A DNA stretch of 64,000 nt from Caecitellus pseudoparvulus (Eukaryota > Protista > Bigyra: Bicosoecida). Shown here piece by piece: positions 1 through 64,000 of the stretch. A program made the translations under genes and the position numbers. Location: NCBI GenBank assembly GCA_965644315.1, contig CBFFRQ010000041.1, forward strand, positions 178,506 to 242,505. The letters run 5' to 3'. The stretch's first letter is position 1; each line of letters begins with the position of its first letter. The notes beneath the pieces are model-generated. The model had not been told where the DNA came from. It did no database searches and worked only from the letters and a program-made list of their open reading frames with translations.

Positions 1-160
1 GGCAACCACCGCCAGCGACGTGCCCCTCGCGGCCGTAGCTCCTGACTCCCCCAAACGGGCACGAAGGACTTGCCATGACGGCAACCTGCAGGACGTCTTT
101 CCTGTTGAATTCTTCCTGGGTGATCCCTTGGACCTCCTGTTTCATCCACAGGGTGAGCAT
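1..160 (-). CDS. possible first exon of a gene running off the window (MLTLWMKQEVQGITQEEFNRKDVLQVAVM...)
   Basis: ATG at 160 opens a frame that stays open to the window edge and reads protein-like. It lies downstream of the AATGCA signal of the neighbouring gene. No family recognised. Confidence 0.3.
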   Translation of the reverse strand, partial: MLTLWMKQEVQGITQEEFNRKDVLQVAVMASPSCPFGGVRSYGREGHVAGGGC

Positions 161-325
161 GGCGGGCGCCGGGCTCCCCGCCCGCCGGCACCACCCATCG
201 TGAAGAGTGTCAGCCCGTCGTGCTTCCTCAACACACTCCCGCCTTTGCTGTCGGCGGAACCGGAGCACACAAGCAAGGGGACGTGACACAGTGCAATGCA
301 TTGCGTGCGCGTGTGCGGGGCCATG

Positions 326-2484
326 CTACGCCGCTGGTGCGAAACTCAGGCGGCGTTGGCGCGGGACGCCATCCGTCACAGCACGTCGCAGGGGAGGCCT
401 CGGCGCCGGCGTCAAACTCGTTTCTTGCCCAGACGCACTGCGATGCAGGGGTGGGGGGCTGTTCGCCTCAATGTCAAAGTGCTCCTGGTCAGCGCTGGGT
501 CCCTGCCCACCTTCCTCGGGCGTGGGTGGCTTGACGGTGGCAGCGAGCGGCAGGTCGGCGTTGATGATGGGCGTGTGGTAGGGGTTGTAAATGGTGGTGG
601 TGGAGATGGGTTCGTCCAGGAGGGGCATGTCCGCCCCCCCCTCCTCCGGCAGGCGCGCGTCCAGCTCCAGCGCCTCTTCCCCCTCCTGCTCCCCACTCCG
701 CCGAGCATCTGGAAGAGGGCTGCCAGCTGGCCACTGGATGAGGGACGTGGCACCTGGAGGTAGAGTCAGGGCGGCCAAGCCCGAATCCTCGTCCGTGGGC
801 GACAGCGCCCGGCGTCCCTTCGTCACACGCAGCGGCGTCGCCAGCGTGTGCGCCATGCCCCGATTGCGCTCCCGGCTGGTGGCCTTGCGCTGGCGCAAGT
901 CTGTGGCCTTGGCGTACAGTGCGTACGGCACGTACTTCTTGCCAGAGCGCAGTTTCCGCGTCGCAACGCTCTCTGGCGCCGGCCCTGACTGCATGAAAGT
1001 GGAGCCGTCAGCCAGCTCAGGCGGGCGCCAGTTCGGGTCCAGGTACGACGACAGCGTCTGGATGATGCCTGTGGCAGAGGCGTGCACGTCCGCCGCCAGG
1101 CCAGCGACAGTTTCGTGCAGCCGCCGGCGGAAGAGTGTGTTGGCGCGGTCCTTGGTGAGAGGCCTGCCGTCCTCCCCTTCTGCGGCAGCCCCCTCGTCGC
1201 CGTCCTGCGCCAAACTCAGCATAGCTGCAGTGCTGGGGCGTGTGGCTCGCCGCCACCAGGCTTGCGCACTGGCCCCGCCGTCGTCGAAGGCGTCCGCTGG
1301 AGCGCTTTCCGGGAGGCCCTCAAGCTGCTCGGCGCTGGGGTCGTCTCCCCCCAGCTTGCGTTGCCGGGCGCCACCAGACACCCCCCGAATGTACTCGCCC
1401 AGGGGCGGGTGGGAAGGCGTGTTCTGCCTGCCTGTTCCGGGTCGCACAGGGAACTCCGACGTGGAGGACTGCACCACATCTTCGAAGAGCGGCGGGCAGC
1501 GCAGGAAGGGATTCTTGGACTCGTGGCTGGTGCCTCGCACCGGCAGACCGTACATCTTGCCCTGGGTGCCTGGAGGCGGCAGCGTCGCGGCGAGGACAGC
1601 GCCCAGGCGGGCCTCACGAGGACCGGGCGAGGGCGCGGTGCTGGGGCGCGTTGGGCCGATGCTCCACTTCCCCGATGACGGCCTGCGGGCTGTGGACTGC
1701 GCCGGAGGCCGACTACGAGCGAGAATGGCGCTGTCCCAGCCCAGCCGGCGCAGGTAGTCTGCGTCGCTGCGGGAGCCGGGGCGCAGCGTGGAGTTGACAG
1801 CGGTGCCGGCCAGGACATCCCGTGCAAAGTGCGAGGCGGCGTCCAGAGCTTGCCTCGCACTAGTAGGCGCGGCATGCACCCCCCCTACCTCGCCCCGTCG
1901 CTTGCTGCCTGGGCTGGGCACGCTGGAGGAGTGCCTGGGCTGCAGCAGGTGGGCATGCCCTTCGCCTCGGACAGCTTGCTCGGCCGCCGCTCGGGCTTGG
2001 GAGACTGTGGCTGTGGCAGACGAGGCAGTGAAGGGGGACTGGAAGACGAGTTTGTCAGGTTTGAATGCGTGGGCACGTTCGAGGGGCCCTGCCTTGGCTT
2101 CGCGAAAGATGCCCGCCGGACCAGCCCGCCGCTCAGACGCGTGGGTCGTCATGAGGCTTGCATGTCGGAAGTGGTCCACTGGCACGGCATCCACAGCGGC
2201 TGCCACCTCCTCAGCAGTCTGTGAGCATCCAGTGCGTGAAGGTAGCGCAAGCGTGTGGGCCACAGCGCAGCTTGCCCGCCAGCTGGTCGCCGCGACCGCG
2301 CGTTTCGGACGTCACTTACCCGGGGCCGAGCGTATGAAAACGACTCTTGCTGCAGCAGAAGCTCCTCCTCTCGAATGCGGCTGGGTGGTTGGCGCAGCGG
2401 GGCCACCTCCTTCGCGGCTGCAGCTGTCAGCCTGGCTCCCCGACTGGCGCCCCGGCTGCGCTGGGGATGCACGTTTGCAGGCAT
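326..2484 (-). CDS. hypothetical low-complexity protein, 2 exons
   Basis: Exon 1 runs 2484-2320 (MPANVHPQ...YARPR), followed by a GTAAGT..CAG intron at 2319-2219 (101 nt) that joins in frame to ORF 326..2263. AATGCA lies 24 nt after the stop. Confidence 0.6.
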
Positions 2485-2840
2485 CCTGCGCTTGCTTCGT
2501 GCAGACGAGCTGCAGCGGCACCCTGCACGAACAGGAAGCACAGCATGCGGCACTCCATCCCTCGGAGGTCAGTTTGAGGGTACTGCATTTGTGTGAAGTT
2601 TGACGGCTGAGGTGCAGCTGTCTGCAGCACTGAGCGGCTGTGCTGCACGCCTGCTCGCAGTTTGCCGAGAGGGCGGAGGTCGAGGAGGACAATGGCACCC
2701 CTGCAACACTTGCAAATTCACCCTTTTCAGTCCCACGCACCAAGTTCTAGCACGCAGCTGCACCTTGGAACCCAACGACAGCCGTGGAAGCGGCACCAGC
2801 ATCAGAGCAACACCACCCGTCATCACCCCTCCATCACAAC

Positions 2841-4337
2841 ATGGCTGCAACCGGCGAGGCAACTGGCGCAGCGGGGAAGGCGGTCACGCCAACTGAAGTT
2901 GTAACCAAGGCAGCAGTCGTCCTTGACTACGCTGACCTCAGCAAGCCCACTGAGGAGTTGAAGGACCGCATCGAGGCCGCGTTCGGGTGCGTGGCACAAA
3001 CATGTCCCGGGTTCCCCGCCGCCGCCTCCACGCTGCGCTGGGCGGCCCTTTGCTGTCACAGATACGACGGACTGGGCATCATTGCCATTACAAACGTACC
3101 AGGATATCTGGAGAAGCGCGAGGCGCTCCTGCCACGTGCACGGGAGTGAGTGAAGCATCGTTTTGCCTGCGTTTCGCTGGCGCCACAGCCTGTCAACACC
3201 TGATCGCCCTCTGCGGTGCTGCGCGTGCAGGTTGGCGCACCTACCAGCTGAGGCACTGAAGCAGTACGAGCATGAGGCTTCTCATTATTCTGTTGGGTGG
3301 AGCCATGGCAAGGAGATCTTCGAGGGTGCGGCAGCGTTGGCACCCGGCGCCAGCGCGTGAAGGATGCCCCACCCTGGCTCCGCTCGCTGACGGTGCGCAG
3401 GCAAGCCCGACTTCGCCAAGGGGTCGTTCTACGCCAACCCGCTGCATGACAAGCCCGTGGATGACGAAGAGCTCATCAAGAAGTGTGCGTGGCGGTGCAA
3501 GGGCCTGGATGGCAGCCAAGCCATGGTCGCGAGCAGGGCCCGTCACAATTGCCTGCGTCCTCCTCCACAGACCCCGCCTTCCTGGAGCCAAACATCTGGC
3601 CAACAGAGCACATCCCCGCGCTGGAGGGCGCCTTCAAAGACTTGGGCAACCTCATCGTCTCCGTGGGCCGGCAGCTGGCCGTGCACTGTGACGGCTTCGT
3701 GGCAGGGAAGGTGCCAGGCTACCCAGCCGACCGCCTGTCCAAGTTGCTGAAGGAGTCCCGCATGTGCAAGGCGCGCCTACTGTACTACTTCCCCCGTTCC
3801 GAGGAGGAGGCCAAGGCAGCTGCCGAGAAGGAGGCCTCCCTGCCGCCCATGGACGCCATCTCGAGCTGGTGCGGCTGGCACAACGACCACGGCTCCCTGA
3901 CCGGCCTGTGCCAGGCCATGTACACTGACGAGGCGGCAGGCGGCAAGGAGATCCCCAACCCAGACCCTTCTGCAGGCCTGTACATCCGCTCCCGCCAGCA
4001 CGAGCTGGTGAAGCTGCAGCTGCCGCCAGGGTGCCTGGCGTTCCAGATCGGCGAGTCCGCCCAGATCCACACTGGGGGCGCGCTGCAGGCGACGCCCCAC
4101 AGCGTGCGCGCGGCAGGGCAGGCCAATGTCGGGCGTGCCACATTGGCTGTGTTCATGGAGCCAGAGTGGGATGAGCCCATGGCACCTCCCAGCACGGGGG
4201 AGGAGGCGGTGGCGAAGGTGACCCAGGGCGCAAAGGGTGAGACCTTGCCCCCCGGCGTGCCGGCGCTGGACAGCCGGTGGAACCCGACCATGGACTTTGG
4301 CGAGTTCACACACGCCACCCTGAGCGCATACTACTGA
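2841..4337 (+). CDS. 2-oxoglutarate/Fe(II)-dependent oxygenase (IPNS/DIOX-like)
   Basis: Introns 2987-3061, 3146-3230, 3326-3400 and 3485-3570 give a continuous ORF. Motifs: YSVGWSHGKE, KGSFYANP, the HxD metal ligands in CGWHNDHGSLT, and a distal His in ATPHSV. Confidence 0.85.
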
Positions 4338-4410
4338 ATGCACAGGCGCCAGTCACGGGGGATGCATTGTTCATACATATAGTCAGGTGCGCGGGCCGGT
4401 GCCCGATGCG

Positions 4411-7058
4411 TCACGCCATTCCTGGCAAGCCGCATGCCATGGGGGAGGCAAGGGCGGGAGGCGAGGGCGTGTCCTGGGCGCGGCGCTTGGCCGCAGGCCG
4501 CAACTGGGGGGACCCCTCCTCATCCAGCTGCGTCATGCACTCCTCCAGGGTGAACCGGCTCACCACCGGTAAGGCTGCTGCGGTGTCTTGCCCCGCTCCC
4601 ACCGCCGCCAGGTCCAATACCCACTGCCTCAACAGCAGCGGGTGGGCTGCAGGCATGAAGCGGCTGCGCTGCATGCAGTGCATGAGGGCATGCTCCTCCA
4701 CCAGGGTGGGCCAGGGCACATCCAGGCCGTGGCCCACTAAGGCAGGCAAGGCGGGCGGAGGCAGGGAGGCGTGCAGGTGAGCCGGGTGCGCTGCCTGCGA
4801 CGGGGCAACGTGCACCCAGGCCAGAGCGGCACCCAGCAGGATGCCACGCCACGAAGCTGGTGTGAGCGGGATGACGGGGATGTGCTGCTGGTCATGCGGA
4901 ACTTGCTTCCGCTGCCACCCTGTGGCCAGCTGGGCTGACCCGCGCAAGGCCAGGGACAGGGCATACGCGACGCACTGCGCGGCTTGGCCATGCTTCTGCA
5001 GGACACCAGAAGCACCAGCCTCACCGCACAGGCTGCCCACCATGGCCAGCACCTCCTGCAGCCACTCGCACACCTGGGGGGAAGAGGGGCAGGCGGAAGG
5101 GGGAGGGTACGCGGGCGCTGCCGCGATGGGGCTGCGAGAGCCAGCTGATGCCTCATCCCCAGAGCGCGGCCCCTCGTCTTGTCCCAGGATCAGGTGCAGG
5201 GTGCCCTTTGCCGCAGGCCCCCGGGTGGGGGAGCCGTTGCACGCCACGTGCAGGTCCGGCTGCAGGCCGCCTCCGGACGGGGCCAGGGGCAGCACGTCCA
5301 TAGCAGTGGGGGGGTACCCGACGGGAGGCGCTGTTCCCGCTGCCAACAGGCCGTGCTGTAGCCCCAGACGGGCGGCACAGGAGGGCAAGGCTTCCTGCGC
5401 CGCCAGCGGCAGGCGTGGCGTCAGCCTCTGCGTCGCTCGGCGTACCATGGCGGCGACATCCCGAGGCAGCGCAGAGAGCAGGGACGATGCCGTGGCGGCA
5501 GCAGAGGTGGCTGGCAGCTGCAAGTGGGTGCCGGACCCGAGTGAGCCTGCCTGCAGGATGGCAATCTCATCCCCCGGCTCCTCCCACAGCCCGGGCACAG
5601 GCAGGCGGCTGGCAGGCTGGCGCAACTCCACCCCGGGCGGCAGCCCGTGCATGAGCTCAGCTTGGAAGTCCCGCAGGCTGGACAGCAAGCGGCGACAGGA
5701 CGCCAGCATGGCATCATGTGCCGCCCGGATGTGCTGCGTGGCAAAGCCAAGGTGTGTGGCCACGGCGGGCGCGGCCTGCCGCATAGCACCCTCCACGACA
5801 TCCAGGAGGAATGCCTCGTAGCCACGCTGGATGAAGGCGCGAGTGCTGGGGTCCAGCCACGTGTGCACAGGGCCACCCACCGTGGTCGGGCTTCGCAGGC
5901 AGGTGAGGATGGGCTGCAGCTGATCCGGCGTCAGGCACTGCGTCGCAGACTGCAGTCTGCTGTCATCCCGCTCAGGCAGCCACGTGCCACCCTCCACCTG
6001 GCCCAGCAGGCACATGAGGCTGTGGGCCGTGTAAGCGAACTGCTTGGCCGCTTCCGCAGTCCCGACAGCTGCGTGGCTGGCCTGCGTTGAAGCGTCCACA
6101 TAAGCCTCAAGGCCTTGCTGTCGCTCGAGCAGCTCCCGGCGGGCCAGGCGCAGCCCGACGGGGTGCACCGCTTGCTGGTGCACGGGGGCGCTGGCTGTGC
6201 TCTGGCGCACGTGGGAGGCCTTGGCCATGCTGGCCTCTGCCTCTGCAGCCAGCATGTCCAGCAGCGCCAGCTGCTGCGCCACCATCTCCCGCCGTGTCTC
6301 CACGGCGCGCTGCAGGCAAAAGACTCGCGTGAACTCCACCAGGGCCACGTGCACGTGTTCCGTCGCACGTGCTTGGATGGAGGCGGGCGTCTCACCCACC
6401 CACGGCATGGTCAGGAGAGCTTGCAGCATGCTGTCACTGAGCGGATGCGCGGTGCCCAGCCGGAAGAGGGCGGCTGCGTTGTGCACGTGCTCCACATCAG
6501 GCTGCACAGTCCACTCCCAGGGCCGCACGCCATCCAGTGAGGCATGTTGCATGGGGTCCCACGTCCACGTGGACGCTGCTGTGCTGCGCGTGCCAAGGGG
6601 TCCTTGGACCTCAGCGCGCAGGATGGCTTCTGGGGCGGACTGCGGCGCAACCAGCGCAGTGGGCGCCCCAGACTTTGACGTACTTTGCGATACTCGCTGA
6701 GGTGGCGTGCCTTCGTCCACCCTGCCAGTGCTGCGGCGTTGCGTTGGGGCGTTGGGTGCCGGCGCCAGGGGCTGCACCGCACCGATGCTGCCGTCATCGC
6801 TCCAGCTTTTGCACAGCCGCATCTGCTCAGCAATGCAGCGCACAATCGCACGGGAAAGTCTGCAAGAGGAACATTTGCGGTGGGCAATGAGTGCCTATGC
6901 GCCCCTTGCACGAGGCGTGGTGCACAGTTGAAGCGCCTCACGCACGGGATGGCTGCGGGATTTGGCAACACTTGAGGTTGTGGCTGCCGCCTGCGTTTAC
7001 GCCGCCTCATGGCAGCGGCACCAGAACCAGGAGGGCCCATCCCAAGAAAGGCCTGCAT
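4411..7058 (-). CDS. hypothetical protein (~850 aa), 2 exons, start uncertain (7058/7040/7010)
   Basis: An 810-aa ORF is joined by a GTGCGT..CAG intron (6945-6860, 86 nt) to an upstream exon containing the basic stretch RRRKRRR. AATGCA lies 43 nt after the stop. Confidence 0.6.
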
Positions 7059-7342
7059 ACTCGGTGCTGCAGGGGCCTGGGCAGCTCCAAAGCGAGCAGG
7101 TTTTCCACGAGGGGGGCTTGTGCGGGGAACGTCCCGACGAAGGCCTGATGCTCCACGGCTAACCTGGCCAATGGTTCTAGAAGTGCACGGCAATCGCCAA
7201 CATCTGCGAGCTAAACGTGGATGTCTGTCCAAGAAATCCATCAAGGTGAATTGGTATGACGCCTGCATTGCCACTTCGTGCCTGCAAACGCCAAGAGCTG
7301 CCTCCACTCCTCCTAAGCAAGCACCAGGAAGCCTGCTGTTGC

Positions 7343-8131
7343 TTACAGGCGGCCGCCAGCGGTGCCCATGGCCTCCACGGTGCCCTCATCGACCTTGGAG
7401 ATGGCCTTGCCGCTGTCAGCAGCGCCATCACCGTGCACCTCCATGAGGCGGGTGAGGTCGAACTTGGGTGCCTTGACGATCTTGACCTTGCGCAGGAAGA
7501 CGTTCTGCATGGGGAAGGTGCTCTCCACAGACTTGGTGATCTCGTCGGCGATGGAGCCAGCAACGAGCTTCTGGAACAGCTCCTTCATGTCGCCCTTGGA
7601 CACCTCCTTGTTCAGGACGTCGATCATGGTCTGGCGGATCTTGCGCACCTGAGCGGACTGGGCGTAGGCAGTGCGCTTGATCTGGTTCTGCTGCTTCTTG
7701 GTGAAGCCGATCACGAAGACGCGCACGGTGAAGCCGTCGGTGGTCTTGACGTCCACGTTGGCCTCGATGAGGGTCTGGAACTTGCGCACCAGGGAGCACA
7801 GCTTGTCCCGGGTGAAGGTCATGCCGTAGAAGTTGCACAGCACAGCAGAGCCCTGCACCTCCTCGCACACGAGGCGGATCTTGCGGAACTCGGCATCCTC
7901 GGCCTGCTTGTTCAGGTCACCCAGGGAGATCTCGAACACGCGGCCCTTGAGCTGCTCAGAGGCGATCTTGGTGCCGATGGTCTTGGTCACTGGGGTCTTG
8001 CCGCACAGGCGGTTCTGGAAGATGGCGGGCACCTTGATGTCGTACCACTCCTTGCGGGTGAAGGGGTCCACGACCTTCTTCTTGCCGCCCTTGCGGCCCT
8101 TGCCCAGCTTCTTGTTCTTGCCGATGGCCAT
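7343..8131 (-). CDS. RPS3A: 40S ribosomal protein eS1 (S3a)
   Basis: [35 protein letters not shown]...KAPKFDL is the canonical eS1 sequence, with strongly C/G-ending codons. Confidence 0.98.
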
Positions 8132-8570
8132 CTGAGCGGGGGAGGGGGAGGGCAAGCGTGAGTGAGGCGAGGGCAAGGTGGTGAACAGCGCCAGCAGACT
8201 CCGTTGCCGAGAGCACCGTCACGGGGCTGGGGCCGGCACACAACGAACACACTGCCCAGTTGAGTAGACCAAGGCATACTGGGCGAGAACTGCTCAACCC
8301 CAGGAAGACTGGGCAGGCTGCAAGCAGCGGCCTCCCGCTCAGTGCGGAATTAGACTCCTCGCCGACTGCTGCACCGCTCCCCAGCCAGCCACACCCCCAA
8401 GGCACAAGACACGGCCACACGGCAACAAAGCATACAGGCCAGAGGTCAAGGTGCCGCCAGTTCAAGCCGTGCTTGGAGCAACAGGGCAAGCGCAGGGCAG
8501 GCACGGTCAGACACTGCCTCGGTTGCGCCTTTGCCTGCACCGTGGCACGAAACACGGCACACAAACGTAC
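8132..8570 (-). other. 5'-UTR intron of RPS3A (~439 nt)
   Basis: A polypyrimidine tract plus CAG abuts the ATG. The best donor is GTACGT at 8570, just after a pyrimidine-rich (TOP-like) leader TTTTCCCTGTCTC. Confidence 0.6.
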
Positions 8571-8735
8571 AGTTGATGCGTGTGAGACAGGGAAAACCCA
8601 CAACTCAGCACAGAGGAGGATGTTGACAGTGGAGATGGCTCTATGGAAAGTACACGCGGGCGGTGGCAGAGGTGGGCAGCTTGGGGCTTGCATTATGAGT
8701 TCCGGGAATGATGCAAAATGACATCCGCCGCAGCC

Positions 8736-10274
8736 TCACCGAGCTGCCGCATGCGCACTGAACACGCCGGGAGACTGAAGGTACGCAAAGTCCTGCAATA
8801 GTGAGGATGCAGAAGTTGCCTTTTCCCAGGGGGTTCCTGTCCCGTGCAATGTCCACTCCCGCGCTTGGGGGTGTGCTGGGGCGGCGGAGCGGGCAGCGCT
8901 CAGCGCCGCGTCCGCGATGAGGCGGGAGAACAATGCGTCGCGGGCTGCGTAAGTCAGCAGCCGCTGAGGCAAAGGTGCTGAGCCCCAGGCCTTGATCCGG
9001 TGCACGCCCCGCGACTTCCACGAGGTCGCCCCCAGCAAATGCCGTGAGAGGCGTGCCAGCCCCTTCTCACCTCCCACAGCCGCCCCCAGGGTGCCGCCGT
9101 CCACAGTGCCTGGCACAGGCACGCCCCAAGCAGTGGCGACGAGGTCGGCATCCCCTTCGACGCCAACCCCCACGACACGGGGTGCAGCGAGCACAGCAGC
9201 CTCCATTTCGGCGGCGGTGCCGTCTGCAGGCAGGCTCGCCTTGCCACTGTGCCCCAGCACTCGCAGCAAGGCGAGCAGGCCACTCGGCACCCCAGCCTCA
9301 TTCACGACGTCTGCCTCGCCGCCATCACACCACTCCAGCGCCGTGGCGTTCTCGCTGGGTGTGGCCGGGGTCCACGGTGCTTCCGCCTCCCCGAAAGCCT
9401 CCTGCAAGGCGGCGCGCTCCGCTTCTCCTACCTGCAGCGGCGGCGCGGTGAAGGCGCCGCCCGCCTTGGCAGCGTCCTCCCAAGCCGAGAAGGCCGCGGT
9501 GACAGCGTGAGCCAGCCACCGGTCAGTCTTCCCTGTGTACAGCGGGGAAGACGCGTCCCGGCGCATGGCAGGGGAAGCGTGGAACACGAGCACGCCTTTC
9601 GCTGTCGCCAGCTGCAATACCTGCAAGGATGGTGCAGACGTGGACCACTCTGCATCCAGGCCGAGCAGGTGCACGCCAGGCGCCAGGACGTGGTGCAAGA
9701 GCCACGCATGCACTACGCTGGCGTCTGCAGTGTATGTGACTGTCCCAGTGTGGCCCTGGGACAGCGCCAGCTGCTGTGTCTGGCTTTCCCAGGTGATGAC
9801 GTGGTCAGTGCGGCCGAGCAGCGAACCCAGCTCAGCTTGCAAGGCTGCAGCGGAGGAAAGCGGCACAGCATCCGGATACCCAGCGTCTGCCTCCAGCAGT
9901 TCACCCAGCAACTGCTCCGCGCTGGCACTTGCTGTCTCAGCGACTTCCTGTGCGGCAGTTGGCGCCTGCTTGCTGCACTGCTCTGCGGAAGCAGCTGGAG
10001 GTGCCGAGCAAGCCTGCTCAGCCGACAGGGGCGGTGTAGATGGACTGCCCTTCGCCCCAGAGGGCTTCTTTTGCTTCCTACCAGCTGGGGAGCGTGCCTT
10101 TGGAGTCTTTGCTTGCGAGCGCTGCTTCTTGCCAGGTGGCTCAGCTTGACTCGGCGGTGGCTGCGCAGGGCTGGGCTGTACAGGTTGGCCAGGGTCCACG
10201 TGCTTCACGCTGGCAGCATCCTTTGCCTTGGAAGGGGGCTCTTCGTCCTCAAACAAGTACGCGAACACTGACAT
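8736..10274 (-). CDS. 3'-5' exonuclease, DEDDy/WRN-exo-like
   Basis: ExoI LLGLDAEW, VLQLAT, ExoII GVGVEGD, and GLARLS...W..PL...LTYAARDA (ExoIII). Start taken at MSVFAYLF. Confidence 0.8.
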   Translation of the reverse strand: MSVFAYLFEDEEPPSKAKDAASVKHVDPGQPVQPSPAQPPPSQAEPPGKKQRSQAKTPKARSPAGRKQKKPSGAKGSPSTPPLSAEQACSAPPAASAEQCSKQAPTAAQEVAETASASAEQLLGELLEADAGYPDAVPLSSAAALQAELGSLLGRTDHVITWESQTQQLALSQGHTGTVTYTADASVVHAWLLHHVLAPGVHLLGLDAEWSTSAPSLQVLQLATAKGVLVFHASPAMRRDASSPLYTGKTDRWLAHAVTAAFSAWEDAAKAGGAFTAPPLQVGEAERAALQEAFGEAEAPWTPATPSENATALEWCDGGEADVVNEAGVPSGLLALLRVLGHSGKASLPADGTAAEMEAAVLAAPRVVGVGVEGDADLVATAWGVPVPGTVDGGTLGAAVGGEKGLARLSRHLLGATSWKSRGVHRIKAWGSAPLPQRLLTYAARDALFSRLIADAALSAARSAAPAHPQAREWTLHGTGTPWEKATSASSLLQDFAYLQSPGVFSAHAAAR

Positions 10275-10946
10275 GTGCCTGCTGAGGCTGCTCCTCGAGG
10301 TGAGCCCCACCTGGCTGCCTGTGGCAGGCAGCGGCGCGGCGAACGCGTGATGCGCAGGTGCACAGGTGATCAGCCCGAGTGAGGCAACATACCGAAACCA
10401 GGTCTGCACAGCCGCGAGGCGGTCAATGCTACGCGTATCATATTCACGGATCCCACCGTCAGCCCTTGAGGCTGTCTGCGGCGGCGTGCCGGACAAGGTC
10501 AGGCTCGGCGGGTGCGGATTTTGACCCGAGCGGGGCAGCAATTCCCACGCGTGGCTGTGATGTCGGCTTGGGCTGAACGCGTCAACCAAGGCAAGGTGTG
10601 TTTGTAGGGAGAGGGGTTTGGTGTTCAGCATGCAGTGTTCGTTGCATCTGATCCTTGCCTCGCTCTGCGCTGGCCCGGTCCAGCTCCAGCAGCAGTGCTC
10701 CAAAACCAGGCCGCACGGCCTGCCCCCAAAGCGGCGCATAGTGCTGCAGCCCAAGACCGCTGCTCACCCGACACCCGCACTCAAAAGCCGACTCCCAAGC
10801 ACCCAACTCACGGAAACATGCCTGACCACGGACACACGTGTGCGGAACGAGCCCGCTGCCCTCTCTGCGTTGCTGAGCAGCTGCGCGCCGCTTCTTTGCG
10901 GCGCCAGCCCTGAGCGTGCTGGCAGTCACAGCATGCGGCAAAGCCA

Positions 10947-13900
10947 TGGGCGAAGTCGAAGCGCGGCCAGGTCCCGATCCAGGCAGAGGTATGGCTCGGA
11001 AACGGCACAGCTTGCCATTGGAGGCCGCGCAGCAGCAACATCCAGGCCAAAGCCTAGGTGGGTGCGGAGTCATCCAGACGGCGTTTCGGCACGGCGCGCC
11101 CCACACCGCGCCCCCTGCACTTCTGCTACCTTCACCTTCCGTGCACAGAGCAACCTCTGCGAGCAGAGGGCGTCGCACGCATCAACCTGCTGCAGCGTCA
11201 TACGGCTCAGCGAGCAGCAAAGGCCGAGCAACCCAACCTTGGAGACAAGCGCACGCGCCAACTGGTCCATGGCCAAAGCCAGGCCAGCCACCCTCCACAG
11301 GCCCAGGCAGCAGCGCAGCACACATGATGTACCTCCGCAAGCAGCTCGCTGCTTTGCGGCAGAGCATGGGCCACCGAGCTGGCACGCTACAGATTCAGGC
11401 GCGCCACGAGCCACCATCACGCCCCCCTTCACGGGGAGCTGCGCGGGATGTGCCCAGTCCTTACGCAGCCCCCATGGCATTCGAAGCGTCGCAAACTGCG
11501 AGCCGTCGGGGGCGTCCCCGATCAGCTGCCCGCACTCCCGACGCGACATCAAAGCACAGCGGTGGCTTCGCCGCGCTGCCTGCGCCAGGCAGACCCCAAT
11601 CAGCCGCACGATCCCATGTCCACACGCACCACGACGCGTCAAGTGCACCTGCTCGGCCGGTCTCGGCAGCTGCTCGGCCATCGAGCGGGGTGGGCTACTG
11701 GCGAGGCCAGGCGACTGCCACTTCTCTAGCTGCCTCCAGAAAGCTGCCCCGCGAATCATCCAGCGGGTCTGAGGGGCACAGCAGGTCCTCTGCCACGTCC
11801 CAGAGGACCCAGCGAGCGGCATCCAAAGGGTGGAATCTCGCTCGAACATCTGCACCCAGCACTCCCAAGCCCAGCGTGCCCGAACAAGCGTGGTCCAAGA
11901 AGGCCGTGCCCACCAGCACTGCTGCCCACCCAGCACACGCCAGGCAGGAAAGCCCAGTGGGAGACAAGACTCCCATACAGCCGCTGAAGGGGCAGCACAA
12001 GGCCACTCCTGATCGCCCCTCCACCCGGCTGCCGTCCTTGACGCCGACATCAGCACGCGTCGTGCACATACCCTCGGCCCCACCAACAGAAGCGCCCACG
12101 GTGAACAAAGGGGCGCCCAGTGCCCCTGCAAGCTCCCGGGCAGGCACAGCTCGCACGGCACAGCCCAGCCATGCCCTCCCCTCTCCCGACATCGGAAGCA
12201 CAGCGAAGCGCCCAGAGGAGCGACCGTTCCGCCAGGGTGCCGCGCCTGTGGTGGATGGCGCCTCCTCCAGGCCAGTGTCTGCAGCGTTGAGCAGGCGGCA
12301 TCACCCAGAGAAACAGCCAGAGGCCCCCAAAGCAGGCACAGCGCGCCAACTCGAAGGAGGACATCTGCTTGAGGACAAAGAGCCGAAGGTAGCTTCCCCA
12401 ACGGAAGCATGTGACTCTGCCCCTACAGCCGAGGCGCAGCCCGGGCCAGCTGAAGCGCCCTCGCAGGCACAGCAGGCCAAGGCGTCGCGGGAACGTATCA
12501 AGCGAGGAATGGAAGCCGCAAAGAGGGAAGCGGAAGACGCTGTTGAGGCAGAAGCCGCCGCGGCATTGATCGTTGCAGGCAGCACGGCGTCTGGGACTGA
12601 CGTCGTGCGCATGCAGAAAGAGCGCGAGATGGTGCTGAAGCAGCGCCTCATCGAGTCCGTCTCGTCTCCCTCATTCTCAGGAAAGTCAACCACAGATTTT
12701 TACGGCTTTGGGAAAGTGCTGGGGCAAGGCAGCTTCGGAAAGGTGCGCTTGGCATGGCATCGCCTGGCCGGCACACAGGTGGCCATCAAGAGCTACGAGA
12801 AGAGCAAGATGACAGAGGAGCACCACTGGAAACGAGTCAAACAGGAGATAAAGCTGATGGAGCGACTGAACCATCCCCATGTCATTCGCATGCTGGAAAT
12901 GATCGACTCACCCAAGCGCATCCACATCGTCATGGAGCATGCTGGCGGAGGGAACCTGTGCAGCTACGTCAAGGCACGTCGCAGGCTGCCAGAGCATGAA
13001 GCGCGGAAGATCTTCATTCAGCTGCTGCTGGGAGTGGAGTACATGCATGACCTCGGCATCATTCATCGGGACATCAAGCTGGAGAATGTCCTGTTCGACG
13101 AGGACCGCAACATGAAGCTGGTGGACTTCGGCTTCTCTGTTGCTTGCAGGGACCCCAACAAGCGCCTGAAGATTTTCTGCGGAACGCCGTCGTACATGGC
13201 CCCCGAGATCGTGCTGCGGCAGGAGTACTTGGGCAGGCCTGTTGACGTCTGGTCCCTGGGCGTGCTGCTGTACGCGTGCTTGTGTGGCTGCTTCCCGTTT
13301 GTGGCCAAGAGCTACCCTGAACTGTACAAGAAGATTGCCGCCGCCCACCTGCGCCTTCCGGACCACCTTTCCCACTCTTCGAGGGATCTCCTGAGGCGCA
13401 TGCTGCACCCTGACCCGACAAAGCGCCTGACTCTCGCCAGAGTTCGGCGGCACCCGTGGGTCAAGCCAGTGGCCGCGGCTGCCATCAACGCCGTGTCTGT
13501 GCCCAAGGACACCGGCCTGCAGATCGCGGACGACCCCGCCGACGACGTTTTGGATGCAGCCCTGCGTAAAGTCGAAGAAGTGGGGCTTCCGCGAGATGGG
13601 GTCGTCTCCGACGTGCTGTCGAGAGCAAAGAGCTGCCGCACTACGACGTACTACCTGCTCCTCGCCAAGCATGGCCGCGCCGCCTTGAAGGCGGCAGTGC
13701 CTGCCGCGAAGCTGGAAGCCTCCATCAGCCAGCCCTCAACAGCTACGCTTGCATCCAACCCACGACCGGCCTCCGCCTTGCCTCGGGAGCGCACGCCCAG
13801 TGAAGGCTACCTGAGGGGAGGCAAGCTTGAAGGCGAGCAGCCCAGGACGAGTTCACGGCCGCGAACGGCCAGTCTGCCACAACGATACGGTGAGCGGCAA

Positions 13901-14086
13901 CGGGCAGACTTTGCACATATCGCGGCGTGGTACAGGGAAAAGGGGCAGCCTGCGTCCTCGGCGCATGCTCACGTGTCGGGCCCTGGGATGAGGACGCTTC
14001 GCCCGGCCTCTGCCAAGACCGCACCACAGTCAAGCAAGCACAGCTTCCTCCATCGAGTGCAAGCGGCCGCACAGTACAAGCCTTGA
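10947..14086 (+). CDS. Ser/Thr kinase, CAMK group (MARK/SNF1-like), long disordered N-terminus; start uncertain
   Basis: LGQGSFGKV, VAIK, HRDIKLEN, DFG, FCGTPSYMAPE and DVWSLGV, followed by a UBA-like segment. Confidence 0.9.
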
Positions 14087-14111
14087 GGCTATAGGCTGTG
14101 CACGGCTCGGG

Positions 14112-14119
14112 AATGCATT
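14112..14119. terminator. palindromic AATGCATT, putative bidirectional poly(A) signal (kinase/ABCF)
   Basis: It is the only AATGCA for either gene in the 43-nt gap between the convergent stops. Confidence 0.65.
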
Positions 14120-14129
14120 GCAGCGTCGC

Positions 14130-17100
14130 TCAGCTGGGAGGTGCAGCCTCGGCAGGAGCGGCTGCAGCCGCTGCTTGCTTCTTGCGCTTCTCGGCAATCT
14201 TTGCTGCACGAATGCGAGCGGCTGCCAGCTGTTCCTCTTGCGCTTTCTTCGCTGCGATGTCTGCCAGGCTCTCCAGCTTCTCTTCCTCCTCGTGGATGTC
14301 CTTGAGCAAGCTCTCACGGTAGTCGTCCACGTCGCCCTCGTACAGGGTCACGCCGAGGTCACCCGAAATCACCCACAGTCGGCAGTCGGTGGCCTCAATG
14401 AGCCGGGCGTCGTGAGAAACCAGGATGACACCGCCCTGGAAGGCACCAATAGCGTCCGCCAGGGCATCAATGGACTCGATGTCCAAGTGGTTCGTCGGCT
14501 CATCCATGAAAAGGATGTGGGAGTCTTGCTTGGACAAGCTCGCAAACACGACGCGAGCCTTCTGCCCGCCTGACAAATCAGACACCTTGATTTCGTGAGC
14601 GTGGCTCTCCAGGCCAAACCTGCCCAGCATCATGCGAGACTGCGAAAGGAGGGTGGGAAGAGTGAGCGGGGCTTCTCAGGCAAGTCATACCGTGCAGGGC
14701 AAGCCACACTCACCTCTTGGTACTTGGTGTCGTGCATGCGCTGCAAGTACTGTACAGGGGTCTCGTCCATGGGGAGCACATCCACAAAGTGCTGGTTGTA
14801 CTTGCCGATGCGTAGGAAGCGGTTCCTGTGGATCTCCCCCTCAGTGGGCTCCAGATCCCCCATGATCAAATTCAGCAAGGTACTCTTGCCCACTCCATTC
14901 GGCCCCACAATCGCAACACGGCTGCTCTGGTCAATGCCAAGGGAGACGTCCTTGAACAGCCAAGGTGTATCATCGCGGTACCTGAAGCTGACCTCCCGCA
15001 CATCCAGCACCGGCGGCGCCAGCTCAGGTGGGTCAGGGAACTGAAAGTTCACTGTGTACTCCTTGGGCTTTTCCAGGAGCTGAGAAGCAGCGACGGCCTC
15101 CTCTGACGTGGCGGCTGCGCCACCGCCACGCCCGCCCTTGCGCCCGCCCTTCTTGCCGCCGCCGGACTTGGCACTCTCCTCGGCAGCCTTGCGCGACTTG
15201 CCCTTGTGTTTCAGAGACTGGATGGTCTTTTGCTGCTGCTTGTAGGCCTTGACTCGCTTCTCGAAGTTCTGGGCCTTCTGCGCCTTGTACGTGTCGTAGT
15301 TGCCTCGGTAGTACTCCAGCTTGCGGTCCTCAATGCTGATGATGTCGGTGACGACGCTGTGCAGGAAGTCCTGGTCGTGACTCACCACCATGAGGGTGTT
15401 CTTCCAGTTCTGCAGGTACTCGTCAAGCCACAGGACAGCGTTCAGGTCCAGGTGGTTCGTCGGTTCGTCCAGCAGCAGCAGAGTTGGCTCCACAAACAGC
15501 GCTCGAGCCAGCGAAATACGCATGCGCCAACCACCACTGAAGTGCTTCGTGGGGCGCTCCATCATCTCCAGCGTGAACCCCAGGCCTGACAGGATCTTGC
15601 GCGCCTTGGGCTCGGCCTTGTGCACGCCATGCAGGCTCTGCTCCTCGTACACCTCCCGCAGCCGTGCTTCACGCGCTTCACGCTCCTCCAGCGTCAAGTA
15701 CCCGGGCCCAGGCTCCCGCCCCTCCTCTTCCTCCTCGTCTGCCTGGTCGGCCGCCTCCAGCTGGGCCATGAGCACTTGCTCCTCCCTCAGCAGCGCCTCA
15801 CGCTTCACGTCAGCACGAAGGACAGCCGTGACAGCGGTGGTGTCGTCGGCAACCACCTCCTGCTCCACGTACAAGACGTCGATGCCAGAGGGAATTGCCA
15901 GCTGCCGTGCTCCGAGGTACTTCAACAGAGTGGACTTGCCCTGGCCGTTGGGGCCAACGACACCGTACCGCCGGCCGTGCACGACGTGCAGGCGTGCGTT
16001 CACAAACAGCTGCTTCTTGTACGCAGTGATGGTGAAGTCGTCCACAATGACGTCTCGAGAGCTGGACGTGCCGGCGCCGGAGGCGGCCTTGCCCGCCTGG
16101 CTCAAGCTGAAGTTCTCCAGGCCCAAGCTGTCGTGCTTGTACTCCTCCATACCCGCCCCGATGATGCTGGAGTCCACGCCGCTGCCCTCCTTGGCCTTCT
16201 CCTCGTCGAAGGCAGCCAGCGCGCGCTTCTCCTTGCTGCTCAGGTGCTTGCCCTTGTCCCGCTTCACCAGCAGGCGCTGCAGCTTCTTGTCCACTGGCTC
16301 CCCGTGCAGAGTGTACACGGTCTCGCCAGCACCGGCGGCGGCAGCAGCGGGAGCCGCTGCCGCTGCACCCTCCCCGCCCTCTTCCTCTGCCTCCAGCACA
16401 AAGTCAGCGCCCTTCTTCTTCTTGGACTTCTTCTTGGACTTTTTCTCCTTCTTGTCCTTCTTGTCCTTTTTCTCCTTCTTGTCCTTCTTCGACTTCTTGC
16501 CGGACTTCTTGCTGCTGCCGGCGTCAGAGGCAGCATCGACCTCCGCCCCGTCATCAGAGGAATCGTCGCCCAGCGCATCAAAGCCGCTCGCTTTCGCGAC
16601 AGGCTCATCTTCGTCGCTGCTGCTATCATCCAGACCAGCAAATGCACTGGTTTGGGCGGGCGCGCCCTCCGACTCGGCGTCGCTGTCCTCGTCAAGAACC
16701 TGCGGCTCGTGTGGCGCGCCAGCTGCGCCGTCGTCTGACTCCTCCGCTGGAGCGACCTCGGTGAAATCGGGCACGTCGTCGCTGTCAGAGTCGCCAAAAC
16801 CGCCGCCACCGCCGCCACCGCCGCGCTTCTTGCCGCCCTTCTTGCCGCCTCGCTTGGAGCTGCGCTTGCTGCTCGTGACGGAGGGAGCCTGTGAGGCGGA
16901 GCCATCCTCCTCCTCCGCAGGCAGGACTGCCTTGGTCAGATCGGGCACGTCGTCGCTGTCAGAGTCGCCGAAGCCGCCCCCACCACGCTTCTTGCCGCCC
17001 TTCTTGCCACCTTTCTTGCCCCCCTTCTTGCCGCTCTTTGCTCCTCCAGCAGGAACTGGCGGTGCTGCAGCGCCTTCATCGCCGGGGATGATGGGCGGGG

Positions 17101-17167
17101 TCGAGGCCTTCGTGAACCCATCGTCCTCATCCACCTGCTGCTTCTTCTTCCCCTTGCGCTTCGGCAT
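14130..17167 (-). CDS. ABC-F family ATPase (ABCF1/GCN20-like)
   Basis: Two ABC domains (GPNGQGKST/FSGGWRMR/LLLDEPTNHLD and GPNGVGKST/LSGGQKARV/MDEPTNHLD), no TM segments, and a K/D/E-rich N-terminus. Intron 14713-14640. Confidence 0.93.
16766..16969. repeat. intragenic duplication: 30-nt identical copies at 16766-16795 and 16940-16969, within repeated GGKK...GFGDSDSDDVPD
   Basis: Exact repeat atcgggcacgtcgtcgctgtcagagtcgcc. Confidence 0.85.
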
Positions 17168-17579
17168 GGTGCAAGCGCGGCTGACAAAGGGCTGCGTGCA
17201 AAGACTCTGTCTGCTGGGTGCGGAAATTGAGCACCCCAAGAACGCAACAAGTGGTAGCTGTTGAAGTACACCGCGTTCCCAGCCTGCTGCACTGCTGCGG
17301 ATTGCTGCACAACAAGCCGTGCTAGAAGCTAGGCGTATCCGTTACACGATGGGTGTGTTTTGGTTCCTTTGTACAGGGTGCCTCGTCTGCCGCCACGCGA
17401 GCTGTGCTTCTCAGGCAACGACGCATACCACACATGAAGAGCGCACTGCAAAACACGATGCACGAACGCTTCCACATTGCCATCGTGTGACTGGGTTCCC
17501 TGCATATGAACCGAGTGGCACCCGGCACGACAGCAACGTGCTCGCGCTCAGGCGCACGGCGTGCTCTCTTGCCAGCAAC

Positions 17580-18245
17580 ATGGCAGCCGTGGCCGGTACC
17601 TCCTTGGCCTCTGCGCTGCCGGACGATGCTGCGCGCGAAGCCGCAAACCAGGAGCGTCACATGGTGTCTGACTTTGATGCGGTTCCTGTGCGTGGTGCGG
17701 CGCCCAGCCCTGCGCGTCCGCCATGCCGCCACGCCACGCCACGCCGCCGTCTGTCACGCCAGATCACCTTCATGCTGCCTCACGGCGAGGAGTGGACGGT
17801 CCAAGTGAGACCCTGCGGCTTGCCTCCAGCGGCGAGCCCAGCGCCACTCGGGCGCCCCTCATCTGCACAGTTTCAATCTGGTCAAGACATCGCATTCATG
17901 AAGTACACCCTGCACAAGGAGTGGGGCATTCCCATCAGCGTCATGGTGAGGAGGCTGGCCGTCAAAATCCGCGCTTGCAAAACCTGTCCACACACGCGCC
18001 CAATCACCTGCACTCTCCCTGTGCAGACTCTGGTGGTTGGGGGTGATTCACTCATTGACCCAATGAGCATTGCGGACTACCCCGAACTGATGGACGGTTC
18101 TAGCCAAGTCACAGTGGCCATCCCAACGGGTGAGCGATATGCTGAGTACGAGGCCCGGCTGGCGGCCGAGTCCAGCGAGGGCAAAGCCGGCGACGGCAAG
18201 GCACCTGAGGGTGACGGCAAGGTGTCTGGGGAGGGCAAGGAGTGA
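17580..18245 (+). CDS. small protein with a probable ubiquitin-like fold, 4 exons
   Basis: Introns 17688-17762, 17805-17870 and 17946-18026. The spliced product ITFMLPHGE..FQSGQDIAFMKYTL..LIDPMSIADYP has a beta-grasp-like pattern. Confidence 0.6.
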   Translation: MAAVAGTSLASALPDDAAREAANQERHMVSDFDAVPVRGAAPSPARPPCRHATPRRRLSRQITFMLPHGEEWTVQVRPCGLPPAASPAPLGRPSSAQFQSGQDIAFMKYTLHKEWGIPISVMVRRLAVKIRACKTCPHTRPITCTLPVQTLVVGGDSLIDPMSIADYPELMDGSSQVTVAIPTGERYAEYEARLAAESSEGKAGDGKAPEGDGKVSGEGKE

Positions 18246-18679
18246 GGTACTGGTCCGGTCAGGGCGCCTGGCCGTTGCCTGCAGTGGGGCACCTCCTCAC
18301 ACAGCCCTGCTGCTTGTGTACCATGCTTGGGCCACGAATGCACTTTAGGCCCCCACTGCGCGCCCCTTGAGTGAGCGCACTTGTGTCGTTGTGCCCAGCC
18401 CCGGCTTGCCTCGCGCGGGCCGCCGGCTCTGCGAGGGCGTCGGTGGAAACGGCTGGCGCTTGCCCCTCGCCACCCCTGAGCACTTCCAACATGCTCGACA
18501 AAGCGATCCCCCACTGCCCCTCAAGTGGATGCGCCGAGGTTTCAAGCCACAGTTGCCGCTGCGTGTCGCCGCGCTAGCTGTCCTCGACGACACCACCGCG
18601 CCAGGCTCCTTCTGCCTGCGTCGTGCCAGTGCTGCCGCTGACCTGAACGGGGCACCCTCGCCACTTCCAGCTGTCCACC

Positions 18680-20867
18680 ATGGCCGCCGAGGGAGTCGAT
18701 GGCATTGCATTGCTCATTGAGGAGATGAAGGCTGATGACACCGAGCGCGTGCGTGCTCCAGGGCAGCTCTTCTGCCCCTGCACAGCGGGGATCGGCACTG
18801 CACTTCTCCGCGGCGCCTTCACTTGCCGACGCTGCTCCCTGCGCAGCGCATCCAAGCCATGCACAGCCTTCAGACTGTTGCCAAGGCCCTGGGCCCTGCT
18901 CGCACTGCATCCGAGCTGGTGCCCTTCCTTGCAGGTGTGTGCCTGGCCTGTTGGGAGGGCTGCGAAAGAGCGTTTTGGCCACGCTCTGCAAGCTGTTGCC
19001 ACCCACCTTGTCCCTGGCGCCGCACCCCCCCCGCAGAACAAGTGGAGGATGACGACGAAGTGTTGATGGTCATGGCGGAGCAGCTGGCAGGCTTCGTGGA
19101 ACTCATGGGCGGGCACTCCCAGGCAGCTGTGCTGGTTGACATCCTGGGCAGCCTCGCCACCGTTGAGGAGACCGTTGTGCGCGACAAGGTCCGTGCAGCG
19201 AGGCCGCTGCCTGTGCATGTGTCTCTGCATTACTGCAATGACTTCGCTTGCTGCACGATGCCGCTGCGGCGTGGCTGCGTGCTGCAGCGTGGCCGTTCCT
19301 CGTGGCGTGGTGTACCTGCCTGGCACCCCGCACCGGGACACCTTGCGCCCCACGCAGGCTGTGGAGAGCACAAACACAATTGTGGAGGGCCTGCCCAGCG
19401 CTGACATCGTGACGCATGTACTGCCAGTCATTGAACGCCTTGCCTCGGGCGAGTGGTTCACGTCCCGGGTGTCTGCAGCTGGCCTCTTCCCCACTGCCTA
19501 CGCCCGTCTGGCTGACCCAGCAGCTGCCACCAAACTGCGCCAGTGCGTCGCCTCCTGCCGTGCCAAGCCACTGCTCCAGCTCCCTCGTACCTGCCCCCGC
19601 CCCTTCCTCTTGGTGCAGGCACTTCAAGGCTCTCTGCTCCGATGACACGCCCATGGTGCGCCGGGCAGCTGCGAAGCACATTGGAGCCTTCGCAGACGCC
19701 GCGCACGACGGCAGCGTGGGGGAGCTGCTGCCCCTCTTCACGCAGCTGGCCGGGGACGACCAGGACAGCGTGCGCCTGCTGGCCATCGAGAACTGCACGG
19801 CCTTCGCCCGCAACCTGGCCGCGGGCGACGCCCAGTCCACTGTGCTGCCCCTGGCCAAGGCCTGCGCCGAGGACAAGTCGTGGCGGGTGCGGAACAACAT
19901 CGCCAAGGACTTCCACGAGCTGTCTGCGGCGCTGGGAGCAGCCATTGCCAAGGACCACCTGCTGCCGCTGTTTGTGAAGCTGCTGCAAGACCCCGAAGCG
20001 GAAGTGCGCGGCAACGCTGCCATGCAGCTGGAGGGGTACGCTGCCCTCGTGGGCAGTGGCCCCTTCAGCACCCTCGTGCTGCCCTCCCTCAAGGCCCTCG
20101 CAGGCGACGTCGCCCAGAGCGTGCGTGTGGCCACTGCCGAGAGTGTGATGAAGGTGCTGCCGTCAGTGGAGAAGGATGTCGCACGCACGTCCATGCTGCC
20201 CCTGGTGCTGCAGCTGCTGCGGGATGAGGCCGCAGAGGTGCGCGCTAAGGTGCTGGGCCTGCTGGAGCACTTGGTCACTGCCGTCGGCGAAGACGTCGTG
20301 GACACGTCCCTCATCCCAGTCCTGGTGTCCCTGGGCTCCGACATGCAGTGGCGTGTGCGGGAAGGCGTCATGCAGCAGATGCCGCTGTTTGCACGGGTTA
20401 TGTCAGCCCCCTCCTTCGAAAGCAAGCTGCTGCCCATGTTCCTGGCGGCCCTGGACGACTCAGTGGCTTCTGTTCGTGTCGCGACGGCGGCCAGCATGGA
20501 GGGGCTGGGGTCCACCATGGGTGGTGACTGGAGCATGGCCCACCTGGCCCCCCGCTTGCAGGAGCTCTTCAGCGCTGCCGAGCACTTCAACCAGCGCGCC
20601 ACAGTGGTGTATGCGGTGCAGGCCCTGGCTCGTGCCGCTGACCACTCTGCCGTCGTGGCTGACCTGGTTTCCGTCCTCACTGCCGCGGCACAGGATGCAG
20701 TGCCCAACGTGCGCCTCGTGGCGGCACGTGCCATGGCCGACGTGGCGAGGGCCATCCCTGACGACCAGTACGCGAGTGTCTTGAAGCCTGTCCTGCTGCA
20801 GCTGGAGAGCGACTCGGATGACGATGTGAAGCACTTTGCCGCTGCCTCACGTGCTGCTGTTGAGTAG
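18680..20867 (+). CDS. PPP2R1A: PP2A scaffold subunit A (PR65, HEAT repeats)
   Basis: IALLIEEM, ATVEETVVRDKAVES, WFTSRVSA, DTPMVRRAAA, DQDSVRLLA, DKSWRVR and VPNVR. Introns 18749-18846, 18935-19036, 19189-19357 and 19543-19618. Confidence 0.93.
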
Positions 20868-21123
20868 ACCTGCTAGATTGTGCGTTTCAGGGGTGCCGCT
20901 GGCAATGCACTCACTTCTGCCTGTGTGGTACTTTGCAGAAGGCGGCTCCAGTGATGGTGCCCTCCCTGAGTTCTAGCACCTGGCACGCCCAGCCTCTCCG
21001 CCCCTGCCGAGTTCCCGTTTCCAGCAGCACCAAGCCAGTGCCAAGCCAGGCAACCACGTGCCAGCTTCCCGGGCATCGCCCGAGCCACCCCCTTCCTCGT
21101 TGGCTTTTCGTCCTCGCTGCATC

Positions 21124-22278
21124 ATGATCTGGCTCAGCCTGCCCTTGCTGCTCATTGTGAACCAGGTGAGGGGCGGCTGTGCGGGCGAAACGCGACGTGA
21201 ACGCGGGCCCACGTGTTGCTTGCGGGCTCCGGGCACTCCGCCCCCTGTGCCCCCACTTCGACAGGTGGATTGGACGGATGAAAACAACGTCTTCATGGCA
21301 CGTGTCTCGTATGCCGTTGTCCAGGTCTGCGTGCTTGGCGCTTGGTGGCTCATCCAGCAGAAAGCCCAGAGCTTGCCCAAGGGGCGCACGATGTGGGTGC
21401 CAGACCCTGTCAAGAACAACGCCCTCATGAAGATGCTAGGGGGCAGTGGGGGCAAGGTCGAGTACATCAAGACGACGGAGGGCGAGTGGCAGCAGCAGAA
21501 AGCGGGGGAGGGCCTGCAGGGAGCCTTGACTTCCGGCGGCATGATGCTGGCGATGAGCCTGTACATGGGCCTCATCACGCCCCTGGCCATGCAGGTCGTT
21601 ATCAGCCCCATGACCCTGTTCAACAACCCGCTGTTCCGCAAGACCCTCTTGGGTGGCTGGGGGCTGTCGCCCCGCCCGTTTGACGAGCGCTGGGCGGACC
21701 CTGAGCAGTTTGAATCGGACGCGGAGGCTGGGCTGGCCCTTGCCGGGGATGCGGAGGGCTCCAGCGCCGCTGCTGGCACGTCGGCTGCCGTGTTGACAGG
21801 CATTGAAGCAGAGTGTGAGGAGGCCATCTTCCGCACGTGGGAGCGGCGCCAGGAGCCCTTGGACATCGGTGTGGCGGAGTCCCTGCTGAAGGCAGGCGGC
21901 AAGCTGACGCACAGGACCCAGGAGGAAGGGTGGACGCTGCTCATGGTAGCATGCGGGAACCCCTCGCAGCACCAACCGGCCCTGCGCAAGTTGCTTGTTC
22001 TGGGGGCGCCGCTGGGGCAGGTGGACGAAGATGGCTGGACAGCCCTGCACTGGGCGGCGTACCATGGGGCTGCTGACACCGTGAACACGATTACGCAGTG
22101 GGCTGCTTCCAGTGGGCACGTGTCTTCCCTCAAGGATGCCCTGCGCGTGGAATCCAAGCAGGGGACGACCCCTCTGCAGCTGGCGATCGCTGAGGGGCAC
22201 AAGGTCACTGCAGCAGCCCTGGAGAAAGCGGCCAGCGTGGAGAGCAGCGCAGAGGAGAAAGTAGAAGAGTTGGATTAG
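21124..22278 (+). CDS. Pho88/Snd3-family membrane domain fused to C-terminal ankyrin repeats
   Basis: The N-half follows the Pho88 pattern (ARVSY..Q, IKTT.EW, MMLAMSLYMG..PLAMQ..SP, RPF). The C-half has GWTLLMVAC, GWTALHWAA and GTTPLQLAI ankyrin motifs. Intron 21166-21264. Confidence 0.75.
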   Translation: MIWLSLPLLLIVNQVRGGCAGETRRERGPTCCLRAPGTPPPVPPLRQVDWTDENNVFMARVSYAVVQVCVLGAWWLIQQKAQSLPKGRTMWVPDPVKNNALMKMLGGSGGKVEYIKTTEGEWQQQKAGEGLQGALTSGGMMLAMSLYMGLITPLAMQVVISPMTLFNNPLFRKTLLGGWGLSPRPFDERWADPEQFESDAEAGLALAGDAEGSSAAAGTSAAVLTGIEAECEEAIFRTWERRQEPLDIGVAESLLKAGGKLTHRTQEEGWTLLMVACGNPSQHQPALRKLLVLGAPLGQVDEDGWTALHWAAYHGAADTVNTITQWAASSGHVSSLKDALRVESKQGTTPLQLAIAEGHKVTAAALEKAASVESSAEEKVEELD

Positions 22279-22358
22279 GACAGCAATGCAAAGAAGGCGC
22301 CCTGAGGTGCGTGAACGCTGACACCTCTCAGGCCGAGGCACAGGCGGGCTGTGTAGGG

Positions 22359-25300
22359 TCAAGCCTGTGGCGGAGGGGGAGGGGGAACAGGGCCCCGCTG
22401 GTGGAAGCGGGGGGCATTCAATTTGGAATCTGGGACTGGCAATTTCGCCCCAGATCTCTCTGCGCCCACTGGGATACGCGTGAATGGGATCTTCTCGGAA
22501 GACTTGGCGTCGGTGGGGGGAGGAGGGGGGGGCACGGGCGCCATGCGCGGCGCAGGGTGGCCCCTGGAGAACAGCGGATTCGTATGCTCCGGCATGCTGA
22601 CCATACTTGCCCCTGGACTGCTCACAGCAAGAGCGTCTGCGACGCTGAGCTCAGCATCAGCTGTCGAAGGGCTGCGCTGCCGCTTCTTTCGCTGGCGCTC
22701 TGCGAGGGCATCGCGGGATGCTGGGCGCTCTTGTTCCAGGTGTCCAGACCGCCGCCTCCACAACACGAACAAGGCGACCCCGATGAGCACTAGCCCAGCT
22801 GCAGAGATGCCCCCAATCAGCCCAGTGTCCACTTGTCTACTCGCTGCATCCTGCTGTGGCTGGGCGACAGCAGGTGCTGCTGATGAAGACGCCGGAGACG
22901 GGGGCGATGGTGCAGCTGCCGCCGTCGAGGCGGATGGCGTTGCAGCGGGGGAAGTGAGCGCCGGCGTCGCCTGTGGAGAGGGCTTTGTTGGAGGCTCCAT
23001 GGACATAGACACGCCTTGGTGGGCTGGTGTTCCCTGCCAGGCCGGGTTAGTGCTTTCGGAACGATCAGCTGTGAGCACCGCTGCTGTTGCTGCCATCTCC
23101 AGCGTCCCAGCTTCAGTCTCGGCCTGCAGCAAGTCAGTCATCGCATTGACTTCCGCTTGCGCATGACCAAGTATCTCTACCGCGAGGGAGGTGGCGACTC
23201 CACCTTGCAAACGCCTCGCTGACCCCGCCATCACTTCCCGAACATGGACTTGATCCTCGCTGCAGCCCACTGCATCGGCGATGTCTTTCTGCACTGCGGC
23301 AAAAAGGGAAGCCTTCAACGAAGGCCTGGACATGAGAGTTACACTTGACACAGCCTGCAAGGTGACTCTCAGTGTTGTGGAATGCGCCCAGCAGTTCATA
23401 AGGCTGGAGGCGCTGCATACCGCCGAGGCAACACCTTCTTCGCGATTGCCCAAGTCCGTCACATGGCTTGTGGAGGCTGCATAGGCAAGAATGTGTCTGA
23501 ACTCGTAGAAGTCCTCAAAGGCAGAGAAATCTTCGTCAATGATGCGGCGCGCAATTCTGTCCCCTGCAACGAGTGTGGGCGTCATGCGAGACCCCACGCT
23601 GGCGAGTCGGTTGGCTGCAGACACCCGGACGGCATCCGCCGCCCTCACCACCTTCGCCGCACAGCACCCAGATCCAGAGCAAGTTGGGAACGCCGTGATA
23701 AGCCCCAGAACGGAAGTATACGCCGTGTTTGGACCAGCTGCATCGCCGCAGAGACCGGAGCCGACTGCGCTGCAGACCGTGGGCAGCAGCGCAGACCTCG
23801 CAGTGTCGGCCATCGCCAGGGCCTCAGAAACGCGCTCCAACTGAACGATGTACGATCTGTACGAGTTAATGGCAAACGATACCTTTGGTGCCATATCGGT
23901 AAAGGCCCCTGGCAGCGACCGCGTCGCTGTCGCGTTGCCCCACGCTGCCAGCTGGGCCTGCACGGACAGCCCCGACCGCGCCTGCACAGCCCTGAGCAAG
24001 TGCGCCACACTCAGCATGTCCACGATGCCTGACAGCGATGCAAGCGTAGGGGACAGACTTGCTGTGAGCATTTCTTCCAACACAGCTCGTTCTGCAGAGA
24101 AGAAGGCGCCCGTTGCTCTGCGTGTGCACGGCGATGAGCAGAGGGCACTTGCAGACCGGACCTTGATGCTGCCCAGCAGGGCAGTCGAGGCCTGGACACC
24201 AAAGGCGGTTGAGAAGTCTGTGGGGGTCATGAGTGCCTCCATGAGGCATGGTGGCTGTTCCTCTGCCTGTTTGGTGCACACAGCCTCCACGGCCTTTGAA
24301 GCTGCTTGCGCGACGTGACTCCCACGCCCAAAACCAAGTGCATACGAATCCAAAACCGCACCTTGGCAAGCAGAGGAGCACATGACTGGGAAGTCCTCTT
24401 CTTGTGCAAGATCTTCGAGCAGCGCCTTGGGTGAGGTGTCCACGCGCATGGACTGCCGCAGCATGCTGGATGCCCGCACGACCTCCACAGCCCGCGGGAC
24501 GAGCTTCAACCCGCTAACACAGCTCGAAGGGAAGGTACCTTGGCAAGTACCAAGCAGCGCAAGGATGTCCGGCGCATGGCTGCGGCACACATAGTTGTTC
24601 ATGATGCCGTCCAGTTCCTCCGAGAGCGTCTGCTGCACGGTTACCCAGCAGGCTGTGTCCGCGCACAACCGAGACTGCAGGAGCTCCCACTCCCATACAT
24701 GGTTCGTGTTCACACAGCTGGGGTCGACCCTCACAACCTCTCTTACAGCAGCTTCTACGTCAGTGTCCGAACAAGCAACGGAGGAGTAGGCTTGGGAGCT
24801 GCGCGGGCGCTGGTCGAATGCCCACTGCGTCCACCCTGCACAGGTCTGGGTGATGCCCGCAGTCAGTGCCTGCGAGGCCGCGAGCGCGCAACCAACCAAG
24901 CCCTCGGACGCTGAATCCAGCAGAGACAATCTGCAGGAGGAGGTGCAAAAGCTAGACAGCTGCTCGCTTGAGATGGCGGTTCCTGTCGACACCGCTCGCC
25001 CGCCCTGCAGGCGTGCCAAGGCCGCTTCGAGCTCGGTCAGAGCGCCCCGCAAGCCTTGCACGTCAAAGAGGCGACCAAGCCACGCATGAGAGTCGCACGA
25101 CTCATGTGCAGATACGTTGGGGATAACGAAGCTGTCGCTTATCGAGCAAGTCGAAGAGGCTTCGTCTTGGAAAGCAGCACCAAGTAAGTCTGTGTTTACC
25201 TCAACTTCCAACCGAGGCATGTCGCCTGGGGTGGCCTCGGGGAGGTCGTCTTCGGCGCATGACATCGCATGAAGGAATGGAACTGCTGCAGATGCCCAAG

Positions 25301-27234
25301 CGCGGCAGGCCTGCTGCAGCGTCTGGTGTCGCGGCTTGCCTGGAATGACTCCCGCAAGAGCCTGTGCGTGGAAGTCCGGCTGCAACAGCTCCAGGGCTGC
25401 GACGGTCTGTGCGCCTGTGGAACAGACGCACTCGCTGATCAACTCTGGAGGAGAGACAGCACATTGAGATGCTAAGGATTCAGCGACACTGCCAAAAGCG
25501 CTGCGGGTGGCGGCCAGCGTGTCGACAAGCAAGTCAGCCTCATTGCACCGACGCCACATGCCACTGGCCGCTTCAGCTTGCGCAAGGTACTGCGGATCAA
25601 CTTCGTGTTGGGTGAACCAGTCTCGCAGTGACCCTATGCGGGGGTTGTGAGGCGTGACTTCGGAGGCAGTCGCACTGGGGCTAGCGCTGGGGCTAGCCGA
25701 AGGACTCAGCACGCTACTCGATGTGGGAGAACCTGTGGCTGATGGGCTCGGAGAAGAGGTGGTGGAGGGGTCAGGCGTGGGAACTGCAGATGCCAAGAGG
25801 GTGCCTTCAGGTGATGGGCTACTAGAAGGGCTCGCCGTGGGTACGGTTGCCTCTGCAGATACAAATGGGGATGCTGTTCTCCGAAGTGGCGCTGAGGCAG
25901 AGGCAGTGGGTGTCATGGACGCAGTGGAGCTGGTGCTCGGCGAAGTTGAAGAGGATGGAGTGAGCGTCGGCGAAACGGAAGCAGACCTTGATGCAGATGT
26001 GGAAGCAGTTGCAGAGGTGGAGACGGAGGAAGTTGCTGTGGCGGAAGGTGACGTGCTGCTTGTGGGCGTGTGGGATGGAGGTGGCGTCATGGAAGTTGTG
26101 GCAGTTGAGCTTGGTGACCCGGTCGCAGTGCTGGACGCTGACGGGGACGTTGATGGGGACACTGAAGCAGAGGGGGTAACGCTTGGAGTGCCGGATGGTG
26201 TTGGAGTGGGAGACGGTGGGCTGAGGCAAGGTGGTGACCAGGACGCTGGTGACCAGACACTCTGGCCGCTCGCCACACATGCGCCCTCCCAGAACTGAAC
26301 AAACTCAGACACTCCTGCAGCTTGGCAATAGTCCAAGATGTCCATAGAAGAAGGAGGCGTGGGGGGCATCATCGGCCCCGATGGGGGCAAGTACCATCCA
26401 GCATCCGACAAGCTGGCTTTGACTGCCGCGAGGCAGTCACCACACATGGCGTGCTGCAGGCTGGGCTTGTCTAAAAAGGGTGCCGCAGCCGCTTCCACGC
26501 ATGAGCAAGCAGCATGGTCAGAAAAGAGTGCACCCAGCGCCTTCGTGGCCATCATGGACGCAATGATGAGTTCAAAGTCTGACCCAGTGGAGGGCGCCGG
26601 CTGGCAGAACAAGTTCGACCCCGGTGGACTGAGGCCCTCCGCCACCAGCCCCTCATGCAGTGTGTTGATGTTGCCCTCAATGGCGGATCCTACGCCCTCT
26701 CGGACCATCAAAGCACTTGCAGATGTGCTGTCGAACCAAGCCTTCATACTCACCGGCAGGCCGCCTCCACACGCGGTGCTCTCATTCTGCGCCTGCTGCA
26801 GCCACCCCATCTTGTAGCACTCGAACTCGTCTGCGCCGCGCAAACCCTCTGTCGAGGAAAAGCCCGACGTGCTAGAAATAGACGTGTCCAGGGATGCCAA
26901 GGAAGTGAGGATGCACGATGCGTCGGCGCCGGTGAGGGATCCTGATGCACAGGACACAGCTCCACACGAACTGGCGGCCGTGGCAAGCTGGGCCCGCATC
27001 GCTTCAGCCCCTGCCGCAGCTTGATCTGGCCAGGAAGATGCACATCTAGCGACTGTCCATGAGACTCCGTCACGAGGGCTGAGCAGCGGGATCTGCGAGG
27101 GCAGGGAGAGGGTGACAGCGGGCTGGGCCTTGCCGCGGAATTTGGTCCGCAGAAGCTGCGTTGCACCAGCGTACCTGGCTTGAGCCCCGCCCAAGGAGGC
27201 AAAGTGCAATGAGGAAGCACAGGTGGAGCTGCAT
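22359..27234 (-). CDS. large type-I cell-surface protein (signal peptide, Cys-rich domains, mucin-like S/T/P stalks, TM helix, Pro-rich tail)
   Basis: Exon 1 (27234-27175) encodes the signal peptide MQLHLCFLIALCLLGRGSSQ, which is missing from the ORF track. Intron 27174-27093 joins it in frame. The TM helix LIGGISAAGLVLIGVALFVLW is followed by RRR. Confidence 0.8.
25650..26230 (-). repeat. mucin-like Ser/Thr/Pro low-complexity coding repeat
   Basis: Degenerate (S/T)PS(A/S)(S/T) iterations in the translation. Confidence 0.7.
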
Positions 27235-27404
27235 GCTCTTTCCCAATTTCGGGAGGAGGTTCTGAGTGCCACCCGCTCACCTGCTTGCGGGCGAGAACCA
27301 GCTGGTGTGACTCAAACCGAGCCTGCTCAACTGTCGCGGTGGCAAACCGTTGATGGCAAGCCTAGCATGAAAAAGGGCGCCTTGGCTTGAACTGGCACCT
27401 GTGG

Positions 27405-29210
27405 TCATGAAGTTTGCATTAGTTGCACACTGCAAATGTCGCCCGTTGCAGCCAGCAGGAGGGCCCGGCCCCTCGCTGCTGGCGTGGCAGTGCACTGCGC
27501 CCAGCACAGGGAGTGTGCCGGGTCCAAGTCGAAGCAGCCCTTGCCACACTCCGAGGTTGGCAGCAGCCGAATGCGCCATCCAGATCTCTGTCGAATTGAT
27601 GGACCAAGAAAGGCCGCCCCGTCAAGGCACCCCCATGCAGCAACTTGCACTGGCGCGCTGCTGCCGGTCGTTTGGATCAAGGGCAGCATGGCAGAGAAGA
27701 CAGCCACCGTGTCGCTCTCCACCGCAGTCTTCTGGCCGATTTCAAGGGCTTGCCTTTCAGACTTGAAGCTCAAGCCAGCGCAGAAGATGGAAGGGGACGC
27801 CGCCTGCGTGGCGCCCAGCAGGGTTCCGACCCCAAGGCACATGTGTGTCAGGACGGGCCATGCGGCGGTATCTGTGCTGGAGCGACCCAGAACGTGGCGC
27901 CACGATGTATCTGCAACGTGTGCAAACCAAACATGGCTGCCCTGTGCGACAGCCAGCAGTCCGTCATGGCACGGGTCCCAAGCGACTGACTCTGGCGGGC
28001 CTGAAAAAGCAAGAGCAGCTGACGAGCCGGCCATCGTAGCACAGAGCACCTGGCGTGGATCTGTGGGCGTCTGCAGGTCCAGTGCAAACACTGTCCCGTG
28101 CGACGTGAGCAATGCTATGTGGCTGGAACAGTGCGGGCTCCATGCAGCGTGCACGACGTCCCCTGGAAGTTCGGCATCAACTTCCATGATGGTCAGGCTG
28201 CCGGCTGCCGAGTCTTGACAAAGGCGCAGAAGGTGTGCACCACAGTCCTCATCCAACGACAGCAGCAACGTACACGTTAAGCCATCATGAGGGAAGGTGA
28301 ACGGGCTGGCAACGAGCGAAACTGGTTTGTGGGTGAGGGCGAACGCTGTGCTGCTCTGCATCTGCACGTTGCCTTCGGGGCACACCGACAGACTGCATAC
28401 GGACAGCGTGCAAACCTCAGAATCCACCCCATCAGTGGCAGTGACTACAGTCACGTTCATGCAACTGGCTGATTTCGCTCGGTGACTTGGCCCAAGGCAT
28501 GCAGAGCGAATGCTCGTCCGCTGAGAAGAAGAATTGCCGGGTGCGACGAGGTCAACGCAAGGAAGGAGCTGGACAGGGAGGGACGGTGCGCGCCGGGAGG
28601 GCGGAGCCGCAGGGGGGCCCACACTTGGCCCAGCCGTCGATGGGTGGCTGGGCCGTTCCAGCAGGGACGCATCACCCACGCTCGCAATGCGAGCTCCCAT
28701 GTCAGAAGCGTGCAGCTCCGTGCCTCTCCAGCTGGCCACAGTCGAGCTCGCCTCCGGGGACGCCTCTGCACCCGCTGCGTTCAGGAGGGATGCCGCACAC
28801 GCACTCTCCAACACCCCAGCTTGTAGCCTCGCTGCCTTGCTCTTTGGCAGGGCTGGCTCCAGCTGGACGCCAAGCACCCGTGCCACAACCTCCCGGTCGC
28901 GAGGGCGCACTGGCAAGGTTGGGTGAAAGTGCCGGAACACTGGGCAGGCTTTACCGAAGTTCATGAAGTGTGGCCGCAGCTCTTGGTGGTACACGAACTC
29001 CCGTTCGCAAAGGGGGCACTTGACACGAGGCGTGCTTTTCGTGGCTTTGCCCTTCTGTGGCAGTGAGCCGGCATACGGGGGCGCCTCCACCTCCTCCTGT
29101 GTGTGCCTGCCGTGATGCACGGCAATCGCATTGAAAATGGCGCGGTTGTGAGCAAAGGGGCCCTTTGGTTCTTGTTCATGGAGTGGTGTTGAGGACTCCT
29201 CAGCCGCCAT
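27405..29210 (-). CDS. hypothetical protein with an N-terminal Zn-finger-like motif and a degenerate WD40-like region
   Basis: CPLC..F......HF....CP motif, plus VVHAAWSPH and ESVAWDP. Start taken at MAAEESS. Confidence 0.55.
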   Translation of the reverse strand: MAAEESSTPLHEQEPKGPFAHNRAIFNAIAVHHGRHTQEEVEAPPYAGSLPQKGKATKSTPRVKCPLCEREFVYHQELRPHFMNFGKACPVFRHFHPTLPVRPRDREVVARVLGVQLEPALPKSKAARLQAGVLESACAASLLNAAGAEASPEASSTVASWRGTELHASDMGARIASVGDASLLERPSHPSTAGPSVGPPAAPPSRRAPSLPVQLLPCVDLVAPGNSSSQRTSIRSACLGPSHRAKSASCMNVTVVTATDGVDSEVCTLSVCSLSVCPEGNVQMQSSTAFALTHKPVSLVASPFTFPHDGLTCTLLLSLDEDCGAHLLRLCQDSAAGSLTIMEVDAELPGDVVHAAWSPHCSSHIALLTSHGTVFALDLQTPTDPRQVLCATMAGSSAALAFSGPPESVAWDPCHDGLLAVAQGSHVWFAHVADTSWRHVLGRSSTDTAAWPVLTHMCLGVGTLLGATQAASPSIFCAGLSFKSERQALEIGQKTAVESDTVAVFSAMLPLIQTTGSSAPVQVAAWGCLDGAAFLGPSIRQRSGWRIRLLPTSECGKGCFDLDPAHSLCWAQCTATPAARGRALLLAATGDICSVQLMQTS

Positions 29211-29694
29211 TGCGTGTGGCCCGAGCAGGCAAACCGACCGGCAAGGTGGGCAAGGCAAGCGATTTCCGCAGGCACGTAAAAGACCGCAGACCGCTCGCTG
29301 ACAGAGGCGCGAGGCAAGACTCCAGGGCCCCGATGCCTTCAACTGTAAATATCGTGGATGCCACAGTGCGTGCCACTCGACCTTGCGTCACCGGGCAGAC
29401 GAAGGTTCTCTGGCGATGTGCCTCGTGCTCGAGGCCTCAGGCAAGCTTGCAGGGACAGTGCAGCTTCTCGGAACAAACAAACCAATGTTCATGTATCAAG
29501 CAAATGGCTGCTTGCCTTGTAGGTGGCTCAACACGTCTTGGGGAGTTTCATTGTGACATCCCGCAACGGCAGCACAAGTCAACTTCCGCAGGCTTCAGCC
29601 GGCAACGGACAATTCCTAGCCTGCTCGTGCAAGACCGGACTGCCCAGCAGCTGCATCCGGTAGCTGACGTGCAGCAGAGTGTTTGTCTGCTACT

Positions 29695-32600
29695 ATGCCT
29701 GAGAGTGATTCACCCGCTGCCTCCCCCGAGGGGCCTGAAGGCCAGGACGTTGCAGGCCAGCCGAAAGATGCTGAGGAGGAGGCCAAGTTGTCTGAGTTTG
29801 TCGCAGACCGGGCATCCATCGCAAGGGACCCAAGTCAACCTGGATGCTGCAGTGGGAATGGCACGAATCCTTCATGTGGCACCTCATGTGCGGGCTGCTG
29901 TGGTGTTGTCTTGAATCCGTTGTGTGGCTTGTGTGGAGGTGGCGTTACGCCGCTGGCGCTGGGCGTGGATGAGCACTTGCATGCAGCTGCCAAGTCCACG
30001 GCCCCCGGCTCACGAGCGGCGGCCTCCAGCATCGCTTCCAAGTGGGCAACATCCCACGAACGCGTCACACACGCTGCTGCAGGTGCCGCGCTGGCCGTGC
30101 ACATCGTCGGGCTCACCTCCACGCTGGCTGACCCATACGTGCAGCACCCGCTCATCCGCATGACTGTCATCGACGAGTGCACTGGTCACGTGCTTCGAAG
30201 ACCCCTGTGGCTGCCTCAGCAACCTCAGCAAGGACTGAGTCCCCACGTCCCTGTGGCAGCGGCTGGAACAGCGTCGCACGGTGCCCTGGGAGGCACACAA
30301 GCCCTGCCCCGCGTGCCTCCCCGTGGCCTGTGCGGTGGCCACCAGGACCCAAACGCCTTTGCACCCAACGCACACTCAGCGCGGGCCTGTGTTGCGTATG
30401 ACTACACTCCCCCTCAAAGCACTGCACCCACTGCCATCTCAGTGACCACACCAGCACCGGAGCATGGCAGTCAGGATGCCAAACCCACCGCCACGGAGGT
30501 GCCTGCAGTCTGGGATGAAACGCTGGTACTACCAGATGACGCCAGGGTGTACCTGCGTGCTGGGGTCGTACTTCTCTTTGAGGTGTTTGAGTGGGGACTG
30601 CGCTTGCCTCGGCGCCTGCTGCAGCAGGCCAAGGCAGGCAGCGGGGTGTACGCGGTTGGGTGGGGGTACCTGCGTCCAGTGGCACCAGATGGCACGTGTC
30701 ATGCCCACATGGCACCCCTCCTGAAGATCAGCCCGCCAGGCACCACTGCCTCGGGGGCCGCACACACCACTCGGCGCCGGTCCGCGGCCACAGGCAGTGC
30801 TGGCATCCACCAGCGCTCCCAGCTGAACCCGACAATGGAGCTGCTGTCACAGTCAAACGGCATTCCCCAGCTGCTGACTGCCGAGGAAGCAGCTAGCATG
30901 GGGGGCATTCCGCCGGGTGACCAGGGTTCCGACGCCATCCCAGTGCTACCTCATTTCGGCCTGGGACTGGCGTACGCCCGCGCTGTGGCGGAGGTGGCCA
31001 AGGACCAGCCCCTGCCGCACCAAGCAGAAGAAGGGCAAACAGAGGCCGAGGCACTGCCAGAGCCTGGCACGAACGCGCGCCACCTGACCCCTGCACAGCG
31101 CGGGAAGGCGGGGCACTGGGAAGGGGTGTACGAGGTGGCTCGGCCTCCCCTGCTTCGCGTGCGCATGCACCGGTGGCTGACCCCCACCTGGCAGGAGCGC
31201 CAGGCAGCCCTTGCCAACACCCGCTCGACTGTCTTTGAGCACGTACGCAGCCAGGATTACACGGGCGGGCGGGAACGGGCAGTGGCCAGCACGGTCGGCC
31301 CCAAGCCAGGCTTGCTGGGTATGCAGTGCCCCCCTGTCGTCGTGCAGTACCGCATGCGGCGCAGGGTGGAAGCAGGGTACAACCTGGGCATTCAGCTGGC
31401 GGCTGTACAGCCTTGGTGGTTGGAGCCTGCAGAGGAACAGGAGAGCAAGCAGCCTGCTGCAGGGCAAGGTCAGGGGGCGGCAGATGCGGCCATCCTGGCA
31501 CACTCAGCTGCGGGGGTGGTGGACGACTGGGCGGCGGCCGGGGTGGCTGCTCGCATGGAGGAGGAGGCGTGGAGCGACCTGCGTTTCAACCTGCGACACC
31601 TGGATGCGGAGGCCGCCAGCCGGCTCGTGGACGGCGGGGCAGCAGGGGGTAGAGCGGGCGGTGGAGGACAAGCTGGCGATATCACGGACGCAGGTGGCGC
31701 CGCGGGTGAGCGCGAAGCGATGAATGCCCTTGTTCTGCGGCAGCGCCGGGCACGGGACCCGTGCCTGCCACCTGTCCGGCACTTCCGGGCCCTGCCAGCT
31801 GGGTCGCTGGGGTGCATGGCAGTGGCTTTCTCGCCCTCGGGGGAGTATGTGGCTGTGGGGGCCAGCGACCGCTCTGGGAACTACCCCATCTTCTTGTACG
31901 AGCCAGGCTCTGGCCGGCGCGTGAGTGTTCTGACGGGGCACACGGGCCTGGTGTACCACCTGCAGTGGCGTGGGGATGGGGCCATGCTGGCCAGTGCCTC
32001 CGCTGATGGCAGCGCCATGGTGTGGAACATCCTCGGCTCCAGCCACAGCGAGGGAGAGGAGTCCGATGAGCCCGATGAGTCCAAGCCTGCTGCTCCACAA
32101 GCAGGGCGGGCACGTGGGAGGCGAGCAGGGCAACGAGGAGCCCACGCCCGCCACGCCGCCCCGACGCCGTCGGTGGCCAACCGCGAGCTGAGGAAGGGAC
32201 CCCTGGAGCCGCACTTGGTGGCATGCCTGCTGCACCGCCCGCCTGTCTTCGTGTACGGGGTGGCTTGGCACCCCCACGACGACTCGGTGCTGGTGACGTC
32301 TGCCTTCGACGGCAAAGTGCGCCTGTGGACGTTCAGCCATGGGGACGCCCCCGAACACAGCGACAGGCAAGGGCGAGGGGAGGCAGCCGATGAAGACACT
32401 GACGACGACGTGCAGGTGGCAGAGCGTGGCAGCAGCTCGTTGAAGGTCCAGCAGGCCCGCCAGCGGGGGGTGTTCTTGGGGGCGCTCGGCACGGACTGGA
32501 GCCCCGGCGGGAGGACCCCAGCGCCGCCCAGACAAGGGAGCGGCGCTGATGTCCCCCTGTCCCCCATGCAGCGACAGCTGAAGGGGCGAGGGCCCCAAGG

Positions 32601-33204
32601 CCCACATGGCGCCCACGTCAATGCTGTCACCTTTGACACGCGGGGGAAGCGCATGTTCACGGCAGATGCTGCCGGGGTGGTCGTCGTGTGGGACGTGCCC
32701 AGCCAGCGCTGCGCAGACGTCTCCGCGTACAGTGTGCGGCGGAGGCAGACCCTGCCGGGCCTGGAGGGGCGCAGCATCGTCGCACTGGCCCCCCACCCCA
32801 CCCTGTCCCAGCTGGCCCTGCTCGCACACGGCAACGTGCTGCGCCTGGTGGACACCTCCTTCTCCACACTGCCCCTGGTCCGCACCTTCCCCGGAGTGCG
32901 CTGCTCATCATCCCACCTGGCTTTGGCCTTCTCACCAGACGGCGGGTTCCTGGCCGCGGGCAGTGAGGACGGTGAGGTGGGCGTGTGGGAAGTGGACAGT
33001 GGGCTGGTGGTGGAAGGTGCCGGGCAGGCGGGTGGCGCCCGGTCCCTGTACATCATGGGCTTTGGCCGGCAGCTGGACGTGGCGCTGAACGCGGTGGCGT
33101 GGCACCCCAACGAGCACATGGTCGCGCTGGGCGCGTTCGGAGGCGGGAACCCCGTCATGCTGTACGTGAACGACACGGGGGACGGGCGGCTGGCTGGGCT
33201 GTAG
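29695..33204 (+). CDS. AHI1: Jouberin/AHI1-like ciliary transition-zone WD40 protein
   Basis: C2-like block (HPLIRMTVIDECTGHV, WDETLV, VVLLFEVFE, VGWGYLR), then AHI1-type WD repeats (AGSLGCMAVAFS, GHTGLVYHLQW, FVYGVAWHP, VAWHPNEHMVA). Confidence 0.8.
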   Translation: MPESDSPAASPEGPEGQDVAGQPKDAEEEAKLSEFVADRASIARDPSQPGCCSGNGTNPSCGTSCAGCCGVVLNPLCGLCGGGVTPLALGVDEHLHAAAKSTAPGSRAAASSIASKWATSHERVTHAAAGAALAVHIVGLTSTLADPYVQHPLIRMTVIDECTGHVLRRPLWLPQQPQQGLSPHVPVAAAGTASHGALGGTQALPRVPPRGLCGGHQDPNAFAPNAHSARACVAYDYTPPQSTAPTAISVTTPAPEHGSQDAKPTATEVPAVWDETLVLPDDARVYLRAGVVLLFEVFEWGLRLPRRLLQQAKAGSGVYAVGWGYLRPVAPDGTCHAHMAPLLKISPPGTTASGAAHTTRRRSAATGSAGIHQRSQLNPTMELLSQSNGIPQLLTAEEAASMGGIPPGDQGSDAIPVLPHFGLGLAYARAVAEVAKDQPLPHQAEEGQTEAEALPEPGTNARHLTPAQRGKAGHWEGVYEVARPPLLRVRMHRWLTPTWQERQAALANTRSTVFEHVRSQDYTGGRERAVASTVGPKPGLLGMQCPPVVVQYRMRRRVEAGYNLGIQLAAVQPWWLEPAEEQESKQPAAGQGQGAADAAILAHSAAGVVDDWAAAGVAARMEEEAWSDLRFNLRHLDAEAASRLVDGGAAGGRAGGGGQAGDITDAGGAAGEREAMNALVLRQRRARDPCLPPVRHFRALPAGSLGCMAVAFSPSGEYVAVGASDRSGNYPIFLYEPGSGRRVSVLTGHTGLVYHLQWRGDGAMLASASADGSAMVWNILGSSHSEGEESDEPDESKPAAPQAGRARGRRAGQRGAHARHAAPTPSVANRELRKGPLEPHLVACLLHRPPVFVYGVAWHPHDDSVLVTSAFDGKVRLWTFSHGDAPEHSDRQGRGEAADEDTDDDVQVAERGSSSLKVQQARQRGVFLGALGTDWSPGGRTPAPPRQGSGADVPLSPMQRQLKGRGPQGPHGAHVNAVTFDTRGKRMFTADAAGVVVVWDVPSQRCADVSAYSVRRRQTLPGLEGRSIVALAPHPTLSQLALLAHGNVLRLVDTSFSTLPLVRTFPGVRCSSSHLALAFSPDGGFLAAGSEDGEVGVWEVDSGLVVEGAGQAGGARSLYIMGFGRQLDVALNAVAWHPNEHMVALGAFGGGNPVMLYVNDTGDGRLAGL

Positions 33205-33221
33205 CCGCGAGCCGGGCACTC

Positions 33222-33229
33222 AATGCATT
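33222..33229. terminator. palindromic AATGCATT, putative bidirectional poly(A) signal (AHI1/PACRG)
   Basis: It sits in the 27-nt gap between the two convergent stop codons. Confidence 0.65.
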
Positions 33230-33231
33230 CC

Positions 33232-34317
33232 TCATGCCATGCAGGACTCGTAGGTGGGCACCAGGTACACAATGTTGATGTAGGCGTCCTCCCCTCCAAA
33301 CCTCTCCAGGGTGTTCAGCGTCTGCTGCACCAGGTCGCCCAAGTTCCCGCCCTTGCGCTGGCCGTACTCGATCTCGTCGCCCAGGTTCTTGTTCTTGGAG
33401 TGGAAGAGGTTCAGGATGGGCAGCAGCTGGCGGTAGTACGGGACGAGGGCCTGCCCCACCAAGGGCCCCCGCTCCACCTCCACGTCGCAGGTGGCCAGGC
33501 TCTGGATGACACGGCATGTGAAGGCCACGACGTCGGTGTTGCGTGTGTTCAGGGCGTTCTTCAGGGGGATGATGAGCTGGGGCACGACGGGCAGGATCTT
33601 GTTCCCGCCGAATTCCAGCAGGTCCGAAATGCCCTCCCGCGCCAAGAACTTGTACGGGTGCTCCGTCTCCCGCAAGCCGTCGGCGAAGAGGGGCAGGTAG
33701 TGGTGGAAGTCCAGGCTTTCGATTTTGGACTTCCACGCCAGTTTGTTGTGCACGTTGCGCTGGTCGATGATGCAGGGCAGGTCTCCGCGTTCGTAAAACC
33801 GGCGCAGCTCCGTGTTGGGCGGGTTTTCACGGGCCTCAAAGGCGCCAGCTCGAGGCGGCTTGGGCTTTGCCTCAGCTTCCTGCGAATCGCGCACTGCTGC
33901 TGCCACGGCCTTGGTCACGTTGCCCCCAAAGCCTTGACCCGCGCGCAGGAAGCGGCGGGGGTCCTTGCGAGTGGTTACCCGCCCAGGGTTAAACGCTGCA
34001 GGCGAATGGAGGAGCGCAGCAGGAATCGTGAGGCGCAGGAGGAGCAAGTCGCAGTGCGACGAAAAGCAACTCACCATTGGGGTTGCCCTCACCCGCTGCA
34101 AGGGCCCTGGGGTGGCGCCCGGGAGGGTGCAGTGCAGATGGTAGGGCTTTCGTTCGGTCCAAGGGGCTGCAGGTCTCAGAGTGCTTGATTGCCGCTGCCG
34201 GGTGCAGGTCAGTGCGGGGCTTGCCGAAACGCCTGCACAGGAGCCGCGGCTGCGTGTGGGGGGGCAGACGCCGTTCGGAGTGGGGCAGGCAGGGCCTCAC
34301 TTGTCCTGGCCAGACAT
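33232..34317 (-). CDS. PACRG: Parkin co-regulated gene protein (axonemal inner junction)
   Basis: [51 protein letters not shown] and [16 protein letters not shown]. The 5' model (ATG 34317, introns 34300-34233 and 34074-33996) is less certain than the core. Confidence 0.92.
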
Positions 34318-34471
34318 GAATGAAGTCCCCTCGTCCAGGGGCTCGAACACCCCGCCGGACCTTGCAGAGGCCATAGTGGTGAGCCAGCTGCAGGAAGGTC
34401 GCGTGCAGCGAGAAGTGGCTGCAGCTGAGCCCTCGGCAACAACACCTTCCAAGGCACCACAAACAGCAAAA

Positions 34472-37400
34472 ATGGCGAGGCTGTGCACTCCAGTCCGTCT
34501 TCCTGCACTAGCGTTGCAGTACGGGCTGGGTGAATTTGTGAGACCGCCGGCATGGCTCTCGTGCACCGCGAGAGCGGCAGCACACACTTTCCACCTGGCT
34601 GACACGAGGCAGGCGAGGGGGGCCGCTCGAGGGCAGACAAAAAAATGAACACCCACAGTACGCACTGGAGGGGTCTTTGCAGCGGGGAGGGGTTCATTTG
34701 CTGCTGCTCCGTGACACTACAGAGCCATGCAAGGTGCAAGTCGCCCCAGCCGGGCCGCCAGTGTGGAAGCTGTCGCGCCCGGTGCTCCCGCGTTCTCAGA
34801 CACCTTCACCAGCCAACCAGAGCCTGATGGGGATGACGACCCGCTGGCTGACGAGCGGTACGCCGTTGTGTCCTTGCTGAGCCAGCGCAAGGCCCTGGAT
34901 GCCGAGTTCGCAGAAGAGGTCCGGGAGGTAACCAAGGCAGCTGGCAGCGCCACCCTCTCCACACGCACGGCTGATGAGCGCGTGCGGCAACGTACCCTGC
35001 ACAAGCTGCACCCGAGGCTGGCCAACATTGCCCAGCGAGACACGTCGCTGGATGAAGCGATCACTCTGCGCACCGAGGCACAAGTGCGGAAGCTACAGGT
35101 GTGTCAAGCACCTTCCGTTGGCGTCGCGGGCGACGTTCACCCCGCACTCTGCCGCACCTCAGGCCCACGGGACAGAGCTGGCCATGGTGCTGCAGACACA
35201 GCATGAGGCAAATGCTTCGGCCAGGGAAGAGCTCGCTCAGCTCACAGCAGAGCTGGCGGCTCTGCAGGCCGAGGAGGCTGCTGCAGAGTCTGCTGCGGCA
35301 CAGGAGCCAGGGCGCCTTGCAGCGCAGGAGGCGGAGTTGGGCAAGGCGCTGAAAGCGAAGATCCGCCAAGCAGCGACTGCTGCCGTGGCAGACTTTGAGG
35401 CCAGTACCGCTGCTGTGCAGAGCTCCGTGACGCAGGAGCGGTACCAAGAGCAGCTGGCTGCGCAGCGTGCGGCGGATGACGAGGTGGACGGCCACTTGGC
35501 GTACCTGCACCGCCACAGCCTGACGGTTGGGAGGGACTTGGCCGGGCAGGCCGCCGCAGCGTACTTGGCAGTGCACCGCAAGGAGCTCGTGCACTGGCTG
35601 CGTGAGCGCAGCAAAGCGAAGGAGGAACTGCAGCTGGCGCAAACCGATTTCGCAGCTCTGGTGCACGACGTGGCTGCGCTGGTGGAGCACGAGGACAATG
35701 CGAGCCTTGTCGTGGAGAAGGGCTCCTTTGTGGAGGACGACTCTGACCTTGGTCGCTTGTCTGACGTCGAGTCAGACGACGAGAGCATCTCTAGCTCACG
35801 CGCCGGCCTGGCCAGCACCGCGACGTGGAGCGTCACCACCAAGGCCAGCCGCAAGTCACGCAAGTCTCTGGCAGCCAAGTCCCAGGTGGGGAGCAAGTCT
35901 CACAGCGGGCGAAGCAGGACCAGCCGCCGCATCCGGGCGGGGGAGACGATGTTCGGCGGGCGCAAGCGTGCCGCCGATGGCGTGCGCACTGTCCGCACCA
36001 GCTCCCGGGGCGCCACCATCCTGGACGGCTTCGGCGAGATCAAAGGCGGGCAGGGCCCCAACCTGCTCACTGCCGTGCGGGGAGAGGATGGGGAGGAGGA
36101 CGGCATCCGAGGCGGCATCTCGGACGAGGAGAGCACAGACTCGGAGGACGAAGGCGTGGACGAGCGCCGCACCACCCACGACAAACTCACTGCCGAGCCC
36201 CTGCTCCTGCACAAGGATCGTGTGAACGCCTTCTTCGAGGACCCCGCCCGCGCCCTGGGCCCCGACGTGCCGTCAGCACACTACACGGGGGAGGCGGAGG
36301 AGGAACTGCGAAGTAGGGTGTTGGACCTGCTGCGAAGAGACATCACGCGCGCAGACCTGCGCACCCACACGCTGCCGTCGGCACGGGTGGGCACCGTGAC
36401 GGCGCACCTGGACACCGCGGAGCCTGATCTGCACGGAGACACCTTGCACCTGCCTGACGGCTCCTTCTCCTCCCCCCTGGGCCACGTGCTGGCGAAGCAG
36501 GAGGGGCGGCCGCCCAAGTCTCCCCGGCGCACGTCCATGGCGGTCATGGCCCGCACAGGCTCGTCGTCCAGCCTGCGGAAGAGCCCCTCCCGCTCGCCCA
36601 AGGCTGCTCCCCGGCCCCCAGCGCCAGCACTGAAGAAGCGCAGCCCCAAGCCCAGCGCCGCGGCCCCAGCAGAGGCGACGAGCCCCTCCCCTGCAACGAG
36701 CCCCAAGCGCCGGGTGACCATGTCCAGGTCCCTGTCACAGAGCCGGATCATCGTGCCAGATGCGCCAGTGTTCGAGAGCAGCCCGGCGCCCAGCCCCACC
36801 CGGAAGGACGCCTCTCCCCGCCGCAGTATCCTCAAGCGATCCAGCAGTGGTGGCAGCATGACTGAGCTGGACTTGGGTTCCCCTGCTGCATCGCCAACGC
36901 GTAGCAAGCGTGCCGGCTTCTCCCTCCTCGCCACGACGGCTGAGGAGGTGAGCGACGACGACGAGGAGGTGGCCCCCGCTGCCTCACCAGACTTCACCCC
37001 CATGCGCGTCGCGCCGAGCCTGAAGCCGCCGCCGCTGCCCCTCGCGCAGCGCGACGCCAGCAGTTCACAGCGCTCACCCACCCGCCGCGGGTCCGTCATG
37101 TCTTCACACTTCCCGCCCCACGCGCCTGCGTCGGTGGGGGCACCCTCCCCAACCCACGCTTCCCAGCCAACCCCACACGGCCAGGCGTCACCTGCACAGC
37201 CAGGCGACGCAGGTCTCGGGGAATCTGCAGGGGAGCTGGTCTTCTCGCAGGATGCGCCTGCGGCGGAGCAGGCCAGTCAGCAGCTGCCGCTCGGCGCCGA
37301 CGGCCGCTTGCTGCCGGCGGACCTGAACGTGGACTTCACGCCCGAGCAGATGGCCCAAGGAAGAGCAGTGCTCTCTGAGCTGCAGGTACGCTTTGCCCCC

Positions 37401-37955
37401 CTCCCTTGCCCTCGCTCGCCTCCCATGCGCACATACCCGCCCGCCTCCCCACCTCTCCCCCTGTCGCAGAAAGCCGTTGTGGCTGACTGCCAAGCTAGCC
37501 TCACATACAAGCCGCGTGAGATGCTGAGCATGCTGCAGAGCATGCAGCGCATGGCCGTGCAGACGGCCATCATGTGTGGGGACAGCGCCGGCTTGCAGCG
37601 CGTGAAGGAGGCGTACGACGCGGAGCTGGGGCGCCTAGGGGATGTGGCGGCCATCGTGGCGCTGGAAGACTACCACGCCCACCTGCGCAAGGCGCTGGTG
37701 GAGGCGGACCTGGCGGCGGGACAGGCACTGGAGGCCATGGAAGGTGGCCAGTCGGCGGGGTCCGGCGTCCTGCAGCGCATGGGGCAGGACGGGCAGGCTC
37801 TGCGGGACGTGCTGGACAGGCGGCAAGAGCTGGCGGCCTCGGCGGCAGCGGTGCGCAACGACGCCCTGCTGCGGCACGAGGCGTTCCAGGAGACCTACGG
37901 CGAGGAGGTCCCGGTCTCCAGCGACCTGCTCCCCCACATGGCCACCATGCGCTGA
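34472..37955 (+). CDS. hypothetical coiled-coil / Ser-Pro-rich protein, 5 exons (alternative start 34316)
   Basis: Introns 34519-34612, 34658-34722, 35099-35162 and 37386-37469 link three track ORFs in frame. AATGCA at 37989. Confidence 0.6.
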
Positions 37956-38075
37956 CGCAGCGTGGGGGCAGCTGCTCGGGCGACACACAATGCAACAGAC
38001 TGGCACTGGCTCCCACCTCCCTCGTCACGAACGCAGCAGACTCCGTGTGTGTCGCAAACATCTCGACGGGCTGCC

Positions 38076-39362
38076 ATGGCAATGTTCCGCAAAGACAGCC
38101 GGGCGCTGGATGCGCTGTTCTCGGACGAGCAGGGCATCGACCCCACCGCCATGTGAGGCTTGCGACGCCTTCGATGCGGGAAGTTCACAGGCGCGGGCAT
38201 GCCACACGCGCCCCCACGCAGTGTTGAGAAGCAGATGACTGGACACATGTACAAGTGTTCGTTGGATGGCTCGCGACGGTGGAAGCGCCGTTTTTTCGTG
38301 CTGAAGGATGGTGCGGCGGTCTGCGCGCGTTTCGCCGCACAGCCAGTGAAACGCAACCTCGCCCTCCTCCCTCCCGGCCAGGCTTCTTGATGTACTACGA
38401 GCCCCGCGAGAAGCGCCTGGTATTCTTTGATTTCCACCCAAAAGGTGCGGTGCCACACCCTCTGCCAAGGCCGTCTGTAGCTCGCCAACCACGCTCACTG
38501 TCTTCCCGCGGCGTGCTCAGGAGTCCTGCCTCTGGACGGGGTGGAGCTGGCGACAGTGCAGCTCGAGGATGGCCCCAAGGCCAACGGGAGGAAGGTGGTG
38601 CACGGCATTTCCATCACGCACCCCTCCTTCGGGGGCCGGGCGCTGCACTTGGCGGTGGAGGAGGAGGCCATGCGCAACACCTGGATGGCGGCGCTGGAGG
38701 CGTCGCGCCACGTCACGTACAAGAACGCCGTCACTGGCAGCACCAGCGTGGACATGTACAAGGACATGGCCACGCATGCGCAGACACGCATGGGCAAGAT
38801 GTCTTCCGACCTCATCGCCGCCAAGAAGCAGGCCAAGACCCTGGCAGCCACCCTGGCGGCCAAGAACGAGTACATCGTGAACCTCCTCACCACCATCGCG
38901 TCTGCGTCAGCGAAGCATGGCGTGCACATCCCCGTCCCAGAGGCGCCCGCTGCAGCCCCTGCCAGCTCCGCTGCCGCAGCGGCAGGCGGGGCTGGGGCAG
39001 AGGACACTCACGCTGACGACGCAAGCGACAGTGACGGGGAGGGGGAGGGGCGGGGCGTGCGGTTCGCGGCAGCAGAGGCTGCGGCAGGCCTCACCCTGGA
39101 CCTGAAGGACAAGGAGACTGCTGGGGAGCTGTCCCCACAGCACGGGGGGAGCCCTGGCCGCACGCCGGCCCCCAAGGACGGCCTGACGCCAGCCTTCCCC
39201 GCCAGCGAGGGTGGTGAGGGGGCTGCAGGGGAAGCGTCTGAGCCAGGGGAGGCTGCAGGTGGACAAGATTCGAAGGAAGACAGCGCTCCATCGGAGGACG
39301 CGCCCCCACGCACTGAGGCAACGCAGGACGGCAAGGCCGGCGAGGCGGACGAAGCTTCTTGA
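38076..39362 (+). CDS. PH-domain protein with a coiled coil (PLEKHD1-like pattern)
   Basis: GHMYK....RWKRRFFVLKDGFLMYY..FHPKGVLPL and TWMAALE. Introns 38153-38221, 38311-38381 and 38445-38520. Confidence 0.8.
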
Positions 39363-39586
39363 AGCGGCGCACTGGCGGGCCAATTACGAGCACTGCGCAA
39401 ATGTACACATCCCAGAGATTTGCCGCACACTGCCTTGACTGCACCTGCACCCTCCCACTGCCTGGCCGAGCGGCACTGGCCCCCAGGACGCTGAAACGTC
39501 GGGCACCGAGACCAGACCCCCCACACTTCCGCCACAAAGCTTTGTGCGGCTCAAGCTTGCAAGGCCTTCTCATTTGATTGTCTGCC

Positions 39587-40613
39587 ATGGCTGCCGCAGA
39601 CATGAAACTGGCGGAGGAAGATGTGTGTGGCTGCAGCAGACGCCCAATCGCAGAGGCGGCGTTTCACGTGCCTCCCAACCCGCCCGTTGCAGCTGAAGAG
39701 TTTCCTGTCCTTCTTCGAGCTGAAGCGGAGGCAGTATTCCCAGGAGCTCAGCGACGTCATCCATGACGTCCTCCTCGAAAGGTGCGTTGCCGCGCCCTTC
39801 AACCCCAGCGCCAGGCATCCCGGACGGCGCTGAGCCGCAGGGTGGTGGAGGACATGTTTTCCCGGGACGACGTGGAGGGCCTCTTCGAAGCTGCCGCCGA
39901 GTCCGCACAGGCAAAAGCAGAGCTGTACCTGGAGAAGCAAATCAACATGGCTGCCCTGGTCATTGAGCAGGTGTACACTGCTGCCCTGGACGCCGGTGTG
40001 CGGGTGTCCCTGGACATGTCCAGGGTGGAGGATGAGAGTGCGTGGCAGCTCCCGCCGCCCTGCCCAAGCCTCAGCACACACACCGCCGGTACCCCCGCCC
40101 CCTGCAGAACTCCTGCGAGAAGTAGGCAAGCTCAATGAGGAGCGCCTAACGGCCCTGCGGGAGGCACATGCCGGGCAGCTGAAGCTGGCCCAGCTCGGCG
40201 CCCGCAAGGGCATGCTGGAGGAGCAGCTGGATGACTTGCAAGCGCAAGTCACAGAGCTGAAGGCAGCCAACGCCAAGTTGGAGGCGGACAACATTGCCTT
40301 GCGTGGCCAGCTGGCGTCGTCCGGGGGGAGCGGGGGCAGCGCCGCGCCGGCCGAGGTGGAGGCGCTGCGCACGGCACTGGCTGCGCGGGACACGGAGCTG
40401 GCGGAGGCCCGGGCCATGCTGAGCGGGCTGTCTGCTGAGGCAGCCGCTGCCAACGAGCGCATCACGAGCACCCGGCAGTTCCAGCAAATGCGGGACATGC
40501 TGCACAAGAAGAACGCCACCATTACCCAGCTGCGGGGGCGGCTGCTGGCACACGACCCGACCGCTTTCGATGACGACGCAGATGCGGCCGCTGGTGGCGT
40601 TGTGCACAAGTAG
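39587..40613 (+). CDS. LZTFL1: leucine zipper transcription factor-like 1 (BBS17), BBSome regulator
   Basis: RVVEDMFSRDDV, DMSRVEDEKLL, and the C-terminal QFQQMRDMLHKKNATITQLRGRL match the LZTFL1 pattern. Introns 39623-39692, 39782-39840 and 40038-40107. Confidence 0.75.
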
Positions 40614-40748
40614 GTGTGGAGGGGGTGTCGGCTTGATGTGGCGCAAGGTGGCAATGCAGTGTCAAGCATGGGTTGAGCGGGTGTTGACCCCGAGAGAGCG
40701 CGGCACAATAATACGCAGTCGGTCAAGCTGCCTGCATTCACACCAGCG

Positions 40749-41162
40749 TCACTCGTCATCCTCCTCATCCTCGTCCTCGTCGTCGTCCTCCTCATCTGCC
40801 ACAATGGTCTCGAACTTGCTCCAGTCCATCGTCTCGTAGGTCTTCTGTGCGGGTCAGAGCAGCACGCCTGGCCGTGGCAGGGGGTTCACGAGCTCGTGCC
40901 CTGCACGTGCGGAACTTACGCCGTGGTTCGCGGCAGACCACACGGCATCCCCGACAGTGCCGTAGATGGACTCCAGAATCACAGCCCCGCCAACAATGAA
41001 CAGAAGGTAGGTGGAGTTGCGCTTCAGCACCAGGTGGTACGCCTGTGCCAAGGGTGTCTTGGGCACGCGGGAGTATGCCCGGAAGGAGGTGGCAGTGGAG
41101 GGCAGCGGCACGGAGGCAACACGGGCGGCCGCAGCGGCGCCGGCACGGGTCAGCGCCTGCAT
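40749..41162 (-). CDS. QCR9: cytochrome bc1 complex subunit 9 (QCR9/UQCR10)
   Basis: YHLVLKRNSTY + TM + VWSAANHG|KTYETMDWSKF. Intron 40919-40845. Acidic C-tail. Confidence 0.85.
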
Positions 41163-41341
41163 TCTGGGAGGGTTTCGAGAGAGGATACGTCCACGGCCGA
41201 GAATGGCGGGAGGCGGGGGTGCCAGTGGGACTGTATTCGTGCGCGCGAGTCAGTGATGTGGCGCAGAGGTGGCATTGTGCTGAGGCTGGCCTTGGCCGAG
41301 CCACGCGGTGCAAGTCAACACCGAGCGGCTCCCGCTCCCGT

Positions 41342-41639
41342 CGTGCTCGCAGATACAGTGCACTGCCCAGTTAATCTTCACCTTGGCCGTCTTGCCCTAT
41401 AACCCGTCGGAGTGCTCGCCCCCAAGCCTGGCAGGCAAGCTTGTGTTGTCCGTCCAAGCAGCAGCCCCCGACTCCAACAAGGCACACTTCTAGCGAGAAA
41501 ACTCATGCGGTCCGGGGTAGCCCACCTGGTAGTGGGCGTAAGCACGCGCTGCTTGCGTGCACATCCCGACAGGGGCAGCTCCACCTGGCTGACCCCGGCT
41601 CCCGCAACGGCTGCAGGGCTGACCAGACCTCCAAGCACG
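41342..41639 (-). ncRNA. candidate structured RNA of unknown family
   Basis: Nested long-range helices with G-U pairs favouring the minus strand (see findings). Confidence 0.35.
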
Positions 41640-41899
41640 TAACTTGGCACAGGCACTTTGCAGAGACAAACATAACCACTGCATCAGACAGAATCCGTTG
41701 TTTGCCGTGCCTTTACGCGCGTTCTTCACGGTGCATACGTGCCCCACCGCAAACTAGCCACGGCAAGCTTGGCAAGGAGTGTGGGAGTTGCAGTGTGAAA
41801 CGCCGCCTCCCACGCAAAGCTGCTGAGCCTCGTCAACGGAGAAGAACTGCAGCAAGCGAGGCAGCAGGTTCAGTACTAGGCATTTATTAGTGAAGCCCC

Positions 41900-43343
41900 A
41901 TGGCAGAAGCCTTTTCAGAGACAGTCCCAGCAGCCGCTGCGGATGGAGAGGAAGTGGCAGCAACAGCGCCCGCCGGGCAGGGCGAGCAAGCCGACCTGGA
42001 CTTGACTTTGCGGCCGCCACCAGTAGAAACCGGGGTGCCCAAGGGCAGCACAGCCCAAGCCGCAGAGGCGTCGGGGGGCAGCACCCTGGAATCGCAAGGC
42101 TCCACCCCGGCGCGGCCAGCTGGGGAAGGAACTGCTGAGCCAGGCGAAGCCAGCAGCCTGCGGTTCGGAGGGCTGCGCTCCTTGCAGCTGCACGCAACTC
42201 TGGGAACGGGCACGTCTGGGAGGGTGAGGTTGGCATATCACAAGACTCGCAAAGCTTGGTACGCGCTGAAAATCCTGAAGAAGAGCGAGGTATGCTGTAG
42301 GAAGCTTGCACCGCCTGCGTTTCAGGAGCGTATCACTCGCCTTGCATTGTGGGCGCAGATCATCAAGATCAAGCAGTCCTCACACGTCAAGAGCGAAGTG
42401 CGCATCTTAAAGAAGATTGGGCACCCATTCCTGGTCGGCTTGTGAGTTTCGAGGCGGCGCGGGCGTTCGATTTGCCGGCCCCCTGCATGACTCCGAGCAC
42501 GCCCTGCCACCCCGCCAACCCAGGTGTGGCTTCCATCAAGACGCAAAGCGACTGTACCTTCTGCTGGAGTATGTTCCAGGTGGCGAGCTGTTTTCCCTCC
42601 TGCGCAAAGAAGTCCGGTGCGTGGTGTGTGTGCATGCGTGGCGCTTCGAGTCGCACACACACACACATTCCCCCAACCACAGGTTTTCCCCCGACGTCGC
42701 CAAGTTCTACACGTGCCAAATTGTGCTTGCGTTGGAGTACCTTCACTCCCTGGGCATCGTGTTCCGTGATCTGAAGCCGGAGAACATCCTCATTGGGAAG
42801 GATGGCTATGCGAAGGTGACTGACTTCGGCTTCGCCAAGGTGCTGTCAGGAGATCGGACGTACACGTTCTGTGGAACGCCAGAGTACTTGGCCCCTGAGA
42901 TCATCCAGAGCAAAGGCCACGACACGTCCGTGGACTGGTGGGCCCTGGGCATCCTCGTGTACGAGATGCTGGCAGGCTACCCGCCCTTCAGCGACGAGAA
43001 CCCGTTCGGCATCTACCAGAAGATTCTGTCGGGCAAAGTCATCTTCCCAGAGCACGTGCCTGCTGCTGCGCGGGACTTCGTGCGCAAACTTCTGAAAGCA
43101 GACTGGACACGGCGCCTGGGGTGCCAGCGGGGCGGCGCGGCAGACGTCAAGCGCCACAGGTGGTTTGAAGAGTTGGACTGGGGCACGGTGCTCGCCCGCG
43201 TCATCCCCGCGCCCTGGCTGCCGCCCATTGCCGCAGAGGACGACACGAGGAACTTCGACGAGTACCCAGACAGCGACGGGGAGGGCGGAGCAGCACTGAG
43301 CGGCAAGGCTGCCACGTTGTTCGACGACTTGGGCGGCTTCTGA
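41900..43343 (+). CDS. cAMP-dependent protein kinase catalytic subunit (PKA-C/PRKX-like)
   Basis: LGTGTSGRV, EYVPGGELF, FRDLKPEN, TDFGFAK, TFCGTPEYLAPE, VDWWALG and DTRNFDEYPD. Introns 42290-42358, 42442-42523 and 42617-42682. Confidence 0.92.
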
Positions 43344-43387
43344 ATGCAGGTTGCGCGAGGTTCTGTGCATTGAGACACTGCAGGGCA

Positions 43388-44496
43388 CTACACTTCCACT
43401 CCTGGGTTGGCCTCCTTCCATGCGGCCAGCTCGCTCGCAAAGCGCTCCTTGTCCGCGGCTGCCTTGGCCTTCCACTCCGCCTGGTCAGCCTCCTTCCACA
43501 TGGCGCCCAGGATCTTGCCCAACTCGGGGATCTTGGCGTCAGGGTTGGCGGCCTTCACCTCAGGGCGCACGCTCTGAGTGAACAGCATGTACGGCCCCAG
43601 AGCTGCCTTGGGGTACCCTTCGGGCTTGGCCTTCTTGGCCTTCTTGGCCTTGGTCTTGCCCGCGTCCGCGCCTTCGCTCCGGCTGCTGGCACGCTTCGTT
43701 CCCTTGGTCTTCTTCACAGGGGAAGAGCTGCCAGCAGCTGCCACCGCCTTGGCGGGTGCAGCCTTCACGTTGCTGTGGGGCTTGGCCAAGAAGGCCACCA
43801 GGCGGGAGGCCAGCTCCAGGGAGGCACCACTCTTGTCCAGGCCCATGAAGGCCAGCGCGTCCTTCAGCAGGGCGATGGTCCACACCTTGGAAGACGTGAT
43901 GCGCTCCACAATCTTCTCCGCATCGAAGCCTGCAGCATCGTACCCACAGAAAGCGCGGATGTTCTTCTTGCGGGAAGCAACAGCGCCCTGAGCAGGGGGG
44001 GGGGCGGCGGCGGCGTGGCTTCGCCTGCGCAAGCACCTTCTGCGCAAGCGCCGGGCGTCGCACCTGCGTGCCAAACAGCAGGCGATGGATCTGCTTCAGA
44101 ATCTCCACATCAGCCGTCACACGGGACAGGTGGTAGTTCACTGCGTTGGAGGTCGGGTGGACGAGTCGTTCGGGCGCTGCAGGTCTGGCGTGGTGACGTT
44201 CTGCGAGTGCGGAAATTGAACACGCCAACACCCGCAAACTGCAAACGCAGTTCCCAGCCGCTTATCGCGCCCCACTCGACATTCCACTCACCAATGTCAA
44301 GATCCCCCAGCTTGACACCTTCTCCCTGTGGAAAAGGTCGCAAAAGAGTCTTCCGTGACATGCCAGAGAGCATGCAGGCGTGTTGATGCACACCAACCTT
44401 CGGCACAGCAAAAGCCTTGCCAGTGCCTGCCTGAGGACCCTCGGGCATCAGACGGGCAGGGGGCACCCTGGAGCGACCCTCAACTGCAGCAGCCAT
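43388..44496 (-). CDS. DEK-like N-terminal (SAP/pseudo-SAP) domain fused to an HMG box
   Basis: Introns 44397-44326, 44291-44141 and 44063-43988 give GEGVKLGDLDIVNYHL..LKQIHRLLFG..RKKNIRAFCGY..LVAFLAKP (DEK), then PKAALGPYMLF..VKAANPDAKIPELGKILGAMWK (HMG). Confidence 0.8.
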
Positions 44497-44783
44497 GGCG
44501 AGTGTGGGTGGGAGGTGTGGTACTGCTGCGGCTGCGGCAGTACGAGTGCAACGATGCGACGCTGAGTCAGAGACGCAGTGATGGAAGGTGGGCACCGTCC
44601 AGGGACATACGGAAAGCTGGTGGCGGAGAAAGCGGCACAGCGGGGCTCGTGTTGGGCTGAAATAGTTGATTGTGCCGCTAGCTGTGCATTGCTCGCTCGA
44701 CCATGCTGCTGCTGGGAGGGGGGGGCGATGCTCGTTGGAGCCCCCTGCGCGCAAGCACTTGGACGAGCTGTGGGCTGAGAAGG

Positions 44784-47700
44784 CTACTTGGCGCCTTGCG
44801 CCGTGTCGCTCATGCCCCCCGGCACGTGCTGGATACCAACAATCATCCTAGAGGCGTCGTCGTGCTCAGCTGACCCTGCACTGTCCATTGACAGCATGCT
44901 GGCGGTGTGGCTGGTGGGAATGGCCTGCAGCGGCCGCGCCGCAAGGTTGGGCATGCTGACCACTCCACCCCGAGAGGGGGGCATTTCGCCACTGCCATGC
45001 GAGTCTGACGTGTCCTGGCTCTCCAAGTGCGCCGCGTCTACCTGCTGGAAGGTGGGGCCCGCATGCACTGCAGAGTCGTACGTCTCACCCCGTGTCCCAG
45101 TCAAGCTTGCCAGCGAATCAGTGGACGGAAAGCGGGACGCTCGCAGCATTGTGGACATTGCCAGCTTGCTGGCCGTGGGGCCCCTGACTCGGGTGTCCCC
45201 AACCCCCTGCGTCGCGGCGGGCTTGATGGGCGGCTGCCGCCGCAGGGCCAGGTGAGCTTCGGCGAGTGGCCTCCGAATGGTGGAAGCATGGCTGGCCCTG
45301 CGCTGCCGCCTGGCTGCCCCAGCCTCCAGACGAGACGCCGCACACGCTGTGTCAGACGCGTAACCAGGCAAGTCTGCCGCCAGGTGGCGACGGGGCGCAC
45401 GTGCAGCAGAGAGGCTGCGTGCCTTGCGACGGCGCGTGGGCGCGGCGGAGCCCCCTGCCGCGGCAGCAGCGGCAGCTTGTCCCACAGGCACTCGCCAGTC
45501 AGAGTTGTGCTCCCGGAGGTGCAGCAGGCTGAGAACTGGGGCATTCGCCCAAGCAGTGCGCAGGGCTTGGCGCGTGCGAGGATCAGACATGCCAGCTGCG
45601 CGAGCGACAGACACAGCCTTGCTGCGCTGGAACAGCGTGCGCGACCGGGGAAGTACCCCCAGCAAGTACTCGTAGCCCTGTGCGAGAGAGTGGGCATCCA
45701 GGGCTGTCGACACGTCAGCGCTGGGGTGAGGGTGCCCAGCGCTGGCGCCAGGCAAAGCGGGGGGCAGAGGCGACGCCCGCACCGTTGCCAGCTGAGAGGC
45801 GGTAGTTGGGCTTGCCGCGAGAGGGGACCGGGGCGCGTGTGGCCACATGCTTGGGCGATCCACGCGCAGGTACTTCGCCTGGGCCGTCGTCATGAACACG
45901 GGCGCGGCAGACATGCCGGCAGACTGGGAGGCGTACACTGCCAGGCGAGCCTGCTCCACGTCGTCGCCTGCTGCGTCTGCCGGGCGCCCTGTCTGCCACC
46001 ACCGCTTGGAACCCAGCTCAAGCGCAGTGCGGCGGCGCCAGGCACACGAGGGGACACGGCGGTACCCCGGCAGAGACGCCACGGCACACCACAGCGTGGC
46101 ATCGTGGCTGCCAGGCGGCACGGTGTGCATGACATCGTCATTAGGTGACGTTGCCAGCTCCACGTAGCCGGAGGAGGGAGGGGCCACTGCCGAACCACCG
46201 CCCCCACCAAGGGTACTACTGTGTGACGCTGAAGGGGAGAGAGCGGAGTCGCCATGGCCGTGCCAGAACTTCTGCGCGCTGGCTGTGGAGGTGGGGCGAG
46301 CTGGTGTTGACACGCCACGGATGCCCGTGGCGGGTGGCGGGCGGGCAGCACCACTGCCCAGCGTGGCCCTCATGCTCGCCGCATCTGCCACAGGCAGACG
46401 CCCCTCCCCCAGGACCAGGGGCTTCATGGCGGGGTTCATGGCGGACCCGCCCAGCTTCGAACCAGCAGCACGTTTGGACGCCGAGGCCTGTGCAGCGGCT
46501 GCGGCGGCTGCAGCAGGGGAGCTGATGAGCACGCCACTGTCAGCGGCGCCTGCCCCCGCGGGACCGACTGCGGTTGATGAGAGGCGCGAAGCAGCCCGCT
46601 GCCCGACGTGGCGCAGCTGGCGCTTGGTGTGCACCTCTGCCATGAGCGCTGCATGCTGCTGCGTGAACAGCCTTGCGTGGCGGTCAGGAATGAGTAAGAG
46701 GCGGGTGCCCTTGCTGAACCACCGCCACTCGTCCCCGCCGGCACGCTTCTTCGGCAGGTCAAGGTACGCAAAGGCGCGACGGTGCACGTAGAACTCGGAG
46801 TCCTCTAGCTCTTGCAGGCCGCCCTTCGTAGTGCGCGCGTGGTAGTCCGGGTCGTACTCATCAGCCCCAGCTTCCGCGTCACCTCCCAGGCCGATGGTGC
46901 GCGTGAAGTTGCCTACCCACCCCGCCACGCTGTCCATGAAGGAGTTGGAGGACTGGCGAGGTGCTTGAATGGACTCAGCCTCAGCTGCGTGCCCGCCGCC
47001 CATGGCGCCCATCTCCACGTCGCCTTCCTCCTCGTAAAAGCTGTCATCAGCATAAGCCAGCGTCGGGGACTCGCACCCAGCTGCAGCTCCACTGCCACCA
47101 CCTGGGGCGTCTTGGGGCGGCGTTTCAAAGCTCGCCACCCCCACACACTGCGCCACCTCCAATGCGCTTGCTGAGCGAATGTGAGTGCGGGAGGGCAGGG
47201 AAATGTCGCTCATGCTTTTTGGGGCCATGATGGCGCCGCCAGCCTCTTCCGCAGCAAGGCGGCCAGACCCTGAGCGCGAGATGCCGATGGGCTCACCCAC
47301 CGTGGTCACACGCTGGGGCGTCGGGCGCAGGCGTCGGCTGCTGGCGGGGGGCATGCGCATGCGCTGCCTCTCGACAAAGAGCCGGTCAGCGAGCAGTGCA
47401 GCCCTGCGGTTCTTGGGCACCAGCTCCGCGCCTGTGAGCAGGATGGCGCGGTAGGGGATGCGGATGGGGCGTTTCGGCTCTGGCCGCACAAACTCCGTGT
47501 CCTGAATGATCTGCCTGATCTGGGCGGGCTTCAGGCTGATCTTCAGCTCCGCTGCCAAGAGAGCCTCGGCGACGATGACCGCCGCCATGCGGCACAGCAC
47601 CTCCTCCAGCGGCGCGGCGATGCGGCGGGGGATGGATACGTCTCGGTTGGGCTTGGACTTGAGCAGGCGGAAGATGTCCGACGCAGAGAAGTACACGGCC

Positions 47701-50700
47701 ACGACCGGCCCGTTGCAGACGCTGGACACCAGCGTGCGCTGCCCCGTCAACATGCTGAGCAAGCCAACCACAGCGCCTGACCCGACGGTGTCGATGAGGC
47801 GCCCCGCTTGCTTGTTTGAGTGCAGGGTGGACGTGACCAGGCGAGTCAGCAGGTTCCCTGTGCGGGAGCCGGCGCTGCTGTGGCTGTCAGCACGGGAAGC
47901 GGTGATGGAGTCCGAGCCTTCCGTTGCGGAGCGCACCATGGCAGCAGCTGTGGAGCCAGTCACCGTCAGGCCCCGCGTCAGGTTGCGCGAGCGCGACTTG
48001 GACAGGCCCTCCATTACCTCAGCGGCTTGCCCCGTGCCCATGGGGCCCAGCTCGTACCGGCCTTTCGCGGCTGCGTGGGACTCGTACCTGGTCTTCTCGC
48101 GGCCTGTCGCACGGGCCCACTTGTAGGCAGCTGCCGTCGCTGCAGAGCTTACAGCCGACCCTGACCCAGCCAGGTCTGGCGTGGCGGCACCTGAGGACGT
48201 GGGGCTGATGCGCCGCATGATGCTGACAGAGCCGCGCACGATGATGTAGAAGCCGCTAGACTTCTCCGACTGGTTCATGATGGTGTCCCCGTCTTGGTAC
48301 ACCTTGCGGTGCGAGTGTGTGTACAGAGCGTTGAAGGTGTCGTCATCCAGGTCTGCCAAGTAGCCCACGTTGCGGAGGAGGTCCACTTCGCTGGGTGCCT
48401 TGGTCGCAATCTTGACCCGCTTCCAGGCAGAGTACACGCGCTCTGAAATGGCCTTGTGCTCACGAGCCTCGATTTCACCATGTGCCTGCAGGCGCTTGGC
48501 GACGTTCGCGATGTCATGAATGAGCGCGCGCATGACGTGCTTGGTCTTGACGGCGCCTGCCAGCTCCGGCAGTGTGGCCTCCACATCAGCCAAGTACCCT
48601 TGGCCGAGCGACACCTGTGCCAGGGACTCCTTCACGATGGCCTTGGCCACAGTTCGGCTGCGGATGACTTTGTGGAAGATGTGGTGCACGGCGCGGTGCC
48701 CCTCGATGAAGCCAAACACCAGGTCGAACTCGAAGGACATGCTCTCCAACAGCCACCACTGGCTGAAGTCTGGCAGGAACGTGCACAGGGCCTTCAGGGC
48801 CTCTCGCAAGGGGTTGGCATGGATCAAGTGCTGCACCACTTCGAAATCCTGCAGGCTCTGTGCGGGGCGGTCTTGGCAGCTGGATGCTGCTTCCTGCAGT
48901 TGTGTGACAGCCGCTCGTCCCACCATGCCGCTCTCAAAGAGCTCCCAGTACTCCGCCTTGAGTAGATTGTAAAACCGGTACCGACCTTCTGACAGCAGGT
49001 CGTCGTCCAGAGCTTGAGCGCCCTGCGTTGTGGAGGCGGCTCGCGCCCTCAGCGCAGCTGGCTTAAAGTCTTGATGCTTGCCGTAGCGCGTGAGGAAGGC
49101 CTCGCCGCCATCTGATCCATCCTTCTGGAATGGCGGTGTGGACGCGCCGTCCCTGCCAAACCCCGACACGGAGTGCGTGCGGCGCCGCAGGGAAGGTGTC
49201 TCGCTGGTGCTCCTTCCATCCAAGCTTGTCGAGTGTGCTCGTGTGGGTCGCAAAGGAGGGCGGGAGCCCGACTTCAGGTGCCGCCCGCCAGACGATGCGC
49301 TGGACGCCGAGATGGTGCGCTTCACCGGGATGGGCGCTTGCTCCCCAACACTCGCCGACAGGTCGGGGGGGGAAGCGGAGGGTCCACGGGCGGCGATGCC
49401 CAGCACACGGGGAGGGGCGGCACCGACTGCGGCGTGGTGCTCCGCAACATCCTCCGCCTCCTCCAACCGCCCCTTCATGGAGCTCACACTGCCTGCAACA
49501 GACTCGACACTGGCGGCGTCGCTGTCCGACACTGTCGCGCCACCTCCACTTGAGCCCGACAGGTCGGAGCGGGAGGAATTTGTGTACAGGCTCTCCTCAC
49601 TGGTGGCAGTGAGGGCGCTGCCAACGCTCGCAGCATCGTCCCCCTCATTGTCGCTGGCATACCCGTCAGCTGGGCCAGCGGGTGCCGCGGCACCTGGCGT
49701 CACAACTCCGCTAGAGGCGGGCGGTGGATCCAGGACGCCCTCTGAGGCGTCAGCTGGGTTCTTTTTCGTCCTGCGCTTGCCACGCCCCTTGCGTCGGCGT
49801 GCTCTGCGCTTGGCGCTGTCACCCCGGGCCACCCGCGCCGCACCACACATGCCTGCATCGCCTGCCTCGGGACTCTCGGAATCTTCCGTGACCACCACCA
49901 GGGGTGATGTTGGGCTCAGGGGCGTGCCCCCGGCCTGCCGCCGCGTCACGCCCAAACCGAAGCGCCCACTGTGCCCACGCATGTCAGAACTGGAGCCAGA
50001 CTCCTCAATGGTGCTGAGTTCGTGGGGCAGCTTCACCTTAGGGTGTGGGACAGGCGCCGGGCCAGTGCCCTTGCTGTCTTCCAAAACCACTGCTGCATGC
50101 TTGGGCTCCGGGGAGGAGCTGAGCACACCCAGCAGTGGCGGTGTGGACACCGGCCCCTTCAAAGGCGGCCCCGGCAGATCACTGCTTGCCAACTGCGCCA
50201 CACGCACTGGGCGTGCTGATGCGCCGGCTTGACTGCCTGCTTTTGCCGCGCTGGTGGGCTGCGGGCCATCCAGAGACAGCGGGGCGTGCCCCAGGGCGCC
50301 AGCCGGGGCCAGGCGTGCTCGCAGGGCAGGCGACGTCCCCAGCACGATCTCCTCCTCCTCCTTGAGCGGCACACAGGCGGTGCACACGGCACAGCGGTCT
50401 GGGCAGCAAGCACACCATGCGCAGTGACTGCGCAGGAAGTGGCGCACGCCGCCAGACCTCGCCGCCTGGGCGAAGCGGTTCCGGGCTTGCAGCGCTTGCA
50501 GCTGGGCGTACAGGTCGTCAAAGACCGTGCCCATGAAGCTCTCCACGGCGGCCCAGTCCACTGACGAGTACGAAGGGTCCCCTCGCAGCTGGCGGTGCTT
50601 GGCCAGGGTGTGGTGTTCGATGTGGTGCAGGGCTGTCGCGAACATGAGCTCGCTGGCCTCCGTGCGGCTGACCAGGCCCAAGTACTTCAGCAGGGTGCTG

Positions 50701-52183
50701 GTGGTGGAGGCGTTCACGAGCAGGGTCAGCGCGGCAATGCCTGCCATGTAGAACAGGAAGCGCGCGGCAGTCTCGGAGTCCTGCTCCTCCTCGTCCAGGA
50801 AGAGAGCCAGCACGAGGCCGACAGCACCGCGCAGGCCGGACCAAGACATGACAATGATCTCATTGAAGGTGATGCCGTACCCAAGGTTGCGCAGGACAGG
50901 CCACATGATGACCAAGGTCAGGAAACGCACGACATTCAAGACGAGATACAGCAGCAGCAGCCAGAGCCAGTCGGAGCCGCTGATGAACTCGGAGTTGAAG
51001 CCCCGTTCCATGATGACTGCCCCAGACAGCACAAACACGACGGTATTGGCCAGGTACTCCACCATTTCCCAGAACTCGTGCAGGGTCTCGTGCTCATGCA
51101 CGGCTGTCCGGCCCCCGGCAGCCATGGCCAGGCCCAAGGCCACCGTCGCCAGCACGCCGCTCACGTGCACAGGAGTGACTTCAGCCAGCACGAACGTGCC
51201 GTAGGCAGCAAAGACAGTGGTGGCGATCTGCGCGACGATGTCAAAGTGCAGGGCATTCAGCACTCGGACAGTGATCCACCCGGCCGCCACCCCCAGCGCG
51301 ACGCCGCCCAGGGAGAGCTGTGCGAAGAAGGCCACTGTCTCCCCCCCGTCACGCGCCTGCCCCTTCATGGCATCTGCGAAGACGATGAAGAGCACCATGG
51401 CAGTTCCATCGTTGAACAGCGACTCGCCCTCGATGAGCAAGCTCAGGCGTGGAGAAGCTCCCAATTCACGGAGCAGGGCCACCTGTGCAGAGCAGCAAAG
51501 GCCCGGAGTGCATCGCTTGCGTTTCATGGCGCTGGCAGCGTTTCAGCGGTGCACCCGCACCGCAGAGGGCACGCACCACAGCCACGGGATCGGTGGCGCT
51601 CAACATGGCGCCGAATGCCAGCCCTTCGTTCCAGCCCCACCCGAAGGGCATGGCGTAGATGGCAAAGAGGGCCGTCATGATGGAGGCCAGGGCCACTCCC
51701 GGCACAGCCAGCACCAGCATCTGGGGGATTTCCCGGGAGAACACATGGTAATCAACAGCCATTGCCGAGCCGAAGATGAGCGCGGGCAAGAAGATGACGA
51801 GGATGAGCTCGGGAGACACATTCACCCATGACTCCAGGCTGTCCCCCAGGATGCCCATGCCGCCTTGCAGGTGCCAGAACCCCAAGAGAGTGCCGATGAC
51901 CTGCATGTGAGGGTGTGTGCGGAAGCTGCTGGCTGGGCGTGGTTGGCGCAAGCGTGGCGCCCCGGCTCACCAACAACACCACAGTGTATGGCAGCAGCAG
52001 CCAGCGGCCGGCACTGCGGCTGAGGATGCCCAGCAGCACAGCAGCAAACATGAACACCGCTCCGCCCGTGTGGTCCACGTGAAAAGACCGGGCAGCGTCA
52101 TGCTCCCCGTGCCCCGCCTCTTCATTGGCGGCAGCCACGGCGCATCCCACCGCGAGAAGCAGGGGCAGCAGCCCTGACATCAT
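44784..52183 (-). CDS. SOS1/NHX7-type Na+/H+ antiporter (CPA1) with a cNMP-binding-like domain and long low-complexity insertions
   Basis: IFLPALIF, LSATDPVAVV, IEGESLFNDGTA, FWEMVEYLANT, WSGLRGAVGL, and CNBD-like GFYIIVRGSV..GAVVGL. Introns 51970-51901 and 51576-51483. The 3' part may hide in-frame introns. Confidence 0.88.
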
Positions 52184-52311
52184 GTCAAACACTCATTTGT
52201 CGAAATACCCCGCGGACAACTTGCCGCAGCGCGTCGGTGGTGACGCAGCTAACGTGCTGAGCATCGTGGTGTGGTGTGGATTTTGCCCGCCACGCTGGCG
52301 CTGCAGCCAGC

Positions 52312-54006
52312 TCACCTGCGCCGCTGCTCTGGGCGATCGTACCTCCCCCGAGCCCCTCGGCGACCACCAACATCACCCCCTTGGCCTGAAGGTGGCGGGG
52401 GGGGCAGTCCTAGGCCCCCCTTCCCCTTCACCCGCCCTGCAGTGTCGATGTCGTCACCCATGCCACCAAAGTGCCCTCGCTGCGCAGCCGCGAGCTGGCG
52501 CCCCCCTGCATACCACATGCCAGCAGCACCCCGGCGCTGGTCTTTGTGACTCTCGCTGCCTTCTCGCGCTGCGTCAGCCCCCCACGCCATGCCAGGCCCG
52601 CCGACGTCAGTGGGCGCGTTGCCTTCCCCACGCCGGAAGCCACTGCGGGAAGCGCCGAAGCCGTACCCCTCCTGCGCCGCGAAAGTCGTGTCTTCTGCAG
52701 ACAAGTGTGTCCACTTGGTGCGGCTTTTCTTGCCAAAGTCCTTCACCTGCATCACCTTCGGCAGCAGGCGCTTGTCCACCTTGTCCATGCCAGTGGCCGC
52801 GTCAGCTGATCGCAGCCGCACATCGTCCTTGTCCTTCAACGACGCCTCGTCCATGTAGAACGCGCCCTTGTGGTGGTACTTCTGCAGGAAACCACGTGCA
52901 CCGCGGGCCTTCTCCTTCCCTGGCTTCAACCCTGCCGCCACCAACCGTGCATCGTCAGCTGCTCGCTCCTCGTCCGTCATCTTGCGGCGGGCGGCAATGG
53001 CCTCCTCCTCAGCCCGTGCCGCCGCCGCCGCGTCCAGGTCGCGCTTCAAACGCTTCAGCTCCCGCAGTTTCCACGCCTCAATGTCGGCCTCCTCCTCTTC
53101 GCTCAAGTCGGCGTCGTCAGGCAGGTCGGCGTCAGAGCCCTCAGCCTCCGCTGCGGCCTCGGCCTCGGCATCCGCCACCAACGTCGCCACCAGGGCCTTG
53201 CTCTCCTGGGCCCTGGCAGCTGCCTCAGCTGCCTTGGCGGCTTCTGCCGCTTTGGCCTCCGCCTCCTCCTCCTCCTCCGTCTTGATAGTACTGCGCCGTG
53301 ACTTGGGCACGAACACCGGCTTCAGCAGCACAGGCGCCGAAGCCTCAGGCTCACCCTCGCTGCTGCTGTCGCTGTCGCTGCTGTCACTATCGTCGCTACT
53401 ACTGCTGCCGTCGCTGCTGCTCCCACTGGAGGCACTGCCCGGGGCGCCCTCCTCACCTCCCCGGCGTCCACGACGAGAAATGGAGGCGTCCGAATCGCTG
53501 CCAGCTACGTGCGCTGCGCCTGCCACAGGCACTGCCGACAAGCTGATGGCCGGGGCAGCGCCGCGGGAAGCCAGTGCCGCAGAGATGTCTGGTGCGGGTT
53601 CTCCTGCAGGCGCTTGGGCTGCAGCGGCTCTGGCCTTGGCACGCGCGCGGGCCAGCGCCAACGCTGCGCCATCATCTGAGCTGTCACTGTCGCTGCCGGA
53701 CAGTGACCTCCCAGGCCTGCCCGCGACCGCGTCCGTAGCTTCAACTTCATCTTCAGACTCGTAGTCTTCCACTCGTTCAGATTCGGGGTGGGCTGGCCCT
53801 GCCTGCGCTTCAGCAGCCAGCTCGGAGCCAGAGGCAGCTGCGGTAATTGCTGGGCCTGAGCCACCCGCTGTTGTCACCCCTGCGGCTTTCCAACCAGGTT
53901 GATGCCCCGCTCGGTGCCTGCGCACTCTCTTCTTGGGGTCTATCTTCGGTTTAAACCCTTCATAGTCGTCTCGCCTGCGGAGGGGTGGCTCAGACGGCGC
54001 GTGCAT
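52312..54006 (-). CDS. MFAP1: microfibrillar-associated protein 1 (spliceosomal B-complex protein)
   Basis: LLKPVFVPK, EAWKLRELKRLKRD, FLQKYHHKGAFY and LPKVMQVKDFGKKSRTKWTHL..EDTT. Confidence 0.93.
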   Translation of the reverse strand: MHAPSEPPLRRRDDYEGFKPKIDPKKRVRRHRAGHQPGWKAAGVTTAGGSGPAITAAASGSELAAEAQAGPAHPESERVEDYESEDEVEATDAVAGRPGRSLSGSDSDSSDDGAALALARARAKARAAAAQAPAGEPAPDISAALASRGAAPAISLSAVPVAGAAHVAGSDSDASISRRGRRGGEEGAPGSASSGSSSDGSSSSDDSDSSDSDSSSEGEPEASAPVLLKPVFVPKSRRSTIKTEEEEEAEAKAAEAAKAAEAAARAQESKALVATLVADAEAEAAAEAEGSDADLPDDADLSEEEEADIEAWKLRELKRLKRDLDAAAAARAEEEAIAARRKMTDEERAADDARLVAAGLKPGKEKARGARGFLQKYHHKGAFYMDEASLKDKDDVRLRSADAATGMDKVDKRLLPKVMQVKDFGKKSRTKWTHLSAEDTTFAAQEGYGFGASRSGFRRGEGNAPTDVGGPGMAWGADAAREGSESHKDQRRGAAGMWYAGGRQLAAAQRGHFGGMGDDIDTAGRVKGKGGLGLPPPPPSGQGGDVGGRRGARGRYDRPEQRRR

Positions 54007-54069
54007 GGGAGCAACCGACGAACTTGCGGGAGTGCATGCCGTACTTGTCGTTCTTCAGTGTCACTCCGC

Positions 54070-54256
54070 CATTGGCTGCTTCAGCGCCAAAAATCTGCAC
54101 CAACTGGTCCTTTCCGACACCTGCCATGTCATCCAAGCGCTGACAGCCAAGGCTTCACCCGCGTCGAGGGCCGGCAGCCAGCAATGACCCAGACCTGGTG
54201 CAGATACACACTTCCCACAAGCCACAGGGCGACATCAGGGGGCGCAACAGGTATGT
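54070..54256 (-). ncRNA. candidate structured RNA with an Sm-site-like motif
   Basis: A 113-nt interrupted hairpin abuts GATTTTTGG (see findings). Confidence 0.3.
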
Positions 54257-54592
54257 GGGAGAGTGAATTACGCGGCGATGTCGCCATGCGCTGAACCAGC
54301 TCCAATGCGAGCCTCTGTTCGCAAGGGGGAGGGGTGTCAAGCACGCTGTGCGAGGCGGCCGCCCGTGTGACTTGCAGCGGGCAACGCCACTGGCACAATA
54401 CCCGCAAACCCAAAACAAACCAACTCAAAGACCTGTGTGCTCTGCTTTCTGTGCGTGAACACACAGATCACCTCTGTTCCCTGCAGAGATACACACAAGC
54501 AGGGGGCGCCGTGTCACCGACAACCCAACCGTTGCAACTTCCGCACACGACGCTGCAACACCGCCGAAAACCCTCCAAGGACGCATACCAGC

Positions 54593-57500
54593 ATGGCAGC
54601 CGCAGCCGCAACCGGGAGCAGTCCTACTGAGGCGCGTGAGAACCTGAAGGTTGTCGTCCGTGTTCGGTGCGTGTATTCGTTGAGCGGCAAGGCCTGCTCG
54701 CGCGCGGCAGCACGCGGCACAACCTGCGCCACAGCCCACAAAATGCGAAGGAGCAAGAGAGGAAGGAGAGCTACATCACCCGTGTGCGAAGCACGGCAGT
54801 GACTGTTGATTGCCCGAAGACGAAGAAGACTGTCTCCTCCACGTCCCGCACGTTCGGCTTCGAAAACGTGCGTTGTGTCACTGCCGTTTCACGTCTAACG
54901 CCCATGCCCACCGCTCCCACCTGCCTCGCCTTTGCCAGGTCTTCAACCAGTACTCCACACAAAAAGAGATCTTCGAGACAATGGTGTCTCCCATTGTTGA
55001 CGAGGTCCTGGATGGGTACAGTTGCACCGTGTTCGCGTACGGGCAGACAGGCACTGGCAAGACGTACACGATGGAGGGAGTGATGGACCACACCCACGAG
55101 GGAGCCGGCATCATCCCCCGCTCCATCCACCGCGTGTTCCAGTACCTAAAGAGCCGCTACGATTCCGACACCTCCTCCTTCTCTGTGCGCATCTCCTTCC
55201 TGGAAGTGTACAACGAGCAGCTCATTGACCTGCTCTCTGTGGAGGACGACATCCCCGACGAGCCGGCAGCCGACAAGCCTCGCCGTCATGCCTACGACGC
55301 CAAGCGCGCTGCCCGCAAGGACAAAGCCGGCGGGACCAAGCTGCGCATTGTGGACGACGGCCGCACAGGCGTGCAGGTGCAGGGCCTGGAGGATGTGCTG
55401 GTGACGGATGAGCAGGAGGTGTTTGGGCACGTGTCCAAGGCGCTGCTCAAGCGGCAGGTGGCGGAGACCAAGTGCAATGACTTCTCCTCCCGCTCCCACG
55501 CCATTTTCACCATGACCATTCACTTGAAGGAGATGACGGCCTCTGGAGAAGAGGAAATGCGTGTTGGGCGCCTGCACCTAGTGGACCTGGCCGGCTCCGA
55601 GAACATCGGGAGGTCAGGTGCCAAGGACGGCCGTGCCCGCGAAGCAGGCAACATCAACCAGTCTCTCCTCGTCCTGGGGCGTGTCATTTCCGCCCTCGTG
55701 GAGAAGCGCTCCTACATCCCCTACCGTGACTCCAAGCTCACGCGCCTGCTGCAGGACAGCCTGGGCGGCAGCACCAAGACGTGCCTCATTGCGACAGTGT
55801 CCCCCTCCTCGGGCAGCGTGGAAGAGACGCTGAGCACGCTGGACTACGCCTCCCGCGCAAAGTGCATCGAGAACAAGCCAGAGGCCAACAAGAAGATGAC
55901 TCGCAACGCCATGATGCGGACACAGGGTGCCGAGATTGAGGCGCTGCAGCGCATGCTGCAGGCTGCCCGTGCCAAGGACGGCGTGTACCTCACGCAAGAG
56001 ATGTACGATGACATGGTGGCATCCAAGAAGAGTGTGGAGAACCAGTTGGAGGAGCTGCAAGAGCTGAAGCTGGTGCAGGAAGAGGAGCTGGCGAGCATGC
56101 GTGCTCAGCTGGACGAGATCACCACCTCCCTGGAGGAGCTGCGGGAGGCCCACGAAGCCACCACTGCAGAGCTGGCGGAGACGCAGGGAGTCCTGGTCAC
56201 CACGCAGGGGGACTTGGCCGCCAAGACGGTGGAAGCGGAGGAGACAGGGGTTGTCTTGCAGGCACACCGCGTCGCCGAGGCGTCCCTCCATGGGCAGGCA
56301 CAGAGCCTTGTGGGCACCCTTACCGCGTCCACCGCTGATGTTGACGGCCTGCACTCCAAGGTTCAGCGCCAAGCCACCACAGCGGCAGCCAACACCGCCG
56401 CAGCCCGGGACTTCTCTGCGGGTGTCTGCCGCGCCCTGGCCGACGCCAGCAGCACCTCAAGTGCCGCTATGCAGGCGCAGGCCGCCAGTCTGCGAAGCTT
56501 GGCGCAGGACCTGGGAGAGCAGGCAGCGGCCGCCAAGACCGCCGCTGCTGCGACAGCCAGCACCATGGCCACGCTGACGGGGCAGATGCAGGCAGCCCTG
56601 GGGCGTGTGACTGCGCGGGTGAAGGACCTGGCGGGCGCCAGCGCCTCAGATGCGGCAACATGCTCCGATAGCGCCACCCAGGCTGTGGCCGACATCGAGG
56701 AGGCAGTGGCAGGCATGCAGTCCAAGCTGTCAGCCGCTGTCGCCGCCATCATCCTGGCGTCTGGCGAGCAGATGACTGCTGCGGATGCGTGGGCTCAGCG
56801 CAGCCAGGCTGCTTTGGCCCAGGCCGCTGAAGACGCGGAGTCGTTTGGTGCGGAGCACGCTGTGCAGCTGGGGCAGGTGGCCAGCACGGTGGAGGAGTCT
56901 GCGAGCCAAGCCTCTTCGGCGCTGTCGGCGCAGTCCGTGGCGCTGAAGGCCCTGGGCGTGTCCACCAAGGCCAGCCTGGACAAGATGCGTGGGGATGTGC
57001 TGGAGGCCGTGACACATGCGCTGGACACGGCTGTGGAGGCCGCCACCATGCAGCTGGAAGACGGCGTCGCAGAGATGACGGGCTCCAACACCGCCACCTC
57101 TCGCTCCATTCAAGCAGCCGCTTCTAAGGCGGTGTCTGGGGTCACCGCAGCCAGCACTGCCGCCGAGCAGTGGGTGGCAACCCAGGCGGCTGCCCTGCGC
57201 ACTGAGGTGGATGCCACCGGCACGAGCTTGGAGGAGGTGCGAGCCGCCTTCACCAAGGCTGAAGAGAGCAAGGCGGCGGCCGACGCCGACCTCGCAGCCA
57301 CCCAGGTGGAGATTGCAGCTGGTGCCAAGGAGACGAAGCAGTCCATCACCACAGCCATCCGCGCCCTGGCCCACTCTGTGCAGGAAGGCGCCGATGACGT
57401 GGAGGGTGTCGTGGGGGAGAGCAGCGTCGCCATGGAGCGAGGCATGGCGCAAGCCGGCGAAGCAGCCACGACTGCCGGGGACGCTGCTGCGGACAAGGCT

Positions 57501-58226
57501 GAGGCTGCCGCCAAGAGTGCTCTGACCAGTGCTGGCGCCATCCAAGAGAGCAGCACTGCCACAAGCGCTGCCATGGCGACAGTGGAGGGCGAGGTGCGTG
57601 AATTCGGCGCGAGCGGCCTGAAGGAGGTGGCTGCCACAGGCCACACACCCGCCAAGCGCACGTACGAGGCCCCCGTACGGCTCACGGTCGCCAGCCCGGA
57701 GGACCGCATCTTGACGCGGTACCGAGCCCACGTGGCCGATGCCGGGGACGCGGCGGGCTTCCAGCACCTGACACAGGTGACTGAGGCGGTGGCTCCCGTC
57801 GGCACGCAGCTGATGGCGGCTGCGCCTGCCGCCACCGCCAGCGTCCCATCCCCCGCGCCCGCCAAGGCACCCGCTGCCCAGAGCCCCGAGGCAGTTGACA
57901 TGCTGGCTGGAGAGGATGAGGAAGCGCCTGCCGTGGCAGCGGCCAGCCCTGCCACCACCAAGTCATCAGGCCGGCACTCCACGGACAGCAGCGTGACCAC
58001 CACCACGACCACGAGCACTGCCAGTGCTGCGACAGCACGCGGTGACTCCGAGAACGTGGCTCCTGCGGGGGCAGTGACAGGTGGAAAGAAGAAAACGACC
58101 TCTACAAGCCGCTCTCGCTCCCGCACCGGCATTCGCCGCGGCAAAGCCAGCGGCCTGCCCGCGCCCCGAACTGGCTCCCGTCGCCGCACGCGCGCAGCAG
58201 CGCTCACCGCGTCCACCTCAAACTGA
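54593..58226 (+). CDS. kinesin-5 (BimC/Eg5)
   Basis: FAYGQTGTGKTYTMEG, SSRSH, LVDLAGSENIGRSGA, a DGVYL stalk motif and the BimC box TGHTPAKR. Introns 54667-54734 and 54868-54938. Confidence 0.93.
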
Positions 58227-58328
58227 TCGCTTGGCGCCTTTCAAGTGTGAGACTGCTGTGAGGCTGCCTTGCGCTTGTGCCGCCCTGCCGGGCACCTGAA
58301 TGCACAACCACTGACACGCCCGCCACGT

Positions 58329-59091
58329 TCAAGACGCAGCTGTGAAGGGCATCTGCAGGGGTGACTCCACTGCCAGGTAATCTGACACGCTCATCCCAAG
58401 TGAATCTGTGCGCAAGCCTGCGTTGAAGTTGATGGACGTGCCTTGTTCCACAAGCGACGGGTCCAGCAGCGTGACGACGTGCGCCGTGGACGGCTGGGCC
58501 TGCTCCGAGGCGGGGCCCTGGGCGGAGAAAAGGCTTCCAAACGGGGGCACCGCACCGGAAAGGCAGTGGGCTACGGACCACACTGCCTCGGGGCTTGCGA
58601 GTGATGTCTTGCGTCCCAGGGCTTTCCTCAGCGTGCCCCAGTCCACGCGCTGCACAGCAGACATGACCAGGAGGGCGAAGCGCGCCTGGGGGAAGTCGAC
58701 ATGAAGGCTGCTCTTCTTTGGGAGGGCCACAAGCATGGCCTTGGCTCCGCTCGCCAGAGTGGCCCCTCGGATATCAGCAGCCTGCGGGGCGGGTGAGGAT
58801 TGTGTGCGGGAGGCCAGCTCTGTGATTCAGTCAGCGTGTGCGTACCTCTTGAGAAGTTTTCACTGGCGCATGGTGAGTGTGTTTGAAGGACACCTTCCGT
58901 GACGTCAAAAGCATCTTGATCTCTTCGAACATATGCGGGTCTTCTTCGGTTGGGATGACGCATTGCTGTGGTGAGGCAGCAGCTGCCGCCGCTGGCGTGC
59001 TAGCTGCGGATTTCGCTCGTGAACCAGCCTGCCTGCCTTGCGCCTGCACTTGCAGGGCATACAACGAAGTCAAGGTGGACAGCTCGTCCAT
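58329..59091 (-). CDS. stand-alone YbaK/ProX-family aminoacyl-tRNA deacylase (YeaK-like)
   Basis: AKAM (conserved Lys), SLASPE, GAVPPFG and INFNAG. Intron 58845-58782. Confidence 0.8.
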
Positions 59092-59270
59092 CGCGCATGA
59101 GCATTTGGAACAGTGCCAGCAGTGCTGCACGGGGGTGTAACGCCTGACATGGTTGCGAGAGCAATCTGATAAAGCAGGTTTGAGGATTGTGCTGCATTGA
59201 GCGACAGCATCAGCCCTCCCGCAAGACAAAACAAGAGCAGACTCAACATCGTCCGAAGGGCGGCTCGGAC

Positions 59271-62109
59271 TCAAGCGTCGAAGTCGGCAGCCACGTCCTC
59301 AGTGCCCAGCAACGTGTCGGGCGCCACCATCACGACGCGCTCCTCATCTGGCACCCTGCTGCCATCTGCCCGCTCAGCTTCGTCTGTGTACACAAGCACA
59401 CCGTCCGTGTTCACCAAGCGCTTGATGACCTTCTGCGCGAGGCGGACTTTGGCTGCCACTTCGTCCATGTCAGTGGTTCCCGACTCTGTCGCCTGGAGCC
59501 ACCAGGCAATGAGGTCGGAGACAACCATGCCGGGGTTGAACCTGGGGTCAGAAGCAGCAGCAGCATCTGCTGACAAAGCAGGCACACCCCCAGCCGCTTC
59601 GATGGCATCCTCTGCGTCGGCTTCTTGTTCCCTCAGCCGCAAGACGAATTGCCGCATCATGCGCTGGTAGTCTTCGTACGTGATCTGGCTCCTCTGCCGC
59701 GGGGCTGCAGGCTCCCCACCTGCTGTGGAGTCAGGGGGTGGGGTGCCAGGGGCAGCTGCGGCCTCAGCCTCCGCAACTGTGCGTGCAAGGTGGGCCGCTT
59801 TGTCGGACCCCATTTCCTCGTCCAGCTCCAGCCGCCCCGTGTCCACGTGGATGATGCTCTTGCGCAGGAGGCGGAACGCTTCCAGCACGTACTCCACTCG
59901 CACAAAGTTGTCCAAGTGTAGTCTGGCGAGGGCCTCCGAGAGACGGATCATCGACTCCAGCTGGCGCACGGTGATGCGGAAGGCCGTCTGGCTAGCCCCC
60001 ACCGCATCGCTCTGCCGCAGGCGACGATAGCACGACACAATGGCAGCATTGGCCTCAGGGGTCAGCTGCGGAGTGAACGTGCGGGCATACCTGACGAAAC
60101 GCTGCAACAGTTCCATGGGAACCGCCTCTGCCAAAGACGTGTCTTGTGCCTGGTGCACTGCCACAATGTGCTTGGCGATGGACTCGTCCTGCACCTCGTC
60201 GCACTCGTCGAGAATGACAAAGAACAGGTCAAAACGAGACATAATGGGCGGCGAGATGGCCACATTGTGCCGGAGGGTTTTGGAGCGGTCGTAGCGCCCG
60301 TAAATGGGGTTAGCGGCTGCCAGGATGGACGCTCGAGCGTTCAACGTGGCTTGGATGCCCGCCTTGGTGATGGAAATGGTCTGCTGCTCCATGGCTTCGT
60401 GAATGGCCACTTGATCTGCAGGGTCCATCTTGTCGAACTCGTCAATGCAGCAGATGCCGTTGTCTGCCAACATGAGCGCGCCGGCTTCGATGGTGAACTC
60501 CCCCGTGTCAGGGTCCTTGGCCACCGACGCTGTCAGCCCAGCAGCTGACGACGCCTTGCCGGACGTGTACACGGCTCGCGGCAAAAACTTGCACACATAC
60601 TTGAGAAACTGCGACTTCGCTGTGGAAGGGTCCCCCACAACGCAGACGTTCACGTCCCCTCGCAGGCGGATGCCGTCGGCTGTGCGCTTGTGCACACCAC
60701 CGAACAACTGCAACAACACCCCACGCTTCACCTCTTCATGGCCAAACACCGTCGGAGCGATGGAGGACACCAGGCGCTGGTACAGGGTGCCCTGGTACTG
60801 CTCTGCCAGCTGCCGGCACTCCTCCTTTTCCTCTGGTGTGAACTCGGCAGCCTCAGCAGCCATGTCCGCATCCTCCGCAGAGCCCAGGCGTTGGCTGCCG
60901 TCCCGCTGCACAGACGAAGCCAGGAAAGCTGTGCGGTAGGTGAGGTCTCGCACGCCCAGGTCACGCAGACCCGTGATGCCGTCGTACATGACGCCCTTGC
61001 CGTCACCGCCCGAGCGCCGTGCGGACACTGGCACCTTGCCTGTCTTCATCAGCTGCGCGACATCTGGCACGACAATGAGCGTGCCGGTGAAAGTGCACTT
61101 GTCACCGGCCTTGGCCCTCTCCACTGCCCCGTGGCGCAGAATGACGTCCACGGACCGCGGCATGGAGCCAGGCGGGATCTCGTCTGCGTTTTCCTGCACC
61201 CGTACCCGCTGCCAGTCCACGAAGCGAGACATGTGGGGGATGAGCTCCCACTCCCGTGTGTTGGTGCACTGCTTGTTCCTGCACCGCGTCGGCTGGCTGA
61301 ACACGAACTGCTGCTCGACCGGGTCACTCAAGCTGGCACAGGCGCCGCACTTGAACACGCCGTGCAACAGCTCAGGGCGCACCTCAGACGTGCGGGTCAC
61401 TGTGCCATTGATGGACACAAGGCAGCCAACTTCCCGCATCTTCAAATCGCGCACTCTGCACAGTGGGGGGACACACGAGCAGCGTGCCGCTAGCTGCAGC
61501 CTGGCAAGCCAAGCGGCTCCACTCACTTCAGCTGCGCTCCCATGTTGTAGAAAGCCACGAAAAACTCCTTGGGTTCCCCCTCTTGGTTTGCGAAGTCAGG
61601 GTGGTATTCGTGCACGACGCTCTGCACTGCTTTCCGCAAGAATGGCTCAAAGCGGTAGTACTCCTCAGCGACAGCCGCTGCCAGCATGTGCTCGTAGGTT
61701 TGCAGGTGGCTGAAGTCCACGAATAGCGTCTCTTGATCGTACTCCTTCATGGTGGATATTTGCATGATGTACTCCTGCGCAGGGCCGGCGACACAGGTGC
61801 TCGTGTGTCACGCCGCTCTCCTGGCGGGTCGGATGTTTGAAGGGCAGCCGAGCCCCACTCACATCCACGGCACGCTCCACGTCGGCACCAGACTCTGGGT
61901 CCCGCACAGTCACGGTATTCGTGTACCTGAACATGAAGCGAGCGTATTTACAGTGTGATGGCTGCAGGGGGGGCGTGTGCCGCTCCCGACACGGCGCCGT
62001 GTGTCGGTGTGTCGGTGCAGCCAGAAACCCACGTCTTGAGGAAGTTGGCGAAGCGCCCCTGCACGATCTCGCCCGCCTGATCCTCAAACCTCGCGCTCTG
62101 AACAGCCAT
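59271..62109 (-). CDS. MCM6: DNA replication licensing factor MCM6
   Basis: VTRTSEVRPEL, QENADEIPPGSMPRS, GLRDLGVRDLTY, VGDPSTAKSQFLK, IDEFDKM and MSRFDL. Introns 62032-61927, 61862-61775 and 61526-61456. Confidence 0.95.
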
Positions 62110-62677
62110 CTTGGATCTAGTGGCGGGTTCGCTTCAGTTTACTGCTGACAACGTTGCGGTGCTCCAAGGAGACGGCAGCGGCAGTGTGGTGTCAGCTCCT
62201 CTGCCGCAGTGCTGGTGCAGTGATGCAGGAGCAAAGCTCAGCGCCGCAGGGAACAAGTCGGAAGGCGGGGGAGGATGCAAAAGTTCGTGGCATCAACCTG
62301 ACACAGCATGGGCGACCCAGCTGCAGCGTACGGTGATTTGCGAGCGCTCACAGATTGGACTTCAGCTCAAGAATGCGCCCACTGCCGCACACCAGAAGAG
62401 GGCGGAAATCACCAGAAAAAACAAAACAACTACGGACCACCCAAGAAAATAAAGAGTTTCTCGCCCACGCCAGCCCTCTGCCCTGCGCTTGCTGTGAGGC
62501 AGCACTTCAGGTCGCGGCGAAAGTAGCGTTTCAGAGAGCGCCAGCGAAACGCTGAACTGGTCAGGCCTGCATCGCGCTACACCCGCTGCGTCGCCACTGG
62601 CTGGCTCGGTGCTCAAGGCGTGCCCAATCAGACACTTCCATTGACAGGGACTACAACCGCAGCGTGGCAGGACAGCA

Positions 62678-64000
62678 ATGGCGCTGGAAGAGCCAGTATT
62701 GTCGCAGCCTCCCGTGAGGCGCAGGCCTGCCGTGCAGCCATTGCAGACCGGCCCCAAGGACATGGACGAGGAGGGGAATGTGAGAGGGCTGCGGGCAGGG
62801 CTTGGTCTGAAGCTGGACGTTGGTATCGACTTGGACTCCACAGCTGGGACAGCCGTGCCGCTGCGTGACACGCTGTCCTCTGCAGAGGGAGGCGCAACTG
62901 CTGGGCCTGGCTTGAGCGTCACGCGCAACCAGGAGCTCGGGAAGGAGCTGTTTGGAACCTTGGGGGGCATGGGGGGTGCAACTGCAGGGGCTCGGACGAC
63001 TGGCTCGCGGCTGGAAGCAACGTCTTACTCCCTTGGCTCAGACACGGCGGGGAAAGGGTTGGCTGCTGGTGGCGCTGATGCCCCGGCGAACCTGAGCATG
63101 GGAGCGGGCAGCGTCGCCCTCAGCTTCGGCAGCCAGACTGGGGGGCCCACCATCGTGTCCGACGCTGACGAAGCCAACTTCCTGGCGCTCGCAATGGGTG
63201 GCGGCGACGCTACCATCTCCTCCGCAGGAGCGCAGGCAGGCGGTGGGGGCGGAGGGGGCTTGGCCCTGCCCAGTCACGGCGACGATGATGACTCAGACGA
63301 TGGCGTGTGGGGACCTCCTCGGGGCGGGCGGGGGGAGGACTTTGCTGGGGATGCATCCTTGGGGCGTGAGCTCGGCATGGCGCTGGATGTCGCCGCCTTC
63401 GGCCCCGGTGGGCAGGAGCGGGAGGATGACTCAGACGACGGCTTACTGGCTGCCTGGGCGGCGGGGGAGGACGTGGACGCAGGCAAGGACCGTGCCACTG
63501 GCACTGCCAACCCCTTCGCGGGGGGTGCTGGCGGCCTGGGTCTCAGCTTTGATGTGGAGGCTGTGAACGCCGCCGCAGCAGCAGCTGGGGAGGAAGACAG
63601 CGACGGAGACCTTGGCTTCCTTGCCGCCCTGCGAGGCGGCAGCGACGGCGAGCCGTACGGCTCTCCTCCGGCTGCAGGGAAAGGCGGCATCCCCTCTGCA
63701 GGCGAAGTGATCGCGGGCATTGACATGGGGGAGGCGTCCGCCCGTGGCGCAGTGGACAAGTACGACATGGGGGAGGGCGGGCAGCTGCACTTGGGGGGCA
63801 AGCACATCTCCGAGCGGGGCATTCACGGGGCTGCTGGGGATGTGCCTGACCCCAGCACCTCCTTCAAGAACACCTCTGTGCGCGTGGGGGTGCTGGGTTC
63901 TGGGGCAAGCGGCCGGGTGTACAAGGTCGTGCACGTGCCGTCCCTGACCGTGGTGGCGGTGAAGAGCATCCCAGTGTACGACGTGAGCAAGCGGCACCGG
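62678..64000 (+). CDS. MAP kinase kinase (STE7 family), 5' part; runs off the window
   Basis: The frame from ATG 62678 (absent from the ORF track because it has no stop here) matches that of VLGSGASGRVYKVVHVPSLTVVAVKSIPVYD. An N-terminal RRRPAVQPL resembles a MAPK docking motif. Confidence 0.75.
   Translation, partial: MALEEPVLSQPPVRRRPAVQPLQTGPKDMDEEGNVRGLRAGLGLKLDVGIDLDSTAGTAVPLRDTLSSAEGGATAGPGLSVTRNQELGKELFGTLGGMGGATAGARTTGSRLEATSYSLGSDTAGKGLAAGGADAPANLSMGAGSVALSFGSQTGGPTIVSDADEANFLALAMGGGDATISSAGAQAGGGGGGGLALPSHGDDDDSDDGVWGPPRGGRGEDFAGDASLGRELGMALDVAAFGPGGQEREDDSDDGLLAAWAAGEDVDAGKDRATGTANPFAGGAGGLGLSFDVEAVNAAAAAAGEEDSDGDLGFLAALRGGSDGEPYGSPPAAGKGGIPSAGEVIAGIDMGEASARGAVDKYDMGEGGQLHLGGKHISERGIHGAAGDVPDPSTSFKNTSVRVGVLGSGASGRVYKVVHVPSLTVVAVKSIPVYDVSKRHR

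Follow-up and report, generated by a model that had tools for sequence, protein, structure and literature searches.

Gene 3′ ends and the hexamer AATGCA in the window

The DNA analysed here (the window) is a stretch of 64,000 nucleotides from contig CBFFRQ010000041.1 of the heterotrophic marine protist Caecitellus pseudoparvulus. The genome is compact and GC-rich, and no light-harvesting genes were found in it; the nearest named matches of its proteins, from stramenopiles and other groups, share only about 60% identity. Intergenic spacers are very short, with the 3′ end of one gene abutting the 5′ end of the next. Hand inspection of the window placed AATGCA at approximately 20 of 24–25 gene 3′ ends, in line with the 20 of 25 genes counted in an earlier note made from the sequence alone. 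All 20 coordinates listed there are exact and on the strand given, and the copy at 27415 (−) and the AATGTA at 39400 are also present. The sites are as follows.

297..302, − strand: AATGCA, 23 nt past the stop of the − gene 326-2215, within palindrome AATGCATT at 295-302
4337..4342, + strand: AATGCA, sharing bases with the TGA that ends the + gene at 4337
4363..4368, − strand: AATGCA, 42 nt past the stop of the − gene 4411-6849, which is convergent with the + gene ending at 4337
7264..7269, − strand: AATGCA, 73 nt past the TAA stop of the ribosomal protein S3a gene (7343-8131, −)
8689..8694, − strand: AATGCA, 41 nt past the stop of the − gene 8736-10463
14112..14119, both strands: palindrome AATGCATT serving both of the convergent stops 14086 (+) and 14130 (−), 43 nt apart
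18337..18342, + strand: AATGCA, 91 nt past the stop at 18245
20904..20909, + strand: AATGCA, 36 nt past the stop at 20867
22271..22276, − strand: variant AATCCA, about 82 nt past the stop codon of a − gene (22359-26939) lacking an exact AATGCA
22285..22290, + strand: AATGCA, 6 nt past the stop at 22278
27415..27420, − strand: AATGCA, candidate signal within the final codons of the − ORF that ends at 27405
33222..33229, both strands: palindrome AATGCATT between the convergent stops 33204 (+) and 33232 (−), 27 nt apart
37989..37994, + strand: AATGCA, 33 nt past the stop at 37955
39400..39405, + strand: variant AATGTA, 37 nt past the stop at 39362
40653..40658, + strand: AATGCA, 39 nt past the stop at 40613
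40733..40738, − strand: AATGCA, 10 nt past the TGA that ends a small, spliced, QCR9-like − gene
43343..43348, + strand: AATGCA, sharing bases with the stop (TGA) of a kinase gene
43366..43371, − strand: AATGCA, 16 nt past the stop of the four-exon − gene 43388-44653
44685..44690, − strand: AATGCA, 93 nt past the stop of the 2247-aa − gene 44784-51527
58299..58304, + strand: AATGCA, 72 nt past the stop at 58226
59193..59198, − strand: AATGCA, 72 nt past the stop of the − gene 59271-61454

The gap between stop and hexamer thus ranges from −1 to 93 nt, the value −1 denoting an overlap of the two (as TGAATGCA). The number of AATGCA copies in the window as a whole (30, against 26.1 ± 5.1 expected from dinucleotide shuffles) is not above chance. 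About 20 of these 30 copies lie roughly 0–94 nt downstream of a same-strand stop codon, so that about 2% of the strand length, just 3′ of stops, holds some two-thirds of them. The signal therefore resides in position and strand, not in abundance.

Enrichment, strand bias and the palindromic form

An unbiased ranking of hexamers in the 120 nt past 129 ORF ends, covering the window and 200 kb of contig C13 (264 kb), placed AATGCA first (42 copies versus 3.5 expected); this is the kind of enrichment past stops that the earlier note had proposed to look for. Its position histogram in this set has a maximum 0–25 nt past the stop, and in a refined set of 3′ regions it was 13-fold enriched. At a background density of 0.23 per kb per strand, a copy would be met in about 2.3% of 100-nt stretches; the earlier estimate of chance was similar (1–2%). 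An exact AATGCA followed about 37–50% of the automatically called ORF ends, and 52% when variants were included; these percentages are lower bounds because many called ends are internal exon ends. Our statements on the genome as a whole are based on these 264 kb and on the palindrome count given below. The less frequent variants of the signal are AAUUCA, AAUCCA, AAUGUA, AAUGAA and AUUGCA, and the 3′-region enrichment was 6-fold for AATGTA, 5-fold for AATCCA and 4-fold for ATTGCA. Positions 1, 3 and 6 of the hexamer are strict, while U is tolerated at position 2 (ATTGCA).

AATGCA is depleted about 7-fold from the sense strand of coding sequence: there are 2 copies where codon shuffles predict 14.2 ± 3.6, and the lowest of 300 such shuffles still had 4. 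The antisense strand of coding sequence shows no depletion (27 versus 15.3 expected). At 3′ ends without a convergent neighbour, 17 copies are in sense and 1 is in antisense orientation; this convergent-neighbour test was used because incomplete ORF-based gene models blur the classes of convergent, tandem and divergent spacers. With that blurring, the density in divergent 5′–5′ spacers is near background.

If 3′ UTRs were richer in AT than the rest of this GC-rich genome, AATGCA could recur in them by chance or through composition, and a whole-window count at the shuffle expectation would agree with such an artefact. However, base composition around the motif stays at about 60% GC, and other A/T-rich hexamers, AATAAA included, are not enriched past stops. 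In 100 3′ regions AATAAA did not occur (0 versus 0.9 expected) and TGTAA occurred 3 times versus 1.7 expected, which agrees with the earlier remark that neither was seen in the 3′ gaps of the window; TGTA was likewise not enriched (23 versus 17.5). A 46-fold lower count for the palindrome control (see below) and the conservation of the motif in the otherwise unalignable 3′ UTRs of relatives also contradict the artefact, which is effectively refuted by the ORF-end enrichment, the coding depletion, the poly(A) spacing and the 17:1 strand bias.

AATGCA followed by TT is its own reverse complement, so that two convergent genes are both ended by one 8-bp palindrome, AATGCATT, a sharing that allows stop-to-stop spacers down to 27 nt. 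At 33222..33229 the predicted cleavage sites fall within the last codons of the neighbouring gene. Genome-wide, AATGCATT occurs 1011 times, compared with 22 for its reversed control (46-fold). This bidirectional form is a compact way of ending convergent transcription, and we know of no description of such a palindromic solution. The abundance of the palindrome, together with spacers so short that 3′ ends abut the next 5′ ends, might also indicate an element acting at the DNA level, either as a palindromic terminator or roadblock protein site or as part of the next gene's promoter, with poly(A) sites merely lying nearby. We consider this very unlikely, since the majority of AATGCA copies are non-palindromic, copies away from convergent genes are strictly in sense orientation (17:1), the coding depletion is strand-specific, divergent spacers are close to background, and poly(A) starts at a fixed short distance from the motif.

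Transcript ends and the putative reader of the signal

Five motifs of this species are followed by the ends of transcript contigs with GT..AG splicing, taken from four runs, at distances of 1, 8, 11, 11, 1, 11, 12 and 12 nt; such contig ends are not A-tailed reads and do not strictly define RNA ends. Spliced contigs end at 40659 (X1) and 40666 (X8) after the motif at 40653..40658 (+), and contigs of two runs stop at 40722, 11 nt beyond 40733..40738 (−). Further contigs stop at 43360, 12 nt beyond 43343..43348 (+), and at 43354, 43355 and 43365 after 43366..43371 (−), and one ends at 39402, inside the AATGTA variant. Poly(A)-tailed RPS3a transcripts of this species were not found, the matches being DNA contigs and one sequence with a divergent, apparently chimeric 3′ UTR (L028).

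Poly(A) tails are seen in metatranscriptomes of two close relatives (RPS3a identity 86% and 78%), where they start 10–14 nt after AATGCA (L033, L034, L035, L041). The genomic RPS3a locus of the 86% relative (L031) reads AATGCA-TCAGTACTCTACAAGTC, and three independent metatranscriptome contigs (L033, L034, L035) read AATGCA-TCAGTACTCT(A/ACA) followed by A-runs that are not encoded in its genome. The transcript of the 78% relative (L041) has 22 nt between stop and AATGCA, and a further 12 nt between AATGCA and the poly(A) tail. AATGCA is kept in 3′ UTRs of relatives that otherwise cannot be aligned. A search for tailed transcripts of two further genes of a relative returned genomic DNA alone. 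The spacing that the earlier note had proposed to measure is accordingly 10–14 nt for the tails of the relatives and 1–12 nt for the contig ends of this species. Composition downstream of the motif is flat, with TGTG weakly enriched (17 versus 8.1, n=39), and no convincing auxiliary U/GU-rich or upstream elements were seen around it.

Tails, contig ends, the 17:1 strand bias, the purge from coding sequence and the 46-fold palindrome excess all support the earlier proposal of AAUGCA as a dominant, lineage-specific poly(A) signal. We consider it highly probable that this protist and its close relatives use AAUGCA as their near-upstream poly(A) signal hexamer. It sits on the sense strand of the mRNA, 0 to about 100 nt past the stop codon, and cleavage and poly(A) addition take place 10–14 nt beyond its last base. 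The human structure assigns A1/A2 to zinc finger 2 of CPSF30, A4/A5 to zinc finger 3 and the U3–A6 pair to WDR33 (bioRxiv 10.1101/209809). As A1, A2, U3 and A6 are kept in AAUGCA and only the zinc-finger-3 positions 4 and 5 are changed, we infer reading by the conserved CPSF module: A1 and A2 would be bound by zinc finger 2 of CPSF30 and the U3–A6 Hoogsteen pair by WDR33, as in human, and G and C at positions 4 and 5 would be accommodated by a divergent, short zinc finger 3.

A CPSF30 is encoded in the genome (L043). Its zinc finger 2 is well conserved and aligns with human residues 63–86, zinc finger 1 is absent, and a YTH domain is present. Zinc finger 3 has a short C-X5-C form, with a 3-residue deletion in the alignment with human, and lacks the aromatic residues that line the human A4/A5 pockets. 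An aromatic residue at the second position is absent in this species (KLADR) and in an AATGCA-using relative (KDGAD, L053), but also in some others. The comparison of CPSF30 residues suggested in the earlier note thus revealed a divergent, shortened zinc finger 3 but no specific correlate of the motif: the C-X5-C form is widespread among protist CPSF30s, so by itself it does not explain GC at positions 4–5, and we regard the remodelled finger as a weak candidate for such a correlate. The link to CFIm25, suggested earlier from the resemblance of UGCA to UGUA, was rejected, as a six-frame search of the 30.6 Mb assembly gave no match to CFIm25 (NUDIX_2, PF13869; absence from an assembly is not proof of absence), TGTA is not enriched, and the spacing of 10–14 nt is that of a CPSF hexamer, not of an upstream UGUA enhancer.

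Alternatively, AAUGCA could be a true RNA 3′-end signal whose reader is a lineage-specific RNA-binding protein or a UGCAU-type binder that recruits CPSF indirectly. A zinc finger 3 without the human pocket aromatics would suit such a reader, even if this form is common in protists. On the other hand, the four retained positions are exactly the human zinc finger 2 and WDR33 contacts, the tolerance of U at position 2 mirrors AUUAAA, the distance to cleavage is the CPSF spacing, and CFIm25 was not found in the assembly. We therefore judge a reader other than CPSF to be unlikely, though less so than an element acting on DNA, and favour direct reading by CPSF. Somewhat more speculatively, the lineage may have re-coded the zinc-finger-3 positions from AA to GC while keeping those of zinc finger 2 and the U3–A6 pair, which would amount to a natural switch in CPSF specificity; the resulting self-complementary octamer AAUGCAUU, ending both convergent genes, may have helped spacers to shrink below 50 bp.

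Significance and comparison with known systems

With AAUGCA, gene 3′ ends can be annotated by a precise rule and packed or overlapping genes told apart, both in this species and in uncultured marine relatives; the hexamer also supplies a terminator element for expression constructs in the lineage. With four of six positions constant and the zinc-finger-3 positions alone changed, it offers a natural test case for the pocket specificity of CPSF30 and WDR33. A stramenopile lineage thereby probably joins the short list of those with a dominant signal other than AAUAAA. Our literature search on a poly(A)-signal role of AATGCA or AAUGCA, and on signals in Pelagomonas, Cafeteria and stramenopiles, returned nothing relevant, with most subscription papers outside its coverage.

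Like the canonical AAUAAA/AUUAAA read by CPSF160–WDR33–CPSF30 in animals and, more loosely, in plants, AAUGCA is a sense-strand hexamer that is purged from coding sequence, tolerates U at position 2 and is accompanied by a CPSF30 with conserved zinc finger 2; its cleavage distance of 10–14 nt falls within the canonical 10–30 nt. A1, A2, U3 and A6 are identical, whereas positions 4 and 5 are G and C in place of A and A. The dominant form is therefore neither AAUAAA nor a single-base variant of it, and unites the changes of AAUGAA and AAUACA, each a rare single variant in human. In contrast to the canonical system, AAUAAA is absent from the 100 3′ regions, no clear GU/U-rich downstream element is visible, and CPSF30 carries a YTH domain and a short zinc finger 3 but no zinc finger 1. 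The CFIm25-bound UGUA enhancer shares the letters UG-A with UGCA, but acts 40–100 nt upstream of cleavage instead of 10–14 nt.

UGUAA of Chlamydomonas and other green algae has likewise replaced AAUAAA, in this one lineage and in a GC-rich genome, as the dominant near-upstream element; however, it does not retain AAU, and TGTAA is not enriched here. The compact genomes of Giardia (AGURAAY) and Trichomonas (UAAA) share very short 3′ UTRs, overlap with the stop and one short informative motif, although sequence and lineage differ from those of AAUGCA; to our knowledge, bidirectional use of a palindromic signal form has not been described for either. Among stramenopiles with compact genomes, Blastocystis also uses a non-canonical 3′-end motif, TGTTTGTT, which is located 3′ of the point of cleavage, and in that organism stop codons arise through polyadenylation (PMC4159000), whereas AAUGCA lies upstream of cleavage and stops are encoded in the genes.

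Placement and sequence requirements of AATGCA

The finding concerns the placement of AATGCA rather than its abundance, since the whole-window count of 30 copies represents no excess over shuffled sequence (26.1). All 20 copies that the earlier note assigned to 3' gene ends are present on the strands it gave, as are the copy at 27415 and the variant AATGTA at 39400, and the distance from the stop codon to AATGCA in the window ranges from -1 (TGAATGCA) to 93 nt. Across the window and 200 kb of contig C13 of the same assembly, with ORF ends called by a codon-usage score, the expected enrichment downstream of stops was recovered: AATGCA ranks first of 4096 hexamers in the 120 nt past ORF ends (42 versus 3.5 expected), and the hexamers ranked next are overlaps of AATGCA itself. 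Its positions cluster 0–25 nt past the stop. A refined set of 100 ends gives a 13-fold enrichment of AATGCA and 0 occurrences of AATAAA, which the earlier note had not seen in the 3' gaps of the window either. We consider it very probable that AATGCA serves as the poly(A) signal of this lineage, as the earlier note had proposed.

Enrichment is lost upon a change at position 1, 3 or 6, and ATTGCA is still enriched 4-fold in 3' regions, as are several variants at positions 4 and 5. The base directly 5' of AATGCA is C in 24/44 cases; no U- or GU-rich flank was seen around it, with a GC content of ~60% on either side.

Enrichment of AATxyA hexamers in 3' regions
xy = GC: 13-fold
xy = TC: 6-fold
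xy = GT: 6-fold
xy = CC: 5-fold
xy = GA: 4-fold

The window (G000:C41:178506-242505; ~64% GC) belongs to an assembly of 30.6 Mb in 215 contigs. Both strands are crowded with genes, which have long ORFs and only a small number of short GT..AG introns (59–151 nt). The sequence is present in seawater metagenomes and metatranscriptomes, and the closest named proteins, from stramenopiles among others, are only ~60% identical. The organism is taken to be a heterotrophic marine stramenopile. A six-frame family search of the whole assembly gave no match to light-harvesting chlorophyll a/b-binding proteins (PF00504). The first 10 kb of C13 (L001, G000:C13:1-10000), which begin a 984 kb GC-rich contig, contain at ~1100-3000 a strongly AT-rich stretch of foreign-looking composition carrying an ORF at 1161-2924 on the minus strand. 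At 44651-44690 of the window, transcript contigs of one gene have their 5' end at 44651-44653, only ~32 nt away from 44685-44690, where the upstream gene has its poly(A) signal; promoter and terminator functions share a few dozen bases.

Transcript ends and poly(A) tails

Logan contigs from four RNA-type runs were placed on 39200-45199; their splicing at GT..AG introns identifies them as transcripts.

Contig ends relative to AATGCA
40653-40658, plus strand: ends at 40659 and 40666, 1 and 8 nt past the motif
40738 to 40733, minus strand: ends at 40722 in two runs, 11 nt past the motif
43371 to 43366, minus strand: ends at 43365, 43355 and 43354, 1, 11 and 12 nt past the motif
43343-43348, plus strand: end at 43360, 12 nt past the motif

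Contig ends alone do not prove RNA ends, and poly(A) tails were therefore sought among relatives of the RPS3a gene (7343-8131, minus strand), which carries AATGCA 73 nt beyond its stop. A metagenome-derived genomic contig from NCBI (L031) holds an 86%-identical orthologue and reads AATGCA-TCAGTACTCTACAAGTC, the rest of its 3' UTR being unalignable. Three independent metatranscriptome contigs (L033, L034, L035) read AATGCA-TCAGTACTCT(A) or AATGCA-TCAGTACTCTACA and continue into long A-runs that are absent from the relative's genome sequence; five further contigs terminate inside this same post-AATGCA stretch. In a transcript of a 78%-identical orthologue (L041), the stop is followed by 22 nt, AATGCA, 12 nt and a poly(A) tail. 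The tails in these two relatives place cleavage 10–14 nt past the hexamer, and the contig ends of Caecitellus pseudoparvulus agree with this distance.

A second genomic contig (L029; RPS3a 86% identical, GC 57%) likewise has CAATGCAGC ~74 nt beyond the stop. More distant orthologues vary. One 65% orthologue (L046-L048) shows CATGCA 9–10 nt ahead of three contig ends, another (L049) AATCCA 15 nt ahead of its tail, and the contig of a 75% orthologue (L042) contains neither motif nor tail. Two further RPS3a metatranscriptome contigs (L028, L032) turn into unrelated sequence past GGAGTGGAG and GTGTGGA, at nearly identical 3' UTR positions; these are likely assembly chimeras, which calls for caution when such contigs define 3' ends.

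Strand bias and convergent genes

At the 52 3' ends without a convergent gene within 300 nt, AATGCA lies in sense at 17 and in antisense at 1. Near convergent neighbours neither strand is favoured (20 and 18), which is what copies that each serve their own gene would give. The 8-bp self-complementary extension of the hexamer, AATGCATT, has 1011 copies genome-wide (reversed control: 22) and occurs at three sites in the window.

14112-14119: between convergent genes with stops at 14086 and 14130, 43 nt apart
33222-33229: between convergent genes with stops at 33204 and 33232, 27 nt apart
295-302: serves the minus-strand gene 326-2215; any plus-strand partner would end at or past the window's left edge

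At the first two sites, a single 8-bp element serves both strands. With cleavage 10–14 nt past the motif, the paired mRNAs would each end within the neighbour's last codons, and we infer an antisense overlap of ~30 nt for both pairs.

In high-confidence coding segments of the window and C13 (163 kb; 300 codon shuffles), the sense strand contains 2 AATGCA versus 14.2 ± 3.6 in the shuffles, the lowest of which has 4. Such a strand-specific purge is predicted by a functional cleavage signal; were AATGCA a site acting at the DNA level, it would not be expected. The antisense strand contains 27 copies versus 15.3 expected, equal to the maximum among the shuffles and distributed evenly along genes, which may reflect an effect of codon context or selection for ending antisense transcripts. 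Sense copies within a transcript body are very few; one, at 41158-41163 (minus strand), includes the ATG with which a small QCR9-like gene starts (A-ATG-CA).

Candidate readers and relation to known signals

The earlier note had linked the hexamer to CFIm25 through a resemblance to UGUA. This fails: a six-frame family search of the whole assembly gave no match to PF13869, TGTA is not enriched in the 3' regions of the refined set (100 ends) and the spacing is wrong.

AAUGCA shares A1, A2, U3 and A6 with AAUAAA. In the human CPSF160–WDR33–CPSF30–RNA structure, zinc finger 2 of CPSF30 reads A1/A2, zinc finger 3 reads A4/A5, and the U3–A6 Hoogsteen pair packs on WDR33, with G6 disfavoured (bioRxiv 10.1101/209809). 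We hypothesise that the same CPSF reader would act here, with only the zinc-finger-3 positions (4-5) re-specified; the strictness at positions 1, 3 and 6, together with the U allowed at position 2, fits such a reader. CPSF30/WDR33 appears to be the best-supported mechanism for reading AAUGCA.

A CPSF30-YTH protein is encoded at L043 (G000:C24:49224-52538), with zinc finger 1 absent and three CCCH fingers preceding the YTH domain. Its zinc finger 2 (VVCRFWLNGRCMNASRCVFLH) aligns to human residues 63-86 and is immediately followed, after the histidine, by an intron shared with two relatives (L051, L053; the L051 orthologue also matches the Dev_Cell_Death domain). Zinc finger 3, C-KLADR-C-TEPG-C-PFG-H, aligns to human CYFYSKFGECSNKECPFLH with a 3-residue deletion. 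Human Tyr97 and Phe98, which would line the A4/A5 pockets if judged from the published overlay of the two fingers (bioRxiv 10.1101/209809), align to Lys and Leu. The short C-X5-C form of zinc finger 3 is, however, common among protist CPSF30s. Zinc finger 3 is C-KDGAD-C in an AATGCA-using relative (L053) and C-NYGLR-C in a 44%-GC relative (L051, L052) with AATGAA, AATTCA and AATCCA after its genes. Given this spread, a link between finger form and signal is plausible at most.

The searched full-text literature, largely outside subscription journals, so that an earlier report is possible, contained no description of AATGCA/AAUGCA as a poly(A) signal, whether in general or for stramenopiles, Pelagomonas or Cafeteria. 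Lineage-specific poly(A) signals are already known, namely UGUAA, AGURAAY, UAAA and the Blastocystis motif, and AAUGCA would thus join an existing class of signal.
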